Shown here: in pieces, positions 1 through 64,000 of the stretch
Layout of the letters: each line of letters starts with the position of its first letter
How positions within the stretch are numbered: position 1 is the stretch's first letter
Assembly: GCA_030765455.1 (NCBI GenBank)
Contig: JAVCCM010000166.1
Span: 55,835 to 119,834 of the forward strand
Source: Candidatus Electryonea clarkiae
GTDB lineage: Bacteria > Electryoneota > Electryoneia > Electryoneales > Electryoneaceae
Length of the DNA: 64,000 nt
Direction of reading: 5' to 3'
Made by a program: the position numbers and the translations under genes
Notes under the pieces: generated by a model
The model's database searches: none
Seen by the model: the letters and a program-made list of their open reading frames with translations, nothing else
Told to the model about the DNA's origin: nothing

Positions 1-383
1 ACTATTATGCAAACCTGTATGCAAGTCATAATACTGCCGAGGGTGAATCAGTCATTTCAATCGAGGTAAGCGTTGAGTTGGGAGTAACCGGTAATGAGAA
101 TCTTGAATCTTTGCCTGAAAATTTTGCATTACACAAACCTTATCCGAACCCATTCAACTCTACCAGCCTGATCAGGTTTGACGTGCCTTATACAACCTCG
201 CTGCATATTGCTGTTTACGATATTCTTGGACGTGAGGTAACGACATTGCTTGATGACAATATGACTCCGGGCAGACATGGGGTTAAATTCGATGGCTCAC
301 ATCTATCGAGCGGTATCTATTTTGTGAAAATGCTGGCAGGTAATGACTTTAGCCAAACCACGAAGATTGTATTATTGAAATAA
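1..383 (+). CDS. C-terminal fragment of a T9SS sorting-domain protein (gene starts upstream of the window)
   Basis: Frame is open from position 3. The tail ...LPENFALHKPYPNPFNSTSL...VYDILGREV...GSHLSSGIYFVKM...KIVLLK matches the Por/T9SS C-terminal domain consensus and resembles the CTDs of the genes at 49018-56829. Confidence 0.6.
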   Translation, partial: YYANLYASHNTAEGESVISIEVSVELGVTGNENLESLPENFALHKPYPNPFNSTSLIRFDVPYTTSLHIAVYDILGREVTTLLDDNMTPGRHGVKFDGSHLSSGIYFVKMLAGNDFSQTTKIVLLK

Positions 384-583
384 TTGTTGCATTTCAGAAA
401 CTTTGACACAATATATATAATTGTTTACTGATCCCGGAAATATTCCGGGATCTTCTCATTTTACCAATCATGGTTAAGCGATTTTGGTTCGCCATTGTGT
501 ATTATGCCCTTTTGAGAGATTCGAACTTACAGTTCACATAAGAATCTGTCGATAATATATAAAAGCACAGTAAAGGATACGAC

Positions 584-865
584 ATGAGTGAAATAATTTC
601 ATCCGGGTCAGCAAATAAATCTGCACACAGTTCGCATAACGTGGAAGCGAAACCGGATAATAAACCGATGGAATCTGATGAAACAAAATCAAAGAAAGCC
701 AAATCCTTGCTGAAGGTAGAAGCGCGCACACCGGTCAATGCGATGAAAGACTACGGTGCAGATGACATTCCACGACAGGAAAAAGCAGAGGAAGCAATCC
801 GTCAACATTTCAGGGATATTTCCAACAGATTATCGGACAATAATAAAATTGACAGAAAGGCATAA
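584..865 (+). CDS. small hydrophilic hypothetical protein (93 aa, Lys/Glu/Ser-rich)
   Basis: ATG sits 7 nt after an AAAGGA RBS-like hexamer. No recognisable domain. Overlapping minus-strand ORFs are shorter and lack an RBS. Confidence 0.35.
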   Translation: MSEIISSGSANKSAHSSHNVEAKPDNKPMESDETKSKKAKSLLKVEARTPVNAMKDYGADDIPRQEKAEEAIRQHFRDISNRLSDNNKIDRKA

Positions 866-1011
866 AATCCAACCTTCGCTTACTGCCAATTTAATAAAAC
901 TATCTTGCGAAGCTTAACATCTCCTTCTTATAAATGCATAGTACTTTCTTATACAATTACATAAACAGAAAATAGCTCTAACAAAAATTAGAGCTATTTG
1001 CAATAATGTCA

Positions 1012-1100
<89 letters not shown>

Positions 1101-1248
1101 ATGAAGCGGAAGAATATACTTCTCTGAATTAATAACGGCAATTCATCAAACGATATTGAGAGAAACTGTGATCATTGTTTCTCTCAGAAATCCTGTTAGA
1201 ATTAGTAAATATGGATAATAGATTATTCGGGAATTACGATAAGACTCG

Positions 1249-1278
1249 AAACGCCGGATATGTAAAATATCCGGCGTT
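1249..1278 (-). terminator. hairpin aacgccggata-N7-tatccggcgtt downstream of the paralog A1 stop
   Basis: 11-bp perfect stem seen directly, located between the A1 stop (1311) and the tRNA. Confidence 0.45.
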
Positions 1279-1310
1279 CCAATGAAACTTGCATACCTGA
1301 AAATCAAAAA

Positions 1311-4061
1311 TCATTTCACATACATCAACTTCCGTATTTCACGGAATCCGGTGTTTGAAGTTACGTTTAACAGGTATAATCCTGCCGGATGGTTGGTTGC
1401 GTTCCAGTTCAGGCGATGGTATCCGGCATTAAGGCTGCCATTATGTAAAGTTGCGACACTTTGACCAAGAACGTTAATGATTTCCGTATGCACCTCTGCA
1501 ATTTGCGGTACAGCTAAAACAACACTGACCGTAGGATTGAAGGGATTCGGATAAGTTGCAGCGACAGCCCACTCGGTCGGGATACCTGAAAATTCACGGT
1601 CACCTACTAAAGTTATATCCCAGATTACCTCAACTTCATTTGATTCAGGTGTTTCACCCTCATCGTAAATTGCTGTAACAGCATATACATAGGTGTATGA
1701 CTCATACTCACCGGGATTGGGATCTTCAATTTTCTCATTCCATGAGTTTTGCTGAGTATTACCGATATGTTCATCGTCACGGTAAATCTTGAACCTGACA
1801 AAGTCATCGAGATGTTCATGTGTCCATGAAAGTGTCACCTCAAGTTGAAGTGGATCACCGGGAACCACCTCCTGGGCAGAGGTTAAATCAGATGGCGCGT
1901 CAATATTGATCCTTTCGATATCCGCCTGGTCGTTCGGGATGAGTCGTAGCCCCTGGCGTGAAAGACTGATTACACCGGTGAATGTTCCCCAATCATCAGC
2001 TGAGAAAGCGGATAGGTCGAGGTTCGCTGTCCCTGTTATCTGGACTTCACATTGACCGGAGCCGTCATTAACTACCAGTGAATAAGTACCATCTCCGGGA
2101 TCACGGTTAATCTGTCCGTTGATCTGCGCCCAGGTTCCTTCACGTTGACCGTTTGTGCTCATGTCACCGGTAGGCTCCACCAACGGTTCTGGCAAAGCAT
2201 TGTCGTTGCTGGTAACAGTAATCTCGAAATTCGTAATCCTGGTAATATCATCAACATCCAGAAGATAGCCGACAACCTCAACTGCATCGCCGCGCATTAT
2301 TTCAGTCTCAGCATCCCAGGGTGCATCAGCCCATACCTGGATACCCCAATCGGAATCGTCCTGAATGTAGATATTTGTGTGAGATGTGTCTGTAAGGTTA
2401 GTTCCCTGGGTAACAATGCCGGTCGTCAAGACCCATGTCTCAGGATCCTGTGTAGTCTGGAGTTGTTCAACAGTACGCTCGAAAATGGGTGTTAGCTCAA
2501 AATCCCGAACATTCTCACGTGTATGACTAATCGTAACATTTTCTGTATCGGAAGGAGCGTAACCGGCAAGACTGGCGACAACTCCGAAAGTTTCACCACT
2601 GTGCAATGCCAGGGCTATATAACTACCAAGATCATCAGTTTGAACTTCCCGAACAGTATCACCCAACTCATCAATCACGACAATATCTACGCCTACTAAT
2701 ACTTCCTCGGTGATCTCGTCTATGACATTTCCAGTCAGATCGCCGGACAGGATATCGATTGCAAAATCAAGCTCAGTGTCACCATCTTCTACCTCGAGAG
2801 TATCCAGGTATTCGAAATATCCCTCTGCTTCAATTAATAGCTCATTCGTCCCAGCTCGCATATCGATAAACTCATAAAGTCCATCTTCATCGGAGGTATC
2901 TATTTGGACACTCCAACTGATGACGGCGCCTGCAACCGGTTCTTCAGTTTCAGAATCGTAAATAATACCACTCATGGTAGCGAGAGGAGTAATCTCGATA
3001 TCAATATCGTTTTCCCCAGTTTCAATTTCTACTACTGCACTGTAGGGATAATAATGCTCTTTCCGGACTCCTATAACCATATTGTCACCGGACATTGCTT
3101 CTTCAACTAAATAATTACCATCATCATCAGTAGTTACAGGTGCTGAAAGCAGTATGGCAACAGTAGCCTCTGCCACGCCATCGCCTGTCTCGGAATCAGT
3201 CACGGTTCCGGATACAGATGCATCACGTTCCATCCCTCCGGTGTAATAAAGAATAGCGGATTCTGCATCAGGCATCTCATTAGTGTTATTAAATGCGTAT
3301 TCGAGACCATCGGTACCGTTCGAGTTTTCAATACCAATAGTACAGCTTGTCATATCAATATTATTATCAAACGACTGGTACTGCATTGTGATAAAACCGT
3401 TTTCATAAAGAATTATCTCGCAGTTAAGAGAGCCGTTTCCTAATTCACGATAATCCACAAGCTGAACAATAAGTGTATTGTCACCTATAGTTTGATAGAA
3501 TGCTTCTCCATTGGTGCCACTGTCAGGATTCATGTCGTCCCAGAAATAGAAGATACAGTTGTTTGGAGTACCTGCAGACGGGATAGTTTCATTTGAATAA
3601 TCATATCTTTGATCATTAAAACTGATATGACCATTAGAATCAAAGCGGAACTGGGTATATTCATTGTCATAATATGGGAATGTAAATCCTACATTATATG
3701 GTCCGACGACAATGTCATCGCTCAAGCCCAATATCTCCGTACCGGTTTCGCTGATGTCAACCCACTCATAGATGGGACCGCCATCCTCTTCGCTGTCAAT
3801 AAAATAATAGCCATAATCGTCAGGACCGCCCGTTCTGTCAAGTTCACCATAGGTGCCCTGTGATGGATCACGGATTAATCCTTCAGCTTTGAGTAGTTGC
3901 CTCTGGCTGTCGTTAATTACTTGTCCGCTCTCAAAAGCGGCTTTTGCATTTTCAACAGCTTGATAATACTTCGCTTTTTCAGGACTCATCTCAGATGCAA
4001 AACCAGTTGATACTAACATTACTGCTAAAAAAAGAGAAAGAATCCAATACAGATTCTTCAT
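1311..4061 (-). CDS. T9SS-sorted large secreted protein, paralog A1 (signal peptide; NIDO-like FPYY...SNG motif; carboxypeptidase-regulatory-like beta-sandwich; FN3-like region; T9SS CTD)
   Basis: Strong RBS GGGAGGAAAACATG. The N-terminus MKNLYWILSLFLAV is a signal peptide. The C-terminal approx. 450 aa are approx. 90% identical to A3 and A4. The CTD reads YPNPFNPTVSV...GLYLLNV...KLMYVK. Confidence 0.85.
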   Translation of the reverse strand: MKNLYWILSLFLAVMLVSTGFASEMSPEKAKYYQAVENAKAAFESGQVINDSQRQLLKAEGLIRDPSQGTYGELDRTGGPDDYGYYFIDSEEDGGPIYEWVDISETGTEILGLSDDIVVGPYNVGFTFPYYDNEYTQFRFDSNGHISFNDQRYDYSNETIPSAGTPNNCIFYFWDDMNPDSGTNGEAFYQTIGDNTLIVQLVDYRELGNGSLNCEIILYENGFITMQYQSFDNNIDMTSCTIGIENSNGTDGLEYAFNNTNEMPDAESAILYYTGGMERDASVSGTVTDSETGDGVAEATVAILLSAPVTTDDDGNYLVEEAMSGDNMVIGVRKEHYYPYSAVVEIETGENDIDIEITPLATMSGIIYDSETEEPVAGAVISWSVQIDTSDEDGLYEFIDMRAGTNELLIEAEGYFEYLDTLEVEDGDTELDFAIDILSGDLTGNVIDEITEEVLVGVDIVVIDELGDTVREVQTDDLGSYIALALHSGETFGVVASLAGYAPSDTENVTISHTRENVRDFELTPIFERTVEQLQTTQDPETWVLTTGIVTQGTNLTDTSHTNIYIQDDSDWGIQVWADAPWDAETEIMRGDAVEVVGYLLDVDDITRITNFEITVTSNDNALPEPLVEPTGDMSTNGQREGTWAQINGQINRDPGDGTYSLVVNDGSGQCEVQITGTANLDLSAFSADDWGTFTGVISLSRQGLRLIPNDQADIERINIDAPSDLTSAQEVVPGDPLQLEVTLSWTHEHLDDFVRFKIYRDDEHIGNTQQNSWNEKIEDPNPGEYESYTYVYAVTAIYDEGETPESNEVEVIWDITLVGDREFSGIPTEWAVAATYPNPFNPTVSVVLAVPQIAEVHTEIINVLGQSVATLHNGSLNAGYHRLNWNATNHPAGLYLLNVTSNTGFREIRKLMYVK

Positions 4062-4293
4062 GTTTTCCTCCCGATCAAAATTAAAATTAATGTGAAATAA
4101 ATCTCAAAGCATCATGTATCCCAATAAGTATGTTCAGAACCGAAATTTCCTATCATATAAAAATAGTATCATGGTTCTTGATATACAATACCAAGCTGAA
4201 AATTTCTCCATTGGAAATAGTCAGATAGAACACAAGAGCGCCGACACAAAATACTGGTGCTCAAATGTCGAAAACATGAAAAACTTAATGTTT

Positions 4294-7035
4294 TTATTTG
4301 ATATACATCAACTTACGTATATCAGAGAATCCGTAATTGGAGGATACCCTGAGGAAATACAACCCAGCCGGATGGTTGGTTGCATTCCAGTTAAGCCGAT
4401 GGTATCCAGGCGTAAGGCTGCCCTGCTGGAGAATCGCGACATGTTGACCAAGAATGTTTATGATATCGGTTTGGACTTCTTCGATGTGAGGAACCGCGAC
4501 CACAATGCTCACCATGGGGTTGAACGGATTTGGATATATTGCTTCAAGCGCCCATTCAGTCGGAACACCAGACCACGGGATATCTTTAACAGAATCATAA
4601 GGCCAAATTACTTCAACCTCATTTGATTCCTCGGTTTCGCCTTCATCATAAACTGCTGTGACGATATAAAACCAAGTGTAAGGTGAGTATTCGCCTGGGT
4701 CTGGCTCAGTAATGTATTCTGTCCATGTAGGTTGCTCAGAATTACCCACATGTTCATCGTCACGATATATCTTAAATCTAATAAAATCATCAAGATTCTC
4801 ATGTGACCAGTTCAAGGTGACTTCAAGTTGTAAAGTATCACCTTCTATTAACTCGGTAGTTGCATACAAATCCGTTGGGGCGTTAAGAGCAATCCTATCT
4901 ATGTCATCTTGATGATTTGGTATTATCCGTAATCCCTGGCGTGAAAGGCTGATGACGCCGGTAAATACTCCCCAGTCGTCTGCCACGAAACCTGAAAGAT
5001 CGAGGTTGGCTTCACCACTTATCCTGACTTCGCATTGCCCTGAACCGTCATCAACAACAAGAGTGTATGTTCCCTCTCCCGGAGGATCACGGTTGATCAG
5101 TCCCTTGATCTGTGCCCAGGTTCCTTCTCGCTCATCCATAGTACTCATGATCCCGGTAGAATCGGCAAGTGGGTCAGGTAAAGGAATATCGACATTGATA
5201 ATTTCATGATTGAAATTTATAAGTTGCGCAATATCACCAGATTCAACGTAATAACCGATAACTACCAGTTCATCGCCACGGTTGATATTTTGTTCAGGAT
5301 CCCAGGGATCATCATCCCAGAGCTGAATACCCCAGCCCGAATCATCCTGGATGTAAATGTTGGTATGCGCAGTATCGACGGAATTCGTTCCCTGGATAAC
5401 TATACCTGTTGTTTGAACCCAGGTTTCCTCTTCCTGTTCGTTCTGGATTTGTTCAATGGTGCGTTCGAAAACGGGAGTCAGTTCAAAATCCTCAGTGTTC
5501 TCACGTTCAAAACTGATTAATACCTCAGCAGTATCTGATGGTGCATATCCTGTCAAGCTTGCGATTAGCCTGTAGGTGACGTCGCTATGTAAAGCGGGGG
5601 CAATATATTCACCCAATTCATTAGTCTGAACCACCCTGTGAGTTTCACCTGTTTCTGAATTGATGCATTCAACGTTAGCTCCTTCGAGGACGTCCTCTGT
5701 GAGTTCATCAATTACAGTACCGGTCAGGTCGGCAGAGAGAAAATCTATGCCGATATCAGCCTCATTGTCACCATCCACAACCTCAAATGTTGAATCTGAA
5801 TAATCGAAATAATCTTCAGCAACAATCCTCAGTATGTTGATCCCGGTATTCAAATCGATCAATGAGTAATTACCTTCTTCATCAGATGTATCAACATCGA
5901 CTCCCCAGGTAAGTATTGCGCCATCAACAGGATCTTCAGTCTCGGAATCATAGATTATTCCACTAAGAGTCGCCATTGGAGTGATTTCAAAATCATAAGC
6001 ATTATCGCCGGGATCAATATCAATAAACTCAGTATAAACGTAATAATGTTCTTTGTGAATAGTCACTATCACATCTTCACCGGAACGTACCTCGTCAATA
6101 AAATAATTGCCGTCTTCATCAGTCGTATCAGGATCAGCGCCTACCATCCCGACTATAGCGCCTTCTATTTCATCCTCAGTTTCCGAGTCAATAACAGTAC
6201 CGGATACATTTGCATCTGGAAGTGGGAGGTAGATAGAAATTGCCAGTTCATCCGAGGGATAATTATTGGCGTTGTAATTGATTCGTAGTCCCACATTACC
6301 CTGGTGATTTTCTATCCCGATTGTATTGGAAGTCACAGTCATAGTTATTTCTTGATACTGGAACTTTATATGCCCGGTGGGATAAAGGATTACCTGCATA
6401 GTGATTGTTCCTGGACCGGTATGTCGAGCAACCTGGTGATATTGAATGGTCATATGAGTTTCATCACCTTCATAGTATATCTCACCGCCATCAGAGGGAT
6501 CCAGGTCATCCCAGAAAGGTGCAATCAGGTAATTGGGTGTGGGAGCATTGGGAATAATCTGATTTGTAAAACTGGTCCCCTGTCCCGATGAAAGGGCAAT
6601 AAATCCATTAGAGCACACCCAGAACCGGTCATAGACTCTTCCATAAAAAGGGAAATTAAAATCAAGGTTGAACGATCCTCGCGACTGGTCATCACCGGTT
6701 ATATTGCAATCATCACCTGTGTCTGAAATATCATTCCAATCGTACTCCGGACCGCCATCTTCGTTACTGTCAATGTAGCTGTAACCGAATGCATCAGGAC
6801 CTCCCATCCGGTCTAACTCATTATGTGATCTCTTAACAGTGCCCGGAATAATACCCTCAGCGATTAAAAGCTCTTCTTGAGCGATACTTATGGGCAATCC
6901 GTTTTCGAAAGCATATTTTGCTTTATCTATCTGCAAGTAATAATGATTCTTATCGATATAATCGTCAGAGCAGAATCCCGTTGACGTCATTATTAATAAA
7001 CAGCAAATTGTCAGTGCGAAACAATTTTTCAACAT
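4294..7035 (-). CDS. T9SS-sorted large secreted protein, paralog A2 (the most diverged member of family A)
   Basis: Same architecture as A1 (ELDRMGGPDAFGYSYIDSNEDGGPEYDWNDIS, FNFPFYG...SNG, conserved CTD). The ORF runs to 7092, but the ATG at 7035 (MLKNCFALTICCLL...) follows an AGGAT RBS and starts a signal peptide. Confidence 0.8.
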   Translation of the reverse strand: MLKNCFALTICCLLIMTSTGFCSDDYIDKNHYYLQIDKAKYAFENGLPISIAQEELLIAEGIIPGTVKRSHNELDRMGGPDAFGYSYIDSNEDGGPEYDWNDISDTGDDCNITGDDQSRGSFNLDFNFPFYGRVYDRFWVCSNGFIALSSGQGTSFTNQIIPNAPTPNYLIAPFWDDLDPSDGGEIYYEGDETHMTIQYHQVARHTGPGTITMQVILYPTGHIKFQYQEITMTVTSNTIGIENHQGNVGLRINYNANNYPSDELAISIYLPLPDANVSGTVIDSETEDEIEGAIVGMVGADPDTTDEDGNYFIDEVRSGEDVIVTIHKEHYYVYTEFIDIDPGDNAYDFEITPMATLSGIIYDSETEDPVDGAILTWGVDVDTSDEEGNYSLIDLNTGINILRIVAEDYFDYSDSTFEVVDGDNEADIGIDFLSADLTGTVIDELTEDVLEGANVECINSETGETHRVVQTNELGEYIAPALHSDVTYRLIASLTGYAPSDTAEVLISFERENTEDFELTPVFERTIEQIQNEQEEETWVQTTGIVIQGTNSVDTAHTNIYIQDDSGWGIQLWDDDPWDPEQNINRGDELVVIGYYVESGDIAQLINFNHEIINVDIPLPDPLADSTGIMSTMDEREGTWAQIKGLINRDPPGEGTYTLVVDDGSGQCEVRISGEANLDLSGFVADDWGVFTGVISLSRQGLRIIPNHQDDIDRIALNAPTDLYATTELIEGDTLQLEVTLNWSHENLDDFIRFKIYRDDEHVGNSEQPTWTEYITEPDPGEYSPYTWFYIVTAVYDEGETEESNEVEVIWPYDSVKDIPWSGVPTEWALEAIYPNPFNPMVSIVVAVPHIEEVQTDIINILGQHVAILQQGSLTPGYHRLNWNATNHPAGLYFLRVSSNYGFSDIRKLMYIK

Positions 7036-7282
7036 ATCCCTAATCCTCAAACATTGAAAACAATAGGTTGCACCATGAAATAAGTAATGCAATAATCATC
7101 ATATTAATAATATATAATTAAACAACCTTGAAAACCAAAAAAATCCAGGAGTTTTTGAGATAAAAAGAAAAACCACGAAGCAAACGGAGAATTCGCGAAG
7201 GACACTAAGAAGTTCTTTGTGATCTTTGCGGCTGCTTTGTGCTCTCTGTGGTTAGAGAAAAACCAGGAACACTCCAGGAATG

Positions 7283-7311
7283 AAAAAACGCCGGTCAACC
7301 TGTGACCGGCG
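7283..7311 (-). terminator. rho-independent terminator of paralog A3 (cgccggtca-N5-tgaccggcg plus a T-run on the minus strand)
   Basis: 9-bp GC-rich stem with an A6 run on the plus strand immediately 5' of it (a T-run on the coding strand), 40 nt after the A3 stop. Confidence 0.55.
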
Positions 7312-7351
7312 CTATGAGTACACTTAAAATTAGTTGTTATTTCAAGTACTA

Positions 7352-10300
7352 CTATTTTATAAACATTAGCTTTCGCACTTCGGCAAATCCGGCGTTGGTT
7401 GTAATTTTCAAGAAATAAAGACCGGTTGGATTACCTGTAGCATTCCATCCAAAACGATGATAAGCAGCGCCCAATTCTCCGTTATGCAGGACATTTACCC
7501 TCCGCCCAAGGATATCGATTATCTCGGCAGTCACGTTTGAGGTCTGCGGGACACCCAAAATTACATGAAGTGTCGGGTTGAATGGATTTGGATATACCGC
7601 TTCCAGAGCCCATTCAGTCGGGATTCCGGAATATGGACGTTCATGAACTAAGGTAATATCCCATATAACCTCAACTTCATTTGATTCAGGTGTTTCACCC
7701 TCATCGTAAATTGCTGTAACAGCATATACGTAGGTGTAAGAAGCAAATTCACCGGGATTGGGATCTTCAATTTTCTCATTCCAGGAGTTTTGCTGGGTGT
7801 TACCGATATGTTCATCATCACGGTAGATCTTGAACCTGATAAAATCATCAAGGTGATCATGTGCCCACGAAAGTGTTACATCAAGTTGAAGCGGATCGCC
7901 GGGAACCACCTCCTGCTCAGAAGTCAAATCAGAGGGAGCGTTTATGTTAATCCGTTCAATATCAGCCTGATCGTTCGGGATGAGTCGCAGCCCCTGGCGT
8001 GACAGACTGATTACACCGGTGAAGGTTCCCCAATCATTTGCTGAGAAAGCGGAAAGGTCAAGGTTAGCTGTCCCTGATATCTGGACTTCGCATTGACCGG
8101 AGCCATCATTCACTACTAGTGTATAAGTACCATCTCCCGGATCACGGTTAATCTGTCCATTGACCTGTGCCCAGGTTCCTTCACGTTGACCGTTTGTACT
8201 CATGTCACCGGTAGGCTCCACCAATGGTTCAGGTAACTGATGATCGCTGCTGATAACCTCGATCTCGAAATTTGTAATCCGGGTAATATCATCCACTTCT
8301 ATTAAATACCCGACAATTTCGACTGAATCACCGCGCACGATTTCAGCCTCGGCATTCCAGGGAGCATCATCCCAGACCTGGATACCCCAATCGGAATCGT
8401 CCTGAATGTAGATGTTAGTATGTGCTGTGTCTGTCACATTCGTGCCCTGGGTGACTATGCCGCTTGTCAAAACCCAGGTTTCAGTATCCTGTTGAGTCTG
8501 CAAATACTCGTTATCACGAGTGAATATAGGCGTCAATTCGAAGTCACGGACATTCTCACGATTATAGCGAATTGTGACAGTTGCCGTATCGGAATTCGCA
8601 TATCCGTTTGCTGAAGCAACAACTAAATACCTGACACCATCATGCAGGGCAAGCGCAGTGTATTCACCAAGCTCGTTGGTCTGGACTTCACGATAAACTT
8701 CATCCATGTTTGCCGGATCAAAACATTGTATGGTAGCGCCGATAAGCAATTCTTCGGTCATCTCATCTGCAATGACTCCTGTCAATGGACCACTGAGAAT
8801 ATCTATCTCGAGATCAATAGTATTGTCACCCGCCTCTATGACCGTATCTTCCATCAGATATTCAAAATAACCTTCATGTTCAATTGTAATTGTATAGTTG
8901 CCGGAATGAATATCTTCAATTGAATAGTTCCCTGATGTGTCGGTCATTGCATCAAAATCAAGGATGTTATCTATATTGTCGAAATGGACGATCACGCTAT
9001 CCAATGGATCCTCTGTCTCTGAATCAATAACCGTCCCGGATACCGAGGCGTCGGAAGGATCGAGATATACGGTAAAATCATCGAAAGTCACGCCGGCATA
9101 ACTGGTTCGAGCGTTGGATGTAAAATTGAACATGAACCACGCGGTTTCACCCTCATATTCAGACAGGTCATAACCAATATAAACCCACTGAGAATCACCT
9201 GTTGTGCCGTTAAAGCAAGGTTGGTTTCCGTTGTCTATGTTACCATTTTCGTCTGTATAATCATCAACCGGTTCGAGCAGATCCCAGGTATCACGATCAT
9301 CTATGGATATCCAGAAATTGTAACCGTCATTTATATCCAGTATATAATACCAGTGCCAGTATCCAACAAAAGCATCAGGCGTGCTGATATCCCAGGTTGT
9401 GGCTGTAAATAATGTGTCCCTGTCGGTTAAACCATAGTTACCACCAATATTTGTTGCCCAGGCAAAGTCACCGGAATGGGCGTCACCGGGTTGAAGCGAT
9501 GGTTCGCCCCACTCCCATAATCTTGCGGAACCGGCTGTCATGAAGAAACCGCGATCATCCTCGAAATCTTCTTCATAGGTTTCATCCTGGGGTGGAGGTA
9601 ATGGGTCCATCTCTACATCGTACGTATTTTCTCCTTCGTCTAATAGAACCTGGTCAAGGAATAGAAAATATCCATCTACGGAAACACCTACATCAAGATC
9701 AAGTCCTGAATATGTTTCATCAATGGAATAATTACCATTACCATCAGTTACATCAGTCCATTGACTGATTCTGACATTAGCGCCTGCAATGGCAGCCCCG
9801 GTTACAGCATCTGTAACAGTACCGGAAACACTTGCATCCGGATCAGGAAGAAATATTCGAATCGCTAATTCCTCAAATGGATAATTGCCCTGATTATAAT
9901 TAATACTAAGCCCTATTGTGCCACTACTATTTTCAATACCTATAGTATTACTATTATCAGGGATCGTAAGCTCTTCATATTGCAAGATAATTTCACCATT
10001 GGGATATAGTATAACCTGGCAGGTGATAACACTATCGTTGAAACTAATATGTCGACAATCATCATATTGGATGACCATTTGAGTTTCATCGCCTTCATAG
10101 TACACTTCGCCACCTCCCGGAGGATAAAGATCATCCCAGAAAGGAGCTATCATATAATTAGGAGCAGCAGTGCTTGGGATAGCTAGATTTGAATATGCTT
10201 GTCCCTGTCCGGTTGCCAGGCTAATCCAGCCATTTGAGCAAACCCAGAATTGATCATAAATATCACCGTAAAATGGGAAATCAAAGTCAATATCAAATGG

Positions 10301-10660
10301 TCCAACATTGTGATCATCATTATTTACACCACAATCTGTTCCGGTATCGCTGATATCAACCCAATCATATTCAGGTCCGTTCTCTTCGTCACTGTCGATA
10401 AAGGAGTATCCGAAATCATCAGGTCCTCCAGACCTGTCAAGTTCATCATAGGTGCCCTGCGATGGATCTCGGATTAGTCCTTCGGCTTTGAGTAATTGCC
10501 TTTGACTATCACTAATTACTCGTCCACTCTCAAAAGCAGCTTTTGCGCTTTCAACAGCTTGATAATACTTCGCTTTTTCAGGACTCATCTCAGATGTAAA
10601 TGCCGTTGATACAAAGAAAACCATTAAAAAAAGCGAAAGAATCCAATTTAGATTCTTCAT
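7352..10660 (-). CDS. T9SS-sorted large secreted protein, paralog A3 (carries an extra approx. 270-aa central insertion and a divergent CTD)
   Basis: RBS GGGAGGAAAACATG is identical to that of A1. The N-terminal 100 aa and the approx. 400 aa before the CTD are near-identical to A1 and A4. The CTD (LHVILGVPQTSNV...KLMFIK) differs. Confidence 0.85.
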   Translation of the reverse strand: MKNLNWILSLFLMVFFVSTAFTSEMSPEKAKYYQAVESAKAAFESGRVISDSQRQLLKAEGLIRDPSQGTYDELDRSGGPDDFGYSFIDSDEENGPEYDWVDISDTGTDCGVNNDDHNVGPFDIDFDFPFYGDIYDQFWVCSNGWISLATGQGQAYSNLAIPSTAAPNYMIAPFWDDLYPPGGGEVYYEGDETQMVIQYDDCRHISFNDSVITCQVILYPNGEIILQYEELTIPDNSNTIGIENSSGTIGLSINYNQGNYPFEELAIRIFLPDPDASVSGTVTDAVTGAAIAGANVRISQWTDVTDGNGNYSIDETYSGLDLDVGVSVDGYFLFLDQVLLDEGENTYDVEMDPLPPPQDETYEEDFEDDRGFFMTAGSARLWEWGEPSLQPGDAHSGDFAWATNIGGNYGLTDRDTLFTATTWDISTPDAFVGYWHWYYILDINDGYNFWISIDDRDTWDLLEPVDDYTDENGNIDNGNQPCFNGTTGDSQWVYIGYDLSEYEGETAWFMFNFTSNARTSYAGVTFDDFTVYLDPSDASVSGTVIDSETEDPLDSVIVHFDNIDNILDFDAMTDTSGNYSIEDIHSGNYTITIEHEGYFEYLMEDTVIEAGDNTIDLEIDILSGPLTGVIADEMTEELLIGATIQCFDPANMDEVYREVQTNELGEYTALALHDGVRYLVVASANGYANSDTATVTIRYNRENVRDFELTPIFTRDNEYLQTQQDTETWVLTSGIVTQGTNVTDTAHTNIYIQDDSDWGIQVWDDAPWNAEAEIVRGDSVEIVGYLIEVDDITRITNFEIEVISSDHQLPEPLVEPTGDMSTNGQREGTWAQVNGQINRDPGDGTYTLVVNDGSGQCEVQISGTANLDLSAFSANDWGTFTGVISLSRQGLRLIPNDQADIERININAPSDLTSEQEVVPGDPLQLDVTLSWAHDHLDDFIRFKIYRDDEHIGNTQQNSWNEKIEDPNPGEFASYTYVYAVTAIYDEGETPESNEVEVIWDITLVHERPYSGIPTEWALEAVYPNPFNPTLHVILGVPQTSNVTAEIIDILGRRVNVLHNGELGAAYHRFGWNATGNPTGLYFLKITTNAGFAEVRKLMFIK

Positions 10661-10833
10661 GTTTTCCTCCCGTTCTAATTAAAATAAATGTGAAAAATAT
10701 CTAAAAGCATCACTTAAACCCGTATATATGTCCAGTCAATAAAGTTTTGATCCTTTAAAAATAATAACAAGGTATCGGATATACAACACCAATCTGTAAA
10801 TATCTACACTGAAAAAATGTTTAAATTTAGAGT

Positions 10834-10864
10834 AAAAAAAGCGCCGGCAATGAAATACCGGCGC
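10834..10864 (-). terminator. rho-independent terminator of paralog A4 (gcgccgg-N10-ccggcgc plus a T-run)
   Basis: 7-bp GC stem preceded on the plus strand by an A7 run, 35 nt beyond the A4 stop. Confidence 0.5.
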
Positions 10865-10897
10865 CTTATAATGTAAAAATGGAAAGCTTAATTTTTA

Positions 10898-13369
10898 TTA
10901 TTTAATATACATCAACTTACGTATGTTGGAGAATCCGCTATTTGAGGATACTCTGAGGAAATACAATCCAGCCGGGTGGTTGGTCGCATTCCAGTTCAGG
11001 CGATGATATCCAGGCGTAAGGCTCCCCTGCTGGAGAACAGCAACACGTTGTCCAAGAACGTTTATAATTTCAGCCTGAACTTCTGCGATTTGCGGAACCG
11101 CTATCACAATACTCACTGTCGGGTTGAACGGATTTGGATATACCGCCTCCAAAGCCCAGTCAATCGGGACGCCTGAGAATTCACTGTCACTTACTGAGGT
11201 TATGTCCCAGATTACCTCAACCTCGTTTGATTCAGGTGTTTCACCTTCATCGTAAACAGCGGTTACTGTATATACATATGTATAAGATGCATATTCACCG
11301 GGATCGGGATCTTCAATTTTCTCATTCCACGTGTTTTGCTGGGTATTGCCGAGATGCTCGCCGTCACGGTAAATCTTGAAACGAATCCAATCATCAAGAT
11401 GATCATGTGCCCATGAAAGCGTTACCTCAAGTTGAAGCGGATCGCCTGGAATCACCTCCTGAGCAGAAGTCAAATCAGATGGTGCGTCGATGTTGATTCT
11501 TTCAATATCCGCTTGGTCATTCGGGATAATTCGCAGTCCCTGGCGTGAAAGACTGATTATACCGGTAAAGGTTCCCCAATCATCCATAGAAAAAGCGGAT
11601 AAATCAAGGTTTGCTGTTCCCACTATCTGGACATTGCATTGACCGGAGCCATCGTCAACAATCAGAGTATAGGTATCATCTCCAGGATCACGGTTAATCT
11701 GTCCACTCACCTGTCCCCAAGTCCCTTCACGTTGACCGTTTGTGCTCATGTCACCGGTTGGCTCCACCAGTGGTTCAGGCAATGCATTGTCGTGACTGAA
11801 AACCTCGATCTCGAAATTTGTGATCCGGGTAATATCGTCAACATCCAAAAGATACCCGACAACTTCGACTGAATCGCCGCGCATGATTTCAGTGTCCTCA
11901 GCCCAAGGTGCATCAGCCCATATCTGGATACCCCAGTCGGAATCGTCCTGAATGTATATATTTGTGTGTGCTGTGTCGGTTACATTAGTTCCCTGGATAA
12001 CAATACCGGTCGTCAAGACCCAGGTTTCAGGGTCCTGTGTAGTCTGGAGTTGTTCAATAGTGCGCTCGAAAATGGGTGTGAGCTCAAAATCCCGCACATT
12101 CTCACGTGAATGACTGATTGTAACATTCTCTGTATCGGAAGGAGCGTAACCGGCAAGACTGGCGACAACTCCGAAAGTTTCACCACTGTGCAATGCCAGG
12201 GTTATATAATTACCAAGATCATCAGTTTGAAGTTCCCGAACAGTTTCACCCAACTCATCAATCACGACAATATCTACGCCTACTAATACTTCCTCGGTAT
12301 TCTCATCTATGACATTTCCAGTCAAATCGCCGGAAAGGATATCGATCTCGAAGTTAAACTCGTTTTCTCCGGTCTCAATTTCTACACCTTCCTCCTCGAA
12401 CTCAAAGTATCCTTCCATTTCGATGCTAAAAGTGTAAATTCCACTGTAAACTTCGTCAACTGAATAAACGCCGTCGCCATCAGTAGTTTCTTCATATATA
12501 CCGAACGTTACTATAGCGCCTTCAACAGGATCACCGGTTTCCGAATCAGTGACAACTCCGGCAACACTTGCGTCTGCATCAGCAGCGTAAAAGAGTACTG
12601 CTAATTCGTTTTCTGGCGCGTCCGGATCACCATTGACAAGATAGGCTAACGCTACGTCATGATCATGGTTTTGAATACCGATTGTTTGGGAATTGTTACG
12701 GAAATCGTCTGTGATATTGTCATACATTAATATAATATCACCATCATCAAACATAATAATTTCACAATCGAAAGTTCCATTAGCGCCGAATTGAGCGTAA
12801 TCAGTCATACTGATTACCAATGCCTCGCGCTCGTCTATTTCTATAGTATCGTAATAAACAGCTCCGTCACGAGGATGCATATCATCCCAGAACCAGAAGA
12901 TCGTGGCACCCCAGGCAGTATGTGGTAAATTACCATTTCCATAAGTACAATAAGTACTGAAAAAGGTAACCATTCCGTTCGACTGAAACCAGAAATCGTC
13001 TTCGAGCACACCATAAAATGGGAAATCGAAGCCAAAATCATACGGACCAGTGACGGTATCGTCACCAATGCCTGTCATCAGAGTGCCGGTGTCGGTAATA
13101 TCAATCCATTCATATTCCGGACCACCTTCCTCATTGCTGTCAATAAACATCATACCGAGGTCATCAGGTCCACCTGTTCGGTCAAGTTCATTGTAAGGTA
13201 TCGTATTCCTTACAGCATCCTCTTCAATGAGAGTCTTCTGAGCGTCTGTTAATTGCACTCCGGTTCCCTCGATTCGCTTCGCTTCCATAAGAGCTTCATA
13301 ATCAAAAGCAAATCCGGATGATACCAGGATCAGCAAACATGAAGCCAAAATTAATGTCTTTCTTAACAT
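10898..13369 (-). CDS. T9SS-sorted large secreted protein, paralog A4
   Basis: RBS AAGGAG and signal peptide MLRKTLILASCLLILVSSGFA. The C-terminal approx. 480 aa are approx. 90% identical in protein to A1, with up to approx. 97% nucleotide identity over several hundred bases. Confidence 0.85.
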   Translation of the reverse strand: MLRKTLILASCLLILVSSGFAFDYEALMEAKRIEGTGVQLTDAQKTLIEEDAVRNTIPYNELDRTGGPDDLGMMFIDSNEEGGPEYEWIDITDTGTLMTGIGDDTVTGPYDFGFDFPFYGVLEDDFWFQSNGMVTFFSTYCTYGNGNLPHTAWGATIFWFWDDMHPRDGAVYYDTIEIDEREALVISMTDYAQFGANGTFDCEIIMFDDGDIILMYDNITDDFRNNSQTIGIQNHDHDVALAYLVNGDPDAPENELAVLFYAADADASVAGVVTDSETGDPVEGAIVTFGIYEETTDGDGVYSVDEVYSGIYTFSIEMEGYFEFEEEGVEIETGENEFNFEIDILSGDLTGNVIDENTEEVLVGVDIVVIDELGETVRELQTDDLGNYITLALHSGETFGVVASLAGYAPSDTENVTISHSRENVRDFELTPIFERTIEQLQTTQDPETWVLTTGIVIQGTNVTDTAHTNIYIQDDSDWGIQIWADAPWAEDTEIMRGDSVEVVGYLLDVDDITRITNFEIEVFSHDNALPEPLVEPTGDMSTNGQREGTWGQVSGQINRDPGDDTYTLIVDDGSGQCNVQIVGTANLDLSAFSMDDWGTFTGIISLSRQGLRIIPNDQADIERINIDAPSDLTSAQEVIPGDPLQLEVTLSWAHDHLDDWIRFKIYRDGEHLGNTQQNTWNEKIEDPDPGEYASYTYVYTVTAVYDEGETPESNEVEVIWDITSVSDSEFSGVPIDWALEAVYPNPFNPTVSIVIAVPQIAEVQAEIINVLGQRVAVLQQGSLTPGYHRLNWNATNHPAGLYFLRVSSNSGFSNIRKLMYIK

Positions 13370-13750
13370 GTACTTACTCCTTGTAAAATTAATTGTATTT
13401 AGAAAGCCTGAATACTCTACGAAAAATGAATTTGCATAGTGATATATACGCTACGGTAAAAGAAATTCAATTTCCTGAATAATTAAAAACTTAAGTAAAG
13501 GAATTTTCAGTGCATGTGTTAAAATCTTGGAGTACAGGGGGCATATCTTTGTGTGAAGTTTCTCAAAATGTAATTCCTCATCATTTAATTTAATACACAA
13601 GTCTGAGTATTTCAAGTACTCTACTGGCTTTAAGAGGTAGAGATTATTATGGTTATTAGTCGTTCGTAAGTACAATGTTAATGGATTTAATTAATTTGCT
13701 TGGAGCCGAATCCGAGATCAGACCTTGTAGTCAATTAGTTTATGCTCGCT

Positions 13751-14704
13751 TTACCTGAAAGTGTACTGCTTGAAACCGGCATTACTGACATTAATAATAT
13801 AAGTCAAGATTTGCTTTGCGATTGCATCAGGGGTTGAATTATTAGCCATCAGCCATGTAATTCTTTCATTGCGTCCGAACCAGGTAAGCTGCCTTTTGGC
13901 AAAATGTCGGGTGTTCTGTTTGATAATTGATTTTGTTGTTTCGGGATTCATATCTGCACTATCAAGAAACGGGATTATTTCCTCATATCCCGGACTCTTC
14001 AACGCATTTTTATTTCTCCAACCCCGGTCGAGCAGCGATTTTACCTCCTCAATCAGTCCATTGTCGAACATTTCTTCGACCCGGCGGTCTATTCTTTTGT
14101 AGAGTTCCTTCCTGTCCCATTTCAAACCAAACCAGATTGACGAGAATTGCGACGGATTTCCTTTCCTTTTATGTACTTCACTGAACGGAATCCCGGAAGC
14201 ATGAATAACCTCGAGTGCTCTAAGAATGCGGTGCCTGTCATTTGGCATTGTTTTATCAGCACATACCGGATCGAGAGATTTCAACTCTTCATGAAGTGCT
14301 GCAAGACCATCTTTTTCAGAACGTTTCTCCAGCTTGGAGCGGATATCAGGATCTTTGATATCATCTCCGAAAAAGCCATCGATCAATGCCTTGAGGTACA
14401 ACCCGCTTCCACCTGCGATGATTACATTTTTACCTCTCGAGGAAATCTCCTTGATCCATTCTCTTGCATCGTTGGCGAATTTTCCCGCGCTGTAATGTTC
14501 ATCAGGATCGACTATATCGAAGCCGTGATGCCTGATTCCCTCCCGTTCAGCATTGGTCGGCTTTGCTGTGCCAATATCGAGGTAACGGTAAACCTGGCGG
14601 CTGTCGGCAGAGATAATTTCTGCATTGATTAATTTTGCCAGCTCCACTGCGACAGAGGTTTTTCCGGATGCGGTAGCTCCTGCTATGATGATTACAGGAT
14701 TCAT
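13751..14704 (-). CDS. miaA: tRNA dimethylallyltransferase
   Basis: P-loop IIIAGATASGKTS, then ...ISADSRQVYR...DIGTAKP, at the typical 317-aa length. Confidence 0.9.
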   Translation of the reverse strand: MNPVIIIAGATASGKTSVAVELAKLINAEIISADSRQVYRYLDIGTAKPTNAEREGIRHHGFDIVDPDEHYSAGKFANDAREWIKEISSRGKNVIIAGGSGLYLKALIDGFFGDDIKDPDIRSKLEKRSEKDGLAALHEELKSLDPVCADKTMPNDRHRILRALEVIHASGIPFSEVHKRKGNPSQFSSIWFGLKWDRKELYKRIDRRVEEMFDNGLIEEVKSLLDRGWRNKNALKSPGYEEIIPFLDSADMNPETTKSIIKQNTRHFAKRQLTWFGRNERITWLMANNSTPDAIAKQILTYIINVSNAGFKQYTFR

Positions 14705-14905
14705 AAAGAATTATTCCTCTTTTGTTTCACGCAAAGGAACAAAGAACGCAAAACAATAGTTGTCAGATTAACCTTAGAGAATAGAATAATTTCTAATTCT
14801 TAATTGATTTTCTTATCCTTATATCCCGTGAATATGTAATGAATTTTCTACATGAAAAAACCGCCGGACGGCGGTGTACATTTCTTTATATTTTACTCAA
14901 TCCTA

Positions 14906-15316
14906 TTAACGGAACAGGGCTTTGATACTTCCCCATGTTTGACGGAGACCGTTTTGCGAGACTTGGATATTTTGTACTTCACTGTGCCAATGGTTTCCAT
15001 CCGACTGGAGAACACGGATTCTGTAATAAAAAGATCTGGTGCTCTGTTTAAAGACGTTGGTGTCTGTATAACGATACGTTTTCCCTGCACCTTCAAGCTC
15101 ATTGAATGATGCGACGTCATAATAATTCAATGCGTTAGCAGATCGTTGAATAACATAACCTGTGACGCTGTCTTCGCTGCTCATTCGCCAGGTCAAATAG
15201 GGATAACTGCCGTTCAGCCCTACATTGAAATCGGAAAACCTGCCTTTCGCATACGTAGATGCTGCAAGGATGATGATAAATACAGTTAATAATATTATTT
15301 GATAACTTTTCTTCAT
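14906..15316 (-). CDS. hypothetical small secreted protein (136 aa)
   Basis: N-terminal signal peptide MKKSYQIILLTVFIIILAASTYA. No recognisable domain. Confidence 0.45.
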   Translation of the reverse strand: MKKSYQIILLTVFIIILAASTYAKGRFSDFNVGLNGSYPYLTWRMSSEDSVTGYVIQRSANALNYYDVASFNELEGAGKTYRYTDTNVFKQSTRSFYYRIRVLQSDGNHWHSEVQNIQVSQNGLRQTWGSIKALFR

Positions 15317-15638
15317 AGTAAAAACTTACAAAAAGTATCAGGGCAGGTCAAGCCCTGAACGGAAAAGAAAACTGTTTTCATAAAAAAGATGCCATATTTG
15401 TTGATAACGCTGTTATTGCTCTTTCCATTTCTTCTTCAGGCTTAAGAAACAGAGTGCGATGAACAATTCCACAGCATATCCAAAACTCTTCAATGCGCAC
15501 TCAGAGTATAAAAATTCGAGATCAATAATGAAAGCGCTGGATGGATTTATGTGAGAAAGTCATATTTGACTGCTTGCTTTATCTTGGAGTAAAATTCTAT
15601 ATTATGCAAAACATTTGAGTTTATACAAGGGGAAAGAC

Positions 15639-16490
15639 ATGAGTCAGGCACGGTTATTAAAAATTTGCTTGATTATTGGGTTTGTTTTTGGAATAATAGT
15701 CTTTCAGGGCTGTGAAGAAAAGGATAATTTTGATCCGGCAGACTTATTTTCATTAAAAGACTTTGCTGATGATGGTGATTATTTCATTTCCTTTCTCGAT
15801 ATGATGGATCGTTTTCGGGAAGCTCACAAAATTACTGTTTCCTATCTTGGGGGTACTGAACGATCAATTGATTTTGATGAATTCTTACCCGACGGCTGGC
15901 AGGAATCTGCTGTGTTACCCGGCTGGTATCAGAGAACCTCTGCTGATGCATCTGATGAATTTATAAGATTTGATCATAGTATCACGGCGCCTGATGAAAT
16001 AAAACCTGTGAAAGGCGAGTATTTCAGATTTAACCTGGATAGCCTCAGTGTTGGAACCTACGCGGCATTTGGTGACTCCTTCTCGGTTATCTATGCTGAA
16101 AATGGCAGAAACATTACTGTCCTTGAGGGAGAAGCTTCATATATAGATACCAGGGTATTATTCCGTGGCTCAGGCGGTGTTGGCAACTTCTCCGGCGCTG
16201 CGGGAATGTTTAATGTCTGGAATGCGAAATTTGAGAATCTATCAGCAGAACCCGGACTCCTCGCAGGGCAACACCGGATTGAAGGGGTTACCCAGATCAA
16301 TGACCTGAATGACGAGATCGATTTAGACGTGGTTATCAACCTGAATATGCGGGCAAATTCATCCGGAGAAGCGACCATTTGGGTAGAAGGAATAAAGCGA
16401 GTAGAAATTGATTTCAGTGGATACGATGTACATTTTCGCGGCAAGGTTAGCTTGGCAATGGATGATTTCGAACGTGAATATAATTTCTGA
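15639..16490 (+). CDS. hypothetical lipoprotein
   Basis: The ATG at 15639 follows AAGGGGAAAGAC. Lipobox-like IVFQGC. The ORF track begins earlier, at a TTG. Confidence 0.5.
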   Translation: MSQARLLKICLIIGFVFGIIVFQGCEEKDNFDPADLFSLKDFADDGDYFISFLDMMDRFREAHKITVSYLGGTERSIDFDEFLPDGWQESAVLPGWYQRTSADASDEFIRFDHSITAPDEIKPVKGEYFRFNLDSLSVGTYAAFGDSFSVIYAENGRNITVLEGEASYIDTRVLFRGSGGVGNFSGAAGMFNVWNAKFENLSAEPGLLAGQHRIEGVTQINDLNDEIDLDVVINLNMRANSSGEATIWVEGIKRVEIDFSGYDVHFRGKVSLAMDDFEREYNF

Positions 16491-16743
16491 CAAATCCTCA
16501 TTACTTATCATATACCCGGCAAATTAGCCGGGTTTTTTTTTTGATAAAATATACCTGCACAAATTTCGCAGTGTTGTCGTTGGTGTCATTTACATGAGAC
16601 AGGAATACAGAAAATATACTGTTGCTTCAATGTATTATTACTTTGAAAATCACGTATGTTCCAAATTAACATGGATTACCGCCTTCGCGGGAATGATAGT
16701 TGGGACATTATTTTCGAGGATTATTATAATTGGTATTATTGAA

Positions 16744-17682
16744 TCATGCCTTGGACAACTTCTCTTCAAAATATTTTATTGTCTTCTCCAATCCCTGCCG
16801 CAAATTGGTGGATGGAGCCCAGCCTAATTCTGTTCCAGCCCTGGTAATAACCGGGCGGCGCTGGGTTGGATCATCAGATGGTAAAGGTTCATAACATATA
16901 GATATTTTTGTTCCGACCAGATCACGTATCGTTTCCGCAAGTTCAAGTATTGTGAATTCTTCATCATTTCCAAGATTAACCGGTCTAATTTCTGTGGGAT
17001 GATCCATCAACAGAACAAGTCCCTCTATAAGGTCATCGACATAACAGAAACTTCTCGTCTGGTTGCCGTCGCCATAGACAGTCAAATCATTGTCTCTTAA
17101 TGCCTGGATAATAAAGTTGGAGACTACCCTGCCGTCGTTTAAAGCCATCCGAGGACCATAAGTGTTAAATATTCTCGCAATTCTGATATCAACCTGGTTC
17201 ATCCTGTGGTAATCCATCATCAGGCATTCAGCGGCGCGCTTTCCTTCGTCATAACATGAACGAATACCGATAGGATTTACATTTCCCCAATATTCCTCTG
17301 TCTGGGGATGCTCAACCGGATCACCGTAAACTTCCGAAGTGGATGCCTGCAGGATTTTTGATTTGACACGTTTTGCCATGCCAAGCATATTTATTATCCC
17401 TATAACGGAAGTTTTAATCGTCTTGACAGCATTATACTGATAATGGATTGGAGAGGCTGGACAAGCCATGTTGTAAATTTTATCAACTTCGAGTAATATA
17501 GGCAAGGTTATATCATGTCGAATCAGCTCAAAATTGGGATGATCCACCAGGTGTTCTATATTCTCTTTACTGCCGGTAAAAAAATTATCCAGGCATATAA
17601 TATCACTGCCGTTGTTTATCAATTTGTCAATTAAATGGCTGCCGAGGAACCCAGCACCACCAGTTACCAGTACTCTTTCCAT
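16744..17682 (-). CDS. UDP-glucuronate decarboxylase / UDP-xylose synthase (NAD-dependent epimerase/dehydratase family)
   Basis: [14 protein letters not shown] Rossmann motif, then ...[11 protein letters not shown]... and YxxxK context, at 312 aa. Confidence 0.8.
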
Positions 17683-17762
17683 ATTAGTACCTTCTATTTT
17701 GCTAACCTGACAAGCCGGAAATAGAAATAATTACAGGGATGCACAGGATTAACAGGATGTTT

Positions 17763-17792
17763 TCTTCGCGTCTTTGCGCCTTTGCGTGAGAA
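17763..17792 (+). repeat. CTTTGCG direct-repeat motif copy A (cttcgcg-tctttgcg-cctttgcg-TGAGAA)
   Basis: Read directly. Intergenic, approx. 90-110 nt upstream of the UDP-glucuronate decarboxylase start. Confidence 0.6.
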
Positions 17793-17909
17793 TAAGTTTT
17801 AGACAGAATGAATCATGTTCACTTAAATAAAAGTATCAAATATTTTCTGCCAGATAAAGCACGAATCTGAGAGTTAAAATACCAAACATTTATAAGCAAT
17901 TCTCTTCTT

Positions 17910-18506
17910 CTATGATTCACGTATGACAAATACCGTTAATTTACATGGACCATGAACGCCCAGAACCAGTTCTTTTTCAATATCCGCGGTCCTGCTTGGT
18001 CCGGATATTATCACAGCGTTTTCATCTGTTATCCCATTCTGAATCCATAATTTGAATAATGATTCAACATCTGCTACAATCTGACTTTCCCTGATGATAA
18101 TAATATGTTCTTCAGGAAGAAGGCTGACAGAACGTAAATCGGGATATCCGGAAAAAAGCAGAGCCGAACCGGTTTCCGCAGAAATGGCAAACGCAGAGGT
18201 GATCCCAACGGAAGCATCAGCGACATCACTTTGCCAGGCTTTTGCTGATACCGGATCAGGAGTGGAGGAGAGAGGCATGGTTACTTTCAATCCACTCTTT
18301 TTCAGTAAATCTACTAACCCTATTTCATCGAGTAACGAATCACTATTAACAGCTACGTGTTCGGTTTCAGAATCTGTAAGATGTTTTAATATTCTATCCG
18401 ATACATGGGATTCCTCAACTTTAAATACTTCGGCTTGAAGTTCCACGAGTTCTATTGCCAGTTGATTATAGAGGTTATTTTCACTCATCATCAGGCTCTT
18501 GATCAT
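17910..18506 (-). CDS. lutC: lactate utilization protein C (LUD domain)
   Basis: LUD-domain-like sequence downstream of lutA and lutB. The likely start MIKSLMMSENN overlaps the lutB stop. The ORF track extends to 18599. Confidence 0.7.
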   Translation of the reverse strand: MIKSLMMSENNLYNQLAIELVELQAEVFKVEESHVSDRILKHLTDSETEHVAVNSDSLLDEIGLVDLLKKSGLKVTMPLSSTPDPVSAKAWQSDVADASVGITSAFAISAETGSALLFSGYPDLRSVSLLPEEHIIIIRESQIVADVESLFKLWIQNGITDENAVIISGPSRTADIEKELVLGVHGPCKLTVFVIRES

Positions 18507-19893
18507 CTTCGATCTTGTCAAACAGGTCGCGGAATGGTACAGGGGCAATATCCGGATTGTCCTTCTGTCTTGTCCATCCCGGAATAGGTGGATTTCCAAA
18601 CATCCAGTATCTCTGAATGTTTCGGGCAGCTTTTGTTGCCTTATTATAATTCTTTTCGTTTGACATCATCTTTTCAAAGGTTTTCCAGGCTGGAGCTTCA
18701 TAATCAATTCCCCGGTGTAAATTGATTTTCCTTGAACGTAATAGCAGCATCAATTCAGGCAGTGGTATCGAAACAGGACAAATTTCCTCACATGCTCCGC
18801 AGAGTGTGCTGGCAAAGGGATGATCAGGAGCGTTATCGAGTCCCAACAGCAATGGTGATATCACCTTTCCCATCGGACCCGGATAAACACCGCCATAAGG
18901 ATGACCGCCAACCTGTTGATAAACCGGACAGACATTCAGGCAGGCTCCGCATCGGATACACCTGAGCATCTCTCGCATTTCCAGATCTTCGTAGATGTCT
19001 TTTCGACCATTATCAACAATAATAATATGTACTTCGTCAGGACCAGAGGGGCCGGGTGAAGCTCCTCGCATCAGGTTCAGATAGACAGTTGCTTTCTGCC
19101 CGGTGGCGCTCCTTGCCAGCATCTGCCAGAGCAGTGACAAATCCTCCAATGATCGCGTTACTCTTTCCCATCCCATCAAGGCAATCACCACCCTGGGAAG
19201 AGTAGTCACCATTCGACCATTGCCTTCATTTGTTACAGTGGCAATATGACCGGTTTCAGCTACTGCGAAATTAACTCCGCAAAGACCTGCCCCGGCTGCG
19301 AGAAATTCTTGCCTTAGCACGTTCCGGGCGATATCGGTTAATTCTTCAGGATTATCAGTATAATCAATATGAAGTTTTTCCTCGAAAAGCCGACCGACAT
19401 CTTCCCTGGTAAGATGCATTGCGGGCATCGTAATATGACTTGGAGTCTCACCACGAAGCTGTACGATATACTCACCAAGGTCAGTTTCTACCGGGGTAAC
19501 TCCGTGTTCCGTAAGAAATGAATTGAGTTCTATTTCCTCGCTGAGCATGGTCTTTGATTTAAGCAGCCGGTCTATTTTATGTTTATGTAAAATGTCAAGA
19601 ACATGCCGGCAGGCGGAGTCGGAGTCTTCGGCATCATGTATAATAACACCATGCGATTTTAAATTGTCACGCAGGGTTTTATGCAACGAATGAAGATCTT
19701 CAATATCTTCCCGGCGGCGAGAGCTAATGTGTGCCCGTCTCTCGCTGAAATCCTGCCATTCACCTGCTCTTTCGTCTCTTTTAGATACTGCTTTACGAGT
19801 ATTTTTTTTATACGGCAGCTCACCATCAGGACGGTTCTTGAGAGTGTTCCTGATATTCTTTTTCAAATCATTTGTTTTTGAGGGATTGCTCAT
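18481..19893 (-). CDS. lutB: lactate utilization protein B (4Fe-4S ferredoxin-type iron-sulfur protein)
   Basis: Two ferredoxin cysteine motifs, CIRCGACLNVCPVY and CGACEEICPV. An ATGA overlap links it to lutA. Confidence 0.8.
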   Translation of the reverse strand: MSNPSKTNDLKKNIRNTLKNRPDGELPYKKNTRKAVSKRDERAGEWQDFSERRAHISSRRREDIEDLHSLHKTLRDNLKSHGVIIHDAEDSDSACRHVLDILHKHKIDRLLKSKTMLSEEIELNSFLTEHGVTPVETDLGEYIVQLRGETPSHITMPAMHLTREDVGRLFEEKLHIDYTDNPEELTDIARNVLRQEFLAAGAGLCGVNFAVAETGHIATVTNEGNGRMVTTLPRVVIALMGWERVTRSLEDLSLLWQMLARSATGQKATVYLNLMRGASPGPSGPDEVHIIIVDNGRKDIYEDLEMREMLRCIRCGACLNVCPVYQQVGGHPYGGVYPGPMGKVISPLLLGLDNAPDHPFASTLCGACEEICPVSIPLPELMLLLRSRKINLHRGIDYEAPAWKTFEKMMSNEKNYNKATKAARNIQRYWMFGNPPIPGWTRQKDNPDIAPVPFRDLFDKIEDDQEPDDE

Positions 19894-20642
19894 ATCAGCG
19901 CCTCACCTCCGGCAATGATACGGGCGTAATGCAAGGTCTGGATTGGAATCTTGTTACGTGAGAATAGACCTTGGAGGTGCATCAGGCATGAATCGTCCGT
20001 GGAAGTTACCACGTCGGCGCCGGTTTGTTGGATCGCTTCGACTTTGTCTTCACCGATGGTTGTAGATAATTCAGGAAATTTTACTGAGAATGTACCGCCG
20101 AATCCGCAACATTGTTTACGATCATCCGGTTCTACAAGATCAATTCCTTTAACTTTTCTGAGCAGCTCAACCGGTTGATCATAGATTCCCAGCTCACGAT
20201 AACCGTGGCATGATGTATGGTATGCCACGCGATGGGGAAAGGTTGCATTGAAGTCGGTACATTTCAATTCATCAACCAAGAATTCGCTGAGTTCGAAGAT
20301 TCTGTGTTTGATATTATCGTACTCATGCCGCACTAATGGACGCAGGTCAAGTTCAGCATAGTGGTTTTTAATCATTGAAACACAACTCGCAGATGGAGAA
20401 ACTATATATTCAGCATCATTGAAGATTTTAATAAACCGTTCAGCAAGATTCGTTGCTGTTTCCCGATATCCGGAATTGAATGCCGGTTGTCCGCAACAGG
20501 TCTGCTCCTTTGGATATATAATATTACATCCTGCCATCCGGAGCAACTTTACCGTTGCAAGACCGGTCTGAGGATAAATCTGGTCAACAAAACAGGGGAT
20601 GAATAAATGTACTTTTCGATTATTTGGCATCACGGCAGACAA
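19890..20642 (-). CDS. lutA: lactate utilization protein A ((Fe-S)-binding CCG-domain oxidoreductase)
   Basis: Two Cys-rich CCG-type motifs (CCGQPAF..., CCGFGG) in a 250-aa protein at the head of the lutABC order. Confidence 0.8.
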   Translation of the reverse strand: MSAVMPNNRKVHLFIPCFVDQIYPQTGLATVKLLRMAGCNIIYPKEQTCCGQPAFNSGYRETATNLAERFIKIFNDAEYIVSPSASCVSMIKNHYAELDLRPLVRHEYDNIKHRIFELSEFLVDELKCTDFNATFPHRVAYHTSCHGYRELGIYDQPVELLRKVKGIDLVEPDDRKQCCGFGGTFSVKFPELSTTIGEDKVEAIQQTGADVVTSTDDSCLMHLQGLFSRNKIPIQTLHYARIIAGGEALI

Positions 20643-20720
20643 GAAAGATTATCATAAATTTTGCGTTAAGATACGAAGGTTTTGCAGAGAAAACGAATTA
20701 CATTATTTTCAGACGGTGCA

Positions 20721-21632
20721 TTAATGAGATATGCTAAAACTAATCCAGTCATTCATTGTATCATAATATTCAGTTAATCCCAAACGCTGCGGGATATCTG
20801 TATGTCCCGCGCCGGGGATCAGTACCAGTCTTTTCGGTTCCGGGGCGTTTTCATATACGATCTTGCCATTGTCACGATAACGGACAAAATCATCTTCATC
20901 GCCGTGAAAGATCATGAATGGTACATGGATATTTTTTATGCGCTCGGCGTTATTGAACTCGCCTTCAGTCAACCAGCGATGAGGGACATCAATGATTGAG
21001 GAGCCTTGCGTCAGAGAAGTTGCAGCAGCAAATAGAGCTTCGGCAAAGAGACAGAGGGGGTCGATCTTCTCCGCAGTTAGATATATCGAAACAACATTAC
21101 CTAATGAAAATCCATAAACGATAAGCGAATCAGCCGTAACCTCATTGCGGCTGAGAACATAATCGAGAGCGGCAGTGCCATCGGAGTATAGACCATCTTC
21201 GGACGATTCTCCATCCGATTTACCGAAACCACGGTAGTCATAAATAAACAGGTTCACACCGAAATCATGGAGGAACATGACACGGTCCCAGTAGTGATCG
21301 ATATTGTGTTTATTACCGTGACAATAGAGGATGGTCAAACCTGACCGGTCGCCGTTTGAACCAACCCAGAAACCGTGCAGGGTGTTTCCATCACTGTCAA
21401 GCATGACCTCTTCGATCAATGATTCAGGAATGGTGTTACCGGGAAGTGAATACTCATCAAGCTCTTCCGAATTAAATAGAAAACTGTCGAGTTTCATACA
21501 ACTCGTCGATATGAAGCATGACAGCAGAATACATGAGAGTATCAAGGATCTGTTTGGCGATCTTTGCCCCTTTGCGCCTTTGCGTGAGAAATGTTTTATT
21601 GTTTTTTTCATCGAAACACCTAAAAATTCCAT
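20721..21632 (-). CDS. alpha/beta-fold serine hydrolase (dienelactone-hydrolase/S9-like), probably secreted
   Basis: Nucleophile elbow GFSLG and ...HGDEDDFV... The start is uncertain because a CTTTGCG repeat motif lies inside the 5' end of the ORF. Confidence 0.65.
   Translation of the reverse strand: MEFLGVSMKKTIKHFSRKGAKGQRSPNRSLILSCILLSCFISTSCMKLDSFLFNSEELDEYSLPGNTIPESLIEEVMLDSDGNTLHGFWVGSNGDRSGLTILYCHGNKHNIDHYWDRVMFLHDFGVNLFIYDYRGFGKSDGESSEDGLYSDGTAALDYVLSRNEVTADSLIVYGFSLGNVVSIYLTAEKIDPLCLFAEALFAAATSLTQGSSIIDVPHRWLTEGEFNNAERIKNIHVPFMIFHGDEDDFVRYRDNGKIVYENAPEPKRLVLIPGAGHTDIPQRLGLTEYYDTMNDWISFSISH
21561..21590 (+). repeat. CTTTGCG direct-repeat motif copy B (tctttgcc-cctttgcg-cctttgcg-TGAGAA)
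   Basis: Read directly. Lies inside the 5' end of ORF 20721-21632 (see findings). Confidence 0.6.
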
Positions 21633-22294
21633 TCAAGTGCAATCAGGGGAGCAATAGCGCCATAACCGGCGATACCGGTATATGTAACCGCAAGCTGATC
21701 ACTTCTGATATTTGCGCCTTGCCATTTGATTTCGGTGTACAGCTTGAAACGATTCCCAAGTGCCCACCTGTACCCGGCAAATGGTGAAGTCATGTAAAAT
21801 GATGCGTCTTCATCGTAGTCAGGACGAGTAGTCGGGATAACCAGGTTCATACCGGTGTAAACTGAGTTCTTTCTGTGCTGCCAGGCAGCGGAACCGGTGA
21901 GAATCGGAACAAAACGAAACCTCTCTTCAACTCCTTCTTTGACACTCATGAAAGTCATTATTCTCGGTTGAATCCCTACAGTCGGAGTTCTCCCATCACC
22001 GATTATTGGATACCATGTCGATCCAAGATCGAAACCGGTTATCCCGTAGGGGAGTGGAAGGATGTGCAGGTTTGCATCGAAATCAAGGTCGTCCCGCAGT
22101 CCGTACCTCGAACCCAAAACGGGCCACGGTGTGGGCATATTTAGACCGAATACCTTAATAATCGGTCCACCATAGCTGACATTACCCTGCCATTCTCCTT
22201 TACCAACAGGCTGGAGGTTGGTATGAGCAGCGCACCCAATGTACAACATTATTAAAATAATAGAGATAAGAAGTATATAGATTCTTGTTTTCAA
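21620..22294 (-). CDS. hypothetical outer-membrane beta-barrel-like lipoprotein (224 aa)
   Basis: Signal/lipobox MLYIGC, alternating hydrophobic pattern and a C-terminal ...EWNF (terminal Phe). Confidence 0.45.
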   Translation of the reverse strand: MKTRIYILLISIILIMLYIGCAAHTNLQPVGKGEWQGNVSYGGPIIKVFGLNMPTPWPVLGSRYGLRDDLDFDANLHILPLPYGITGFDLGSTWYPIIGDGRTPTVGIQPRIMTFMSVKEGVEERFRFVPILTGSAAWQHRKNSVYTGMNLVIPTTRPDYDEDASFYMTSPFAGYRWALGNRFKLYTEIKWQGANIRSDQLAVTYTGIAGYGAIAPLIALEWNF

Positions 22295-22359
22295 ATTATA
22301 ACCAGATCTTTTTTAATGAATTATTCTTGAAATAATATTTCATCACATAATAAATACTA

Positions 22360-22404
22360 TCACGCAAAGTCGCAAAGGCAAAACATAAGGTCGCAAAAAA
22401 AATC
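22360..22404 (-). repeat. CTTTGCG direct-repeat motif copy E (reverse orientation: tCACGCAAAGtCGCAAAGGcaaaacataaggtCGCAAAAAAAA)
   Basis: Read directly. 66-110 nt upstream of the start at 22294, just 3' of paralog C1. Confidence 0.6.
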
Positions 22405-22426
22405 TTGTTAATCCTGTCAATTTCAT

Positions 22427-24535
22427 TTATTTCAAATATACAACTTTCATCGCTTTGGTAACATCTCCTGACGACAGGACAGCGATGTATATTCCATTTG
22501 CATTATTTTTCAATTCAAAGTTGACTGTATGTCTTCCCGAATTCATTTTCCGGTTTAAAATAACAGCAACTTCACGACCGAGAATATCATATACTGCCAA
22601 TTTGATCTTGCCGGCTCTTTGCAGGCTGAATGCAATTTGTGTTGAAGAATTGAAGGGATTTGGGTAATTCTGCTCAAGCTGGAATTCAACCGGGGACAAA
22701 AAATCATGCTCCTCAACATAACGATGGTCTCTGAAAAACGGATCATACCAACCATACCAATCATAGTGATACGGATCTTCCCAGTGTCCTGCAGAATCAA
22801 TGTGTAACGGATAATTCGGGACCCAACCGGCTAAATCGTACACCGAATCCAGCAAATCCCTCTTCGCTATTCTGTAATAAATCACAGGATTATTAGTGAA
22901 CTCGCCTTCGTCCGCCATAACTGAGCCTGCATCGAGATCAAGAATGTAAGAGATATTCAGGTTATAGCCATTGAGATAATCACCATCATTATTCAGCGCA
23001 ATACTTGGTTCCCTTTCATTCCTGCAATCCCCTGCAACAAGCCCGCCTTCTGTGCCCCTGGAGTTAGTAAGATTAACCGGTTTTGTCCAGAGTCTTCCAT
23101 ACCATTCACCATGCCAGCCGTTTGGTGGGCTGAGAGTTATCATTATTTCACCGTTTGCAAGACTATCATCCGAAGCATCCCAGGCGGTTATTGTCGAATC
23201 CTCATTGATGGTATATTCATCAGGCATGCCGTATTGCTGAAAAACACAATAGAGTATTCCTGTTACTGGATCATGATACATGTTCGGTGCTTTCACCTGA
23301 TGCTGCCATCTTCCTGGCTCAGCATAATTCCAGAATTGTCCATCTGCCAGCACTGTAAATTCATTGTTTTCGTTATCCCAATGGTAGATGTAAGATGTGT
23401 AAGTAACTGAGTCCGAATAATGATAATACCCGGAAGCGGTGAATGCCACGTGTATAACGTCATCGTAATCGATATAAACATTCAAACTGTTGTAAACTCG
23501 CATTGTATCTGTATTTGCCGCAGTGGTATCGGGTAGCAGATCCGGGTCTGGAATAATGAATTCTGTAATGTTGATCGGATTGTCGAAATCCCAGGTTTCA
23601 CCGCCATCTTCGCTGATCCATAAATAAACGTCATTGTTCCATTGATTTGTCTCTTCGTTCGGATGATTATCGCTCCGGCTGATAGTCGAAACAATTGCTA
23701 CCAGCGAACCGTCATAGGAAACGTCAATATCGGCTGAAGGATTCATCCCGTTATCTGAAACAAGGAGTTGTTCTTCGGGCAGTATGAAATCGTAATAACC
23801 ATCAAAGGAACGTACAATGCGAGAATATAATATATTTACAGGATCAGTTTCATTGTCAGGATCATACTGTTGTGTGACAACATGGACGTAATGCGTATTA
23901 GCATATTCGGCAAAGGCGGCTTTTGGATAATAGTACATATCAGGAGGAATTCGTGTTCCACTAAAGACACCTGGAAATAAATTATATAATTCAGTTGCAA
24001 TCACTGAATATCCTCCAGCGGAATTATTATATACCGGATACGCAAGTCCTTCGTATAAATCCATTGCCAACACAGGAAAACCTGCCTCATCACCCTCATC
24101 AACATAACTCCTGAATTCCCCAAATTCCTGTACAAATTCTCCTTCATCTGTAATGCCTACCCTGTTAAATCTAACACGTGTAGTTACTTCAGGATAATCG
24201 ACCAGTCTAGTCAAGACAAAAAAAGCTGCGGACACGCAGTCATCTTCGTTATGGATTTGTATTTCATCAGGATAATAACCAATCATCCTCCCGATAGTGC
24301 CATAATGCTGTAAATCAATCAAGGTTGTTCCAATTATGACAGTATCCTCGTCTAGTTCTCCAGCGTGAGGGACAAAAGCCGGTGCATTTTCTAATTGGGC
24401 TACATCGAGATCAAGAACCGGTGGTATGAATTTTTCCGGAAATGGAATTTTAGGCGACGGCAAAGTTTTACCGAAAGAGATGGATACAACTAATAATAGA
24501 GATAAAACGAATGATGCTAATGTTTTACGAATCAT
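22427..24535 (-). CDS. T9SS-sorted Asp-box (BNR)-like protein, paralog C1
   Basis: Signal peptide. WISEDGGETWD matches the S-x-D-x-G-x-T-W Asp-box. HVVTQQ and ...PNGWHGEWYGRLW are shared with C2 and C3. CTD YPNPFNSS...GIYIAVL...VVYLK. RBS GGAGGGG. Confidence 0.8.
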   Translation of the reverse strand: MIRKTLASFVLSLLLVVSISFGKTLPSPKIPFPEKFIPPVLDLDVAQLENAPAFVPHAGELDEDTVIIGTTLIDLQHYGTIGRMIGYYPDEIQIHNEDDCVSAAFFVLTRLVDYPEVTTRVRFNRVGITDEGEFVQEFGEFRSYVDEGDEAGFPVLAMDLYEGLAYPVYNNSAGGYSVIATELYNLFPGVFSGTRIPPDMYYYPKAAFAEYANTHYVHVVTQQYDPDNETDPVNILYSRIVRSFDGYYDFILPEEQLLVSDNGMNPSADIDVSYDGSLVAIVSTISRSDNHPNEETNQWNNDVYLWISEDGGETWDFDNPINITEFIIPDPDLLPDTTAANTDTMRVYNSLNVYIDYDDVIHVAFTASGYYHYSDSVTYTSYIYHWDNENNEFTVLADGQFWNYAEPGRWQHQVKAPNMYHDPVTGILYCVFQQYGMPDEYTINEDSTITAWDASDDSLANGEIMITLSPPNGWHGEWYGRLWTKPVNLTNSRGTEGGLVAGDCRNEREPSIALNNDGDYLNGYNLNISYILDLDAGSVMADEGEFTNNPVIYYRIAKRDLLDSVYDLAGWVPNYPLHIDSAGHWEDPYHYDWYGWYDPFFRDHRYVEEHDFLSPVEFQLEQNYPNPFNSSTQIAFSLQRAGKIKLAVYDILGREVAVILNRKMNSGRHTVNFELKNNANGIYIAVLSSGDVTKAMKVVYLK

Positions 24536-24620
24536 TTTTCCCCTCCAGATTAATCTCGTAACGTATAATTGAAATTGAATATGTAGTTAAATACTATAAT
24601 CTATTTGAATATGATAATTC

Positions 24621-26795
24621 TTATCTGACTAAAACTACTTTCTTCACTTCTGCCATCTTCCCCGGTACACTGGCATGGATGAAGTAAGTACCACTTGATG
24701 CGGATTCAGCATTCCATAGTATTGAATGATATCCAGTTGGTTGTGTGGAATTTACAAGGGTTGTAATTAATTGCCCGTTAATGTTATACACTTGTAGATA
24801 AAAATCCGATGGTGCAGGCAAACTGTATGACAACCGTGTTGAAGCGTTAAATGGATTGGGATAAGCCAACGACAGGTTGAATTGAGCAGGTATTGTTATA
24901 ACCAGATCAGCAACTTCATCAGGATCGGTAAAGCGATATATTCCCAGGTTTGTGCCGTCTGCGAGATAAATAAGATTATCCATTGCATGAACTCCATTGC
25001 CATAACCTGGCGAATCATAGTATCCTACTATTGAAGGATTCTCCGGATCAACGATGGAGATGACATTCAAACCACTTTCACCGTTCGTTACGTAAGCAAA
25101 GATACCAGAAACCGTGACGCCTTTGGCTGCTCCCATTGTTTCACAGCTCCCCACTTCTTCCGGATTTTCTGGATCGGAAACATCGATGACACGCAAACCG
25201 TCATAATAACCTTGACCTAAGCCGATCGATACGTAAGCATAGTCTTCGGAAACCGTGACGCACCAGGCTGGGTCCTCAAATTCATAGAATCCCACTTCTA
25301 CTGGTGCGCTCGGATCAGCAATGTCAACAATATTAAGTGCGCCTGGAACAAATGGAAAATCAATCCCTTCAGCAATATATGCGTAGTCACCAGATACCGT
25401 GACGTCCACCGCATAATTTGTTTGAACATATCCCACTTCTTCTGGATTCTCAGGGTCGGCAATGGAGATGATATACGTAGCACGACCAGCTGCAACTAAA
25501 GCATAGTCGCCGGAAATTGTTAAACCTGAGGGGTGACCAAGTGAATCACAGAATCCCACTTCTTCTGGATTTTCTGGATCAATAACTGAGATAATACGCA
25601 AACCACCTTCCATATCCGCTATAAAAGCATGGTTACCTGAAACTATAACGCCGCAGGCACGCCCTGGTGTTTCACAGGATCCCACTTCTTCCAGATTATC
25701 AGGCTCGACAACTGAGATGACATGCAAACCGTTTTCCCCGTTGGCTACGTAAGCAAAGTTGCCGGAAACCGTTACGTCCATGACCCATCCATTTGTATCA
25801 TAGAATCCAACCTCTTCCGGAGATTCAGGATCGGCTACGGAGATGATGCGCAAACCGCTATCCCAGTCCGCTACGTAAGTATAATCGCCGGAAACCGTGA
25901 CGCCATAGGCATTCCCGGGTGTATCATAGTATCCCACCTCTTCCGGAACTCTAGGATTGGCAACTGAAATGACACGTAAACCACTAATTCTATCCGCTAC
26001 GAAAGCATAATCGCCGGAAACCGCGACGCCCTCAGCATCCCCCTCAGTATAACAGAATCCAACCTCCTCAGGATTTTCAGGATCTGCAATGGAGATAACG
26101 CTTAAACCACGTCTACTAAAAGCAACATAAGCAAAGTCGCCGGAAACTGTGACACCAAATGCATTCCTCTCAATATTATAGAATCCCACTTCTTCAGGTT
26201 GTTCAGGATCGGTAATGTCAATCACGCGTAAACCATGCAAAAGGTCAACAGCGTAAGCATAGTTTCCGGAAACCACAACGTCCATGGCAGCAAGTCCCGT
26301 ATCATAGTTTCCCACAACAATAGGAAGTTCAGGATTTTCAATAGAAATGATGCACAAACCGCTATACCTGCTCGTTACATAAGCGTGGTTACCCGAGACC
26401 GCGAGATTCCGAGCAATATCCGGAGTATCACAATGTCCTACTTCTTCAGGATTCTCAGGATCAGCAACTGAAATGATGTATAAACCGTCGTACCCATTTG
26501 CAACGTAAGCATATTCGCCTGAAACACATACGCCTTCTGCTTCATTGATGTAATCCAAATAGCCTATTAACTCAGGATTTTCCGGATTGGAAACATCCAC
26601 GATCTGCAGCCCGGAAACCCCAGTAGCAACGTAAGCCAAATCACCGACTACGAAGATATCTTCGGCACGATCCCAATTATTGTAAATCCTTCCGACCTGT
26701 ACGATGTTTTCATGATCCTGGGCTACTACAATTGAACACGCAAAAACTATGGAACAAAGAGTAGTATGCAACAGAAATGTACTTCGCATCTTCAT
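24621..26795 (-). CDS. T9SS-sorted LVIVD-repeat beta-propeller protein
   Basis: At least 13 tandem approx. 45-aa repeats of the form DPENPEEVG..DT.G.A.GV.VSG.YAYVA....GL.VIS(V/I)A (LVIVD repeat signature). CTD YPNPFNAST...GTYFI...KVVLVR. Confidence 0.8.
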   Translation of the reverse strand: MKMRSTFLLHTTLCSIVFACSIVVAQDHENIVQVGRIYNNWDRAEDIFVVGDLAYVATGVSGLQIVDVSNPENPELIGYLDYINEAEGVCVSGEYAYVANGYDGLYIISVADPENPEEVGHCDTPDIARNLAVSGNHAYVTSRYSGLCIISIENPELPIVVGNYDTGLAAMDVVVSGNYAYAVDLLHGLRVIDITDPEQPEEVGFYNIERNAFGVTVSGDFAYVAFSRRGLSVISIADPENPEEVGFCYTEGDAEGVAVSGDYAFVADRISGLRVISVANPRVPEEVGYYDTPGNAYGVTVSGDYTYVADWDSGLRIISVADPESPEEVGFYDTNGWVMDVTVSGNFAYVANGENGLHVISVVEPDNLEEVGSCETPGRACGVIVSGNHAFIADMEGGLRIISVIDPENPEEVGFCDSLGHPSGLTISGDYALVAAGRATYIISIADPENPEEVGYVQTNYAVDVTVSGDYAYIAEGIDFPFVPGALNIVDIADPSAPVEVGFYEFEDPAWCVTVSEDYAYVSIGLGQGYYDGLRVIDVSDPENPEEVGSCETMGAAKGVTVSGIFAYVTNGESGLNVISIVDPENPSIVGYYDSPGYGNGVHAMDNLIYLADGTNLGIYRFTDPDEVADLVITIPAQFNLSLAYPNPFNASTRLSYSLPAPSDFYLQVYNINGQLITTLVNSTQPTGYHSILWNAESASSGTYFIHASVPGKMAEVKKVVLVR

Positions 26796-26868
26796 CTCCT
26801 CTATTCAGGGCGAACTGTAAAACAGAGAAAGGCTTTACGATTCATCACACATCCAATATCGTAAAATT

Positions 26869-28851
26869 TTATCTTAACAACACAACTTTCCTAACCACAG
26901 CCATCTTCTCCGGCACTTTGGCGTAGATGAAGTAGATTCCGCTTGGTAACTCTTTGCCATCGAAGTTGAACTTCCGGTATCCTGCCGTCTGTTGTTGATC
27001 TGAAAGAACAGCTACTTCCCGGCTCAGGATGTTATAGACTTTCAGTTTCAGATGTGTGGCTTCCGGAAGGAATACTCTGATAGTGAGAGAGCTGTTAAAC
27101 GGATTCGGATAGACTGATTTGATGCTGAATGATTCGGGAATTTCATTTATTTGATCCTGATCGATTACATTCTCTCCCAGGAAGAACGATCCGCCATGCG
27201 CCTCCCAGTCCCAATCAAGCGAATCTTCCCAGTGTTGAGTGGAGTCTAAATGAATTGGATAATTCTCTACCCAGGCAGCATTTTCATCGAACAGATCAAT
27301 AAGTTCATCCTTTTCCACCCTGTGCCAGATTACCGGATTATTTGTATATTCACCTTCGTCTTCTCGCGAGAAACCTGCATTCTTATCGAGGACGTACATG
27401 ATATTCAGGTAATCACCGTCATTGTTCAACGCAATATTCGGTTCACGTTCACTGCGGCATTGCCCGGCAGGAGCACCACCCTCACCGGTATATCTTGTAT
27501 TAGTAATATTAACACCCTCCGCCCACAGAAGCCCGTAATACTGACCGTTATCCATATCAGGCGGACTGGCGGTGACAAATACCTCGCTGTTCAGATAACC
27601 TTCATCAGATACATCATTAGAATCTCCAGGTACACCATATCGTTGATGAACACACCAGAGAACTCCTGTCACCGGGTCTTGGTACATACTGGGACGTTGT
27701 ACAGTTGTCTGACGTACACCAAACCATCCTGCATTGAAAAACATTCCATCTGCCATGACAGTGAAAACATTTGTCACTTCATCCCAATGATAGATAAAGG
27801 CACGATTGGATAATTGCTCCTCCCATAAATAAAATTTCGGAGTCGTAAAAGCTGCATGAAGTACATCATTCTGGTCAAAATACAAATTGCAGTCGGTGTA
27901 AACTCGAAAGGTATCGGAAACAGGTGGTCCAATTTCTGATGCATAGAAATTGGTTAAATCCAGAGGTTCCTCCCATTCCCAAGTTTCGCCGCCATCGTCA
28001 CTTATCCATATCCAGAGGTCATTATTTCTATTTGTCGGATAGGTCCAATGCAAACCCTCACGTCTTGTGAATAGACGATTTGGCGATACAGCAATTGCGA
28101 CACGCGAACCATCGTTCGAAACTGCAATTTCCGCAGTGCAATTCATGCCGTGTTCAGTTACCAGCTCCTGTTCATTTACAATCATGACGCGCTCATCTTC
28201 ATCGAATTCATGACGGCTATAACATGTATCATTATCCAACAGCATATCTGGATCATAAATTTGCTGTGTAGTCACCACATGGATATATTTGGTGCCTTCA
28301 TATTCACCAAAAGCAGCGTGGGGCCAGATATTTTCATTTTCTCTATATTCGGGAATTGGTATCCTTGACCAGGAATAAGGCATGTTTTCTGATTCATATC
28401 CGAAATAATCTCTGAAAAAATCTTCATCCCCAGTGCAGGCGTGATAAACAGGATATGCATTTCCATTTTCAGAATCCATTGCCAGGGTAGAATATCCGGC
28501 ACGCCACATCCCGTCAATGTCAATTCCTCCGCCACTATCAGGATATGCTATAACGTATTCACCATTATCCAGGATTCCGGCTATATTGAATCCGACATGA
28601 CGTGGACCGTAATCCGGGTATGTTCTTAGGCGAGTCCAGGTAAAAAATGCCGCACCGTCAACTGTATCATTTCCTATAGTGTATGGTTCGGGATAGTACC
28701 CGATCATCCTGCCGACAGTCCCGTTATGCTGGCTATCATAGTAGGTATGACCGACGACAATAGTATCACCGACAATTTCAGCAAGACTCGTGTTTTGAAG
28801 AACAAATAATACTGAAATTCCGGTCAAAAGTCCGACAATTCGTGTACGCAT
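26869..28851 (-). CDS. T9SS-sorted Asp-box (BNR)-like protein, paralog C2
   Basis: WISDDGGETWEWE Asp-box, CTD YPNPFNSSLTI. The ORF extends to 29031, but the ATG at 28851 (MRTRIVGLLTGISVLFV) has a GAGGG RBS and starts a signal peptide. The extra 60 codons cover a repeat element. Confidence 0.8.
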   Translation of the reverse strand: MRTRIVGLLTGISVLFVLQNTSLAEIVGDTIVVGHTYYDSQHNGTVGRMIGYYPEPYTIGNDTVDGAAFFTWTRLRTYPDYGPRHVGFNIAGILDNGEYVIAYPDSGGGIDIDGMWRAGYSTLAMDSENGNAYPVYHACTGDEDFFRDYFGYESENMPYSWSRIPIPEYRENENIWPHAAFGEYEGTKYIHVVTTQQIYDPDMLLDNDTCYSRHEFDEDERVMIVNEQELVTEHGMNCTAEIAVSNDGSRVAIAVSPNRLFTRREGLHWTYPTNRNNDLWIWISDDGGETWEWEEPLDLTNFYASEIGPPVSDTFRVYTDCNLYFDQNDVLHAAFTTPKFYLWEEQLSNRAFIYHWDEVTNVFTVMADGMFFNAGWFGVRQTTVQRPSMYQDPVTGVLWCVHQRYGVPGDSNDVSDEGYLNSEVFVTASPPDMDNGQYYGLLWAEGVNITNTRYTGEGGAPAGQCRSEREPNIALNNDGDYLNIMYVLDKNAGFSREDEGEYTNNPVIWHRVEKDELIDLFDENAAWVENYPIHLDSTQHWEDSLDWDWEAHGGSFFLGENVIDQDQINEIPESFSIKSVYPNPFNSSLTIRVFLPEATHLKLKVYNILSREVAVLSDQQQTAGYRKFNFDGKELPSGIYFIYAKVPEKMAVVRKVVLLR

Positions 28852-28953
28852 AATGCCCTCAAAACTTAATGAAACAAGAAAATGTTCAGCTTCACGCTTT
28901 GAATCTCTGCGCAAGACAATTTTTTCGAAAACAAAACAGCAAAGAATTTTTTC

Positions 28954-29000
28954 CTCACGCAAAGTCGCAAAGGCAAAACATAAGGTCGCAAAAAAAATCC
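28954..29000 (-). repeat. CTTTGCG direct-repeat motif copy F (reverse orientation; its 42-nt core is near-identical to copy E)
   Basis: ctCACGCAAAGtCGCAAAGGcaaaacataaggtCGCAAAAAAAAtcc. 100-150 nt upstream of the C2 start and just 3' of C3. Confidence 0.6.
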
Positions 29001-29032
29001 TGTAAATCTTGTTAATCCTGTCCGATCCCATC

Positions 29033-31885
29033 TTATTTCAAATAAACAATTTTTTGCATTTTCTTCCACCCGGTTTCGCTTGATACTGCTAAGAAATATA
29101 CACCGGAAGTTCCGTCAGCCGTCCATGAGAAGTTATGATAACCCGGATGTAATTTTCCGGTGCTGACAACCGCCACATTCCTCCCCAACAAATCGAATAT
29201 TTCTGCTTTTACAATAGCAGCTTCCGGAACAGCAACTACTATATGAAGAGTTGGATTGAACGGATTGGGATATACCGCTGATAGCGCCCATTCTTCAGGA
29301 ATACCGTCAAATGGATTATCAGGAACAGCATTTCCTTCCCAGATAACCGTTACCGAATCGGAACCCAATGATTCTCCAACCTCGTATTCAGCCGTTACCC
29401 AGTAAGTAAACGTATCAGCTTCCAGTTCATAAACATCATCCTTATACGTCAGATCATGACCCGCACGCAAAGTATTCTCATCACGGAATAGATTAAAACC
29501 AAGGAAATTTTCGGATTCCATGTAATCGAAGCTCCATGCAAGGCTCACTTCACCACTGGCAGGATCGAGTTCGCCGGTCATGCCAAACGGTTCAGGAAGT
29601 TCCATCCAGGTGAATGTTAAGGTATCAGTGAATTCCGACTCGCCTTCATCATATAAAGCGCTCAGGTAATAACTGCATGAGTCCTCGCCCACATTTTCCA
29701 GGGTGTCAACGTAGGATGTATCGTCACCGGTCCAATAAACTTCATCGTTTCTGTAGAGCTGCAATTCGATATAGTCATCAACTTCAAGCCCATCGAAGTT
29801 CCAGTTTAATGATACCTCACCGCTGGTTACGTCAAGTTCACCGGTAAAATCATATACTGACGGAATTGGTGCTCCGTCACCAGTAATTTCAATAATGACT
29901 AATTCGTTTTCAGGATCATTAGTGGTGAGGAAAAGTGTATCAATAAAGGTATCAATTTCAGGAGGAAAGAATGCGACCATTATGGAATCGGTATCGCCCG
30001 GCGCGATGGGATAATTCAAAATTTCCGCCACCTCAAACTGCTCCAAACCTACTTGAGCGGTGTAAATGACCAGGTCCATAACTTCCCCGGTATTTTCAAT
30101 TATTACCCAGCTTGTGTCTGAGGAATTAATTATTACTTCGCCAAAATTTACCGGTATATCAGAAAGAATATTCATTTCAGGTGGAGGAAGATCATCTACA
30201 AAAAACGATCCATTATGATCATCCCAATCGTACTCGTATGGATCTTCCCAATGCATCGTCTCATCATCATGCATTGGGGTGTTGGGCAGCCACACCTCAT
30301 TTTCTTCGTAAGCATCAATCAAATCCTCTTTCGCAACTCGGTGATAAACAATTGGATTAAGCGTATATTCGCCTTCAGTCTGGACAACAAAACCCGCATC
30401 GAGATCGAGCACATAGAAAATATTCAGATAATCGCCATCATTATTCAGCGCCAGGTTCGGTTCGCGTTCGCTGCGACAATCACCTGCCGGTGCACCAACA
30501 TCTTGATCCCATGCTGTGTTTGTGATATTTACACCTTCCGCCCATAGTGTTCCATAAAATCCGAGGGACGGCGGGCTTGCTGTCACAAATACTTCACCGT
30601 TGGCATAAATGAATCCTGTGACTTCATCTTCGTCTGATCTGTCATTAGCGTCATCGGGAACACCATATTGTTGGTACACAAGCCAAAGAACCCCATCATC
30701 AGGGTCCTGGTACATACTTGGGCGTTGTGCTATTTTCTGCCATGCGCCCGGAAGAGCATTATTCCAGAAATAACCATCGGCTACCATAGTGAAGACATTG
30801 GAGATTTCGTCCCAGTGATAGATTGCTGAGGTATTGCTTATTGCCCCGTCAATATTTGTAATCAGGGTAAAAGCGATGTGAAGAATATCATTTTGATCGA
30901 AATAGACGTTACAGTCAGTGTAAGCTCTAAGGGTATCATCATCTTCAAAATCTGTAAGATTTGTATATTCATCCCAGTCCCAATTCTCACCGCCATCTTC
31001 ACTGATCCAGAAATAGATATCATTGTCGTGCTGATTCTCTTCACCGCGGGAGACTGTTGTAGCAATAGCAACTCTTTCTCCATCATTGGAAACTGCAACA
31101 TCCGCAGCAATGTTCATTCCTTCATCGGTTATCTCATCCTGGTCTTCTGTAGCGATCTCATTGTCATCAGCATCATATTCGTTACGGCTGTAAAGAATTT
31201 CCATCATGGCAGCATTGTCAACACGGCTCTCATGCGTAACGACATGGATGTATTGAGTACCTTCGTACTCCCCCCAGGCGGCATGGGGCCAGATATGTGG
31301 TATATTTCCAAAAGCGGGAATCTGCTCCTCTGCGAAAACTCCGGGAAAAAATTCCAGCTCACGAGCGATCCAAGCCTCAGTACCCGCGTTTACATTCGCT
31401 TGCGAATGGTAGGAGGGAAATCCTATGCCATCACCTGAGTTCATAGCAAGAGTGGCATACCCGGCACGCAGCCCGGCGTCAACCTGATAACCATCCTGTT
31501 GATCTACCTCCCATTCGTCACCGGAAATATCTATCCAGACATATTTAACATGCCTTGCTCCTGCCTCTTCAACTAAATCCGCATAGACCAGGTGAATAAC
31601 TTCTTCGTCCGGATCATATCCTATCGTTCTGCTGGTTGTGCCATTATGCTGCGATTCCCAGAAGGTATTACCAACCATAATTGTATCACCCATGATCTCG
31701 TCAAGTTCGCCGTTTCCCGGCGACCATCGGGGAGCATCGGGTGGAACAGGCGGAATCGGGAGATTTTCTGCGAACGGGGTTATTTTAGACGCAGAATGAT
31801 ATGGCGAAACGCCGAGAGCCAGGCTATTAGACAAAAATAAAATCAAGAAGAGAGCCGGCACAAAAAAATTCTTGGAGAGATACAT
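29033..31885 (-). CDS. T9SS-sorted Asp-box (BNR)-like protein, paralog C3 (with two extra FN3-like modules)
   Basis: RBS AGGAG. FWISEDGGENWDWDE Asp-box. A repeated ...GELD..SGEVSL.W.FD... module occurs three times before the CTD YPNPFNPTLHIVVAV. Confidence 0.8.
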   Translation of the reverse strand: MYLSKNFFVPALFLILFLSNSLALGVSPYHSASKITPFAENLPIPPVPPDAPRWSPGNGELDEIMGDTIMVGNTFWESQHNGTTSRTIGYDPDEEVIHLVYADLVEEAGARHVKYVWIDISGDEWEVDQQDGYQVDAGLRAGYATLAMNSGDGIGFPSYHSQANVNAGTEAWIARELEFFPGVFAEEQIPAFGNIPHIWPHAAWGEYEGTQYIHVVTHESRVDNAAMMEILYSRNEYDADDNEIATEDQDEITDEGMNIAADVAVSNDGERVAIATTVSRGEENQHDNDIYFWISEDGGENWDWDEYTNLTDFEDDDTLRAYTDCNVYFDQNDILHIAFTLITNIDGAISNTSAIYHWDEISNVFTMVADGYFWNNALPGAWQKIAQRPSMYQDPDDGVLWLVYQQYGVPDDANDRSDEDEVTGFIYANGEVFVTASPPSLGFYGTLWAEGVNITNTAWDQDVGAPAGDCRSEREPNLALNNDGDYLNIFYVLDLDAGFVVQTEGEYTLNPIVYHRVAKEDLIDAYEENEVWLPNTPMHDDETMHWEDPYEYDWDDHNGSFFVDDLPPPEMNILSDIPVNFGEVIINSSDTSWVIIENTGEVMDLVIYTAQVGLEQFEVAEILNYPIAPGDTDSIMVAFFPPEIDTFIDTLFLTTNDPENELVIIEITGDGAPIPSVYDFTGELDVTSGEVSLNWNFDGLEVDDYIELQLYRNDEVYWTGDDTSYVDTLENVGEDSCSYYLSALYDEGESEFTDTLTFTWMELPEPFGMTGELDPASGEVSLAWSFDYMESENFLGFNLFRDENTLRAGHDLTYKDDVYELEADTFTYWVTAEYEVGESLGSDSVTVIWEGNAVPDNPFDGIPEEWALSAVYPNPFNPTLHIVVAVPEAAIVKAEIFDLLGRNVAVVSTGKLHPGYHNFSWTADGTSGVYFLAVSSETGWKKMQKIVYLK

Positions 31886-32248
31886 GATGAACTCCTGTTT
31901 GTGAGTTTTCCAAGTATAAAATTACAAACTATTTAAACGTCAACTTAAAAGGTGTGGCATCAGTAAAGCACTATTGAATATATAATTTGTTACTGAAATT
32001 CGTAATTTACAAGTGTTTTAGGAGAATTTGTAAAGTTTTTTAAGTGAGATTGAAAAAAAATCAGAAGTAAAATGATTACGGTTTGGTTTTACCATTACAC
32101 CAAATCGTTCTTTATATTAGTATATGGTAATGGGTTTTCTATAGCACTTCTCAAGAATTAAGTGCATTTGATTAATGTGCGCTAATGTGTGCCCCGGACA
32201 GCTTGATGTCCGGGGAATGAGCAAATGATAAATTGAAGGTATATTTAA

Positions 32249-35200
32249 GTGCGGGTTATTAGTTTAATTACATTATGTTATCTTTTCATTCTCCCGCTGG
32301 GCAGCTTATTGTCGGCGCAGGATGATTTTATCGGCATAAACTGTGGTAACGTGGAATTTCCGGTGGAATTGTTCTTTGGTGAAGAATACTTAGCTGATCA
32401 CCCCTGGTCAGATGAATCCGGTTCCGGGTATATCGGCGGTCACACAGAAACTGTCCGTCACGCTGAAATAACATACGATGTAGAGAGCGGCAATATGCTC
32501 ACCTACTGGTTGCGAGAGGGTGAGTTCTCCTACCGTTTTGATCTCAATCCTGGAGATTACCTGGTAAAACTACGCCTCATGGAAGCTGAATATCACGGTC
32601 CCGGCTTTAGAACATTCTCGGTGGTTATCGAAGGTGATACCGTAATAAATGAAATCGATATTTATGAACAATTTGGACGAGCGTATGCATTGATGTTCCG
32701 GTTCGTGGTCGAATGTGAGGATGGAACCCTGGATATTGACTTTATGCCCGGCACGGAAGAAGCGACTTGTTGTGCTATCGGAGTTCAGAGGATCACAGAG
32801 GATGAAACTGCGCCCTCAACTCCTGAATGGGTGGATGCAATCGACGGGTACAACATGAACTTTCTGCTCTGGCAATGGAACAGCGCTGAAGACCTGTTGG
32901 GATTCCGGTTACACAGGCAAGCGGGTAATAATGCCTGGGAAGTAATTACACCCGATCTCCTGGCTTTTGCGAGGTATCGTGATTATGACGTCCGGGCCGG
33001 AAGAGCTTATAGATACAAGGTTGAAGCAGTTGATGCATGGGGTAATGTGAGTGAGCAAACAGAATCAAGCAGGATCACTACACTTGATCATGATGATAGT
33101 GAACTGCCTGTTTATGAATTTAGTATATCAGACGCAGATCTTCACCAAATGAATACGGATATTTGGTCGGAAAATTACACTGATGTAAATATCGAGTTTG
33201 AGAACCGTTACTTTGACGGTGCAGGAGTTCGATACCGGGGTGCCTTCACTCGTGAGTTATCTAAGAAAAATTTCCGTTTCAGATTGCCGGATGGAGAAAC
33301 TTTTAATACACGTGACAGGATAGCGCTTGTAAGCGAGATGAGAGATGTGACAATGTTACGTGAGTATTTTGCCTCTCAATTATTCATATTGAATAATTGC
33401 TTAACACCGGAAACCGATTTTATTCATCTGGTGAGGAATGATGAGTTCCTTGGTGTATATACAGAGGTTGAAGCCCTCAGAAACGATTTCCTGATGCGCC
33501 GGGGATTATCACCGGAAGGCAATTTTTACAAAGCGATTTCGAATCTTGGAATAGAGGAAACAGAAGACCTTTACAGACAGAAATATGAAAAACTGAACAA
33601 TGAAGATACTGACTGGCAGGACTTGATAGAATTTATCGAATGGTTGAATTTGAGTTCTGATGATGAGTTCTTGGAACAGGCAGCCGAATGGTTTGAACTT
33701 GATGATTTCCTTGATGTTTATGTTGCAGAAGTGGTAATAGCCAATCGTGATTTCACTATTCAGAATTATTGTTTGTACAATAACCCGGTTTCAAGTAAGT
33801 GGCATTTTATTCCGTTCGATCTGAACACATCTTTTATTGATCCATATATGCCGGTTGATATCAGTACTACCGCTCATCCTGATCCGATTTTTGACACCTT
33901 GAACGTCCTGTTTGATAGAACTCTGAATATTCCATTATTCAGATATGCTTATTCGAAAAAATTAGAGCGATTTGTAAACTCCCATTTTTCAATTGGGAAC
34001 CTCACAGATATTATAGATGATGCATACAGAACAATCAGTTTCGATGCTGTCCGCGATGTTTATAAACCCAACAGGGAGCGAAGGGGTCCTTTTCAAACCG
34101 GCCCTGATTCCCTTAATACCTTTGTCAGGGAACGGTCGGAATATATCCTCGATACCATACCGCAATTCATTCCTGAAGTTGACCTGTCGCCCTGGTTCAG
34201 GATGAATGAACTCCAGACTGTGAATGGATCAACGATCTGGGATGAGCAGGGAGAATATGAGCCGTGGATAGAGATTTACAACCATTCGCCGGTGGAGCTT
34301 GACCTTGAAGGATTTATTTTACGGAGCGGTGTGGAATCATGGACTTTGCCTGTTGAGGCAGTTATCCCTACTCATGGATTCTTACTGTTGTGGTTGGATG
34401 GCGAGGAGAATGATGGCGTTCTGCATTCGGATTTTGAATATGAGAACGGCGATGAGTTGATTCTTGAAAATTCGGATGGTGAAGAAACCGACAGGATTGA
34501 TCCGCCGGAACTGACGCGAGATCAGGTATGGGCAAGGGACGGAGATGGTAATGGTGAGTGGGAGGATGATCTTGCTCCTACTCCTGGCGTGACTAACACA
34601 CCAGCCTGGGACGTTTCTTTGCTGGTTATCAACGAGTTTCTCGCACTGAATACGAATTCCAACACTGATGATGCAGGGGAATACGAGGATTGGATAGAGC
34701 TTTTTAATCCCTCTCCTGTTCCCCTGAATATCCAAGGATTATACCTTACTGATGACCTGGAGGAGCCTGATCGATGGGCTCTGCCTGATACAACTATCCC
34801 TTCCAATGATTTCCTGCTGATCTGGTGCGATGGTGAGCCGGAGGAAGGAGTTTTGCACTCTCCCTTCAGGTTGAGAACTGAGGGAGAACATGCCGGATTA
34901 TTTGATGCCGATGGCATGACTCCAATCGATATGATTCTTTTCGATCTCCAGCAGGCTGATATCTCTTTCGGAAGATCTCCTGATGGCAGTGATGATTGGG
35001 GAGTTATGAGTCCAACCCCCGGCAGCACAAATGAGCTTGCCACAGGTGTGCTAAATAATATTGAAAAAGAATATCGGGTAACTAATCCATATCTCGAGCC
35101 AGCCGCGCCGAATCCATTCAATGCCACTACCAAAATACGCTTCTTCCTCCCGATTCATACAGATGTTAAACTGATCATCTATGATATACTTGGAAGAGAA

Positions 35201-35344
35201 GTAATAACTCTGGTAAATTCAAATCTCGCCACTGGATGGCACACGGTTCAGTTCAAAGCGAAAAATTATGCGTCCGGTTTGTATTTCTGCAGGATGGAAG
35301 CCGGTACACATTTCATGACCCGGAAGCTAATATTGCTCAAATAA
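32249..35344 (+). CDS. T9SS-sorted multidomain protein: malectin-like carbohydrate-binding domain, FN3, CotH kinase-family domain, two lamin-tail (LTD) domains, T9SS CTD
   Basis: GTG start with GAAGGT upstream. CotH-like block YRGAFTRELSKKNFRFRLPDG...LVSEMRDVTMLREY. LTD-like EPWIEIYNHS...LEGFIL and EDWIELFNPS...IQGLYLTDD. CTD YLEPAAPNPFNATTKI...GLYFCRM. Confidence 0.75.
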   Translation: MRVISLITLCYLFILPLGSLLSAQDDFIGINCGNVEFPVELFFGEEYLADHPWSDESGSGYIGGHTETVRHAEITYDVESGNMLTYWLREGEFSYRFDLNPGDYLVKLRLMEAEYHGPGFRTFSVVIEGDTVINEIDIYEQFGRAYALMFRFVVECEDGTLDIDFMPGTEEATCCAIGVQRITEDETAPSTPEWVDAIDGYNMNFLLWQWNSAEDLLGFRLHRQAGNNAWEVITPDLLAFARYRDYDVRAGRAYRYKVEAVDAWGNVSEQTESSRITTLDHDDSELPVYEFSISDADLHQMNTDIWSENYTDVNIEFENRYFDGAGVRYRGAFTRELSKKNFRFRLPDGETFNTRDRIALVSEMRDVTMLREYFASQLFILNNCLTPETDFIHLVRNDEFLGVYTEVEALRNDFLMRRGLSPEGNFYKAISNLGIEETEDLYRQKYEKLNNEDTDWQDLIEFIEWLNLSSDDEFLEQAAEWFELDDFLDVYVAEVVIANRDFTIQNYCLYNNPVSSKWHFIPFDLNTSFIDPYMPVDISTTAHPDPIFDTLNVLFDRTLNIPLFRYAYSKKLERFVNSHFSIGNLTDIIDDAYRTISFDAVRDVYKPNRERRGPFQTGPDSLNTFVRERSEYILDTIPQFIPEVDLSPWFRMNELQTVNGSTIWDEQGEYEPWIEIYNHSPVELDLEGFILRSGVESWTLPVEAVIPTHGFLLLWLDGEENDGVLHSDFEYENGDELILENSDGEETDRIDPPELTRDQVWARDGDGNGEWEDDLAPTPGVTNTPAWDVSLLVINEFLALNTNSNTDDAGEYEDWIELFNPSPVPLNIQGLYLTDDLEEPDRWALPDTTIPSNDFLLIWCDGEPEEGVLHSPFRLRTEGEHAGLFDADGMTPIDMILFDLQQADISFGRSPDGSDDWGVMSPTPGSTNELATGVLNNIEKEYRVTNPYLEPAAPNPFNATTKIRFFLPIHTDVKLIIYDILGREVITLVNSNLATGWHTVQFKAKNYASGLYFCRMEAGTHFMTRKLILLK

Positions 35345-35729
35345 TACGTAATAGCGTCATTGCGAGCCAAGCAAAGCAATCCCCTGATTATCAGACGATA
35401 TGTCATTTTCGGAAACACTGTATCGCGTGAATGACAGACTCTTGAATCAGATGAATTGCAGTACTAATCACTCTAAACACAGCGAACAAGCTCAATTACT
35501 GAATTCACAATGTACTATGAAAATATATGATTCTTCGCCTTTCTTAGAATAACATACCATCTGAAACTTAAAGAACAATATAAGCAAGCGCCAGTTTTCC
35601 AGCGCTTTAGATGCTCGACAATCAAAATATTTCAGCTTAATATTGATTCCAGATAGACGAGCCAAAGTTGAGACTTCTTTGTTCTACGGTCTTGATGATA
35701 TAAAGAGTACCATCTATATTCCATGTTTT

Positions 35730-36206
35730 ATGAAAATTCGCATCGCATCATTACATAATGGGACAAATTATATCACCGAAGAGTCGTCCAGCGGAGAACT
35801 CGGTATAGAGGACGAGTCCCTCAAAGGACAAATAAAAATTACCGGTGAAATAGAAAATCAGGAAAAAATGCTTGACGTCCGGTTGAAAGTTTCATTGACC
35901 GGGCATTTCCAATGCGACAAATGCGCTATTGAATACGAAGATATTATCGATGCTGATCTTAGATGTCTTGTACTCTTTGAGGATGCAGAAAGCGTTGAAA
36001 AGGCTGAAACTGAAGGATTAATATATATAGGTAGAAATGGAATTGAAGCTGATCTGACCCAGGAAATCACCGATTGCCTGTACTGTGCAATGCCCATCAG
36101 GAAATTGTGCGAACCAGGGTGCAAGGGACTTTGCCATAAGTGCGGAGCTGATCTAAATAACGATAATTGCGAATGCAGCCTTGGAGCAGAGAATCAAGAA
36201 ATGTAA
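35730..36206 (+). CDS. yceD: YceD/DUF177 family protein (23S rRNA accumulation protein)
   Basis: Immediately upstream of rpmF-plsX, with Cys pairs C..C...C..C at the C-terminus. The ATG at 35730 was chosen over the longer ORF. Confidence 0.7.
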   Translation: MKIRIASLHNGTNYITEESSSGELGIEDESLKGQIKITGEIENQEKMLDVRLKVSLTGHFQCDKCAIEYEDIIDADLRCLVLFEDAESVEKAETEGLIYIGRNGIEADLTQEITDCLYCAMPIRKLCEPGCKGLCHKCGADLNNDNCECSLGAENQEM

Positions 36207-36271
36207 ATTGAATACGACTTTTATTGATTAAGTTGTAAAGTTTAAACAAAACCGAGAAATTGGATTATACA

Positions 36272-36451
36272 ATGGCAGTACCGAAAAAAAGAACCAGCGC
36301 AGCGCGCCGTGACAAGCGGCGAAGCCATCATGCTTTAAAACCAGTAAGTTTATCGGCTTGCGAAAATTGCGGTGCAATGCATCGTCCTCACCGAGTCTGC
36401 CCAGAATGTGGTTGGTATAAAGGGCGCGAAGTAGTGAGCAGCCAAAAGTAG
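36272..36451 (+). CDS. rpmF: 50S ribosomal protein L32
   Basis: MAVPKKRTSAARRDKRRSHHAL plus a C..C...C..C zinc ribbon. Confidence 0.85.
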   Translation: MAVPKKRTSAARRDKRRSHHALKPVSLSACENCGAMHRPHRVCPECGWYKGREVVSSQK

Positions 36452-36482
36452 TGCAGGATCCGGACGTGAGATACAATATCAA

Positions 36483-37511
36483 ATGAAGTTCGCCCTGGAT
36501 GCAGCGGGGGAAGAACCTGGACTTGAAAGTATTGTTCAGGGTGTTCTATCCGCTCAAGAAAAGGCGGCTGTTGCCGGTATGCCTTTTCACGGGGTTCTGT
36601 ACGGACTTGATGACGATATTAGAGATGCGATCAGGACTTATGGCGGAGATTTTAAGAGCTTCGATATAGTAAACGCGCCGGAAATTATCCACATGAATGA
36701 TCAGCCTCGTGATGTTTTGATCAACAAACCCGCCAGTTCCATCATCAAAGCTGTGAAAGACCTCAAAGTCGGGTTTGTCGATGCATTTATCAGTATGGGA
36801 AATACGGGAGCAATTGTCGGAGCATCACGTGCTTTGCTCGGCAAAATCAAGTGGATAAATAAACCCGCACTGGGAATACCAATCCCCCAAAAGAACAGTA
36901 CCGGTTTTCTCCTGGATGTTGGTGCAACTTCCGACCCGAAAGCAGCACATATTCCACAGTTTGCAGCTATGGGATCAGTCTTTGCCGAATTGGTACATAA
37001 AATTAAAGATCCTAAAGTCGGACTATTGAATATGGGAAGTGAGAGTAATAAAGGAGACGCGTTCTCAAAGGAAGTTCACAAACTCTTACACAGAACACCA
37101 TTACGATTTGTTGGAAATATTGAAGGTGGAGACATATTTACAGATAAAGCAGATGTGATTGTAACCTCTGGCTTCGTTGGAAATGTTTTATTGAAATTAA
37201 CCGAATCATTACCCGGTATTCTTATGCAACGGATAAAAGAAAAGGATTTGTTGGACAGAATCAGCGGTTTTTTGAGTGATTTCGATTATACCAGGTATGG
37301 CGGAGCTGCTCTGCTCGGAGTCGAGGGTACAGTTGTCATTGGTCACGGAAAGAGTAATAGTGAAGCAGTATCAAGGGCAATCCTCCGTGCTTCTGAAATA
37401 TTGGATGCGAATTTAATTAATAATATGCGTGAGAAAGTTTATCATACACGGAGAGCGCTCTGGTTATCAAATCCGTTCTCTCGAGGAGAAGGTAGTGAAG
37501 ATGAAATCTAA
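36483..37511 (+). CDS. plsX: phosphate:acyl-ACP acyltransferase
   Basis: Conserved position between rpmF and fabH. 342 aa, with GNTGA and HGKS motifs. Confidence 0.85.
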   Translation: MKFALDAAGEEPGLESIVQGVLSAQEKAAVAGMPFHGVLYGLDDDIRDAIRTYGGDFKSFDIVNAPEIIHMNDQPRDVLINKPASSIIKAVKDLKVGFVDAFISMGNTGAIVGASRALLGKIKWINKPALGIPIPQKNSTGFLLDVGATSDPKAAHIPQFAAMGSVFAELVHKIKDPKVGLLNMGSESNKGDAFSKEVHKLLHRTPLRFVGNIEGGDIFTDKADVIVTSGFVGNVLLKLTESLPGILMQRIKEKDLLDRISGFLSDFDYTRYGGAALLGVEGTVVIGHGKSNSEAVSRAILRASEILDANLINNMREKVYHTRRALWLSNPFSRGEGSEDEI

Positions 37512-38496
37512 TGGTAAGCCAGCTTCCCGTATCGCCGGGATGGGATGGTTTGCACCGGACAAAATTCTAACAAACACTGATCTGGAACGAATGGTAGATA
37601 CATCAGATGAATGGATCACTACCAGGACCGGTATAAAGAGACGTCATATTGTCGAACCCGGCACTCGAGCTTCTGAATTGGCTACTCCAGCGGCAAGAAG
37701 TGCGATGGATGAAGCGGGAGTTAACCCGGAGGATATCGACATGATCCTGGTTGCCACTGTAACCGGTGATTATAAATTTCCTTCGACTGCAATTTTCTTA
37801 CAGGCAAATCTCGGTGCAAAAAATGCTGTTGCAATGGATATCAGCGCTGCATGTGCCGGATACCTCTATACTCTGCATTTCGCAGATATGATGATTCGAA
37901 GCGGTCAGGCAAAAACCGTACTTGTTGTCGGTGTCGAAGTATTAACCAGTATGATCAACTGGAAGGACAGATCCACTTGTGTTCTCTTTGGAGATGCCGC
38001 CGGGGCAGCAGTTGTGGTTCCCAGCGCAGACAACCGTGGAATTCTCGCAAGTTACTTGGGGACAGATGGCAGTTTGGCTGATTTACTTAATTGTCCAGGC
38101 GGTGGATCGGCATATCCTGCAATGAACCGGGAAATCCCTATGGAGGATTTTACAATCCACATGAAGGGAAATGAAGTATTCAAGCATGCCGTGAAGAAAA
38201 TGGGAGATGCAGCTGTCATTGCACTTGATCTGGCAGGTATTGAGAAAAATGATATCGATCTTCTATTTGCTCACCAGGCAAATATGAGAATTATTGATGC
38301 CACAGCGAAAAGATTGAAGGTTCCACAAAAAAAAGTATTTAAGAATATTCAAGAATATGGCAACACCTCAACTGCCTCAATTCCATTAGCAATGGGTGAA
38401 GCTCGTCAGAAGGGGCTAATTACGGATGACAGCGTAGTAGTGTGTGTAGCTTTCGGAGGCGGATTCACATGGGCTTCATCGGTCATACGGTTTTAA
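37501..38496 (+). CDS. fabH: 3-oxoacyl-ACP synthase III
   Basis: G.G...P...TN.DLE...DTSDEWI..RTGI.RR, active-site ACAG, and the final ...AFGGGFTW. RBS GGAGAAGG. Overlaps plsX by 11 nt. Confidence 0.9.
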   Translation: MKSNGKPASRIAGMGWFAPDKILTNTDLERMVDTSDEWITTRTGIKRRHIVEPGTRASELATPAARSAMDEAGVNPEDIDMILVATVTGDYKFPSTAIFLQANLGAKNAVAMDISAACAGYLYTLHFADMMIRSGQAKTVLVVGVEVLTSMINWKDRSTCVLFGDAAGAAVVVPSADNRGILASYLGTDGSLADLLNCPGGGSAYPAMNREIPMEDFTIHMKGNEVFKHAVKKMGDAAVIALDLAGIEKNDIDLLFAHQANMRIIDATAKRLKVPQKKVFKNIQEYGNTSTASIPLAMGEARQKGLITDDSVVVCVAFGGGFTWASSVIRF

Positions 38497-38520
38497 TTAT
38501 CTCATGATTTAAAATAAAGG

Positions 38521-39462
38521 ATGGAGATGAATTCAGCATTTCTATTTCCCGGTCAGGCTTCACAATATGTCGGTATGGGAAAGGATCTTTATGAGTCATA
38601 CGATATTGCGAGATTCTATTTTGATCAAGCGGATCGTGATCTGCCATTTGATTTTCTGAAAATTTGTTTTGAAGGTCCGGAAGAGGATTTAAAGCAGACA
38701 AGAGTCACTCAACCGGCGATATTTGTACACTCAGTTATTGTCAATGAATTACTCAGGCAAAAAAAATTTCCAGCTAATGTGGTCGCAGGACATAGTATTG
38801 GGGAGTATTCAGCGCTTGTTTCCTCAGGCGCTCTGAAATTCACAGATGCGTTGGAGGTTGTCGCACTCCGTGGTGAACTTATGCAATATGCCGGCGAGGA
38901 ACGTCCAGGCGCGATGGCAGCAATAATTGGACTGGATTTACAACAAATTGAAGAAATTTGCAATAACATTAGCGATACAAGCCAGGTCGTTGTAGCTGCC
39001 AATCTTAATGCTCCCGGTCAGATTGTAATATCAGGAGATGTTCAGGCAGTTGAAAAGGCGATGGAGTTTACCGCAGAAGCCGGGGCTAAAAAGACAATCA
39101 GGTTAGTAGTATCGGGTGCATTTCACTCACCATTGATGGAACCGGCAGCAGAGAAATTAGGCAGGGAAATTGAACATTTAGTAATGCGTCAACCTGATGT
39201 GCCTATTTATATGAACGTTACCGGGAAGCCTGAAAACAGTCAAAATGAGATAAAAAAACTCTTGATGGAACAGTTAACACACCCCGTCCGCTGGGAAGAG
39301 ACGATATTGAATATGTCAAACAGCGGTATAGAAAGATTTGTTGAAGTTGGTCCGGGCAAAGTATTAAGAGGTTTAGTTAAGAGAATCGTAAAAGGTACAA
39401 CTCTCCTTGGAGTTGACAAAAAAGCAGATATTGAAAAAATGGATTTGCAGAATATTTCCTGA
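38521..39462 (+). CDS. fabD: malonyl-CoA:ACP transacylase
   Basis: FLFPGQASQYVGMG and GHSIGEYSAL motifs. Confidence 0.9.
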   Translation: MEMNSAFLFPGQASQYVGMGKDLYESYDIARFYFDQADRDLPFDFLKICFEGPEEDLKQTRVTQPAIFVHSVIVNELLRQKKFPANVVAGHSIGEYSALVSSGALKFTDALEVVALRGELMQYAGEERPGAMAAIIGLDLQQIEEICNNISDTSQVVVAANLNAPGQIVISGDVQAVEKAMEFTAEAGAKKTIRLVVSGAFHSPLMEPAAEKLGREIEHLVMRQPDVPIYMNVTGKPENSQNEIKKLLMEQLTHPVRWEETILNMSNSGIERFVEVGPGKVLRGLVKRIVKGTTLLGVDKKADIEKMDLQNIS

Positions 39463-39623
39463 GATTTGTCATCAATTCATAGAGTTAGATTAAATGATGC
39501 ATTTTCTGTCTGGACGACATAATAAAAAGTTTCGTAATTATATTATGTGACCTTGTATTTTTGGCGGAAAATGATATATTTAATAGTGGTCTTATTCAGT
39601 TTGAACAAAAGCCTGGTGGAATA

Positions 39624-40367
39624 ATGAATAATCTCGAAAATAAAGTAGCCTGGATCACCGGCAGTGGCAGAGGAATTGGCAAAGCGATAGCGCAGGAATT
39701 AGGATGCCGCGGCGCACGATTGGTCATTCATGATATAGACCGGGAGTCGGCTGAAAAGACCGCTGCATCATTTAATGAAAAAGGTTATCCCTCAATTGCC
39801 CTGGTTTCAGATGTTTCGGACAAAGCAGAGGCAATCGAGACGGTTGACAGGATAAAGAAAGAATTCGGTTCCCTTGATATCCTTGTTAATAATGCAGGTA
39901 TCACCAGGGATAATCTTCTGGTTAGAATGAAGGAAGATGATTGGGATCTGGTAATGCAGATCAACTTGAAAGGTACGTTCCTTTGCACCCAGGCATCAGC
40001 AAAACTGATGATGAAGCAGAGATCGGGCAGAATAATAAACATTGTTTCTGTTGTTGGGGTAATGGGTAATCCGGGGCAGTCCAATTATGCAGCATCTAAA
40101 GCCGGAATGATAGGATTTACCAAATCCTCAGCAAAAGAACTGTCGGCACGGGGGATCACTGTAAACGCCGTGGCGCCGGGATATATTGAGACTGAGATGA
40201 CAGCAGTATTACCTGAAAATGTGCGAAGTGCTTTTATTGAAGCCACACCTTTAAAACGTGGTGGTACGCCTGCCGACGTTGCCAAAGCTGTTGCATTTTT
40301 TGCTGGTCCTGAATCAGCATTTATTACCGGACAGGTACTTCATGTTGATGGCGGGATGGTGATGTAG
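39624..40367 (+). CDS. fabG: 3-oxoacyl-ACP reductase (SDR)
   Basis: TGSGRGIGKAIA and NNAG motifs, and the YAASKAG catalytic Tyr-Lys. The ATG at 39624 follows a GGTGGA RBS. The ORF track starts earlier. Confidence 0.9.
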   Translation: MNNLENKVAWITGSGRGIGKAIAQELGCRGARLVIHDIDRESAEKTAASFNEKGYPSIALVSDVSDKAEAIETVDRIKKEFGSLDILVNNAGITRDNLLVRMKEDDWDLVMQINLKGTFLCTQASAKLMMKQRSGRIINIVSVVGVMGNPGQSNYAASKAGMIGFTKSSAKELSARGITVNAVAPGYIETEMTAVLPENVRSAFIEATPLKRGGTPADVAKAVAFFAGPESAFITGQVLHVDGGMVM

Positions 40368-40474
40368 ATTCATCAGGGAATATTTTGTATATTTCCAGAC
40401 ATCATCAGAATGATGTTATAAAATTGATTTGAAAAAGAAAAAAATAGACCAAAAAATAAGGTGGAGGAAACTTC

Positions 40475-40720
40475 ATGACAAAGGAAGAAAGAGTTCAAAA
40501 GGTCAAAGAGATCATAGTTGAACAACTGGGAGTCGATCCCTCTGAAGTTACTTTAGAGGCTTCATTTATTGATGATTTAGGTGCTGACTCATTGGATACT
40601 GTTGAGCTGGTAATGGAATTTGAATCAGCTTTTGATATCGAAATTCCCGATGAAGATGCTGATCAATTGGCAACAGTAGGTTCTGCAATCGAGTATCTTG
40701 AGAAGAAACTTGCCGAATGA
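40475..40720 (+). CDS. acpP: acyl carrier protein
   Basis: [14 protein letters not shown] phosphopantetheine-attachment site. Confidence 0.9.
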
Positions 40721-40747
40721 TCTTATCTCTGGTATGGGGAGGTAAGA

Positions 40748-41992
40748 ATGGCTGACCGTATTGTTATTACAGGTATGGGGATAGTTACGCCGCTGGGTAT
40801 TGGCGTGGAACAGAGTTGGAATGATCTCGTTGCCGGCAAAAGCGGGGCAGCTCCTATTACTCGTTTTGATGCATCCGGGTTTAAAACCACTTTTGGTTGT
40901 GAAGTAAAAGGGTTTGATCCTCTGGATTATATGGATCGCAAAGAAGCAAAACGGATGGATCTGTTCTGTCAGTTTGCTATTGCTGCATCTGAAGAAGCGA
41001 TTGTTTCATCCGGATTGGATCTGGATAATGACATTGATCGAGATCGTATTGGAGTGTTGATCGGCTCAGGGATAGGTGGAATGACTACTTATGAGTCTCA
41101 AATCATTCGCCTGAGCCAGTTAGGTCCCAGAAAAGTCAGTCCTTTCTTTATTCCTATGATGATAGGCGATATTGCCTCGGGGCAAGTCAGTATTAAGTGG
41201 AATTTTTCAGGACCAAATTATGCAGTACAGTCAGCCTGTGCCACTGCCAGTCATGCAATAGGGTTAGCTTATATGCACCTGCAGGCTGGTGATGCAGATG
41301 TTATGCTCTGCGGTGGATCGGAAGCACCTATAAATGCTACCGGTGTTGCAGGTTTTAACTCAATGCATGCTATATCCACGCGCAATGCCGAGCCGGAAAA
41401 AGCTTCACGCCCATTTGACATTGATCGGGATGGATTTGTTATTGGTGAAGGTGCCGGTATTTTCATTCTCGAAACAGAAGAACATGCTTTGAAGCGTGGA
41501 GCAAAAATTCTGGGGGAATTGGCAGGATATGGATTTTCAGGAGATGCATATCATTTGACAGCACCCGCTCCCGGTGGAACGGGAGCTGTCAAATCGATGC
41601 AAGCAGCAATGAAAAAAGCGGGATGCAAACCTGAAGATATTGACTATATCAATGCTCATGGCACTTCAACACCACACAACGATCAGACAGAAACTGCTGC
41701 GATTAAAACAGCGTTTGGTGATCATGCCTACAATCTTGCAGTAAGCTCTACCAAATCAATGACCGGTCATCTTTTAGGCGCTGCCGGGGCGGTAGAAATG
41801 TTTGTTTCGTTAATGGCAGTCAGGACAGGAATAATACCTCCTACGATAAATCTTGATAATCCGGATCCGGAATGTGACCTGTTTTATGTTCCGAATAAGT
41901 CTGTGAAAAGAGATGTTGAAACATCATTGTCAAATACTTTCGGTTTCGGTGGACATAACGCATCTATAATCGTACGACGCTGGGATAACTGA
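40748..41992 (+). CDS. fabF: 3-oxoacyl-ACP synthase II
   Basis: 414 aa with active-site Cys context SACATASHAIG, His motifs and the final ...GFGGHNASII. Confidence 0.9.
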   Translation: MADRIVITGMGIVTPLGIGVEQSWNDLVAGKSGAAPITRFDASGFKTTFGCEVKGFDPLDYMDRKEAKRMDLFCQFAIAASEEAIVSSGLDLDNDIDRDRIGVLIGSGIGGMTTYESQIIRLSQLGPRKVSPFFIPMMIGDIASGQVSIKWNFSGPNYAVQSACATASHAIGLAYMHLQAGDADVMLCGGSEAPINATGVAGFNSMHAISTRNAEPEKASRPFDIDRDGFVIGEGAGIFILETEEHALKRGAKILGELAGYGFSGDAYHLTAPAPGGTGAVKSMQAAMKKAGCKPEDIDYINAHGTSTPHNDQTETAAIKTAFGDHAYNLAVSSTKSMTGHLLGAAGAVEMFVSLMAVRTGIIPPTINLDNPDPECDLFYVPNKSVKRDVETSLSNTFGFGGHNASIIVRRWDN

Positions 41993-42009
41993 CTCTTGAG
42001 GGTGAATCC

Positions 42010-42774
42010 GTGAAGGTAGTTCGGTTCTTATTATCGTGGATAAAACCTCGCTATAAATTTCAATCAAGACCGGGAGCAGCGAAGAATATCGATCAATGTG
42101 AAAAGTTGATTGAATATAGATTTAATAATCCGGTTTTACTTGCCCATGCATTACGGCATCGCAGCATAATCGTAGAAACAGGCGATACACGGAAATCCGC
42201 CAACGAGAGACTTGAATTTCTTGGCGATGCGGTGCTTGATCTTATCGTTAGTGAGCAACTGTATAAACAGTATCCTGATGCAAGGGAAGGGTTTTTAGCT
42301 CGCTTGAAAAGCCTTGCCGTGAGTGGTCGCCAGCTTTCTTCAAAGGCAAAGTTGATCAATCTTGGTGATTATATGCAGATTTCACCAAGCGAGGTCCGAA
42401 ATGGCGGTCGAACAAGACGAAGCATACTGGAAGACGGTCTCGAGGCAGTCATCGGTGCAGTTTATCTCGATGGCGGTTTAAAGGAAGCAGAGAATTTCGT
42501 TCATCGTTTTGTAGCTTATGATTTGAATAGACGTTTGATCAGGGAAAAAGAAGAAAACTACAAAAGTCTTCTCCTGGAGTATTCCCAGGGCAAAGCTATG
42601 GGAGCGCCGTTGTACCGGGTAACCAACGAAGAAGGACCTGATCACGCGAAAATATTTCATGTCGATGTGCATGTCGCCAAGAAAAATGTAGGTTCAGGGT
42701 CCGGGCGAAGTAAAAAGGAAGCGGAACAGGAAGCAGCCAAAGCAGCATCTGCTTTTTTTGGACTTCAAACGTAA
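42010..42774 (+). CDS. rnc: ribonuclease III
   Basis: ERLEFLGDAVL signature and a C-terminal dsRBD (...GSGSGRSKKEAEQEAA). GTG start. Confidence 0.85.
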   Translation: MKVVRFLLSWIKPRYKFQSRPGAAKNIDQCEKLIEYRFNNPVLLAHALRHRSIIVETGDTRKSANERLEFLGDAVLDLIVSEQLYKQYPDAREGFLARLKSLAVSGRQLSSKAKLINLGDYMQISPSEVRNGGRTRRSILEDGLEAVIGAVYLDGGLKEAENFVHRFVAYDLNRRLIREKEENYKSLLLEYSQGKAMGAPLYRVTNEEGPDHAKIFHVDVHVAKKNVGSGSGRSKKEAEQEAAKAASAFFGLQT

Positions 42775-42792
42775 CCGAAATAAGAGGATAAT

Positions 42793-43950
42793 ATGGATTA
42801 TTTATTTGATGATTTTCAGAAAGAGTTAATTAAACAGGCAAATCGTATCGGCAGAGAAAAGGTTAAACCTCTTGCGGCTGAGTATGATCGAGAAGGAACT
42901 TTCCCGAAGAAACTGATAAAAGTGTTCGCTGAGGCTGGATTCTATACTATTTACATTCCAGAGGAATATGGTGGGATTGGTCGAGGTATATTAGACCTCG
43001 TATTGGTTACCGAAGAGATTTCACGTTTTTGCGGTGGGATTTCGTTAGCGGTCGCTGCAACCGCGCTGGGTACTTTCCCGATTATAATTGGAGGAAATGA
43101 AGAACAGAAGAAGAAATACCTTCCTGAGTTGGCTGCAGGTGAAAGTATTGCAGCGTTTGGACTTACAGAACCGGCTGCCGGCAGTGACGCCGGGAAAATT
43201 CAGACAAGAGCTGTGAAAAAAGGTGATAAATACATCCTTAATGGTACCAAAGTATTCATTACTAATGGTGGTAACGCGAGAATCAATACGATCATAGCAA
43301 GTACTGATCCTGAGAGAGGAACACGCGGAGCTACAGCCTTTATCGTCGAAGAAGGCATGCCGGGTTTCAGATATGGAAAAATGGAAGATAAAATGGGAAT
43401 CCGCGCCTCATCTACTGCTGAATTAATCTTCGAGGATTGCGAAGTCCCAGTGGCGAACAGGATCGGCGAAGAGGGCCAGGGATTCATGGTTGCCATGAAA
43501 ACACTTGACAAGAGTCGTCCGGGTGTTGCAGCCCAGGCATTAGGAATTGCCCAGGGCGCTTTCGATCTTGCATGTGAATATGCAAAAACACGTGAGCAAT
43601 TTGGTCAGAGCATAATAAAATTCCAGGCTATTCAGTTCATGTTAGCTGATATGGCAACTCAGATTGAAGCTTCTCGAGCAATGCTGTACGCTACTTCGAG
43701 AATGATTGATAACGGTATTGACGATGTTGCCAAAGAATCATCCATGTGTAAGATTATGGCTTCGGATACTGCAATGCAGGTTACTACCGATGCAGTTCAA
43801 ATATTTGGCGGATACGGTTACATGCGTGATTATCCTGTAGAAAAAATGATGCGTGATGCAAAGATCACTCAGATCTATGAGGGAACTAACCAGATTCTTA
43901 GAATGGTTATTGCACGTCAACTTATTAAAGATATCACACGTCACACTTGA
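42793..43950 (+). CDS. acyl-CoA dehydrogenase (short/medium-chain type)
   Basis: 385 aa with ...GLTEPAAGSDAG... and ...QIFGGYGYMRDYPVEKMMRDAKITQIYEGTNQI. Confidence 0.85.
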   Translation: MDYLFDDFQKELIKQANRIGREKVKPLAAEYDREGTFPKKLIKVFAEAGFYTIYIPEEYGGIGRGILDLVLVTEEISRFCGGISLAVAATALGTFPIIIGGNEEQKKKYLPELAAGESIAAFGLTEPAAGSDAGKIQTRAVKKGDKYILNGTKVFITNGGNARINTIIASTDPERGTRGATAFIVEEGMPGFRYGKMEDKMGIRASSTAELIFEDCEVPVANRIGEEGQGFMVAMKTLDKSRPGVAAQALGIAQGAFDLACEYAKTREQFGQSIIKFQAIQFMLADMATQIEASRAMLYATSRMIDNGIDDVAKESSMCKIMASDTAMQVTTDAVQIFGGYGYMRDYPVEKMMRDAKITQIYEGTNQILRMVIARQLIKDITRHT

Positions 43951-44117
43951 TGCAAAAAAGAAACAGGTTTCTTTGCGGAATCAATTGCGGTTCCGCTTTT
44001 TTATGCCTAAAATTAAACCATCAATTTTATTAAGATAAAGTTAAACAGCTATATGGCTCTTTCATGAGTCTTTGAGACAAAAGTAGCATACTCTTTGCAT
44101 AGAAATGTGTCACGTTA

Positions 44118-45107
44118 ATGGACGATAAACTGAAAATTGGAATTGTTGGTGCCACAGGTCTTGTGGGTCAGACAGCCATTGAAGTACTGAACGAACGCAG
44201 TCCGGAAAATTGCGAGTTCAGTGCATACGCTACTGAGCGTATTAAGGGACGGATGATTGCGATTAATGAGTCAGTGATTCATGTAGAAACATATCCGTCC
44301 AAGCCGCCTGACCTGGATTATGCGCTTTTCTGCGCTCCAAATGAAGTAGCAAAAACATTGGTTCCGGAGTGGCGTAATGCTGGAATCAGAATAATTGATA
44401 ACAGCTCGGTATTCAGGCTTGATGCTGCTGTTCCTCTCGTGGTGCCGGAAGTGAATTCAAGCGATATTTCCGATGCGAGTGGATTAATCGCAAATCCAAA
44501 TTGTTCCACTATCCAACTCGCTGTTGTGCTTGAACCGTTACATAAAGCATTTGGAATTAAAAGAGTGAGCGTAGCGACTTATCAGTCTGTTTCCGGCGCT
44601 GGAGCAGAGGCTGTAGAGCAATGGGAGAATGAGATTGCCGGGGAAACAGTAAGTAAAAGTCCTTTTCCTCGTCCAATCCATGCGAATGTCATACCTCAGA
44701 TTGGTGAGTTCAACGAGAGTGGTTTTACGTCTGAGGAAGCAAAACTGATGAAGGAATTAAAAAAAATATTACACCTTGACAATATTCCAATATCCGCCAC
44801 AGCAGTTCGTGTACCGGTCCGTACAGGTCATTCCGAGGCGGTTGAAGTTTCGCTCAATGGCAAACCTGATTTGAAAGAAGTTTCAAGATGTTTTACCAAC
44901 AAAGAGGGATTGGTTGTTTCCGCTCCAGGAGAGTATCATACACCGCTTGAAATTGCCGGGAGCAATGAAGTTTTTATCAGTAGAATAAGGGAACACCCTG
45001 ATGAGAAAGGAACATTTCTTTTCTGGGTTGTTGCTGACAACCTGCGAAAAGGCGCTGCGACAAATGCAGTTCAGATAATGGAAAAATGGATTGTGTCAGG
45101 TGAATAA
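44118..45107 (+). CDS. asd: aspartate-semialdehyde dehydrogenase
   Basis: IGIVGATGLVGQ NAD-binding motif, active-site NPNCSTI and 329 aa. Confidence 0.85.
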   Translation: MDDKLKIGIVGATGLVGQTAIEVLNERSPENCEFSAYATERIKGRMIAINESVIHVETYPSKPPDLDYALFCAPNEVAKTLVPEWRNAGIRIIDNSSVFRLDAAVPLVVPEVNSSDISDASGLIANPNCSTIQLAVVLEPLHKAFGIKRVSVATYQSVSGAGAEAVEQWENEIAGETVSKSPFPRPIHANVIPQIGEFNESGFTSEEAKLMKELKKILHLDNIPISATAVRVPVRTGHSEAVEVSLNGKPDLKEVSRCFTNKEGLVVSAPGEYHTPLEIAGSNEVFISRIREHPDEKGTFLFWVVADNLRKGAATNAVQIMEKWIVSGE

Positions 45108-45172
45108 CCATCATCATTTTCGTGATCTTAATAGCTGAGTGATGTCAGTTTGAATTCTGAACTTTTGATCTT

Positions 45173-45203
45173 TTCTTTGCACCTTTGCGTCTTTGCGTGA
45201 AAA
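45173..45203 (+). repeat. CTTTGCG direct-repeat motif copy C (ttctttgca-cctttgcg-tctttgcg-TGAAAA)
   Basis: Read directly. 57-87 nt upstream of the start at 45260, downstream of asd. Confidence 0.6.
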
Positions 45204-45259
45204 CTTGTTGTAACATAGATGATTTAATAATTATTTAGCCAATTAAGGGGAGAAATTCC

Positions 45260-46768
45260 ATGAAACGCTGTTTATTGATATTACTTAGCCTGTCACTTCT
45301 TTCGACCGCATTGTTCGCTCAAGGTGACCTTGAAAGATCGAAGAAAAAAACACTATTTGTATTTCCTGTTCAGTTTGGTAAAAATGCGCAGGGTGTGACT
45401 GTTGAAAGACAAGAGTGGGTACAACGACAGTTCTACGAAACATTTGTCTCAAGTTTTGAACGTTTCGATTTCATCGCTATGCCTGCCGATGCCAGTCTGA
45501 ACCCATTCCTCGATAATGCCAAGACCTACATGGAAGAACATGCGCGTGAGCTGGTTCAAAAGCGTAAAGGGAAGGATGGCAGAATTGGAGAAGCTCGAGT
45601 CACATTGGAAGACCTGATAATCGCTGTGGATGATGGTTATGCTTTTGTGCCTGAATTTGACAAAATAAAGAAGAAAAAAATCAAAAAAGATGATGGCAGT
45701 AAGAGGATAGAATGGGAAATATTTGGTCACATTGATATATATCGCACTTCTGATAAGGTGAATGTGGGTAAAGTTAACGGCAGTACTGAAGGGGTGGGTG
45801 CTCTCCTTGGTGGTCTTCGAGGCATGATTGATGAAATGGGTGTCCCGAGTGGAGTTAAGGATGCTGAGAAACTATTCAGGAGTAATGTCAATGGTGTATA
45901 TGATGAGATGAAAACCAAGATCAGGAAAATGGAAGAATTCAGTCTCAAAGCAGTTGTAACCTCAAGCAATTTTAATTCATTCAAGTTTGATCTTGGGAGT
46001 GATTTCGGCGTCAGGATCGACAGGCGATACATGGTCTGGCAGATGAATGAAGCCGGAAAACGAACCGATATGCTTGCATTCGGAAAAGTGCGTAAGATCG
46101 AGCAAAGCGAAAGTCGAGCTCAAATCCTGATAGGCAACGCCCAACGTGGCTCTCAAGTGGTTGAAGCGGCTAAATTCGGAGTGAATATCTCGCCCACTAT
46201 CGGAATAATTCCCTTTGAAACGAAGGGATTCGATCAACTCGGTGACCCATTAATTTTTGATTTCAGTGACTCAGAATTTATCTATGATTTGCCTGATGAC
46301 GCAAAGGGATACCGTGCATCAATTGGCGTTAATATCGAATATGATGCCGGATGGCTGCTTTCCACTCCTGAAGTATATGTCACCGTTGATGGTGGATGGA
46401 TTCCGGTAGGTGGTCTAAATGTTTATAATGCAATGGCGGGGATTCAGAAGAAAGTGTACTTCAGACGCCTGGCGGTTTTTGGAACCGTTAAGTATGGAAT
46501 TTTTGGAATAAGTTTTGTCGATACTGATTTCTTCGATGATCCAAACGTGGAAGAAACTGACGACGCGCAAGTATTTGGACTGGGAGCTGATCTTGGTGGT
46601 GAATTATTGCTGACTCCCACGGTTGCATTGCAGGGAAGAATTGGATGGATAGGATTCCCCGAACAGACTGTAATGACAGTATTCAGCTTCAGCGACTTTG
46701 AATTTTATACTCCAAGTGTCAGGGCTGTTGGTTTGACATATAAATTGACTCTTGCGATAACAATTTAA
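45260..46768 (+). CDS. hypothetical secreted protein (502 aa) with a beta-strand-rich C-terminal half
   Basis: Signal peptide ...STALFA|QGD. No recognisable catalytic motif. Confidence 0.5.
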   Translation: MKRCLLILLSLSLLSTALFAQGDLERSKKKTLFVFPVQFGKNAQGVTVERQEWVQRQFYETFVSSFERFDFIAMPADASLNPFLDNAKTYMEEHARELVQKRKGKDGRIGEARVTLEDLIIAVDDGYAFVPEFDKIKKKKIKKDDGSKRIEWEIFGHIDIYRTSDKVNVGKVNGSTEGVGALLGGLRGMIDEMGVPSGVKDAEKLFRSNVNGVYDEMKTKIRKMEEFSLKAVVTSSNFNSFKFDLGSDFGVRIDRRYMVWQMNEAGKRTDMLAFGKVRKIEQSESRAQILIGNAQRGSQVVEAAKFGVNISPTIGIIPFETKGFDQLGDPLIFDFSDSEFIYDLPDDAKGYRASIGVNIEYDAGWLLSTPEVYVTVDGGWIPVGGLNVYNAMAGIQKKVYFRRLAVFGTVKYGIFGISFVDTDFFDDPNVEETDDAQVFGLGADLGGELLLTPTVALQGRIGWIGFPEQTVMTVFSFSDFEFYTPSVRAVGLTYKLTLAITI

Positions 46769-46879
46769 AAAATGTAGGGAAATTCAAATTCATATATATT
46801 GCTATATATAGAAGATAGAGCAATAATAATCAATTCCCTGGATTCAAGAATCCAGGCTACAAATTGAAAGGAGGCGGTA

Positions 46880-47140
46880 ATGATCCGTATTAGTGCAAGT
46901 AATTTCCTTAAAAAATTTGCTGAGACTCTAAATCGAGTCGTTTTTGGAAATGAACGAGTCGTTCTGCACAGGCACAATCAAGACGTTGCTGTACTTCTTT
47001 CTTATGAAGATTTTAAGAGCCTGGAAGAAATAGAAGAAATGATTGATTTCAGGGATGCGAAAAAAGCTTTGGCAGAAGCTAAAGAAAAAGGAACAATCTC
47101 CCACGAACAACTCCTGGTCGAGCTTGGTTTGGGTAATTAG
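46880..47140 (+). CDS. Phd/YefM-family type II antitoxin-like protein
   Basis: Perfect RBS AAGGAGG. ...VVLHRHNQDVAVLLSYEDFKSLEE... resembles the Phd/YefM fold signature. No canonical toxin is adjacent. Confidence 0.5.
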   Translation: MIRISASNFLKKFAETLNRVVFGNERVVLHRHNQDVAVLLSYEDFKSLEEIEEMIDFRDAKKALAEAKEKGTISHEQLLVELGLGN

Positions 47141-47216
47141 AGCTGTAAAAATGGTTGTTCAGATACCACTACTCGTTATATGAAGGAAATACAATCAGGC
47201 AGAGGAGGGAAACAAA

Positions 47217-47882
47217 TTGAAAGAGCTGATAAAAGCAATAATCCTGCCGGTGGTGCTCGGTGTACTCGGGATGTATTTTACTCATACCTACAATGCAGCT
47301 AAGCTGAAGGCGGACTATGCTAAAACTATTCATGATTACCTACCCGAAATCCAATCTGATGATCTAATGGTATCCCAGGCAGCACTGGAAATATTACGTC
47401 CAATCCTGACACCTGAACAAGAAAAGGCCATTAGCCGGGTTATAAAGGGAAGACAGAAAACAGTCATTGACCAGGCTGATCTGAAAGCTGACATCACAAT
47501 AGCCCAGATTCAAAACATTTCAAAAATCAATCCTGAGGATGGCGCTGAACTCAAGAGCTATGCAGTTGCAAGTGAACTGCATAAGGAAGGTTTGGAGTTT
47601 ATCGTAGAAGGGAATTATAAGAAAGCTGCCGAGAAATTAGAAGCGAGTTCATCAGCTCATCCCGATTTTGACAAATCAGCTAAATTTGCAAAATTGATCG
47701 AAGACAGCCTGGTAAATCGACCCGATTTCATAGAACGTGAAGCCGAAGTTCTGGATGCAATAGTTTCAAACAGCAAGGATCTTCCATTTATTGGAAAACA
47801 GAAGATCAATGAGCGGTCAATGGCAATACAAGAAAAACGTGATGTAAAAGATTTCAAACCGAAACCTAAAAAAATGGAATAA
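47217..47882 (+). CDS. hypothetical membrane-anchored protein (221 aa, TTG start, one N-terminal TM helix, Lys/Glu-rich helical remainder)
   Basis: GAGGAGGG RBS 8 nt before the TTG. Hydrophobic IILPVVLGVLGMYF segment. Confidence 0.4.
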   Translation: MKELIKAIILPVVLGVLGMYFTHTYNAAKLKADYAKTIHDYLPEIQSDDLMVSQAALEILRPILTPEQEKAISRVIKGRQKTVIDQADLKADITIAQIQNISKINPEDGAELKSYAVASELHKEGLEFIVEGNYKKAAEKLEASSSAHPDFDKSAKFAKLIEDSLVNRPDFIEREAEVLDAIVSNSKDLPFIGKQKINERSMAIQEKRDVKDFKPKPKKME

Positions 47883-47931
47883 GATGCTTTCATTTCCAAT
47901 CATAAATTGATAATTTCATTATTAAGCGAAA

Positions 47932-48723
47932 ATGCATGGAAGTCAGTTAATGTCATTTAGAATATCGACCCTTTCACCTTCTTCAATTCTTTACCTTTTT
48001 TTACTCATGATACTATTTACATCATGTTCTCATACAGTGTCGAGTAACGCTGTCCTCCACACAAGCACGTTTCAAACTGCTGAAACTTTGAACGAAGGCA
48101 AGTTTGCTTTTCAGGGAGGTTATGCTTCTGAATTGAATTATCTTGCTAAAACTGAGCTTGATTACGGAGCTGTTGATACTTTCATAATCTCTTCAGAATT
48201 TCCCACTCAATCATACATATTTAGTGGAGCAATTCAATATGGCTTCACTGAGAGATTAGATTTCATGGTAGATGTATTCACAAGTTTCACTGAAAATCAA
48301 CGAGCACCTGGAGTAAAACTCCTTATGAAATATCAATTAAGTACTGACGATTCTCGGGTTACATATGCTGCCATGCCTGTTATAGGTTTATCAATCGGGT
48401 CATGGGAAAGAGCAGAATATATTGATGATGATTGGGTTGAAATCGAATCTGACCTCTCTGATATTGAATTTCATATGCTAATGAGCTACCGTCATTCTTA
48501 TGATGCTATTGTGACTATTGGGTCTTGGGCAACAATGTTAAAACATAATACATATAGCTCAGGCAAAATGTCTTCTATTTCCTGGAACGAAAATATTAAG
48601 GATCTGCATGTGTTTCCCGGAATATCTTTAGGATTGCATTATGAAAGAACAATGTATGAGATTAATATCGCCAGGATTGACAACAATTTGTACACAACCT
48701 TTGGTTTGGCTGCTCGTTTCTAA
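47932..48723 (+). CDS. hypothetical outer-membrane beta-barrel-like protein
   Basis: Lipoprotein-like signal LFLLMILFTSC and terminal ...GLAARF (C-terminal Phe). The start may instead be the ATG at 47950. Confidence 0.45.
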   Translation: MHGSQLMSFRISTLSPSSILYLFLLMILFTSCSHTVSSNAVLHTSTFQTAETLNEGKFAFQGGYASELNYLAKTELDYGAVDTFIISSEFPTQSYIFSGAIQYGFTERLDFMVDVFTSFTENQRAPGVKLLMKYQLSTDDSRVTYAAMPVIGLSIGSWERAEYIDDDWVEIESDLSDIEFHMLMSYRHSYDAIVTIGSWATMLKHNTYSSGKMSSISWNENIKDLHVFPGISLGLHYERTMYEINIARIDNNLYTTFGLAARF

Positions 48724-48970
48724 AGGAAATCGAAGAATGATGCCCGGACATTGTTAAATGCTAATATTCACTCATTTGAAATTACTACTATCAGAATGAG
48801 TGCAGCGGAATACTATGCAAACGAATATCGGGTATAAAACCATATTTATCGTAAACCAGGTTTGCTGTTTTCTTCATCTCCAATCCTCAAAAAAAGTAGG
48901 TAAGAATTCTCCTTCAATTCAGCAATATATCATTCTGCACCGGTTAAATCCTCCTCTGAAGTAAGGTAAA

Positions 48971-49002
48971 AAAAATGCCCGGATTGCGATCCGGGCATTT
49001 TT
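48971..49002. terminator. bidirectional terminator hairpin aaaaatgcccgg-N8-ccgggcattttt between convergent genes
   Basis: 12-bp stem flanked by an A-run and a T-run. Lies between the stop of 47932-48723 (+) and the stop of 49018-51696 (-). Confidence 0.6.
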
Positions 49003-49017
49003 GAAGATAATTTTTTG

Positions 49018-51696
49018 TTACCTCGAGAGGACTACTTTTCGAATTTCATTCATTTTACCCGGTACTGTCGCGCGGATGAAATATATTCCACTTGACAAGT
49101 GTGAGCCGTCAAAAGAAATTCGATGGTATCCTTCCGTGTAATTGTCGTTAGTAAGAATTGCAATTTCTCTCCCCAGAATATCATAAGCTGAGACTGTCAA
49201 TCTTGATGAGAATGGCAATCCTACCATGATTGAAACGGTCGGATTGAAAGGATTGGGATATACGGATGCTATCGAAAACTCGGTCGGGATTCCAATGAAA
49301 GCGTTCTCTTCAACACCTGTAATGTCTAACAGGAACGTGAAGCGTTCCATAGATTCTACTTCATCACCGCTTGATAGAGCTACCACCCACCATTCAGCAG
49401 TAAGAACTCCCTCCAAACCTTCTATTTCGAGTTCATCAGATAAGCTAATCGTTCTTTCCAGGTTGTCGTTAACCGCCATATTGATAGTCGTGTCCAGATC
49501 AGCAACAGTCACATAAATAAAAAGTGAATATTCTGCAGCCTGTTCCGGATCAGGATCAACCGCCTCATCCCAGGTAAAAGCGATTTCGAACGGTTCCTCT
49601 ATATCCAGGGTCGCTTCATTTTCGGGTGTCAGAAGGGCGAAATCATTTGGCGGCTCCGGATAATTAGTCTGGAAACTGCGTGAATTTGCCCAAGCGCCTT
49701 CTGTGTTTGTGTCCTGTGCATGAACGTTCCAATAATACTGGGTGTCATCATCGAGACCTGTATATTCAAGGAATGTATCTGCTCCTGCCTCTTCGATAAG
49801 AGAATCAGATAAATCCTCATTGACCGATAAGTACCAGGTATATGTTATCTCGTCACCTGGATCGGGATCGACTGCGGGATACCATGTGAAAGTCCAGTTG
49901 AGAGTATCAATCTCAACACCGTCTGACGGTCTTGACAACCTTAATCCATCAGGCGGATCGAAGAGGTAAACGCCAAAAGACCAGCCTGCATCAGGTGAAG
50001 ACCAGATACCAACAGTAAAACCGTCATTGGCGCGTACTTTCCAGTAAACAGTAACATCATCGTCAAATTCATCGAGTTCTTCAGATGTCAGGCGTTCACG
50101 TTGCCGGTCGATCAATACCAGCAGTTCATCCTCGTCAAATGTGTATTCGATTGTGTCGATGTCGGTTACTGAGTCCGCTTCCGCAAAATCTTCTTCAAGA
50201 GCGTAATAGAGGACGTAGCTTAACGAGTCTTCATCAGGATCTTCAGCCGGATCCCACTCTAAAGTAGGTGAAGCTGTATTAACCTCGGCTCCATCCTCGG
50301 GAGAGACTAAATCGAATGTCTCAGGCGGGTTTTGATGTATCACACTAAGATCGTCAAAATAGATATGCCACTCATCGGCAGTGTAAAGAATAGAGGTGGA
50401 AGTAAATTCTATTCTAACCTGGATTGTCTCACCCTGATAAGCGGTCAGGTCCCATAGTTCTTCCCATTCCGTACTGAACCATTCCCAATCCTCCGGAACA
50501 TCATCATATACTTCATCCTCACCATCCTCTCCGTATGGATTAGAGGCATAATACCATTCATCGGTGTCGGATGGTTTCACATGCATAGTCCAGTATGCAT
50601 CATCGTTTGCATGTTCCCATACACCGTTGACCATTACATCAAGATACGTAAGACCCTCATCGTAATCTGTCAGGTCTATATCTTCCGTATATGTGGCATA
50701 ACGTGAAAATTCACGAGGTATATTATATATTCCTGAAACTAAATCACCTGACGGTGCGTCTTCGATTGCATGTAATGAGAATGCAGGGTAACGACCGCTA
50801 AACATCACGAATTCACCGCCGGTGTTATTCCCATCAGCATCATCGGCGAAGTATATTTCATTACGTTCGCTCAGCTCGATGTTATCAAGCTGGAATCCTG
50901 TCCAAGAGGCGTCTCCAAGACCATCGTTAGTGGATGATGCCTGGTCGGAGGCGAAACAGAATGCGATCCTGACCATATTCCCGCCGGCGTAGTCCGACAT
51001 GTCCATAGTTACCGCAGACCATTCATCAATCAGAATATCACCCCAACCGGGGACATTATCGCCTATTCCCCAACCTTCTTCAAGAGTATCACTAAATGCA
51101 AAACCGGCATCGAAATTGTATTCAGGTCCGGTTGCAGGTATGAGTACATCCCATGTCTGCCCGGCATCACCCGAAGCCCAGACATTGGCACCGTCCCAGC
51201 CATCATAATGACCTATAGGTGACAAAACTTCAACCATTACACGGCAATCGAATGAAAGCACCGGACTTTCACTGTCCCCCAGGTCGATTAATGGTGAGAC
51301 CAGATAATGCAGCCAATGATTGTCATAACCACCGTTAACACCGGCATCTGGATCGTAACAGCGCCAGTTGTCGCCATTAAGCTGCGAATAATCTGAGGTT
51401 TGCCAGTAAATATCACTGGCATCGGAAATGACCCATTCCATACCGATATTTTCAAAATCTTCTTGCCAGACGAGTTCGTCAAGTTCACCATCATCGAGTT
51501 CATGATTTTTATTTACTCGAGATTCAGAGGAATGTTTTATCGGCACACGGTTCAATTCAGTGTTTTTGGCTGAAGACTGAGAATTGCTCCCCAGGTTTGT
51601 TTTATCAAGAGGTCGGGCGAAAGCGCCCGCTGAAATAATGCAAACTGCTAATAATCCAAGCATAGCAAGCTGCACAAGACGAGTTACCTTATTCAT
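49018..51696 (-). CDS. T9SS-sorted large secreted protein, paralog B1 (FN3-like repeats plus T9SS CTD)
   Basis: RBS AAAGGAG and signal peptide. Approx. 60% identical to 54124-56829 overall. FN3-like SPTLEWDPAEDPD. CTD YPNPFNPTVSIMVGLP...GIYFIRATVPGKMNEIRKVVLSR. Confidence 0.8.
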   Translation of the reverse strand: MNKVTRLVQLAMLGLLAVCIISAGAFARPLDKTNLGSNSQSSAKNTELNRVPIKHSSESRVNKNHELDDGELDELVWQEDFENIGMEWVISDASDIYWQTSDYSQLNGDNWRCYDPDAGVNGGYDNHWLHYLVSPLIDLGDSESPVLSFDCRVMVEVLSPIGHYDGWDGANVWASGDAGQTWDVLIPATGPEYNFDAGFAFSDTLEEGWGIGDNVPGWGDILIDEWSAVTMDMSDYAGGNMVRIAFCFASDQASSTNDGLGDASWTGFQLDNIELSERNEIYFADDADGNNTGGEFVMFSGRYPAFSLHAIEDAPSGDLVSGIYNIPREFSRYATYTEDIDLTDYDEGLTYLDVMVNGVWEHANDDAYWTMHVKPSDTDEWYYASNPYGEDGEDEVYDDVPEDWEWFSTEWEELWDLTAYQGETIQVRIEFTSTSILYTADEWHIYFDDLSVIHQNPPETFDLVSPEDGAEVNTASPTLEWDPAEDPDEDSLSYVLYYALEEDFAEADSVTDIDTIEYTFDEDELLVLIDRQRERLTSEELDEFDDDVTVYWKVRANDGFTVGIWSSPDAGWSFGVYLFDPPDGLRLSRPSDGVEIDTLNWTFTWYPAVDPDPGDEITYTWYLSVNEDLSDSLIEEAGADTFLEYTGLDDDTQYYWNVHAQDTNTEGAWANSRSFQTNYPEPPNDFALLTPENEATLDIEEPFEIAFTWDEAVDPDPEQAAEYSLFIYVTVADLDTTINMAVNDNLERTISLSDELEIEGLEGVLTAEWWVVALSSGDEVESMERFTFLLDITGVEENAFIGIPTEFSIASVYPNPFNPTVSIMVGLPFSSRLTVSAYDILGREIAILTNDNYTEGYHRISFDGSHLSSGIYFIRATVPGKMNEIRKVVLSR

Positions 51697-51971
51697 TTTC
51701 GGCTCCTTTTTGAATAATGTAAATTCTTATGTATAAAATATGTGGTTTATCTGTGTGATCTCTATTTGAGCTAATTCCTTATCAATTCCACGTCATTACA
51801 AGCAAAGCGAAGCAATCCCATAAAACATATATCTGGTGTATCATTAAAGCTAAGGGCAGACGTGTGTTGTTTCAAGAGAAATGGTAAAATAAAGGTATTT
51901 GTTTTGTTTCCGGTATTACAGACAGTTTTTGCTCTCTGCGGGAATATTTACTAATGGTTCATTGTACATAA

Positions 51972-52069
51972 TTTGCTGAGTAGCTCACTTTCGCCGAAAG
52001 TGAGTCGTTTGCACGGAAATCGTTGGTACAGTTGGACTCACTTTCGGCGAAAGTGAGCTACTCAGCAAA
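51972..52069. repeat. 98-nt nested perfect inverted repeat (35-nt arms, 28-nt spacer; each arm holds the internal palindrome ctcactttcgccgaaagtgag)
   Basis: tttgctgagtagctcactttcgccgaaagtgagtc at 51972-52006 is the exact reverse complement of 52035-52069. Confidence 0.8.
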
Positions 52070-52090
52070 ACAATACAACTGCTATCAAAC

Positions 52091-52121
52091 AGAAACGCCC
52101 GGTGATAATCCGGGCGTTTCT
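52091..52121 (-). terminator. terminator hairpin agaaacgcccgg-N7-ccgggcgtttct after the FG-GAP gene stop
   Basis: 12-bp stem 25 nt past the stop at 52147. The minus strand reads GTTTCTGTTTG after the stem. Confidence 0.5.
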
Positions 52122-52146
52122 ACTCCTACAGCTACATAAAAAATAA

Positions 52147-53973
52147 CTATCTTGCAAGTACTACTTTTTTTATCTCGTTCATTTGTCCGGGTACAGTTGC
52201 ACGGATGAAATAAATCCCGCTTGACAGATGCGAACCGTCAAAAGTGATCCGGTGATAGCCTTCGGTGAAATTATCATCAGCCAGAACAGCAACTTCACGT
52301 CCCAACACATCAAATGCAATAACATTAAGTTTGGATTTATGTGGAAGCCCAATCATTATTGAAACCACCGGATTAAATGGGTTAGGGTATAACGAAGAAA
52401 TCTCCCATTCTTCCGGGATGCCGTCATAAGGATGTTCATCGACACTTACATCCTCGGGGATGAAGATGGAGAATGGTTGTTCGCATTCGACTGTATCCCC
52501 TTCGGAGATTGCTCCGACCTTCCAATTTATTCGTAAAAAATTGTCTTCCCACTCCTCAAAATCGAAAAATTCACGTAAATTCTCCTGCCAACCGTTTGAG
52601 TCTATAACCTGTTGTACATGTTCGATCAACGTGTCATCTCCATGGTGATACAGGTCGAGTTCGAACAGGTAATACATCACTTCCGCCAATGAATCTGCAT
52701 CTGACGATTCTTCCCAACTAAAAGACGTTTCCTGGAGTTGTTCCGCGCTGTAAGATTCCCTGTTGCGAGGCTCGAGCAAAACAAAATCATTTGGCTGGTG
52801 ATCGTTCGGACTGCAAAGGTAATAATTAATAAAATTATGTCGATTGCAATTGTTTACTAGATCCATATACCCATCTTCGTTTAAATCTCCTGCAGTGATT
52901 TTACTTCTATAATCATAAACAGTATCAATTACATGAAAAGTAAAGTCTTGCAAACCGTCATTCTCATACCAAAAGAGGTACAATGAGAATTCATAATTAA
53001 ATCTGCTTTCGAGTTGACCGAAAATATCTAAATCACCATCGGAATCAATATCGATAAGTGTTGTAGCTCCCGGATTCTCTTCATCCTCAAAAGTCGTGAT
53101 AATATTCTCTTCGAATTGTTGCTCTCCATCATTCTCCCACCAGGAAAAATGAACCTGGTCATTGTATTGTCCTACAACGAAATCCAGATCGCCATCGTTG
53201 TCGATATCCCCCGTATCGAAATCCCAACAGGGCTGCCAATAGACCGAACTATCGATAAAATTTCCATTATCAAGATTTTCATAATAAAATAGATAGCCAA
53301 ATCCAAGTGAAACTTCTGCGAAGATATCCAAATCGTTGTCGTTATCGATATCTACAAGATCAACATTTTTACACCTACTACCTTCACCATATTCAATTAC
53401 ATTATTAACAAAATCGAATTCCATATTTCTGTTTTCCAGCCAGGTAATGAGATAATATCTCCTATCTATGACATTCCTTCCGGCTAATAGAATATCCTTG
53501 TCTCCATCGTTGTCAATATCACCGACCTCAATATCATCACAGTAGCTGAAACTATACCTTAATATTTCTGTAAACTCATTATTGCCGCTGTTTAGTAAAA
53601 TATAAACAGAATCATACCGACCTTGTTCCAATACTAGATCAAAATCTTCATCTCCATCCAAATCTTCAAACTTAAACACAATTACACAATCGGGGACTGC
53701 TTCAATATTATATTCTTCAAACTGACATGCGCCCGTGTTTTCGAACCAATGCATGTAATTAGCGAATCCTCCACTGACAACAACATCAGAATCTCCATCG
53801 GCATCATAATCAAGGATTCTTACATAAGAAGGACCCTCTAAAGCATCATTCAGAGCATGCTTATGAAACCATGGGGTTGCCAGACAAGTAGGGATAGTAA
53901 GGATACAAATAAGTAATAAAATTACCCAACCTGTGAAAGTATAAAAGATACGGCTGTCTTGATGTTCGGACAT
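52147..53973 (-). CDS. T9SS-sorted FG-GAP/VCBS-repeat protein
   Basis: Repeated DxDxDGDxD motifs (DIDNDGDKD, DIDNDNDLD, DIDNDGDLD, DIDSDGDLD) with FG-GAP-like spacing. CTD nearly identical to B1 and B2 (YPNPFNPVVSIMIGLP...GIYFIRATVPGQMNEIKKVVLAR). Start at ATG 53973 (MSEHQD...TM) rather than GTG 54012. Confidence 0.75.
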   Translation of the reverse strand: MSEHQDSRIFYTFTGWVILLLICILTIPTCLATPWFHKHALNDALEGPSYVRILDYDADGDSDVVVSGGFANYMHWFENTGACQFEEYNIEAVPDCVIVFKFEDLDGDEDFDLVLEQGRYDSVYILLNSGNNEFTEILRYSFSYCDDIEVGDIDNDGDKDILLAGRNVIDRRYYLITWLENRNMEFDFVNNVIEYGEGSRCKNVDLVDIDNDNDLDIFAEVSLGFGYLFYYENLDNGNFIDSSVYWQPCWDFDTGDIDNDGDLDFVVGQYNDQVHFSWWENDGEQQFEENIITTFEDEENPGATTLIDIDSDGDLDIFGQLESRFNYEFSLYLFWYENDGLQDFTFHVIDTVYDYRSKITAGDLNEDGYMDLVNNCNRHNFINYYLCSPNDHQPNDFVLLEPRNRESYSAEQLQETSFSWEESSDADSLAEVMYYLFELDLYHHGDDTLIEHVQQVIDSNGWQENLREFFDFEEWEDNFLRINWKVGAISEGDTVECEQPFSIFIPEDVSVDEHPYDGIPEEWEISSLYPNPFNPVVSIMIGLPHKSKLNVIAFDVLGREVAVLADDNFTEGYHRITFDGSHLSSGIYFIRATVPGQMNEIKKVVLAR

Positions 53974-54077
53974 ATAAACCACCCGATATTCGGAAATTGT
54001 GATTTGCTCCACTAATACATATCTGCGGCTTAATCTTGACGATTAAGCCGCTGGTTTAATAAGCACTAATATCCAAT

Positions 54078-54108
54078 AATAATGCCCGGGAGGAAACCGG
54101 GCATTATT
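54078..54108 (-). terminator. terminator hairpin aataatgcccgg-N7-ccgggcattatt after the paralog B2 stop
   Basis: 12-bp stem 16 nt beyond the stop at 54124. Same GC core (atgcccgg/ccgggcat) as the hairpin at 48971. Confidence 0.5.
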
Positions 54109-54123
54109 GATGATAATCTTTTG

Positions 54124-56829
54124 TTATCTTGCAAGAACTACTTTTTTTATCTCATTCATTTTTCCGGGTACAGTTGCACGGATGAAATAAATCCCGCTTG
54201 ACAGATGCGAACCGTCAAAAGTGATCCGGTGATAGCCTTCGGTGAAATTATTGTCAGCCAGGACAGCAATTTCACGTCCCAACACATCAAATGCTGTAAC
54301 ATTCAGATTTGATGTAAATGGTAGTCCCACCATAACTGAAACTACCGGGTTGAATGGATTGGGATACACTGAAGCGACAGAAAATTCAGTCGGAATACCT
54401 GTAAATGCATTTTCTTCTATACCTGTCGAATTCACAGTAAAAGTGAATCGTTCCTGGCATTCCACCTCATCGCCTCTCGATATTGCCACTACCCACCACT
54501 CGACAGACAACATAGTTTCCCAGCCTTCTACCTCCAGTTCACGCGGAAGGTTGACAGTTCTCTGCAGGTTGTCATTTACCGGGATACTGATTGTAGTATC
54601 GAGATCACCAACTGTCGCATGAAAATACAACACATATTCCACCATCTGGTTAGGATCAGGATCAGTTGATTCTTCCCAGGATAACTGGACATCGAACGGT
54701 TCTTCAAGTGTTAAGGCAGCTCCGTTCTCAGGTTCAAGAAGAGAAAAATCAGTTGGAGGATCAGGGAAGCTTGTGTTGAAACCATATATATCAGAAAATA
54801 ATCCTTCAGTATTTGTGTCCTGTGCGTGAACAGCCCAGAAATACTCCGAGTCATCCTGAAATTCGGCATAGGTGAAAAATGTATCGGTTCCAGTCTCTGC
54901 CGTCAATGCATCGGTTAATTCCTCGTTAAATGCAAGGTACCAGGTATAGGTAATCTCATCTCCCGGATCTGGATCTTCAGAGGGTCGCCAGGTGAAGGTT
55001 ACTTCGCGTTCAACGACAGCATCATTATCACGTGGACTACTCAGCCTGAATTCGCCCGGTGGATCAAAGAGGTAAATGTCAAAAGACCATCCTTCAGCCG
55101 GTGTTGACCATGTGCCGAACGTATTATCATCCTGGGCGCGAACTTTCCAGTAAACAGTAATATCATCATCGAATTCATCAAGCTCCTGGGATTCTCTCCG
55201 CTCATCAGCACGTTCGATAAGCGATGCAGTAAGTTCTTCATCGAAAGTATATATTGCGAATTCTATTCCGGTCACTGAATCTGCATCCGCGAAATCAGCC
55301 TCTATTCCATAATAGATAACGTAGGTTATATCTCCTTCATCCGGATCGGTAGATTCTTCCCATTCAAGTGTGGGGGAAGCAGTGTTAAGCACCTCTTCAT
55401 CCTCCGGAGACATCAGGCTGAATTCTGTCGGAGGATCAGGTTGAAGTACAGTCAGATCATCAAAGAACAGGTAGCGATCAGTATCAACTGTCGGGTATAT
55501 GTTCGGTCCATAAATGACAAATCTTACCTGCAAGACTTCACCATGATAATCGGATAAATCCCACACTTCGTCAAATTCTACACTAAACCATTCCCACTCG
55601 TCGGGAGCTTCATCATATACATCATCATCTTCGCCTTCACCCCATGGATTGCTGGCATAATACCATTCTTCCTCATCAACCGGTTTAACCTGCATCGTCC
55701 ATGTGAATGGAGGATTGGTGTTGACATAAGTCCAATCACCTATCAGCATTACATCAAGGAGAGTTCGTCCGTCTTCAATCTCACTCAGATCTATTTCGCC
55801 GGTATATTCAATCACCTGTCCAAAGTTTTGTGACCAGTTTTCCATACCAATTTTATATTCCGGTGAGGGAGCGTTTTCATCCTCGTCTAAACCCCAGATA
55901 ATGTAATTCCCGCTGTACATGCTGAAATCTCCGCCAACATTGTTGCCGTCTGCATCATCTGAAAAGAGTACATTAACGCCGTCAAGTACTTCAATATTAT
56001 CCAATTGGAAGCCTGTCCAGTCAGCATATAGTCCCCCCTCACCGGTAGATGCAGCGAGGTCTGATGCAAATCCAAAGGCTATCATAACCTCTTCTTCGCC
56101 TTCATAATCCGTGAGACTCATTTCTACATGAGCCCATTCAGCAAATAGTTCGGGATCGCCCCAGGCAGGAATACCAAATCCCATTCCCCATCCCTGTCCA
56201 TCAGTATATCTACCGAATGCAAAGCAACTGTCCATATTGTATTCCGGGCCCTCATCAGGGTACAGAGACTCCCAGGATATACCACCGTCACCAGATACCC
56301 ATACGGCTGCACCATCCCAGCCATCAAAATCGGGAAAGGGTTCTGCTGGTGGTTCACAAACGAGACGCATATCAAATTCGAGCATCCCGATTTCAGCTTC
56401 GGTAAGATCAATAACGGGCGTGACCATCCACTGCAGCCAGTGATTGTGATAACCTCCGTTGTTGCCGAGATCCTCGTCAAAGCATCTCCAGTTGTCACCG
56501 TCCAATGACTCCCAATCAGAGGTTTGCCAATGTGTTATCCCGGTACAGTCTGTGCCGGCAAATACCCATTCCCTAAGACCGTTTTCCCAGTCTTCTTGCC
56601 ATAAAATTTCATCTAACTCATTATTGCTGGGATTCAAATCAAATTGATTAATCGCCTGATTCTTTTCAGGAATACTGACGATTTTCACATCGTCGGGAAA
56701 TGGAGAAAGATTTTGTTCCTGCTGTTGAATTGGTTGAATTACCTCCCTGGCAAAAATTGGGAAGGAAAAGATAAGGGCTGAAAGAATCAGAAGTACGACG
56801 GCCCGGTTCACACCTGGATGATCATTCAT
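54124..56829 (-). CDS. T9SS-sorted large secreted protein, paralog B2
   Basis: RBS AAGGAG and signal peptide. Collinear with B1 (WQTSD...NGDNWRC, FN3-like STDPDEGDITYVIYY, WWVVA). CTD YPNPFNPVVSVMVGLP...GIYFIRATVPGKMNEIKKVVLAR. Confidence 0.8.
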   Translation of the reverse strand: MNDHPGVNRAVVLLILSALIFSFPIFAREVIQPIQQQEQNLSPFPDDVKIVSIPEKNQAINQFDLNPSNNELDEILWQEDWENGLREWVFAGTDCTGITHWQTSDWESLDGDNWRCFDEDLGNNGGYHNHWLQWMVTPVIDLTEAEIGMLEFDMRLVCEPPAEPFPDFDGWDGAAVWVSGDGGISWESLYPDEGPEYNMDSCFAFGRYTDGQGWGMGFGIPAWGDPELFAEWAHVEMSLTDYEGEEEVMIAFGFASDLAASTGEGGLYADWTGFQLDNIEVLDGVNVLFSDDADGNNVGGDFSMYSGNYIIWGLDEDENAPSPEYKIGMENWSQNFGQVIEYTGEIDLSEIEDGRTLLDVMLIGDWTYVNTNPPFTWTMQVKPVDEEEWYYASNPWGEGEDDDVYDEAPDEWEWFSVEFDEVWDLSDYHGEVLQVRFVIYGPNIYPTVDTDRYLFFDDLTVLQPDPPTEFSLMSPEDEEVLNTASPTLEWEESTDPDEGDITYVIYYGIEADFADADSVTGIEFAIYTFDEELTASLIERADERRESQELDEFDDDITVYWKVRAQDDNTFGTWSTPAEGWSFDIYLFDPPGEFRLSSPRDNDAVVEREVTFTWRPSEDPDPGDEITYTWYLAFNEELTDALTAETGTDTFFTYAEFQDDSEYFWAVHAQDTNTEGLFSDIYGFNTSFPDPPTDFSLLEPENGAALTLEEPFDVQLSWEESTDPDPNQMVEYVLYFHATVGDLDTTISIPVNDNLQRTVNLPRELEVEGWETMLSVEWWVVAISRGDEVECQERFTFTVNSTGIEENAFTGIPTEFSVASVYPNPFNPVVSVMVGLPFTSNLNVTAFDVLGREIAVLADNNFTEGYHRITFDGSHLSSGIYFIRATVPGKMNEIKKVVLAR

Positions 56830-57020
56830 TTTTGGCTCCTTGTTACAATCTAAGTGCGGTTCATTGCGGCAACGTTCTCTATGTATAACTTCTTTGTTAC
56901 ATCAATAATACTTTAAACTATATAAATGAAAAGCATTATTCAAGTATTCTCGCGAAAATTCATTGTTTTAATGCAAATGTTTTAATCAAATATCCTGCGA
57001 CTTTCTCATTGTGAACCGCT

Positions 57021-57983
57021 TCAGGGGCTTCTTATCAAATTGTCAAACGTATCAATATCTATGTTTCCACCCGATAATATTAAACCAATTCTTTTATTCT
57101 TGAATATGTTCGGTTTAGAGAGGATTGCACCCAATGTGATAGCTGCGGATGGTTCAACAATAATATCCAAATACTTCCGGATTATCTGCATGGCAGTAAT
57201 GATAAATTCGTCACTTACAAGCATTATCTCAGAAACAGTTCTCTGGATAACTGGAAATGTCCGGCTGCCAAGCGATGTCAACAAACCATCAGCAATAGTA
57301 TCCGGGTTTTCAGAGGGAATGATTTTTCCTGCCTTGAGTGATCGATAAGCGTCATCAGCGCCTTTTGGTTCCGCGCCGATTAATGTAGCTTGAGGAATTT
57401 TTTCTGACAGAGTAATTGCCGTACCACTAATCAGACCACCTCCTCCAACCGGAGATATGACAACATCCAGGTCAGTTATTGTTTTGCATAGTTCTAATGC
57501 AGCAGTGCCTTGCCCCGCAATCACATTGTAATTATTATACGGATGAACAAATGTTGCCCCGGTTTCATTAATAACTTCCTCACTTTTTTCTTCCCTGGCT
57601 TGCAGAGTAGGTTTACAGAAGATTATTTCTGCTTCATTATTCCTGACTGATTCTATTTTTATTTTTCTTGTGTTTTCGGGCATTATAACATAGGCTTTAA
57701 TACCTTGCGTTTTTGCAGCAAGCGAAAGAGCGCCGGCAAAATTTCCGGATGAATGCGTGACTACTCCATTTATTCTTTCATCATGCGCAAGGTTGAGGAT
57801 GGCGTTAGTTGCGCCCCGGATTTTGAAGGATCCCGATTTCTGGAAATTCTCGCATTTGAAAAACAGCTCGCCATTGTAAATGTCATTAATTTTATCAGAC
57901 GTGAGTACCGGAGTTTCGTTTATGAATGGATTAATTTTCCGGTGTGTATCCTGTATATCACTGAATGTTGGTTCATGAATCAT
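57021..57983 (-). CDS. PLP-dependent serine/threonine dehydratase (threonine ammonia-lyase-like, no regulatory domain)
   Basis: PLP-lysine motif FKCENFQKSGSFKIRGA, Gly-rich PLP-phosphate loop SPVGGGGLISG, 320 aa. Confidence 0.8.
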   Translation of the reverse strand: MIHEPTFSDIQDTHRKINPFINETPVLTSDKINDIYNGELFFKCENFQKSGSFKIRGATNAILNLAHDERINGVVTHSSGNFAGALSLAAKTQGIKAYVIMPENTRKIKIESVRNNEAEIIFCKPTLQAREEKSEEVINETGATFVHPYNNYNVIAGQGTAALELCKTITDLDVVISPVGGGGLISGTAITLSEKIPQATLIGAEPKGADDAYRSLKAGKIIPSENPDTIADGLLTSLGSRTFPVIQRTVSEIMLVSDEFIITAMQIIRKYLDIIVEPSAAITLGAILSKPNIFKNKRIGLILSGGNIDIDTFDNLIRSP

Positions 57984-58173
57984 TTACATTTCCTGTTCCG
58001 TCTGTATTCCCAAAATTTAATGGATAAATTTTGTTTTGATAATATCGTTATTTTCTACTCTGCATAGTCAAGTAAAGATTTGCCTTCAGTTAGTCAAATC
58101 TCTTACTTTTACCTACAGTTCCATCATGCAATAGATATCATTATTTGAAGAAATATTATATTTCTCAGCAACT

Positions 58174-58261
<88 letters not shown>

Positions 58262-58397
58262 AAACGGGTTGTGAATCTCAGACGAGAGCATAACCCGTTG
58301 TTATTCTAAACATAATGCCTTATAATTACAAAGGATTGAAAAAAGTATTGTTCCCCGCCTTTATCATTATCCGGCAATGGAAAACAAGGAGGCTGCC

Positions 58398-58835
58398 ATG
58401 ACAATTACAATAAATCGCATACCTTTAGTCCCGGTTCTAAAAATAGGGTTCATGATATATTTTCTTATGGCATTTATCGGGCTGCTGCTTTATTCCACGA
58501 TTATTTTAAGTGTTATCGGCACAATCGGCAGTTTGATTGGAGGGTTAAATCTGCCGATGGCTATGCCGGGCGGCGGTTCTATGATCTTCATTGGTCTATT
58601 TGGCGCAATTTTTATAGCAATAATTTACACTATTCTTACAATGATAGTGGTTCTGATTTATAATGCTGCTTCTTCGTTTGCAGGAGGTATTGAAGTAGAT
58701 GTGGAATCGTCGGAGATGGATTCCTTGCGGGAACGAGTAAATTCACTACATTCGGATATGATTGAGCTGCAGAATCAAAACACTGGGTTGATCACTCCTG
58801 AAGAGGATAATGAGACTGTTTCAGAGTCTCAATAG
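58398..58835 (+). CDS. hypothetical small membrane protein (two to three TM helices plus a C-terminal acidic/coiled tail)
   Basis: The ATG at 58398 is preceded by AAGGAGG with 6-nt spacing. Hydrophobic segments IGFMIYFLMAFIGLLLYSTIILSVIG and IFIGLFGAIFIAIIYTILTMIVVLIY. Confidence 0.5.
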   Translation: MTITINRIPLVPVLKIGFMIYFLMAFIGLLLYSTIILSVIGTIGSLIGGLNLPMAMPGGGSMIFIGLFGAIFIAIIYTILTMIVVLIYNAASSFAGGIEVDVESSEMDSLRERVNSLHSDMIELQNQNTGLITPEEDNETVSESQ

Positions 58836-58971
58836 AGTTGTTATAATCATAAATAGAAATAATTAAAATTACACAAACTAATCAATCTCTAACGCATCAT
58901 AATTGGTTAAATAACTGGTATAATATTAAGTCTTAACATAGTTGCATTCAACCAGACAGGAACATTTTACC

Positions 58972-60429
58972 ATGAGCATTCCACGATTACGATTTGCACC
59001 AAGTCCTACAGGTTATCTCCATATTGGCGGCGCACGAACCGCTATCTTCAACTGGCTGCTTGCCAGGAAGCTGGGTGGGAAATTCCTGCTGAGAATTGAG
59101 GATACTGATAAATCCCGTTCGAAAAAAGAATACGAGGATGACATTCTGGACGCCATGCAATGGTTGAATATAGTTCCGGATGAAGAATTGCTGCGTCAGT
59201 CCAACCAGGGAAGCTTTTACCGGGAAGTAGTAGATGCCTTGATTCAAAGAGGAGCTGCTTATCGTGATTTTGTGTCTCCTGAAGAAACGGAAATGTTGAA
59301 AGCAGAGTCAATTAAAAGCGGTGTACAGGTTGCATTCAGAGGGATTCATCGGGATATGAATCAAGAAACTTCTGATCGACTGGTGGAAACCGGCGAGCCC
59401 TATGCAGTTCGTTTCAAGATTCCCGATGAATCAGTGGTTTTTCAGGATGGAGTACATGGCAAAGTAGAAGTACCTCCCGATTCCATTGAAGATTTTGTAA
59501 TCATGCGTCGTGATTTCACCCCAACTTATCAGGTCGCAGTGGTTTCAGATGATTTTCTCATGGGTATAACCCACGTTATCCGCGGGGATGATCATATTTC
59601 CAATACACCAAAGCAGACTTTGATTTATAAGGCAATGGGCTGGGAGCCACCTGAATTTATCCATGTTCCCTTGATTCTCGGACCGGACAAAAAACGACTC
59701 TCGAAACGTCATGGTGCATCTGCTGTAACTGAATATCGCGATAAGGGTTACCAGCCTGAAGCAATTTTTAATTTTCTTGCATTGCTTGGGTGGTCGCCTG
59801 GTGACGACAGGGAGAATATGACACCTGAGGAGATGATCGAAGCGTTCAGCATAAAAGGGATCAACCCTAAAAGCGCAGTTTTTGATGAGAAGAAATTAGA
59901 GTGGATGAATGGAGAATATCTTTCTAGGTTACCGGACGAGGTGCTTATTAAACAACTGCGTCCTGTCATAGCGGAAAAGGTTATTTCCGGTGAACTGCCG
60001 AAGGGTTGCGGCTCAATGCTTCCGGTGGCTGTAAAATTAATTAAGAGTCGAGCACGTGTTCCATTGGATATTATTGATAGAAACCTATATTTTTTTAAAG
60101 AACCGGAAACACTTGATCCCAAAGCCGCAAAGAAACGGCTGAAAGACCCGGAAACTCCTGAACGTCTTGAGGAGCTTGCCCGAAGGTTCGATGCGCTTAG
60201 CGATTTCAACGAAGAGACAACCGATGAGGTTTTAAGGACATATGCTGAGGAGCTGGAAGTAGGTTCAGGGAAATTGATTCATCCCACACGCCTCGCAGTC
60301 ACAGGAATTGGTGGTGGTCCGGGACTCTATGATGTATTAATTGCATTAGGGAAAGAAAAAGTTATTAATAGAATGAAGTGGCTTGCCGATCTCCTCCGGG
60401 AGAAAGGAACACCGCCGAATCTTTCATAG
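58972..60429 (+). CDS. gltX: glutamyl-tRNA synthetase
   Basis: PSPTGYLHIGGARTA (HIGH motif), KLSKRHG (KMSKS motif), 486 aa. Confidence 0.9.
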   Translation: MSIPRLRFAPSPTGYLHIGGARTAIFNWLLARKLGGKFLLRIEDTDKSRSKKEYEDDILDAMQWLNIVPDEELLRQSNQGSFYREVVDALIQRGAAYRDFVSPEETEMLKAESIKSGVQVAFRGIHRDMNQETSDRLVETGEPYAVRFKIPDESVVFQDGVHGKVEVPPDSIEDFVIMRRDFTPTYQVAVVSDDFLMGITHVIRGDDHISNTPKQTLIYKAMGWEPPEFIHVPLILGPDKKRLSKRHGASAVTEYRDKGYQPEAIFNFLALLGWSPGDDRENMTPEEMIEAFSIKGINPKSAVFDEKKLEWMNGEYLSRLPDEVLIKQLRPVIAEKVISGELPKGCGSMLPVAVKLIKSRARVPLDIIDRNLYFFKEPETLDPKAAKKRLKDPETPERLEELARRFDALSDFNEETTDEVLRTYAEELEVGSGKLIHPTRLAVTGIGGGPGLYDVLIALGKEKVINRMKWLADLLREKGTPPNLS

Positions 60430-60510
60430 ATAGCAATATTGACATTAAATGCTATGTCGTTTATGAAGCTGTTTCAAATCAACAGGTTATAGGTTAGAGT
60501 AAAGAATATT

Positions 60511-61692
60511 ATGCGGATAAAAAGCACATCAAAATTAGAAGAAGGTGAGGTTTTAGGCAAATCAGTATTCAATGAGCGATCTGAACTCATGCTCTCATCG
60601 GGTTATGTTCTTACTGAAGCGATGATTTCTCTTTTAAAACACAAGGGTTTTAACTATGTCTATATCATGGATGGAATCAGCAAGGATATAATCCCAGAGG
60701 AGGTTATTTCCGATGTGATTCGACAGGCAACAAATTCCAAGATTGCTAAAACTTTTGAAGGGGTTAAAAACAATCTTGCATTTGAAAAATTCGCCCCGGA
60801 AGAAATCAAAAAGCGCTTGGTCGAAGATGCAGAAATGCATAATATAGTTAAGATGACTGATGTTCGAGAACAGGTCGAGCAAATGCTTGAAGAAATTATC
60901 GATAATAATTTGACAATGTTCACCTCATTGCCCATGAAATCTGAGAGTGGAGCGGATTATGAACATGCATTTGATACATCTGTTCTGAGCATACTGATGG
61001 CTCAGGAATTCAAATATGATCAGCATGAAATGAAAACGATCGGCTCATCAGCAATGGTACATGACATTGGCAAAATGGCGTTTGGTGATATGGCGGAGAA
61101 AAAAGAGAGTGATCTCAGTCGGGACGAGAAAATGTTGCTCAGGGAACACCCGGTATATTCAATGTTGATTCTCCAGGGCAGTGAACCCGATGCTTTTGTT
61201 GAACACACAACAGTATTCCAACATCATGAACAGGTCAATGGAAAAGGGTATCCTCAAGGATTAAAAGGTATAAACAAGCCGCCGACCAAAAGCAGGGGAA
61301 ACGATAAGCGGTATATTTATCGCATGGCTGAAATTATTGCTGTCGCAAATGTATATGATAATCTAACCTCAGGTGCGCTTGACGGAACTATACGTACCCC
61401 GGAAGATGCAATTGTAGAAATAATCAACGGGGAAACGGGAGAATGGAACCAATCAGTGATAAAAAAACTCACCAAGGTAGTACAATGTTATCCAGTGGGT
61501 TCGACTGTTAGAATTAAAAATAATATATCAAATAAATATATTGATTATAGAGGAATAATTACCAAAGCCAACCCGAAGGATCAATCAAGACCAACTATTC
61601 TACTCACTAATAATTCACTGGGAGCGCCTATCATGCCGCGCCTTGTAGATTTTAAAGATGAGAAAGAAATGAGCATAAGGCTCGAACTATAA
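60511..61692 (+). CDS. HD-GYP-type metal-dependent phosphohydrolase (putative c-di-GMP phosphodiesterase)
   Basis: HDIGK metal site and HHEQVNGKGYP, matching the HD-GYP consensus HHE..DG.GYP with an Asn for Asp substitution. Confidence 0.65.
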   Translation: MRIKSTSKLEEGEVLGKSVFNERSELMLSSGYVLTEAMISLLKHKGFNYVYIMDGISKDIIPEEVISDVIRQATNSKIAKTFEGVKNNLAFEKFAPEEIKKRLVEDAEMHNIVKMTDVREQVEQMLEEIIDNNLTMFTSLPMKSESGADYEHAFDTSVLSILMAQEFKYDQHEMKTIGSSAMVHDIGKMAFGDMAEKKESDLSRDEKMLLREHPVYSMLILQGSEPDAFVEHTTVFQHHEQVNGKGYPQGLKGINKPPTKSRGNDKRYIYRMAEIIAVANVYDNLTSGALDGTIRTPEDAIVEIINGETGEWNQSVIKKLTKVVQCYPVGSTVRIKNNISNKYIDYRGIITKANPKDQSRPTILLTNNSLGAPIMPRLVDFKDEKEMSIRLEL

Positions 61693-61820
61693 TACAAGGG
61701 AATAATAGCGACCGACCTCAGTACACGTTTAATATAGTGATGAGATGTAACAATTTATATTTAGAGTCTCTGTTTTCCTTCATTGAACTATGTTAAGTAA
61801 TTTTAAAGGGAGTAACATAA

Positions 61821-62033
61821 ATGCCACTTAGCTCTGAACTACTGGAAATTCTTGTTTGTCCTGATACTAAGGCGAAACTTGTGCTTGACGGCGAGACGCT
61901 TGTCAGTACAGACAAAGAAACCCGGCGTCGTTACAGGATAGATAACGATATCCCGGTAATGCTCATTGAAGAGTCCGAAGTATTAGAGGTAGAAGAATGG
62001 GAAGAGATAATGCAAAAACACGGGAAGTCTTGA
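61821..62033 (+). CDS. Trm112/YcaR-family small protein
   Basis: LLEILVCPDTKAKL...DIPVMLIEES is typical of Trm112/DUF343, at 70 aa. Confidence 0.6.
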   Translation: MPLSSELLEILVCPDTKAKLVLDGETLVSTDKETRRRYRIDNDIPVMLIEESEVLEVEEWEEIMQKHGKS

Positions 62034-62041
62034 GCCTGGAC

Positions 62042-63007
62042 ATGGTCATGATCGCTCCTAACCAAAACAACAATAGGTGCAGTGAAACCACTTCGGTATT
62101 TTCGCTTATTATCTTTGTCGTATTTTTCATAGCCCACCCCTTAACAGGTTTTTCTAAAACCCCCGAATTTGATGGAAATTCTGCCTTTACTTTCCTTTAT
62201 AAACAATGCGCGATGGGACCTAGGATTCCTGGCAGTGAGACACATGCAAGTGCAGTTAAGGATTTTCAGGATTGGTTTGATCGTTGCGGTGGTTCAGTCA
62301 CCCTTCAAGAATTTAATGCAGATGTACATGTCAGCTATAAATCTGGAAGCGAAACGCAAGAGTTGGAAGGCATCAATGTAATCGCTCGTTTTGGTCCTGT
62401 CGGGCGTCCCGATTACCTACTTTGCGCACATTATGATACACGCCCCTGGGCGGATAAGGACGAAGATCCGGAAAACAGGATGACACCGATATCCGGAGCT
62501 AACGATGGTGCTTCCGGAGTAGCGGTCCTGCTCGAGATGGCACGGATATTTGCGGCTGAACCACCACCACTCACAATTGAAATCGTTTTATTCGATATTG
62601 AAGATTCCGGAGTTTCAGGTAATAATGAGAGCTATTGCCTCGGAAGCGCATATTATGCAAAGCATTATGCAGGCTCGGCGCCTCCAGGTGCAGTTTTGTT
62701 GGATATGATAGGTGATACCGACCTGGAAATTCCTATTGAATATTTCAGCTTTGCCTACGCGAAAGATTGGACAAATTATATGTTTGATCTTGCTGAGAAA
62801 GTAGGCTCAGAAGCATTTGTCGATGATATAGGTGTTCCGATGTATGATGATCATGTCAACCTTATCCGGAACGGAATTCCGACGGTCAATTTTATCGACT
62901 TCGATTATCCATATTGGCACACTCTCGAAGATACACCCGATAAATGTTCACCTGAATCACTCGAACAGGTTGGAAGAGTGCTGGTTGAATTGATATATGG
63001 CAACTGA
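62042..63007 (+). CDS. M28-family zinc enzyme resembling glutaminyl-peptide cyclotransferase, membrane-anchored
   Basis: ...LLCAHYDTRP...GANDGASGVAVLLEMARIF... parallels the QC/M28 metal-ligand blocks (recalled, not searched). N-terminal TM helix FSLIIFVVFFIA. Start at ATG 62042, which avoids overlap with the Trm112-like gene. Confidence 0.6.
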   Translation: MVMIAPNQNNNRCSETTSVFSLIIFVVFFIAHPLTGFSKTPEFDGNSAFTFLYKQCAMGPRIPGSETHASAVKDFQDWFDRCGGSVTLQEFNADVHVSYKSGSETQELEGINVIARFGPVGRPDYLLCAHYDTRPWADKDEDPENRMTPISGANDGASGVAVLLEMARIFAAEPPPLTIEIVLFDIEDSGVSGNNESYCLGSAYYAKHYAGSAPPGAVLLDMIGDTDLEIPIEYFSFAYAKDWTNYMFDLAEKVGSEAFVDDIGVPMYDDHVNLIRNGIPTVNFIDFDYPYWHTLEDTPDKCSPESLEQVGRVLVELIYGN

Positions 63008-63071
63008 AGAAGCCTGTCCTGGACAACCAGAACAAAAACTTACAAGGATGTACAGGATAAACAGGATTATT

Positions 63072-63102
63072 TCTTTGCGCCTTTGCGTCTTAGCGTGAGA
63101 AA
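63072..63102 (+). repeat. CTTTGCG direct-repeat motif copy D (tctttgcg-cctttgcg-tcttagcg-TGAGAAAA)
   Basis: Read directly. Lies between the convergent M28 gene and the nnr gene. Confidence 0.6.
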
Positions 63103-63212
63103 AAATCGAAGAGTAAGGATAAATTTGTATCTATACTTAATAATACTTCAATGATTTTCTAACGGGAAAACACAAATCACATAACTAAGATATCAAAGGA
63201 TCAAATAAATCA

Positions 63213-64000
63213 TTACTGGCAACCACAGGAACCATCATCATAGCCACAGTCACCATTTCCGCCTTCTCCGTCTCCACATGAACAATTCCCACCGCATCCG
63301 CCTTCATTCCCGGGATAACCTGCTCTTCCTGCGATAATATCCTGCGCCAGCGGCAGCCGTTCAACCACGTCTCCGGCTACAAGACCGGTGGCACCGAAAT
63401 CATTCGCAGCCAGGTCGCCGCCTAAACCATGTATGGAAACACCGGCAAGCGAGGCTTCAACAGGTGACAAGCCTTGAGCCATTAATCCGGCGATCACCCC
63501 GGTCAGCACATCGCCCATTCCTGCCGTTGCCATTCCGGGATTTCCTGCCAATACACCATATAAAGGTTGATCAGGAGTCGCGATTAAAGTAGGAACACCT
63601 TTTAATACGATAACAGCATTCCATTCAGAGGCAAATTTCTTGACAGTCTCGATCCTGTTATTCTCGATTTCTTCTATCGACATTCCGGTCAAACGCGAGA
63701 ATTCCCCTATGTGAGGGGTAAGTACTATTTCCGGGCTAAGTTTCTTCAGTAGTTCCTTGTTTTCTGCTAATGCATTAAGTCCGTCAGCATCTATGACAGT
63801 AGGCAATTCAAAATTTTCAGCATGCTCTTTGAACCATTGTACCGAATCGGGATTAAGCGATAAGCCAGGCCCGATCACTTCAATATCAGCCCAGGATTCC
63901 GCTTCACGGATGGTTGTCTCAGCTTCAGGTGCGATAGTTCCTTCCTCAGTATCTGCCACCGGGATAGTCATTACTTCTGCATTTCTTCCGGCAAGTGTAG
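63213..64000 (-). CDS. nnr: ADP-dependent NAD(P)H-hydrate dehydratase (YjeF C-terminal/Nnr domain), 5' end beyond the window, with an unusual Cys/Gly-rich C-terminal tail
   Basis: ...VLKGVPTLIATPD...GNPGMATAGMGDVLTGVIAG... are Nnr/YjeF_C signature blocks. The protein ends ...GGCGGNCSCGDGEGGNGDCGYDDGSCGCQ. Confidence 0.75.
   Translation of the reverse strand, partial: TLAGRNAEVMTIPVADTEEGTIAPEAETTIREAESWADIEVIGPGLSLNPDSVQWFKEHAENFELPTVIDADGLNALAENKELLKKLSPEIVLTPHIGEFSRLTGMSIEEIENNRIETVKKFASEWNAVIVLKGVPTLIATPDQPLYGVLAGNPGMATAGMGDVLTGVIAGLMAQGLSPVEASLAGVSIHGLGGDLAANDFGATGLVAGDVVERLPLAQDIIAGRAGYPGNEGGCGGNCSCGDGEGGNGDCGYDDGSCGCQ

What the first reader, a model, noticed from the sequence alone, without database searches (positions are those of the whole stretch)
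1311..13369. Tandem array of four mosaic T9SS-cargo paralogs: conserved N- and C-terminal modules, hypervariable middle
Four consecutive minus-strand genes (A1-A4) each encode a 820-1100-aa secreted protein. All four share the same first approx. 100 aa (signal peptide plus EMSPEKAKYYQAVE...ELDR.GGPD...FIDS...GP.Y.W.DIS). Three of them (A1, A3, A4) share an almost identical last approx. 400-480 aa; A2 is collinear but more diverged. The central 300-600 aa differ completely in length and sequence, including an approx. 270-aa insertion in A3. At nucleotide level, segments such as 2480-2760 versus 12070-12350 are approx. 97% identical, and longer stretches at approx. 1630-2480, 7630-8480 and 11220-12060 are near-identical direct repeats. 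Constant flanks with swappable cores is the layout of loci that diversify surface proteins by gene conversion or cassette recombination, and it also gives ample homology for deletion and duplication. No T9SS cargo variation system of this type is known to me. Each member carries its own RBS, signal peptide, CTD and terminator, so all four look expressible rather than being silent cassettes.
Basis: seen in the sequence. Interest (0 to 1): 0.7.

Follow-up and report, generated by a model that had tools for sequence, protein, structure and literature searches.

The report
Tandem mosaic T9SS surface-protein paralogs
Four neighbouring genes of an uncultured Antarctic-lake bacterium encode related secreted surface proteins that exchanged gene segments long ago; this is an ordinary expanding gene family, not an active system for varying the cell surface.

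Summary
The four minus-strand genes are real. They are A1 1311-4061, A2 4294-7035, A3 7352-10660 and A4 10898-13369, in the MAG 'Candidatus Electryonea clarkiae' from Ace Lake. All four are collinear T9SS cargo with the same order of parts: signal peptide, NIDO-like domain, 2-3 CarboxypepD_reg domains (A3 also has a MAM-like insert), tandem OB folds, Fn3 and a type-A CTD.

The mosaic is real. Quartet topologies change along the genes (chi2 80.8, p 3e-12). Synonymous divergence within a single gene pair runs from 0.16 to saturation. Breakpoints fall at domain borders. One homology block spans a gene junction.

Only A1 and A3 share the first ~100 aa. The "near-identical" blocks are 82-86% identical, and the best 281 nt reach 94%. 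The "hypervariable" middle is a homologous domain at 40-55% aa identity, with domain gain and loss.

Nothing indicates active variation:
- The longest exact repeats are 73 bp or shorter.
- The youngest tract is already about 7% diverged.
- Four further contigs from three other assemblies are 100% identical to the window.
- No ≥90%-identical variant of A1-A4 exists among about 15 billion proteins.
- The window holds no silent cassettes, recombinase, reverse transcriptase or invertible promoter.

The genome carries at least 18 paralogs with the same C-terminal module. The closest known analogue is domain shuffling among P. gingivalis rgpA, kgp and hagA.

The parts
10898..13369 (-). A4 (823 aa, MDP8208771.1). 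Signal peptide, NIDO-like domain, 2 CarboxypepD_reg, tandem OB, Fn3, T9SS type-A CTD. This is the minimal architecture of the four.
7352..10660 (-). A3 (1102 aa, MDP8208770.1). Same architecture, with an extra insert between CarboxypepD_reg repeats. Its CTD belongs to the P0003/P0004 subfamily.
9041..9547 (-). A3-specific insert (aa ~372-540), a MAM/InhA-like jelly-roll (weak Pfam hit, E 0.002). By eye, a comparable segment is present in the distant homologue P0012, so it may be ancestral rather than newly inserted.
4294..7035 (-). A2 (913 aa from the ATG at 7035, MDP8208769.1). The most diverged member. Its NIDO hit is above the Pfam cut-off (30.4 vs 25 bits).
1311..4061 (-). A1 (916 aa, MDP8208768.1). 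NIDO-like domain 3207-3851; three CarboxypepD_reg 2487-3206; tandem OB 1908-2474; Fn3 1617-1907; CTD 1314-1568.
2320..2759 (-). Youngest conversion tract, A1 copy. It is 93% identical over 440 nt to A4 11907-12346, and dS is 0.16 over aa 438-530. Identity drops sharply to 50-60% upstream of 2759, which is the start of the third CarboxypepD_reg domain ('DILSGDLTG').
11907..12346 (-). Youngest conversion tract, A4 copy.
1566..2459 (-). OB-OB-Fn3 block of A1. It is 85.9% identical over 894 nt to A3 7607-8500 and about 83-84% to the A4 equivalent. This is the region of concerted evolution among A1, A3 and A4 (dS 0.5-0.9).
3736..4843 (-). Junction-spanning homology block, copy 1. It comprises the A2 CTD, the A2-A1 intergenic region (terminator-like hairpin, promoter region, RBS) and the first ~320 nt of A1. 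It is 76% identical over 1119 nt to 10335-11447.
10335..11447 (-). Junction-spanning homology block, copy 2. It comprises the A4 CTD, the A4-A3 intergenic region and the first ~320 nt of A3.
10838..10867 (-). Intrinsic-terminator-like hairpin after A4 (12-bp stem, T run).
7287..7313 (-). Intrinsic-terminator-like hairpin after A3.
1250..1278 (-). Hairpin after A1 (AACGCCGGATAT-TTTACA-TATCCGGCGTT) with a weak T tail. Read by eye; the scan did not call it.

Best explanation
This is a tandem array of four independently expressed paralogs from a large family of T9SS-secreted, strongly acidic, modular cell-surface proteins. The host is 'Candidatus Electryonea clarkiae' (phylum Electryoneota, FCB group; anoxic zone of Ace Lake, Antarctica). 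The family has at least 18 members in this genome.

Shown:
- Every family member ends in the same C-terminal module: CarboxypepD_reg repeats, tandem OB folds, Fn3 and a type-A CTD.
- The members carry different N-terminal heads. In A1-A4 the head is a ~200-aa all-beta NIDO-like domain. In dispersed paralogs it is an S8 peptidase, an FG-GAP propeller or another head.
- The paralogs later exchanged segments. The breakpoints that were mapped lie at or near predicted domain borders.
- The exchanged tracts have since diverged under purifying selection.
- The locus is stable in today's population.

Inferred:
- The array grew by tandem or segmental duplication, including a two-gene unit or a junction-spanning tract.
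- The exchange mechanism was RecA-type non-allelic recombination, meaning gene conversion or unequal crossing-over.
- The C-terminal module acts as a display stalk and anchor.
- After Sec export and T9SS translocation, the CTD is removed and the protein is attached to the cell surface or released.
- The head domains and OB folds bind extracellular ligands of unknown nature. Nucleic acid is unlikely, given the net charges of -17 and -8 on the two OB folds.
- Having four diverged heads broadens binding specificity. It is not a switching mechanism.
For: Gene models and domains. Organism and accessions; PMC9324843.

Family size and alternative heads. A second tandem pair lies elsewhere in the genome (P0079 directly follows another family CTD).

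Recombination:
- Sliding-window identity switches partner along the genes, and the same happens family-wide.
- Quartet-topology heterogeneity gives chi2 80.8, p 3e-12, with 0 of 2000 permutations as extreme.
- dS within single gene pairs ranges from 0.16 to saturated.
- There is a sharp breakpoint at a domain border.
- One homology block spans a gene junction and includes promoter and RBS.

Age and stability:
- The longest exact matches are 73 bp or shorter.
- In the youngest tract, 20 of 31 mismatches fall at third codon positions and show no adenine bias.
- Four further contigs from three other assemblies are 100% identical.
- The 90%-identity clusters hold a single sequence version for each of A1-A4. 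Apparent variants in the four other family clusters with more than one member listed were only start-codon or truncation differences.

No specialised machinery: no recombinase, reverse transcriptase or transposase in the window, and no promoter-flanking inverted repeats.

Structure:
- The N-domain model has pLDDT 90.7.
- The C-module model has pLDDT 79 and matches tandem-OB proteins (HIN-200, POT1) plus Fn3.
- Sampled homologues hit PF01336.

Charge. Other T9SS paralog sets in the same window show that this is a genome-wide habit.
Against: - No expression, localisation or ligand data exist. 'Surface binding protein' rests only on domain composition and the CTD.
- T9SS machinery genes were not looked for, and none lie in the window.
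- All comparison assemblies come from one lake population and are consensus sequences. Rare recombinants would not be seen.
- Three assemblies break inside A1, right at the A1/A4 tract, although no exact repeat longer than 73 bp exists. Only one contig joins the two A1 halves. Minor-population hybrids are therefore not excluded.
- No orthologous array from a sister species was found, so the order and timing of the events are not calibrated.
Confidence: 0.82

Rival explanations
1. Active surface-variation locus. Ongoing gene conversion or cassette recombination among the four genes, and the dispersed paralogs, continually generates new chimeric surface proteins within the population.
For: - The mosaic structure and recombination breakpoints are real.
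- The array and the dispersed paralogs provide homology.
- Contigs of three assemblies break at the A1/A4 tract without a long exact repeat. Population heterogeneity could produce that.
Against: - The shared tracts are 3-18% diverged with dS 0.16-0.95.
- The few exact stretches of 30 bp or more are short, at most 73 bp.
- There is no variant in any other assembly or in about 15 billion proteins.
- All copies are complete and have their own expression signals, so there is no donor/expression-site asymmetry.
- No dedicated recombinase or cis element was found.
Confidence: 0.08
2. The mosaic reflects differential purifying selection on an old gene family, with no recombination. Conserved blocks are simply the more constrained domains.
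For: - The conserved blocks coincide with structural domains (OB-OB-Fn3).
- dN is low there, at 0.04-0.07.
Against: - Synonymous divergence varies more than 10-fold within one gene pair, for example A1-A4 at 0.16 in aa 438-530 against saturation upstream.
- The nearest neighbour changes from block to block and includes dispersed paralogs.
- Topology heterogeneity has p 3e-12.
- Homology extends through non-coding intergenic DNA.
Confidence: 0.04
3. Assembly artefact. The apparent chimeras, especially A1, result from mis-joining of paralogous reads in a MAG contig.
For: - Only the 163.6-kb source contig joins the two halves of A1.
- Three other assemblies break at window 2614-2751, next to the A1/A4 tract.
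Against: - A2, A3, A4 and both halves of A1 are each reproduced at 100% identity in other assemblies.
- The two A1 half-contigs of assembly 3300025642 end facing each other with a 6-nt overlap (2746-2751).
- Their outer flanks match the window on both sides.
- The joined ORF is intact and collinear with its paralogs.
- The mosaic in A2-A4 does not depend on that join.
Confidence: 0.04

Closest known systems
Porphyromonas gingivalis rgpA / kgp / hagA cleaved-adhesin-domain family (Dashper et al. 2017, PMC5266723)
   Same: - Both are T9SS cargo genes (signal peptide plus CTD) that share modular non-catalytic domains between paralogs.
- Both show domain rearrangement and gene conversion between paralogs that produces mosaics.
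- In both, repeats between paralogs break short-read assemblies.
   Different: - In P. gingivalis the repeats are identical within and between genes, the loci are dispersed, variants differ between strains, and the heads are proteases.
- Here the shared blocks are 82-97% identical and the four genes lie in tandem.
- No variant is seen among the assemblies.
- The heads are NIDO-like domains, and the shared module is CarboxypepD_reg / OB-OB / Fn3 rather than CADs. There is no sequence homology to CADs.
Programmed antigenic variation by gene conversion (Neisseria pilE/pilS, Borrelia vlsE/vls cassettes, Anaplasma msp2); from general knowledge
   Same: Multiple related coding segments for a surface protein sit in one region, and non-reciprocal segmental exchange is the diversifying process.
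   Different: - Those systems have one expression site plus promoterless, truncated silent cassettes.
- Their conserved flanks are nearly identical, and variants arise at high frequency within a population.
- None of these features is met here.
Concerted evolution / birth-and-death of tandem bacterial multigene families by non-allelic homologous recombination (general concept; e.g. interlocus gene conversion reviews PMC10503786, PMC3966223 listed; only their abstracts were seen)
   Same: Tandem paralogs, patchy homogenisation, dS heterogeneity, and hybrid genes with duplicated junctions as expected from unequal crossing-over.
   Different: Nothing essential. This is the category the locus falls into.
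NIDO domain (Pfam PF06119; nidogen, MUC4, alpha-tectorin, SNED1)
   Same: - A2 scores above the Pfam gathering threshold, and A3 just below it.
- Many bacterial homologues carry precomputed PF06119 hits.
- It is an extracellular all-beta domain of unknown function.
   Different: - A1 and A4 are not detected by the Pfam model.
- The bacterial version occurs 1-6 times per locus and is fused to S8 or C25 peptidases, dockerins and T9SS CTDs.
- No solved structure resembles the model.
Tandem OB-fold proteins (HIN-200 domains, POT1; PF01336-type OB folds of secreted nucleases)
   Same: - The predicted fold of aa 530-718 is two consecutive OB barrels.
- Homologues hit PF01336, and one (P0067) is fused to an S1/P1 nuclease domain below the Pfam cut-off.
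   Different: - The matches are fold-level only (10-13% identity, TM about 0.4).
- The domains here are strongly acidic (net -17 and -8), which argues against nucleic-acid binding.

Membership tests
T9SS type-A cargo | C-terminal sorting domain matching TIGR04183 / PF18962 above the curated cut-off | tested here: met
   All four genes: PF18962 scores 32-35 bits against a cut-off of 27, and TIGR04183 scores 29.7-36.1 against 23.
T9SS type-A cargo | N-terminal Sec signal peptide | tested here: inconclusive
   A hydrophobic N-terminus followed by ...STGFA/SE-type sites is seen by eye in all four. No signal-peptide predictor was available.
T9SS type-A cargo | T9SS machinery (SprA/Sov, PorK-N, PorV, PorU) encoded in the genome | not tested
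   None is in the 64-kb window, and the rest of the MAG was not searched. Twelve CTD proteins in one window make a functional T9SS likely.
Programmed gene-conversion antigenic variation (pilE/pilS, vlsE type) | One expression locus plus silent, promoterless or truncated donor cassettes | tested here: not met
   All four are full-length ORFs with an RBS, long upstream intergenic regions (232-380 nt) and terminator-like hairpins.
Programmed gene-conversion antigenic variation (pilE/pilS, vlsE type) | Near-identical conserved segments flanking the variable segments, to support frequent recombination | tested here: not met
   The best block is 93% identical over 440 nt, and the others are 76-86%. 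Exact matches are 73 bp or shorter. The 5' and 3' blocks are shared by different gene pairs.
Programmed gene-conversion antigenic variation (pilE/pilS, vlsE type) | Sequence variants of the expressed gene within or between populations | tested here: not met
   Four further contigs from three other assemblies are 100% identical. Each protein is the only full-length sequence in its 90% cluster among about 15 billion proteins. The limit of this test is that it sees consensus sequences from one lake only.
Paralog family shaped by interlocus gene conversion or unequal crossing-over | Phylogenetic incongruence between adjacent gene segments | tested here: met
   Topology counts differ between blocks, for example 1/20/4 in aa 1-95 and 1/2/28 in aa 438-530. 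Overall chi2 is 80.8, p 3e-12, with 0 of 2000 permutations as extreme.
Paralog family shaped by interlocus gene conversion or unequal crossing-over | Tracts of reduced synonymous divergence within otherwise saturated gene pairs | tested here: met
   For A1-A4, dS is 0.16 in aa 438-530 against saturation in aa 96-437. For A1-A3, dS is 0.50 in aa 621-815 against saturation in aa 96-280.
Invertible-promoter or shufflon phase variation | Inverted repeats flanking a promoter or gene segment, plus a site-specific recombinase nearby | tested here: not met
   Only short, imperfect, scattered inverted repeats were found. No recombinase domain occurs in any ORF of 150 aa or more in the window.
Diversity-generating retroelement target | A reverse transcriptase plus a TR/VR pair that differs at adenines | tested here: not met
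   There is no reverse transcriptase in the window. Mismatches in the A1/A4 tract show no adenine bias, and 20 of 31 fall at third codon positions.
NIDO domain (PF06119) | Score above the Pfam gathering threshold (25 bits) | tested here: inconclusive
   A2 scores 30.4 (met) and A3 scores 21.8 (below). A1 and A4 are not detected, although they are clearly homologous to A2 and A3. The domain is therefore called 'NIDO-like'.

The most novel reading that the evidence does not exclude
The recombination may still be running at low frequency. Minor subpopulations of Ca. Electryonea clarkiae would then carry A1/A4 or other inter-paralog hybrids or copy-number variants. That would explain why three short-read assemblies break exactly at the A1/A4 tract without a long exact repeat. 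On this reading, the ≥18-member family with a common 'CarboxypepD_reg / OB-OB / Fn3 / CTD' stalk works as a combinatorial head-swapping system for T9SS surface proteins in a free-living FCB bacterium.
Probability: 0.1. Interest if true: 0.6.

Novelty: new member of a known kind. Interest (0 to 1): 0.27.

Why it matters
The locus documents how T9SS cargo repertoires expand in an uncultured FCB phylum. Three processes are visible: tandem duplication, reuse of one C-terminal display module under different heads, and occasional segment exchange at domain borders.

It also flags two widespread but uncharacterised extracellular modules:
- A NIDO-like domain that gives a confident predicted fold but has no solved structural relative.
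- An acidic tandem-OB unit found in about 3000 protein-cluster representatives.

It does not reveal a new variation mechanism. For annotation and binning, it is a concrete case where paralog tracts fragment short-read assemblies.

Tried and rejected
- Exact-peptide scan of GTDB species representatives for the locus found no Electryonea genome. The profile scan returned only distant N-domain relatives, so no orthologous array from a sister species could be compared.
- The metagenome scan returned only one informative contig, L003.
- A single-sequence word-index search with the N-domain gave 2 hits and was uninformative.
- A PDB sequence search found nothing significant.
- DNA or eDNA binding by the OB folds was considered because of the HIN-200 and POT1 matches and the nuclease-fused homologue. 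It was down-weighted because of the strong negative charge.
- DGR, invertible-promoter and mobile-element explanations were checked and rejected.
- Apparent multi-member 90% clusters of other family members were examined as possible strain variants. They turned out to be start-codon or truncation differences only.
- The first run of the recombination script timed out and was rerun.
Full report
**What is there.** The region holds four consecutive minus-strand ORFs:
- A1, 1311-4061, 916 aa.
- A2, 4294-7092 as a TTG ORF. The ATG at 7035 gives the 913-aa protein that NCBI annotates.
- A3, 7352-10660, 1102 aa.
- A4, 10898-13369, 823 aa.

Exact look-up identifies them as MDP8208768.1 to MDP8208771.1 of the MAG 'Candidatus Electryonea clarkiae', on a 163.6-kb contig. 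NCBI names them 'carboxypeptidase regulatory-like domain-containing protein'. The organism belongs to phylum Ca. Electryoneota (AABM5-125-24, FCB superphylum). It comes from the anoxic zone of Ace Lake, Antarctica, and has been described as a proteolytic heterotroph with many secreted S8 peptidases. That paper does not discuss T9SS or these proteins (PMC9324843).

The array lies in ordinary chromosomal context. miaA and lutABC sit upstream, and a fab operon, rnc, asd and gltX lie further on. No ORF of 150 aa or more in the 64 kb encodes a recombinase, transposase or reverse transcriptase.

**Architecture.** The four proteins are collinear over their full length. The order of parts is:
- a signal peptide;
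- a ~50-aa linker;
- a ~200-aa all-beta domain carrying the motifs GGPDxxGY..DS, P.Y.W.DI and FWDD;
- two (A4) or three CarboxypepD_reg Ig-like domains;
- a ~190-aa region;
- an Fn3-like domain;
- a Por_Secre_tail/TIGR04183 type-A CTD, above cut-off in all four.

A3 also has an insert of about 180 aa with a weak InhA-like MAM hit.

The N-domain is very widespread. More than 520 tblastn-confirmed stretches occur in GTDB species representatives of Cloacimonadota, Zixibacteria, Krumholzibacteriota, Calditrichota, Bacteroidota, Ignavibacteria and others. It often appears 2-6 times per locus and is fused to S8 or C25 peptidases or dockerins.

The ~190-aa region folds as two OB barrels followed by Fn3 (pLDDT 79). 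The top PDB matches are tandem-OB HIN-200 domains and POT1, plus Fn3 domains. An exhaustive profile search finds 2987 cluster representatives at E ≤ 1e-3. Sampled homologues hit PF01336.

The mature proteins are extremely acidic, with net charge -123 to -155. The OB folds themselves carry -17 and -8, while the CTD is basic. I therefore do not adopt nucleic-acid binding as the function.

**A large family.** The same C-terminal module (CarboxypepD_reg, OB-OB, Fn3, CTD) occurs in at least 18 proteins of the same MAG. These carry other heads, including S8 peptidase, FG-GAP propellers, MAM-like domains and unknown domains.

A fifth NIDO-headed member, P0079, sits on ~3-kb contigs immediately downstream of another family CTD. 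That makes a second tandem pair elsewhere in the genome.

The window itself contains 12 T9SS-CTD genes and two more paralog sets, B1/B3/B4 and D1/D2/D3. Local expansion of T9SS cargo genes is therefore a general habit of this genome.

- Only A1 and A3 share the first ~100 aa (84-86% nt identity). A2 and A4 are about 30-45% aa identical there.
- The 2480-2760 versus 12070-12350 comparison gives 94.3%, not 97%.
- The long 'near-identical' blocks are 82-85% identical.
- The longest exact matches are 73 bp (A1/A4) and 62 bp (A1/A3). A2 has none of 23 bp or more with any other copy.
- The 'hypervariable middle' is the homologous NIDO-like domain at 40-55% aa identity plus CarboxypepD_reg repeats. 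The length differences come from domain presence or absence.

**The mosaic is real and comes from recombination.** The nearest neighbour of each gene changes block by block:

| Region | Closest pair(s) | nt identity |
|---|---|---|
| 5' ~320 nt | A1~A3 | 84-86% |
| NIDO-like domain | A2~A3 | 58-71% |
| First two CarboxypepD_reg repeats | A1~A2 | about 60-69% |
| Third CarboxypepD_reg repeat | A1~A4 | 93-97% |
| OB-OB-Fn3 | A1~A3~A4 | 80-93% |
| CTD | A2~A4 | 81-85% |

The A3 CTD instead groups with the dispersed paralogs P0003 and P0004, at 82-86% aa against 56-62% to A1 and A4.

Counts of quartet-informative sites supporting the three possible topologies differ strongly between blocks. Chi2 is 80.8 with 12 degrees of freedom, p 3e-12. 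None of 2000 permutations was as extreme, and a PHI-like statistic is also significant.

Nei-Gojobori dS is saturated in most blocks but drops within single gene pairs:
- A1-A4, aa 438-530: 0.16.
- A1-A4, aa 531-620: 0.55.
- A1-A3, aa 621-815: 0.50.
- A1-A3, aa 1-95: 0.86.
- A2-A4, CTD: 0.95.

Protein-level constraint cannot produce this pattern.

The youngest tract (2320-2759 versus 11907-12346, 93% over 440 nt) has a sharp 5' edge at 2759. That position is the first codon region of the third CarboxypepD_reg domain. Its 31 mismatches fall mostly at third codon positions and show no adenine bias.

A 1.1-kb homology block (3736-4843 versus 10335-11447, 76%) runs from the CTD of the upstream gene, through the intergenic region with hairpin, promoter region and RBS, into the first 320 nt of the downstream gene. 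This is the footprint expected from duplication of a two-gene unit by unequal crossing-over. A junction-spanning conversion tract would leave the same footprint.

**No sign of an active variation system.** The tracts are old by bacterial standards, and even the youngest has about 7% nucleotide divergence. Four contigs from three other assemblies are 100.000% identical to the window over everything they cover:
- ENA ERZ27315495 k141_624289.
- JGI 3300025642 Ga0208648_1002379.
- JGI 3300025642 Ga0208648_1014185.
- JGI 3300005916 Ga0075120_10000132.

The 90%-identity clusters of A2, A3 and A4 contain a single sequence each among about 15 billion proteins. The A1 cluster contains only A1 and its two exact halves. 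Apparent variants in the clusters of other family members are only start-codon or truncation differences.

All four genes are complete and have their own RBS. A4 and A3 have clear terminators, and A2 and A1 have weaker hairpins. There is no expression-site/silent-cassette asymmetry, and no promoter-flanking inverted repeats exist.

**One loose end.** The other assemblies all break inside A1, next to the A1/A4 tract:
- L001 and L002 end at 2746.
- L087 starts at 2751.
- L003 ends at 2614, the edge of the 73-bp exact match.

Only the source contig joins the two halves. Repeat-induced fragmentation of a low-abundance genome is the simple explanation. The facing contig ends, the 6-nt overlap and the matching outer flanks support the join. 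Minor-population hybrids cannot be excluded without reads.

**Comparison with what is known.** The closest documented case is Porphyromonas gingivalis. There the T9SS cargo genes rgpA, kgp and hagA share adhesin domains, undergo domain rearrangement and gene conversion, and break short-read assemblies (PMC5266723). The phenomenon is therefore not new for T9SS cargo.

This locus differs from the P. gingivalis case in several ways. The genes are tandem, the shared module is unrelated, the tracts are much older, and no variant is seen among the assemblies.

It fails the defining features of programmed antigenic variation of the pilE/pilS or vlsE type, of invertible-promoter systems and of DGRs.

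**Verdict.** This is an ordinary tandem multigene family of T9SS surface proteins. It evolves by duplication, divergence and rare non-allelic recombination at domain borders, and it is stable in the sampled population. Novelty: a new member of a known kind. Interest is low to moderate, mainly for the uncharacterised NIDO-like and acidic tandem-OB modules and for the modular head/stalk logic of the family.

Noticed in passing
window 22427-31885 (-) and 49018-56829 (-): Two further sets of T9SS-CTD paralogs lie in the window. B1 22427-24535, B3 26869-29031 and B4 29033-31885 are 40-48% aa identical, and B2 24621-26795 is an LVIVD beta-propeller. D1 49018-51696 and D3 54124-56829 are 54% identical over their full length, while D2 52147-54012 (FG-GAP) shares only the last ~215 aa. 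In total there are 12 T9SS cargo genes in 64 kb.
   Followed up: partly
window 32249-35344 (+): A 1031-aa T9SS cargo protein that combines a Malectin domain, a CotH kinase domain, Lamin-tail domains and a CTD. A secreted CotH-type kinase in this phylum is unusual.
   Followed up: no
[not shown]
   Followed up: partly
window 2614-2751 (inside A1): Contigs of three other assemblies end here, at the edge of the A1/A4 conversion tract. The longest exact A1/A4 repeat is only 73 bp. The two A1 halves are joined only in the source contig.
   Followed up: partly
A1-A4 proteins (window 1311-13369): The mature proteins are extremely acidic (net charge -123 to -155), whereas the T9SS CTD is basic and cytoplasmic housekeeping proteins in the window are only mildly acidic. 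This suggests a polyanionic, possibly cation-binding, surface layer.
   Followed up: partly
L084-L086 (contigs Ga0208648_1017554, Ga0075120_10024499, k141_567289): A fifth NIDO-headed family member (P0079, 829 aa, MDP8205513.1) lies directly downstream of the CTD of another family member, on ~3-kb contigs in three assemblies. This is a second tandem arrangement.
   Followed up: partly
window 15615-16490 (+), 21620-22294 (-), 45260-46768 (+), 47217-47882 (+), 47932-48723 (+): ORFs of 220-500 aa with no Pfam hit at E ≤ 1e-3 (for 47217-47882, at the 1e-5 cut-off used).
   Followed up: no
window 9041-9547 (A3 insert) and protein P0012: By eye, a segment comparable to the A3 MAM-like insert sits at the same position in the distant homologue P0012 (1169 aa, source organism not named). 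The longer A3 architecture may therefore be ancestral, and the shorter genes would be deletion derivatives.
   Followed up: no

Follow-up and report, generated by a model that had tools for sequence, protein, structure and literature searches.

The window, a stretch of 64 kb from the MAG Candidatus Electryonea clarkiae (FCB group), contains a recurrent intergenic motif built of tandem CTTTGCG heptads followed by TGAGAA or a close variant of it (Table 1). Six intergenic sites match CTTTGCGnCTTTGCGTGAGAA with up to two mismatches, where zero are expected. A search with CTTTGCGNCTTTGCGTGAGAA, allowing up to three mismatches, recovered exactly six sites, each with zero to two mismatches, while 100 dinucleotide shuffles, used as the chance level, gave no match. 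For the heptad CTTTGCG by itself, 22 occurrences in the window compare with an expectation of 5.8 +/- 2.5. The six copies reported in the first-pass annotation are thus real and far beyond chance. Tandem Repeats Finder detected period-8 arrays of about three units at five of the six sites, which confirms the proposed third, more degenerate heptad on the 5' side. The additional stretch ascribed to the two minus-strand copies (22357 and 28952) was also recovered and consists of 45 identical bases, gattttttttgcgaccttatgttttgcctttgcgactttgcgtga.

Four of the six copies (17772, 22357, 28952 and 63081) carry a period-9 array, ACAGGATnnACAGGAT, upstream of the heptads. This ACAGGAT array had been overlooked before, as had a seventh, degenerate copy and the facing arrangement of copies 2 and 3. 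These two copies (21570 on the plus and 22357 on the minus strand) bracket a 224-aa gene with both TGA ends pointing inward. Including the degenerate copy, there are seven copies per 64 kb, none of which lies inside any well-supported gene. Copy 2 (21570) falls within the ORF of an alpha/beta-hydrolase as gene finders call it; when this ORF is read from the called ATG at 21611, the reversed arm of copy 2 is translated as ...HFSRKGAKGQR.... All window copies are solo, one-armed direct-repeat arrays. An inverted partner arm is absent from the window, from the 9 kb past its end and from the fetched lineage contigs.

Table 1. Copies of the heptad array in the 64-kb window, with their units in reading direction and their gene context.
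Copy	Position	Strand	Match to CTTTGCGNCTTTGCGTGAGAA	Units	Context
1, composite	17734..17792	+	17772-17792	CAGGGAT gc ACAGGAT ta ACAGGAT, T-rich linker, CTTCGCG t CTTTGCG c CTTTGCG, TGAGAA	Between UDP-glucuronate decarboxylase (start 17682, minus) and the following minus-strand gene (stop 17910); oriented away from the decarboxylase
2	21562..21590	+	21570-21590	CTTTGCC c CTTTGCG c CTTTGCG TGAGAA; no ACAGGAT array	Junction of the stop of the 224-aa gene and the start of the alpha/beta-hydrolase
3, composite	22357..22417	-	22357-22377	ACAGGAT ta ACAAGAT, T8, linker, CTTTGCG a CTTTGCG TGATAG	Precedes the 224-aa gene (start 22294) by 63 nt; same direction as the gene
4, composite	28952..29021	-	28952-28972	Three ACAGGAT-type units (period 9), the 45-nt stretch of copy 3, CTTTGCG a CTTTGCG TGAGGA	Precedes ATG 28851 of a T9SS-tailed protein by about 100 nt; same direction
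5	45174..45203	+	45183-45203	CTTTGCA c CTTTGCG t CTTTGCG TGAAAA; no ACAGGAT array	Between the asd stop (45107) and ATG 45260 of a 502-aa protein; same direction as both
6, composite	63043..63101	+	63081-63101	CAAGGAT gt ACAGGAT aa ACAGGAT, T-rich linker, CTTTGCG c CTTTGCG t CTTAGCG, TGAGAA	Between convergent genes, M28 peptidase (stop 63007) and NAD(P)H-hydrate dehydratase (stop 63213)
7, degenerate	14721..14752	-		TTTTGCG t TCTTTGTT c CTTTGCG TGAAAC	Precedes the miaA ATG (14704) by 25 nt; same direction as miaA

In Ca. Electryonea clarkiae and related low-GC contigs, the CTTTGCG arm and an (ACAGGATnn)2-4 array form a composite of about 60-70 nt with fixed polarity. The composite was also recovered from Ace Lake and other low-GC contigs, and its density in the related low-GC metagenome contigs is about one per 5-10 kb. 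Two further assemblies do not differ from the window, and the nearest relative has 76% identity in the flanking gene. The lineage contigs hold 44 unique copies per 262 kb, and of the 25 ACAGGAT double arrays, 16 have a CTTTGCG array downstream. The composite is confined to DNA between genes, where it occurs in either orientation and without a fixed relation to gene starts: the gene contexts in the set of 44 are ++ in 15, -- in 12, convergent (+-) in seven and divergent (-+) in four cases.

The core of the arm, (CTTTGCGY)3-TGA-R-A, is not specific for this lineage. A scan with one genome per species revealed the same 18-mer at 120 or more loci in at least ten phyla, and the matches listed include Acidobacteriota, Bacteroidota, Planctomycetota, Verrucomicrobiota, Cyanobacteriota (Nostoc, Anabaena, Calothrix and Tolypothrix), Chloroflexota, Desulfobacterota, Pseudomonadota, Spirochaetota and Nitrospirota. 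In general, the family consists of (CTTTGCG-Y)2-4 with an 8-bp period and is terminated by TGA-R-A. Among the 230 unique arms listed, the third heptad, which lies outside the search pattern, is conserved as well (C.55 T.81 T.73 T.51 G.56 C.54 G.51), the spacer is a pyrimidine in 82-85%, and the tail has R in 95% and then A in 66%. This conservation outside the search pattern indicates that the arms are not chance matches. The six window copies and the degenerate seventh match the logo derived from these arms of other genomes, and the window copies have the sequence and positional features of the family, namely at least two CTT[T/G]GCG heptads, an 8-bp period, a pyrimidine spacer, the TGA-R-A end and an intergenic position. 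In the literature searched, no description of a CTTTGCGY array repeat was found.

Among the 241 arms in the matches listed, 86 belong to hairpin doublets of the form tcTCA[CGCAAAGr]3 - loop - [yCTTTGCG]3TGAga and 34 to inward-facing pairs, while 117 are solo. Inverted arms occur elsewhere as long hairpins, with doublet stems of up to 28-35 bp, or as terminal inverted repeats of cassettes of about 0.5 kb. At 50 doublets and cassettes, no target-site duplication was visible, and the inverted repeat extends 2-5 nt into the flanks. In 32 of 50 doublets, against 19.9 expected, the variable bases of the spacers are complementary. According to crude ORF-based gene calls, the arms are commoner between convergent and rarer between divergent genes across phyla. 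Such a distribution is usual for tolerated repeat DNA.

The sole gene in the cassettes encodes a GxxExxY protein of about 125 aa (TIGR04256/PF13366), which belongs to the PD-(D/E)XK nuclease superfamily. GxxExxY was the only recurrent family in 761 ORFs near arms among the matches listed, and at ten loci its gene is precisely bracketed by arms. Conversely, when starting from the gene, all seven sampled GxxExxY loci were found among heptad arrays, and trains of arm units accumulate directly beside the GxxExxY genes. Proteins from different phyla share 46-69% identity with invariant residues E27, D67, E77 and K79 (E, D, E-x-K). The structure model is poor (pLDDT 60) and its fold matches were uninformative. 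Ordinary genes such as rpsR are also flanked by arms, so flanking by itself proves nothing. A GxxExxY gene is absent from the window, from the 9 kb past its end and from the fetched Ace Lake and lineage contigs.

Several known repeat systems resemble these arrays in part. Like REPs and REPINs, they are short intergenic repeats with hundreds of copies per genome that occur as singlets and as inverted hairpin doublets, and a small nuclease-type gene is found between two inverted repeats (PMC3116915; PMC3337134). A RAYT gene bracketed by two inverted REPs is the hallmark that first tied RAYTs to REPs (Bertels and Rainey 2011, PMC3116915; PMC3337134). Both kinds of repeat are tolerated chiefly at the 3' ends of genes. 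The CTTTGCGY unit differs in being a tandem direct repeat of 7+1 bp without a GTAG head rather than a single imperfect palindrome, and the gene that is bracketed encodes a PD-(D/E)XK GxxExxY protein and not an IS200/IS605-type HUH tyrosine transposase. Among the matches listed, RAYT is not a recurrent neighbour of the arms. Furthermore, the GxxExxY gene is often present in multiple copies, and the CTTTGCGY sequence is common to at least ten phyla, whereas REP sequences are species- or genus-specific and co-evolve with their RAYT. The window repeat itself shares with REPs and REPINs its shortness, its intergenic position and its high copy number; all its copies are singlets, and it shows neither palindromic paired units nor a bracketed RAYT nor a species-specific sequence.

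MITEs such as the Correia elements of Neisseria and Nezha of cyanobacteria are 60-170 bp long, contain no gene and are bounded by terminal inverted repeats; longer relatives that do carry genes have the same ends. MITEs are intergenic and are sometimes read into ORFs. In these respects the CTTTGCGY elements are alike, with terminal inverted repeats in the doublets and cassettes elsewhere and not in the solo window copies. They differ from MITEs in showing no direct target-site duplication, in having no associated DDE transposase, and in that their inverted repeats are built of repeated heptads with unrelated interiors, the arms alone being conserved. STRR (short tandemly repeated repetitive) sequences consist of contiguous 7-bp units such as CCCCAGT. 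The arrays resemble them as intergenic, 7-bp-based short tandem repeats which often form inverted-array hairpins and have no known function. However, the window repeat is not contiguous, since its period is 8 bp with a variable eighth base, and the family has a free pyrimidine spacer, a fixed TGA-R-A end, only two to four units and a distribution far beyond the cyanobacteria, STRR sequences being those of heterocystous cyanobacteria (PMC2670836). A link between STRR sequences and GxxExxY was not found in the literature searched.

A function as operator or promoter element, in which a response regulator or another direct-repeat binder would recognise the tandem heptads in a regulon of secreted and envelope proteins, appears very unlikely. 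The boxes of PhoB/OmpR-type response regulators are 7-bp direct repeats with a 4-bp spacer, and the arrays resemble them, and binding sites in general, in being intergenic direct repeats of a conserved 7-bp core with a variable spacer. Three of the six window copies, or four of seven with the degenerate one, point toward the gene they precede, these four aiming at a gene start 25-100 nt off, and weak sigma-70-like hexamers can be placed so as to span copies 3 and 4. However, the periods are 8 bp (CTTTGCG) and 9 bp (ACAGGAT) instead of 10-11 bp, so that the one-turn spacing is lacking, and the base after TGAGAA is not consistently -10-like. A fixed orientation or distance relative to the promoter in a coherent regulon was not found either: both vary among the window copies and among the 44 lineage copies, one window copy lies between convergent genes, as stated in the first-pass annotation, divergent (promoter) regions are depleted and convergent ones enriched across phyla, and the same 18-mer adjoins unrelated housekeeping genes in at least ten phyla. 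The numbers suggested for five of six copies, at 60-150 nt upstream of a gene start, are roughly correct but have little informative value, because any short non-convergent intergenic site is near a start. Likewise, the proposed link to secreted or envelope genes does not exceed the background of the window, in which at least one quarter of the genes have T9SS sorting domains, and T9SS genes are not enriched at the copies. Altogether, the distribution is indifferent to gene starts, an outcome that had been set beforehand as speaking against a regulatory site. An element acting at the RNA level is also improbable. The long, perfect stems of doublets and cassettes might serve as RNase III or processing sites or as stabilisers that insulate the RNA of the inserted gene from the host operon, and solo arms might bind an RNA-binding protein, ACAGGAU being similar to GGA-type CsrA sites. 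The length of the doublet stems, the spacer complementarity above chance and the position of cassettes within operons between co-directional genes are consistent with this, as is the possible effect of STRR hairpins on transcript stability (PMC2670836). The window copies, however, lack a partner arm, and neither of their strands shows a fold (z-scores of -1.8 to +1.75), which leaves the short structured RNA considered previously without support. At gathering score, the covariance models of Rfam 15 matched only two tRNAs in the window and nothing at 20 loci with hairpins or cassettes. Between co-directional genes, both orientations are equally frequent (23 versus 24 across phyla, 15 versus 12 in the lineage), so a transcript would carry sense or antisense at random. 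The sole candidate for an intrinsic terminator was a weak stem of seven pairs including G-U pairs, without a T-run and without significant z-scores; as they have no U-tract, the arms are not intrinsic terminators.

The spread between genes in at least ten phyla and the bracketing of a small putative nuclease gene elsewhere argue for a REP- or MITE-like element and against a regulator site, in agreement with the dispersed REP-like element that the first-pass annotation had listed as an alternative. With moderate confidence, the window copies can be regarded as solo arms of a dispersed heptad-array family, a REP/REPIN- or MITE-like repeat that is presumably recognised by a predicted nuclease of the GxxExxY type. 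The arrays would act at the DNA level as recognition sites for this putative nuclease, which may copy them, maintain them or home into them, and their dependence on it would parallel that of REPs and REPINs on RAYT transposases and of MITEs on a transposase provided in trans. On this view, the copies in the window would represent repeat DNA of a selfish or domesticated kind, and effects on neighbouring genes, such as a stop-free basic peptide added to an N-terminus or the separation of transcription units, would be incidental. The constancy of the heptads next to varying spacers and flanks is at least as compatible with selection for a binding site as with recent copying. Arrays recruited by the host independently of GxxExxY are a conceivable, though unlikely, alternative: selection would keep the heptad and ACAGGAT arrays for an abundant DNA-binding protein, possibly in nucleoid organisation, insulation of transcription units or as a roadblock to replication or transcription, and the GxxExxY cassettes would share or exploit these sites. 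The constant heptads with a variable eighth base and variable flanks speak for this reading, and the orientation-independent, strictly intergenic occurrence, the fact that about half of the arms are solo in all phyla and the window copies without a nearby nuclease gene point in the same direction. Against it, we know of no candidate host protein for CTTTGCGY arrays, with an 8-bp period neighbouring sites face different sides of the helix, and a host factor would have to be conserved in each phylum but only in part of its members. The 18-mer in at least ten phyla together with GxxExxY proteins of 46-69% identity is more easily explained by an element that spreads horizontally, and trains of arm units crowd beside the GxxExxY genes.

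More tentatively, and as a possibility only, CTTTGCGY arrays and GxxExxY may represent an undescribed pan-bacterial partnership of repeat and nuclease, either as a PD-(D/E)XK counterpart of REPIN/RAYT or as a homing cassette whose empty site would be the hairpin doublet. Other arrays (ACAGGATnn, GGATTGTG, CGCAGATaa and others) might then be the cognate sites of other GxxExxY clades. If this is true, the partnership would move between phyla and seed genomes like that of Ca. Electryonea with hundreds of arrays.

Exactly six matches to CTTTGCGNCTTTGCGTGAGAA at up to three mismatches (actual mismatches 0-2) are present in the window and none in 100 dinucleotide-preserving shuffles of it, so that the six CTTTGCG copies described in the first-pass annotation are borne out. 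The bare heptad occurs 22 times versus 5.8 expected. Period-8 arrays of about three units each were detected at five of the six sites with Tandem Repeats Finder, and upstream of four of the six copies lies a second array, ACAGGATnnACAGGAT, whose period is 9 bp. Both minus-strand copies (3 and 4) share 45 identical bases.

CTTTGCG motif copies in the window
Feature	Position	Strand	Basis and context
Copy 1	17772	+	match to CTTTGCGNCTTTGCGTGAGAA
Copy 2	21570	+	match to CTTTGCGNCTTTGCGTGAGAA
Copy 3	22357	-	match to CTTTGCGNCTTTGCGTGAGAA
Copy 4	28952	-	match to CTTTGCGNCTTTGCGTGAGAA
Copy 5	45183	+	match to CTTTGCGNCTTTGCGTGAGAA
Copy 6	63081	+	match to CTTTGCGNCTTTGCGTGAGAA
Copy 7, degenerate	14721-14752	-	profile of the six copies; 25 nt upstream of miaA

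All copies are intergenic, with a caveat for copy 2 if the start at 21611 assigned to the alpha/beta hydrolase by gene callers holds. With the ATG at 21611, the reversed copy-2 arm (21550-21611, minus strand) would encode a basic n-region, MKKTIKHFSRKGAKGQRS, before a hydrophobic stretch. An arm in the TCTCACGCAAAG orientation is free of stop codons in all frames, so that arms can be absorbed into open reading frames. Copies 3, 4, 5, and 7 are directed at the gene they precede at a distance of 25-100 nt, copies 1 and 2 are directed away from the nearby start, and copy 6 is flanked by convergent genes; the occurrence in either orientation and the convergent copy had both been read correctly from the sequence. 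The 9 kb past the right end of the window contain no additional copy, and the protein encoded at the left edge has no database record. Repetition of another kind is found within a large T9SS/BNR-type gene, which contains a 126-bp tandem repeat (25662-26235, about 3.5 copies, 73-76% identity), and several T9SS-tailed genes of the window are mutually paralogous (1310-5491 versus 10335-13369, 74-86% DNA identity).

An exact record of the UDP-glucuronate decarboxylase (UXS) of the window belongs to Candidatus Electryonea clarkiae, a metagenome-assembled genome of the phylum Electryoneota in the FCB group, and the organism was described from Ace Lake, Antarctica. The nearest other homologue of this enzyme is just 76% identical, and two other assemblies of the region are identical to the window. 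A metagenome scan with the pattern ACAGGATN{8,36}CTTTGCGNCTTTGCGTGA returned 53 loci, of which the low-GC ones include several contigs of the window's own JGI sample. These low-GC contigs share the composite structure of the window, consisting of (ACAGGATnn)2-4, a T-rich linker, and (CTTTGCGn)3-4, followed by TGAGAAAA or TGAAAAA. A CTTTGCG array follows within 110 nt of an ACAGGAT double array in 16 of 25 cases and with fixed polarity. With the profile of the six copies, 44 unique copies were found in 262 kb of low-GC lineage contigs; of these copies, 15 lie in ++, 12 in --, 7 in convergent, and 4 in divergent gene contexts. RNA folds of the six window copies on both strands were never better than those of shuffled sequences (z -1.8 to +1.75), and at gathering score Rfam recognized only two tRNAs in the window. 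Thus, in this lineage the motif is a dispersed, orientation-independent intergenic repeat of about 60-70 nt with roughly one copy per 5-10 kb. At locus L147 (10180-10330), an inverted ACAGGAT array (aaATCCTGTatATCCTGTacATCCTTGT) lies about 60 nt downstream of a composite copy, so that ACAGGAT arrays are able to form inverted pairs around a CTTTGCG arm. Within the lineage of the window, the arm was joined to this second array type and amplified.

The arm, a (CTTTGCGY)n array closed by TGA-R-A, is widespread beyond this lineage. When one genome of each species was scanned for CTTTGCGNCTTTGCGTGA, at least 120 loci were returned, and among the matches listed at least 10 phyla are represented: Acidobacteriota (many Pyrinomonadaceae), Bacteroidota, Planctomycetota, Verrucomicrobiota, Cyanobacteriota (Nostoc, Anabaena, Dolichospermum, Tolypothrix), Chloroflexota, Desulfobacterota, Pseudomonadota, Spirochaetota, and Nitrospirota. 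Alignment of 230 unique arms among the matches listed gives the consensus tt-CTT(T/g)GCG-y-CTTTGCG-y-CTTTGCG-TGA-R-A, in which a third upstream heptad is conserved outside the search pattern. The spacer base is a pyrimidine in 82-85% of these arms, the base after TGA is a purine in 95% and the next an A in 66%, and the tail is followed by a T-rich, G-poor stretch. Given this conservation at positions that the search pattern does not cover, the cross-phylum matches do not arise by chance. The window copies fit this logo in every respect, which identifies them, at the level of sequence, as solo arms of a cross-phylum heptad-array family.

Among the 241 arms in the matches listed, 86 are paired on the heptad side with an inverted arm, giving hairpin doublets with spacers of 25-140 nt (for example tcTCACGCAAAGgCGCAAAGaCGCAAAG-loop-CTTTGCGtCTTTGCGcCTTTGCGTGAga). 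A further 34 have their partner opposite the TGA end, and 117 are solo arms. Complementarity of the free spacer bases was observed in 32 of 50 doublets versus 19.9 expected, and the inverted repeat of doublets extends 2-5 nt past TCA/TGA; a direct target-site duplication is not visible. Pooled arms lie between co-directional (82), convergent (41), and divergent (14) genes against intergenic length shares of 0.61, 0.18, and 0.21, as counted from crude gene calls with both arms of a doublet included. Arms are depleted between divergent genes, in excess between convergent genes, and indifferent to gene orientation. Other short tandem arrays (GGATTGTG, TTGTCATn, AATTCCTAA, ATCCGTGAA, and others) adjoin about 20 of the 241 listed arms in other phyla, so that modular combination of arrays is not unique to the lineage of the window. 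At four loci (L197:700-1900, L199, L097:5510-5930, and L172:3440-3730), trains of 6-10 tandem units with one arm each were observed, directly beside GxxExxY genes (see below) or alone. The unit consists of CTTGGCGttCTTTGCGcCTTTGCGTGAGA and a 17-60-nt spacer, and arms are evidently locally amplifiable as higher-order tandem repeats.

Arm pairs separated by about 440-630 nt enclose a single ORF of about 125 amino acids with the signature GPGLLESVY, which matches TIGR04256 'GxxExxY protein' (1e-43) and PF13366 PDDEXK_3 (7e-42). In an all-against-all comparison of 761 ORFs located within 400 nt of arms, GxxExxY was the only family recurring beyond a handful of loci among the matches listed. Ten loci selected by the motif share the geometry tcTCA[CGCAAAGn]3, GxxExxY gene, [nCTTTGCG]3TGAga, and this cassette is often wedged between co-directional housekeeping genes. 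The association is also seen from the side of the gene: heptad arrays surround all of seven GxxExxY loci, six of them reached via the protein database and the seventh located on a viral contig. At six of the seven, the arrays are of the CTT[T/G]GCG type and occur as terminal inverted repeats, as hairpins on the flanks, or as trains of 8-10 arm units (period about 43 nt). The viral gene (L196:1200-2022, an IMG/VR contig), the only locus found in a scan of viral contigs, is 49% identical to the query and flanked by the arrays CGCAGATaa and ATCAGCGnn, which hints that separate GxxExxY clades go with separate arrays. Plasmid and phage collections yielded no match to the cassette or hairpin. The heptad-array repeat family is real, has this architecture of solo arms, doublets, and cassettes, and is linked to GxxExxY genes. 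The REP-like dispersed element that the first-pass annotation had listed as an alternative is supported and extended.

The GxxExxY family comprises 20,539 representatives at 50% identity (E<=0.001). Identity across phyla is 46-69% with E27, D67, E77, and K79 invariant, which fits a predicted active PD-(D/E)XK site and horizontal spread. A 2012 survey of the PD-(D/E)XK superfamily gives PF13366 no known function and notes 'multiple transfers, mixed clades'. A PDB sequence search found no relative, and an AlphaFold model from a shallow alignment was poor (pLDDT 60), its Foldseek matches being meaningless. Among the representatives P0242-P0387, many ORFs have N- or C-terminal extensions resembling translated short arrays (SHAKPQ.R, HQAHQGHQARQ, SRPPSRPPRPSR, HTDITDYTDIT), and about a dozen are tandem double proteins of 250-295 amino acids. 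With narrow patterns, translated CTTTGCG arms were found in such extensions of two of 150 representatives. Contigs L186-L195, which encode the GxxExxY protein P0095, share a constant upstream gene, an arm, the GxxExxY gene, and about 115 nt downstream, before they diverge, past the fixed point ...gcgctgtgccac, into six differing sequences. Either several genomic copies or a rearrangement at another repeat accounts for this divergence.

In the window, copies 2 and 3 bracket a 224-aa gene (21620-22294, minus strand) with both TGA ends inward (21570-22377), a geometry also present around some GxxExxY genes at the P0095 loci. Neither Pfam nor NCBIfam has a family matching the 224-aa protein. This bracketing may be a coincidence, because arms flank ordinary genes such as rpsR elsewhere too, and arms as general markers of cargo genes were rejected on the same grounds.

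The arrays are putative DNA recognition sites of the GxxExxY nuclease, which would be analogous to REP/REPIN-RAYT and MITE-transposase partnerships (PMC3116915, PMC3337134). The nuclease would copy the arrays, maintain them, or home into them, and solo arms would be repeat DNA, selfish or domesticated, whose effects on neighbours are only incidental. One point against this interpretation is that no GxxExxY gene is encoded within the 64-kb window, the 9 kb beyond, or the retrieved lineage contigs. The absence of target-site duplications also weighs against it, as does the conservation of heptads next to variable spacer bases, which fits selection on a binding site as well. Binding of the arrays by a host protein independent of GxxExxY would account for the conserved solo arms, but it leaves the identical 18-mer across phyla and the pile-up of arms around GxxExxY genes unexplained and is considered unlikely.

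A role at the RNA level, in RNase III-type processing or stability, is plausible for doublets and cassettes with their long perfect stems, and a role in transcript stability has been proposed for STRR hairpins (PMC2670836). However, this fails for the window arms, which are partnerless, unfolded, and equally frequent in both orientations. Rfam at gathering score gave nothing relevant at 20 hairpin and cassette loci either, and the short structured RNA previously considered for the window copies is not upheld. Five features contradict the operator for a direct-repeat binder favoured in the first-pass annotation, or a promoter: the period is 8 bp, orientations are mixed, one copy sits between convergent genes, arms are depleted in divergent regions, and in many phyla the neighbouring genes are unrelated. 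Scans for sigma-70 promoters and terminators gave weak inconsistent hexamers and a trivial G-U stem only.

Among known systems, the heptad arrays with their putative nuclease would work most like REP/REPIN-RAYT; both comprise singlets, doublets that form hairpins, and a gene of nuclease type between two inverted repeats. They depart from that system in having a non-palindromic unit, a bracketed gene other than a Y1 transposase, and a sequence not confined to one species. The arrays also resemble MITEs but have neither target-site duplications nor a DDE parent, and they differ from the similar cyanobacterial STRRs in their 8-bp period, fixed terminus, and far wider distribution. With these likenesses and differences, they are provisionally filed as dispersed intergenic repeats served by a putative nuclease in trans.

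None of the papers searched contains the double heptad, describes the repeat, or connects GxxExxY/PF13366 with repeats. For annotation, the heptad sites of the window should not be taken as a regulon signal, and arrays introduce contaminating peptides into gene calls, for example ...SRKGAKAQR... and ...LCVFASLRE. The significance lies in the cross-phylum link between repeat and nuclease and not in gene regulation in the window. If this putative link is true, a very large, functionally uncharacterized protein family would acquire a substrate, (CTTTGCGY)3TGAGA, and a testable role, and the intergenic short tandem arrays of many environmental phyla would be traces left by a nuclease system that is mobile or domesticated.

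What the first reader, a model, noticed from the sequence alone, without database searches (positions are those of the whole stretch)
51972..52069. 98-nt nested perfect inverted repeat between two T9SS cargo genes
The 35-nt arm tttgctgagtagctcactttcgccgaaagtgagtc (51972-52006) is repeated as an exact reverse complement at 52035-52069, across a 28-nt spacer. Each arm itself contains the palindrome ctcactttcgccgaaagtgag (8-bp stem, 5-nt loop). A 35/35 perfect match is far beyond chance. The element can fold either as one long 35-bp hairpin or as two local hairpins, which is a bistable architecture. It lies approx. 80 nt beyond the stop of the FG-GAP gene and approx. 280 nt upstream of paralog B1. 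A simpler terminator hairpin (52091-52121) sits closer to the FG-GAP stop, so this element is surplus to termination. Candidate roles are a MITE-like mobile remnant, a recombination or cruciform site, or a structured sRNA or regulatory 5' leader of the B1 transcript.
Basis: seen in the sequence. Interest (0 to 1): 0.5.

Follow-up and report, generated by a model that had tools for sequence, protein, structure and literature searches.

The report
REP-doublet (REPIN) mobile hairpin element
The perfect 98-nt hairpin is one copy of a small repeated DNA element (a pair of inverted 'REP' palindromes, called a REPIN) found at gene ends across the genome of the uncultured Antarctic-lake bacterium Candidatus Electryonea clarkiae; this is a known kind of selfish repeat, seen here in a phylum where I found no description of it, and it is not a dedicated regulator of the two neighbouring secretion-cargo genes.

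Summary
Arms 51972-52006 and 52035-52069 are 35/35 complementary across a 28-nt spacer, and each arm holds the palindrome CTCACTTTCG-N-CGAAAGTGAG. The element is unique within the window but not within the genome. Each arm is the 25-mer GTAG+CTCACTTTCGCCGAAAGTGAG, a 5' GTAG tag followed by a 10-bp-stem palindrome, which is the signature of GTAG-class repetitive extragenic palindromes (REPs). The window comes from Ca. Electryonea clarkiae (Ca. Electryoneota, FCB group, Ace Lake). Other contigs of this species carry the same 25-mer at 11 or more further loci. Four of these are doublets with the same spacer: the 82-nt core is 94% identical between copies, while the flanks are about 24% identical. 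There are also collapsed 'double-foot' singles and stem variants with compensatory changes. A related-genus MAG carries the identical 25-mer in clusters and tandem arrays. All 15 tabulated sites are extragenic; 13 lie 0-85 nt from a stop codon, and none lies between divergent genes. There are no target-site duplications. The best reading is a REPIN mobilised in trans by a REP-associated tyrosine transposase (RAYT). No RAYT was found in the E. clarkiae DNA I could reach. A relative does carry a bona fide RAYT flanked by its own GTGG-tagged REPs. This is a new member of a known kind, of modest interest.

The parts
51955..51979 (+). Head-flank module 'A' (TGGTTCATTGTACATAATTTGCTGA), directly 5' of the left GTAG. 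Its last 8 nt (TTTGCTGA) form the outer part of the 35-nt arm.
   Evidence: The same module precedes GTAG in L023 (tggttcattgtacatgatttgttga). It is present in degenerate form in L022, L018, L025 and L030.
51980..52006 (+). Left REP unit: GTAG tag (51980-51983), palindrome CTCACTTTCG-C-CGAAAGTGAG (51984-52004) and a TC tail.
   Evidence: The identical 25-mer occurs 23 times in the loci held. An A precedes GTAG and a T follows the palindrome in nearly all units.
52007..52034 (+). 28-nt asymmetric spacer GTTTGCACGGAAATCGTTGGTACAGTTG, conserved between doublet copies.
   Evidence: The same spacer occurs in L020/L028, L022, L023 and L024, with 89% mean pairwise identity. The window copy equals the consensus.
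52035..52061 (-). Right REP unit, inverted: GTAG tag at 52061-52058 on the minus strand, palindrome at 52057-52037, TC tail. Together with the left unit it forms a head-to-head (GTAG outside) dimer, which is a REPIN.
   Evidence: Orientation nomenclature is from PMC3733652.
52062..52078 (-). Degenerate inverted copy of module A (minus strand: TTGTATTGTTTTGCTGA). The first 8 nt are a perfect mirror of the left side, which is why this copy has 35-nt arms rather than 27-nt arms.
   Evidence: Other doublets carry a different module 'B' here (TTTTACCACTCGATTCAAGAGCAACGCTCC).
52091..52123 (-). G+C-rich hairpin (12-bp stem, 7-nt loop) between the FG-GAP stop and the REPIN. It is terminator-like and is itself preceded by GAGTAG on the minus strand.
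   Evidence: I4; fold; GTAG tag. It was not called a terminator by the scan. No other copy was found in the loci held.
52147..54012 (-). Upstream gene: FG-GAP repeat protein with a T9SS C-terminal sorting domain. The REPIN lies in its 3' flank.
49018..51696 (-). Downstream gene ('B1'): T9SS cargo protein. It is identical to an NCBI protein of Ca. Electryonea clarkiae, which identifies the source organism.

Best explanation
The element is a REPIN. It consists of two copies of a GTAG-tagged repetitive extragenic palindrome (REP; A-GTAG-CTCACTTTCG-C-CGAAAGTGAG-T) in inverted, head-to-head orientation around a conserved 28-nt spacer. It is one member of a dispersed repeat family in the Ca. Electryonea clarkiae genome. 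Shown here: the family exists; it is multi-copy and extragenic; the 82-nt doublet is conserved as a unit; it decays into half elements and collapsed 'double-foot' singles; and it has stem variants that keep the palindrome. Inferred from the established biology of GTAG REPs and REPINs: the doublet is copied or moved in trans by a single-copy HUH/Y1 REP-associated tyrosine transposase (RAYT). The RAYT would bind the REP hairpin in single-stranded DNA, read the 5' GTAG at its foot, and cut and rejoin without making target duplications. At this locus the element landed in the 3' flank of the FG-GAP cargo gene, beyond its own terminator-like hairpin. Any host effect is secondary. The most likely one is a very stable 3' hairpin that blocks exonucleases or read-through into the next cargo gene. 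The unusually long 35-nt arms arise because this copy has the same head-flank module on both sides, whereas most copies have module A on one side and module B on the other.
For: The GTAG tag and 10-bp palindrome are present on both arms. A tag-free scan of one genome per species found 15 loci, 12 of them in one MAG. There 9 of 12 palindromes carry GTAG with the same central base, and variants, clusters and 132-nt tandem arrays are present. A metagenome scan with the 25-mer found 11 loci in two Ace Lake samples. Seven of 7 tested loci encode proteins identical to NCBI Ca. E. clarkiae proteins, which is the window's organism. Five doublets share the spacer: the 82-nt core has 94.3% mean identity against about 24% in the flanks, and the window copy equals the consensus. 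Collapsed GTAG-palindrome-CTAC singles retain the same A and B flank modules. This is the 'double foot' form that PMC6006769 attributes to central deletion of an inverted REP dimer. An E. clarkiae contig chosen through ClpC, without regard to repeats, holds two more REP-bearing intergenic regions. Five of 10 stem pairs show changes on both sides across variants. All 15 sites are extragenic, 13 of 15 lie 0-85 nt from a stop codon, and 0 of 12 lie between divergent genes. This matches the published distribution of GTAG REPs, whose head-to-head dimers have 20-100-nt spacers and can fold separately or as one long stem-loop (PMC3733652). No target-site duplications are visible. A relative (ClpC 77% identical) encodes a protein that scores 97.3 bits against the NCBIfam equivalog 'REP-associated tyrosine transposase' (cut-off 80). 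That gene is flanked by inverted GTGG/TTGG-tagged palindromes, so RAYT-REP systems exist in this clade.
Against: No RAYT was found in the window, in about 130 kb of other E. clarkiae DNA, or in 88 kb of the related MAG. This rests on motif scans and a Pfam scan of REP-flanking ORFs. A homologue search with the relative's RAYT returned no protein named for E. clarkiae. The four candidates I looked up belong to other organisms, each with its own REPs. No empty site or presence/absence polymorphism was seen: three assemblies of this locus are identical. Mobility is therefore inferred from the dispersed, near-identical copies and has not been observed. The REP units used for the covariation count were selected for being palindromic, which inflates the paired fraction.
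Confidence: 0.75

Rival explanations
1. Relic REP family. The copies descend from a REPIN burst, but the cognate RAYT has been lost or is inactive in E. clarkiae. The element is then immobile and decays by drift, or is kept only for incidental host uses.
For: No RAYT was found in any E. clarkiae DNA examined. Half elements and collapsed singles are about as common as intact doublets. The copy number seen is modest.
Against: The doublet cores are still 92-100% identical, and the window copy equals the consensus with perfect arms. The identical 25-mer is retained in a different genus with a different G+C content, which argues for continuing constraint. Only a small part of the genome could be searched.
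Confidence: 0.2
2. The element is primarily a host 3'-end RNA element. The hairpin is transcribed with the upstream gene and serves as an mRNA stabiliser, a termination barrier or an insulator between tandem genes. Repetition would then reflect recruitment for that role.
For: 13 of 15 sites lie 0-85 nt after a stop codon and none lies between divergent genes. The predicted hairpin is extremely stable, with z = -15 against shuffles. REPs in other bacteria are known to stabilise upstream mRNA (reviewed in PMC3733652).
Against: No U-tract follows the hairpin on either strand, and the scan calls no terminator. At this locus a separate terminator-like hairpin already precedes it. The spacer occurs in both orientations relative to the upstream gene. 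Conservation of the GTAG tag and the asymmetric spacer is not explained by a simple hairpin role. A position bias towards 3' ends is also what selection against harmful insertions would produce.
Confidence: 0.15
3. The element is a locus-specific regulator: a structured 5' leader or sRNA controlling the downstream T9SS cargo gene B1.
For: It lies 275 nt upstream of the B1 start on the coding strand.
Against: The same core is found next to unrelated genes, including a PemK toxin, a CoA-binding protein, a zinc-finger protein and a SpoIID-like protein, and usually downstream of them. Rfam gave only generic long-hairpin (miRNA precursor) hits below gathering score. No promoter-like site is adjacent.
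Confidence: 0.03
4. The element is a classical MITE: a deletion derivative of a DDE-transposase insertion sequence, with 35-bp terminal inverted repeats.
For: It has perfect terminal inverted repeats, is small and occurs in multiple copies.
Against: No direct target-site duplication flanks any copy. The outer 8 nt of the arms are not shared by the other copies, which carry module B on one side. Single REP units and tandem arrays occur. The conserved end is the GTAG tag typical of Y1-transposase substrates.
Confidence: 0.03

Closest known systems
REPINs of Pseudomonas fluorescens SBW25 (Bertels & Rainey 2011, PMC3116915; PMC3337134)
   Same: Both have two inverted REPs around a short spacer that fold into one long hairpin. 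In both, the doublet rather than the single REP is conserved as the unit. Both are extragenic and dispersed, and their singlets look like decay products.
   Different: The sequences are unrelated and the host phylum differs (Ca. Electryoneota, FCB group). Far fewer copies were seen here. The cognate RAYT has not been identified and no excision events have been observed.
GTAG-tagged REP super-family, head-to-head (HH) dimers (Di Nocera et al. 2013, PMC3733652)
   Same: Both have a 5' GTAG that is not part of the stem. The stem (10 bp) falls within the 5-13-bp range. HH dimers have 20-100-nt conserved spacers and fold separately or as one large stem-loop. Both are located downstream of ORFs, between unidirectional or convergent genes, and both form clusters and tandem arrays.
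   Different: That survey found GTAG repeats in Proteobacteria, Cyanobacteria, Chloroflexi and PVC, and only CGTC repeats in Bacteroidetes and Chlorobi. This family also has conserved head-flank modules (A and B) outside the tag.
'Double-foot' and canonical long REPs associated with TnpA_REP subclass 2.4 / RAYT group 4 (Quentin et al. 2018, PMC6006769; Bertels et al. 2017, PMC5581495)
   Same: That subclass is abundant in Bacteroidetes, Chlorobia and Cyanobacteria. Its REPs have 5' GT[AG]G and 3' C[TC]AC, explained as central deletion of an inverted dimer, and both forms are seen here. Copy numbers are low (about 14 copies of flanking 16-mers).
   Different: The RAYT subclass could not be assigned because no cognate RAYT was found. 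The relative's RAYT has the motifs DHVH / WQ / YIHGNP, which do not fit one subclass cleanly.
E. coli REP/BIME elements with RayT (TnpA_REP, PDB 4ER8)
   Same: Both are GTAG-tagged palindromes in inverted pairs at the 3' ends of genes. In E. coli the transposase was shown in vitro to bind the hairpin and cut at the tag.
   Different: E. coli REPs have bulged imperfect stems and dimers made of different REP types (Y/Z). Here the stems are perfect and the dimer is made of two identical units.

Membership tests
GTAG-class REP (repetitive extragenic palindrome) | A short palindromic unit (20-40 nt, stem 5-13 bp). | tested here: met
   The unit is 25 nt with a 10-bp perfect stem around one central base.
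GTAG-class REP (repetitive extragenic palindrome) | A conserved 5' GTAG (or GTGG) tetranucleotide at the foot of the hairpin, outside the stem. | tested here: met
   Both window arms carry it. In the tag-free genome scan, 9 of 12 copies in the related MAG have GTAG; the other three have GGAG, GTAA and no recognisable tag. All 4 units found in L030 by the loop core alone have GTAG. Three unrelated chance palindromes lack it.
GTAG-class REP (repetitive extragenic palindrome) | Many dispersed copies in one genome, in extragenic space, mostly 3' of genes. | tested here: met
   At least 15 sites were found in Ca. E. clarkiae DNA. All are extragenic, 13 of 15 lie 0-85 nt from a stop codon, and none lies between divergent genes. 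The genome-wide count is unknown.
GTAG-class REP (repetitive extragenic palindrome) | A cognate RAYT (Y1/HUH transposase) gene in the same genome, flanked by the same REPs. | tested here: inconclusive
   None was found in the window, in about 130 kb of other E. clarkiae DNA or in 88 kb of the sister MAG. The whole genome could not be searched. A relative has a RAYT (NF047646, 97.3 bits) flanked by its own GTGG REPs.
REPIN (REP doublet forming a hairpin) | Two REPs in inverted orientation separated by a short spacer, predicted to form one long hairpin. | tested here: met
   (I1). The minimum-free-energy fold is the 35-bp hairpin on both strands, as RNA and as DNA.
REPIN (REP doublet forming a hairpin) | The doublet including its spacer is the conserved, repeated unit. 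| tested here: met
   There are 5 independent doublets. The 82-nt core has 94.3% identity (spacer 89%), while the flanks are at about 24%.
REPIN (REP doublet forming a hairpin) | Evidence of movement (excision or insertion polymorphism). | not tested
   Only identical assemblies of this locus were available.
Classical (DDE-type) MITE | Terminal inverted repeats shared by all copies, plus a direct target-site duplication. | tested here: not met
   No duplication flanks any copy. The sequence outside GTAG differs between copies.
Intrinsic (Rho-independent) terminator | A G+C-rich hairpin followed directly by a U-run. | tested here: not met
   No T-run follows the long hairpin on either strand. 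The scan found 0 terminator-like sites in 51500-52400.
Any curated RNA family (Rfam 15) | A score at or above the family's gathering threshold. | tested here: not met
   The best hits are plant and animal miRNA-precursor models at 44 and 41 bits, against gathering scores of 57 and 245. These are generic long-hairpin matches.

The most novel reading that the evidence does not exclude
The identical 25-nt REP, with its tag and central base, is kept in two genera of an uncultured phylum. The two differ by about 6-7 points in G+C content and by 20% in ClpC protein sequence, while neighbouring genera carry quite different GT[AG]G-tagged REPs. This would mean a REPIN-RAYT pair that has been vertically co-inherited under very strong sequence constraint in Ca. 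Electryoneaceae. It would be the first such system described outside the well-studied Proteobacteria and Cyanobacteria, and it has an unusual modular head (modules A and B). The symmetric A-A copies (the window doublet and the L025 single) would then show hairpin-templated homogenisation of the arms. Alternatively, the family was exchanged horizontally between the two genera.
Probability: 0.3. Interest if true: 0.45.

Novelty: new member of a known kind. Interest (0 to 1): 0.3.

Why it matters
The finding explains a striking sequence feature without invoking a new regulator. It is an ordinary REPIN-type repeat, so the two T9SS cargo genes should not be annotated as sharing a special control element. 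It has three uses. First, it documents GTAG-class REP/REPIN repeats in the candidate phylum Electryoneota; the 2013 REP survey I read does not list this class for the FCB phyla it covered, and the paper describing the organism does not mention repeats. Second, it gives a defined 25-mer and 82-mer for tracking strain variation and assembly breaks in Ace Lake metagenomes. Third, it offers a test case for long-term REPIN-RAYT co-inheritance across genera. None of this changes current understanding of REPINs.

Tried and rejected
1. Rfam, permissive mode, on 51600-52250 gave only generic hairpin hits below threshold.
2. The promoter/terminator scan found nothing associated with the element.
3. A search for further copies in the window, using the arm, the palindrome and the loop core with mismatches, found none.
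4. An orthologous 'empty site' was not found. Exact-protein look-ups returned only identical assemblies. Homologues of the B1 protein were at most 45% identical, so no syntenic relatives were available.
5. RAYT hunt:
   - HUH/Y-motif regular expressions over six-frame translations of the window and all loci were negative for E. clarkiae and the sister MAG.
   - Pfam on 10 REP-flanking ORFs found unrelated families only.
   - No supplementary sequences were held for Bertels 2017.
   - The relative's RAYT, found by regular expression, was used as the query for the last homologue search. Candidates were prioritised by source pattern and amino-acid composition. Look-ups of P0228, P0154, P0148 and P0143 all led to other organisms with their own REPs.
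6. A scan of viral contigs for the 25-mer gave 0 hits, so there is no sign of a phage vehicle.
7. CRISPR and IS200/IS605 PATE readings were considered and rejected. There are only two units, the spacer is conserved rather than variable, and the hairpins are inverted rather than co-oriented.
8. The Bacteroidetes -7 promoter motif TAnnTTTG in module A was considered. The sequence is TAATTTG, one base short, and it varies between copies, so this was rejected.

Full report
OBSERVATION. Arms 51972-52006 and 52035-52069 are 35 nt long and 100% complementary, with 28 nt between them. Each arm contains the palindrome CTCACTTTCG-N-CGAAAGTGAG, a 10-bp stem around one central base (I6, I7). Because each palindrome is self-complementary, the two are also a 20/21 direct repeat 53 nt apart (D2). 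There is no further copy in the 64-kb window at up to 3 mismatches, and no shuffle produced a match. It is the only long near-perfect inverted repeat in the window. All genes in the region are on the minus strand. Reading that strand, the order is: FG-GAP/T9SS cargo gene (54012-52147), a 12-bp G+C-rich hairpin (52121-52091), the inverted repeat (52069-51972), 275 nt of spacer, then the next T9SS cargo gene (51696-49018). Both strands fold into the single 35-bp hairpin, with z about -13 to -15 against shuffles. The long hairpin beats two local hairpins by about 48 kcal/mol as RNA and about 28 as DNA. The 'bistable' label therefore holds only kinetically.

WHAT THE ARMS ARE. The arm reads TTTGCTGA-GTAG-CTCACTTTCG-C-CGAAAGTGAG-TC. 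A scan of one genome per species with the bare palindrome, without any tag, returned 15 loci. Twelve of them come from a single MAG, CAXXQY01. In that MAG, 9 of the 12 palindromes are preceded by GTAG and have the same central base when read from the tag. They are thus the identical 25-mer GTAGCTCACTTTCGCCGAAAGTGAG. The three hits from unrelated organisms lack the tag. The MAG also has stem variants (GTAGCACAC...GTGTG, GTAGCGCAG...), mixed clusters, and a 132-nt tandem array. A 5' GTAG tag at the foot of a short palindrome, repeated across a genome, defines the GTAG super-family of repetitive extragenic palindromes. Dimers with the tags on the outside are its commonest arrangement, with spacers of 20-100 nt, and are described as able to fold separately or as one large stem-loop (PMC3733652). 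Bertels and Rainey named such doublets REPINs (PMC3116915, PMC3337134).

THE SOURCE GENOME CARRIES MANY COPIES. The protein of the downstream gene is identical to an NCBI protein of Candidatus Electryonea clarkiae. This is a member of Ca. Electryoneota in the FCB group, described from Ace Lake, Antarctica (PMC9324843). That paper does not mention repeats or transposases. A metagenome scan with the 25-mer found 11 loci in two JGI samples. One of these samples, 3300025642, is the metagenome from which a published E. clarkiae MAG was binned (PMC9324843). Seven of the 7 tested loci encode proteins identical to NCBI E. clarkiae proteins, so these copies belong to the window's own species. Four further loci (L020, which is the same as L028, plus L022, L023 and L024) carry the doublet with the same asymmetric spacer. 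Across the five doublets the 82-nt core is 94.3% identical on average (arms 97%, spacer 89%). The sequence 20-60 nt outside is at the random level of about 24%. The window copy equals the consensus at every position. L021 holds a half element. L018, L025 and L026 hold single palindromes with GTAG on one side and CTAC on the other. L019 and L027 hold plain single units. An E. clarkiae contig fetched through its ClpC gene, without regard to repeats, contains two more REP-bearing intergenic regions, one of them a doublet of the stem variant GTAGATCCC...GGGAT. L025 has a further doublet of that variant type.

ANATOMY OF THE FAMILY. Aligned at the tag, nearly every unit has A before GTAG and T after the palindrome. 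Outside the tag there are two recurrent head modules. Module A is (TGGTTCATTGTA)CATRATTTGNNGA. Module B is GGAGCGTTGCTCTTGAATCGAGTGGTAAAA. Typical doublets are A-REPIN-B (L022, L023, L024). The window copy instead has A on the left and a degenerate inverted A on the right, and this is why its arms run to 35 nt rather than 27 nt. The 'double-foot' singles in L018 and L026 keep the same A and B flanks. This is what deletion between the two palindromes, which are direct repeats of each other, would leave behind. Quentin et al. describe this form and propose this origin for REPs associated with TnpA_REP subclass 2.4, which is abundant in Bacteroidetes and Cyanobacteria (PMC6006769). Bertels et al. 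report the corresponding RAYT group 4 as common in Chlorobia and associated with low repeat numbers (PMC5581495). Among 17 distinct unit sequences, 5 of the 10 stem pairs show changes on both sides and 94.7% of cells pair. The units were chosen for being palindromic, so the paired fraction is partly by construction. What the count does show is that several different stems coexist with an invariant tag and loop region. No copy is flanked by a direct target duplication.

WHERE THE COPIES SIT. For 15 E. clarkiae sites I tabulated the nearest ORFs of 90 aa or more. All sites are extragenic. Thirteen lie 0-85 nt from a stop codon, usually 20-45 nt; the two exceptions are the L026 single (250 nt or more) and the L019 single (no stop within the contig). 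Of the 12 sites where both neighbours are known, 6 lie between co-directional genes, 6 between convergent genes and none between divergent genes. In L027 the TAG of the tag is itself the stop codon. The neighbouring genes are unrelated to one another: a PemK toxin, a CoA-binding protein, a zinc-finger protein, a SpoIID/SPOR protein, a thiol peroxidase and others. The asymmetric spacer occurs in both orientations relative to the upstream gene. This matches the published distribution of GTAG REPs. It argues against a role specific to the two cargo genes.

RELATIVES AND THE TRANSPOSASE. The ClpC of MAG CAXXQY01 is 80% identical to that of E. clarkiae and 65% identical to that of Ca. Hatepunaea, the other named genus of the phylum. 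The MAG's loci have 47-50% G+C against 42.5% for the window. The identical REP is therefore shared by two related but distinct genera. Three further relatives, with ClpC 77-81% identical to the MAG's, lack this REP within 10 kb of ClpC. They carry other GT[AG]G-tagged palindromes with G+C-rich stem bottoms. In one of them (GCA_020444265.1; ClpC 77% identical to E. clarkiae) a motif scan found a 182-aa ORF with DHVH, WQ and YIHGNP motifs. This ORF scores 97.3 bits against the NCBIfam equivalog 'REP-associated tyrosine transposase' (cut-off 80) and matches Pfam Y1_Tnp weakly. It is flanked by inverted GTGG/TTGG-CTTGGGTG...CACCCAAG palindromes, and a compensated variant of that palindrome lies 4 kb away. 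RAYT-REP systems are thus present in this clade. I could not find the RAYT that goes with the CTCACTTTCG family. Motif scans of every locus held were negative for E. clarkiae and the sister MAG. The homologue search seeded with the relative's RAYT returned no protein named for E. clarkiae. The four candidates I could look up belong to other organisms, each flanked by its own REPs. The 25-mer does not occur in the viral contig collection.

MECHANISM. Shown: the element is one, consensus-identical copy of a dispersed, extragenic, GTAG-tagged REP doublet family that is conserved as a unit and decays in the ways described for REPINs. Inferred from what is established for E. coli RayT and for Pseudomonas REPINs: a single-copy RAYT binds the REP hairpin in single-stranded DNA, reads the GTAG at its foot, and cuts and rejoins, spreading the doublet without target duplications. 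Copies survive where they do least harm, just beyond stop codons. At this locus the host-level effect is most likely small. The gene already has a terminator-like hairpin. If the REPIN is transcribed at all, it would add an extremely stable 3' structure that could hinder exonucleases or read-through into the next cargo gene. I put 0.75 on the REPIN reading as a whole, about 0.9 on membership of the repeat family, and about 0.6 on present-day RAYT-dependent mobility.

RIVALS. A relic family without an active RAYT is the main alternative (0.2). It differs only in whether the element still moves. A primarily host-serving 3'-end RNA element is possible as an added role (0.15), but it does not explain the tag or the conserved asymmetric spacer. 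A B1-specific leader or sRNA (0.03) and a TIR/TSD-type MITE (0.03) are contradicted by the copy contexts and by the absence of duplications and shared termini.

NOVELTY AND SCORE. The kind of element is well known. The 2013 survey of REP families did not list GTAG repeats for the FCB phyla it covered (Bacteroidetes and Chlorobi), and the paper describing this organism does not mention repeats. The family is therefore a new member of a known kind. The retention of an identical 25-mer in two genera and the modular heads are mildly interesting. Interest 0.3.

Noticed in passing
window 52091-52136 (minus strand): The terminator-like hairpin next to the REPIN is itself preceded by GAGTAG (GTAG at 52123-52120). 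Two more GTAG motifs lie just upstream (minus strand ATGTAGCTGTAGGAGTAG, with GTAGCT equal to the first 6 nt of the REP). These could be remnants of REP heads, or a third REP type forming a small cluster. No other copy of this hairpin was found in the loci held.
   Followed up: partly
window 46837-46860 (minus strand); L020 5208-5231: A possible second GTAG-tagged hairpin family. The window has GTAGCCTGGATTCTTGAATCCAGG and another E. clarkiae contig has GTAGCCCGGAATCTTGATTCCGGG. They differ by compensatory changes in the stem. Relatives carry similar GT[AG]G-CC(C/T)GG... hairpins (L033 13179, L035 12578 and 12796, L004 3468). These could equally be ordinary terminators.
   Followed up: partly
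L034 4425-5160 (GCA_020444265.1, JAHLLH010000004.1): A bona fide REP-associated tyrosine transposase gene (4559-5107; NF047646, 97.3 bits) with no precomputed Pfam hit on record. It is flanked by inverted GTGG/TTGG-tagged palindromes and by three ~40-nt tandem repeats (gcttgcatttcagcac...agcgaca) between the upstream REP and the start codon.
   Followed up: partly
L014 5596-6010 (MAG CAXXQY01 contig_7): A tandem array of three 132-nt units. Each unit contains a head-to-head pair of two different REP variants around an ~80-nt conserved spacer. The spacer shares a short stretch (AACACGATTTCC...TGCA) with the E. clarkiae 28-nt spacer, which hints at common ancestry of the two spacers.
   Followed up: partly
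L027 2389-2392; L030 11922-11928: REP units abut or overlap stop codons. In L027 the TAG of the GTAG tag is the stop codon of a 4Fe-4S protein gene. In L030 the tag follows the TAA stop directly.
   Followed up: no
L010 7120-7320; L035 12578-12822; L033 13179-13202: The intergenic region just downstream of ClpC holds GTAG-tagged palindromes in three different genera, but from different REP families. E. clarkiae has none directly after ClpC. This may be a recurrent landing site.
   Followed up: no
L025 4604-4672: A single REP whose palindrome extends through the tags into the flanks (TTCGAA-GTAG-...-CTAC-TTCGAA, about a 20-bp perfect stem). It is a symmetric 'A-A' form like the window doublet and may reflect hairpin-templated homogenisation.
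   Followed up: no
L030 928-3871 (E. clarkiae contig k141_415537): A phage-type integrase gene and an IS3-family transposase pair (HTH_Tnp_1 + rve) lie upstream of the ABC transporter and ClpC genes. These are the only other mobile-element genes seen in the E. clarkiae DNA examined.
   Followed up: no
window 1-64000: The window is dense in large T9SS cargo genes with Por_Secre_tail C-terminal domains that cross-match one another at 30-50% identity (for example the ends at 111-398, 4294, 7352, 10898, 24621, 26869, 49018, 52147 and 54124). In the sister MAG several REP clusters also sit right after such genes. This is probably only because these genes are numerous.
   Followed up: no
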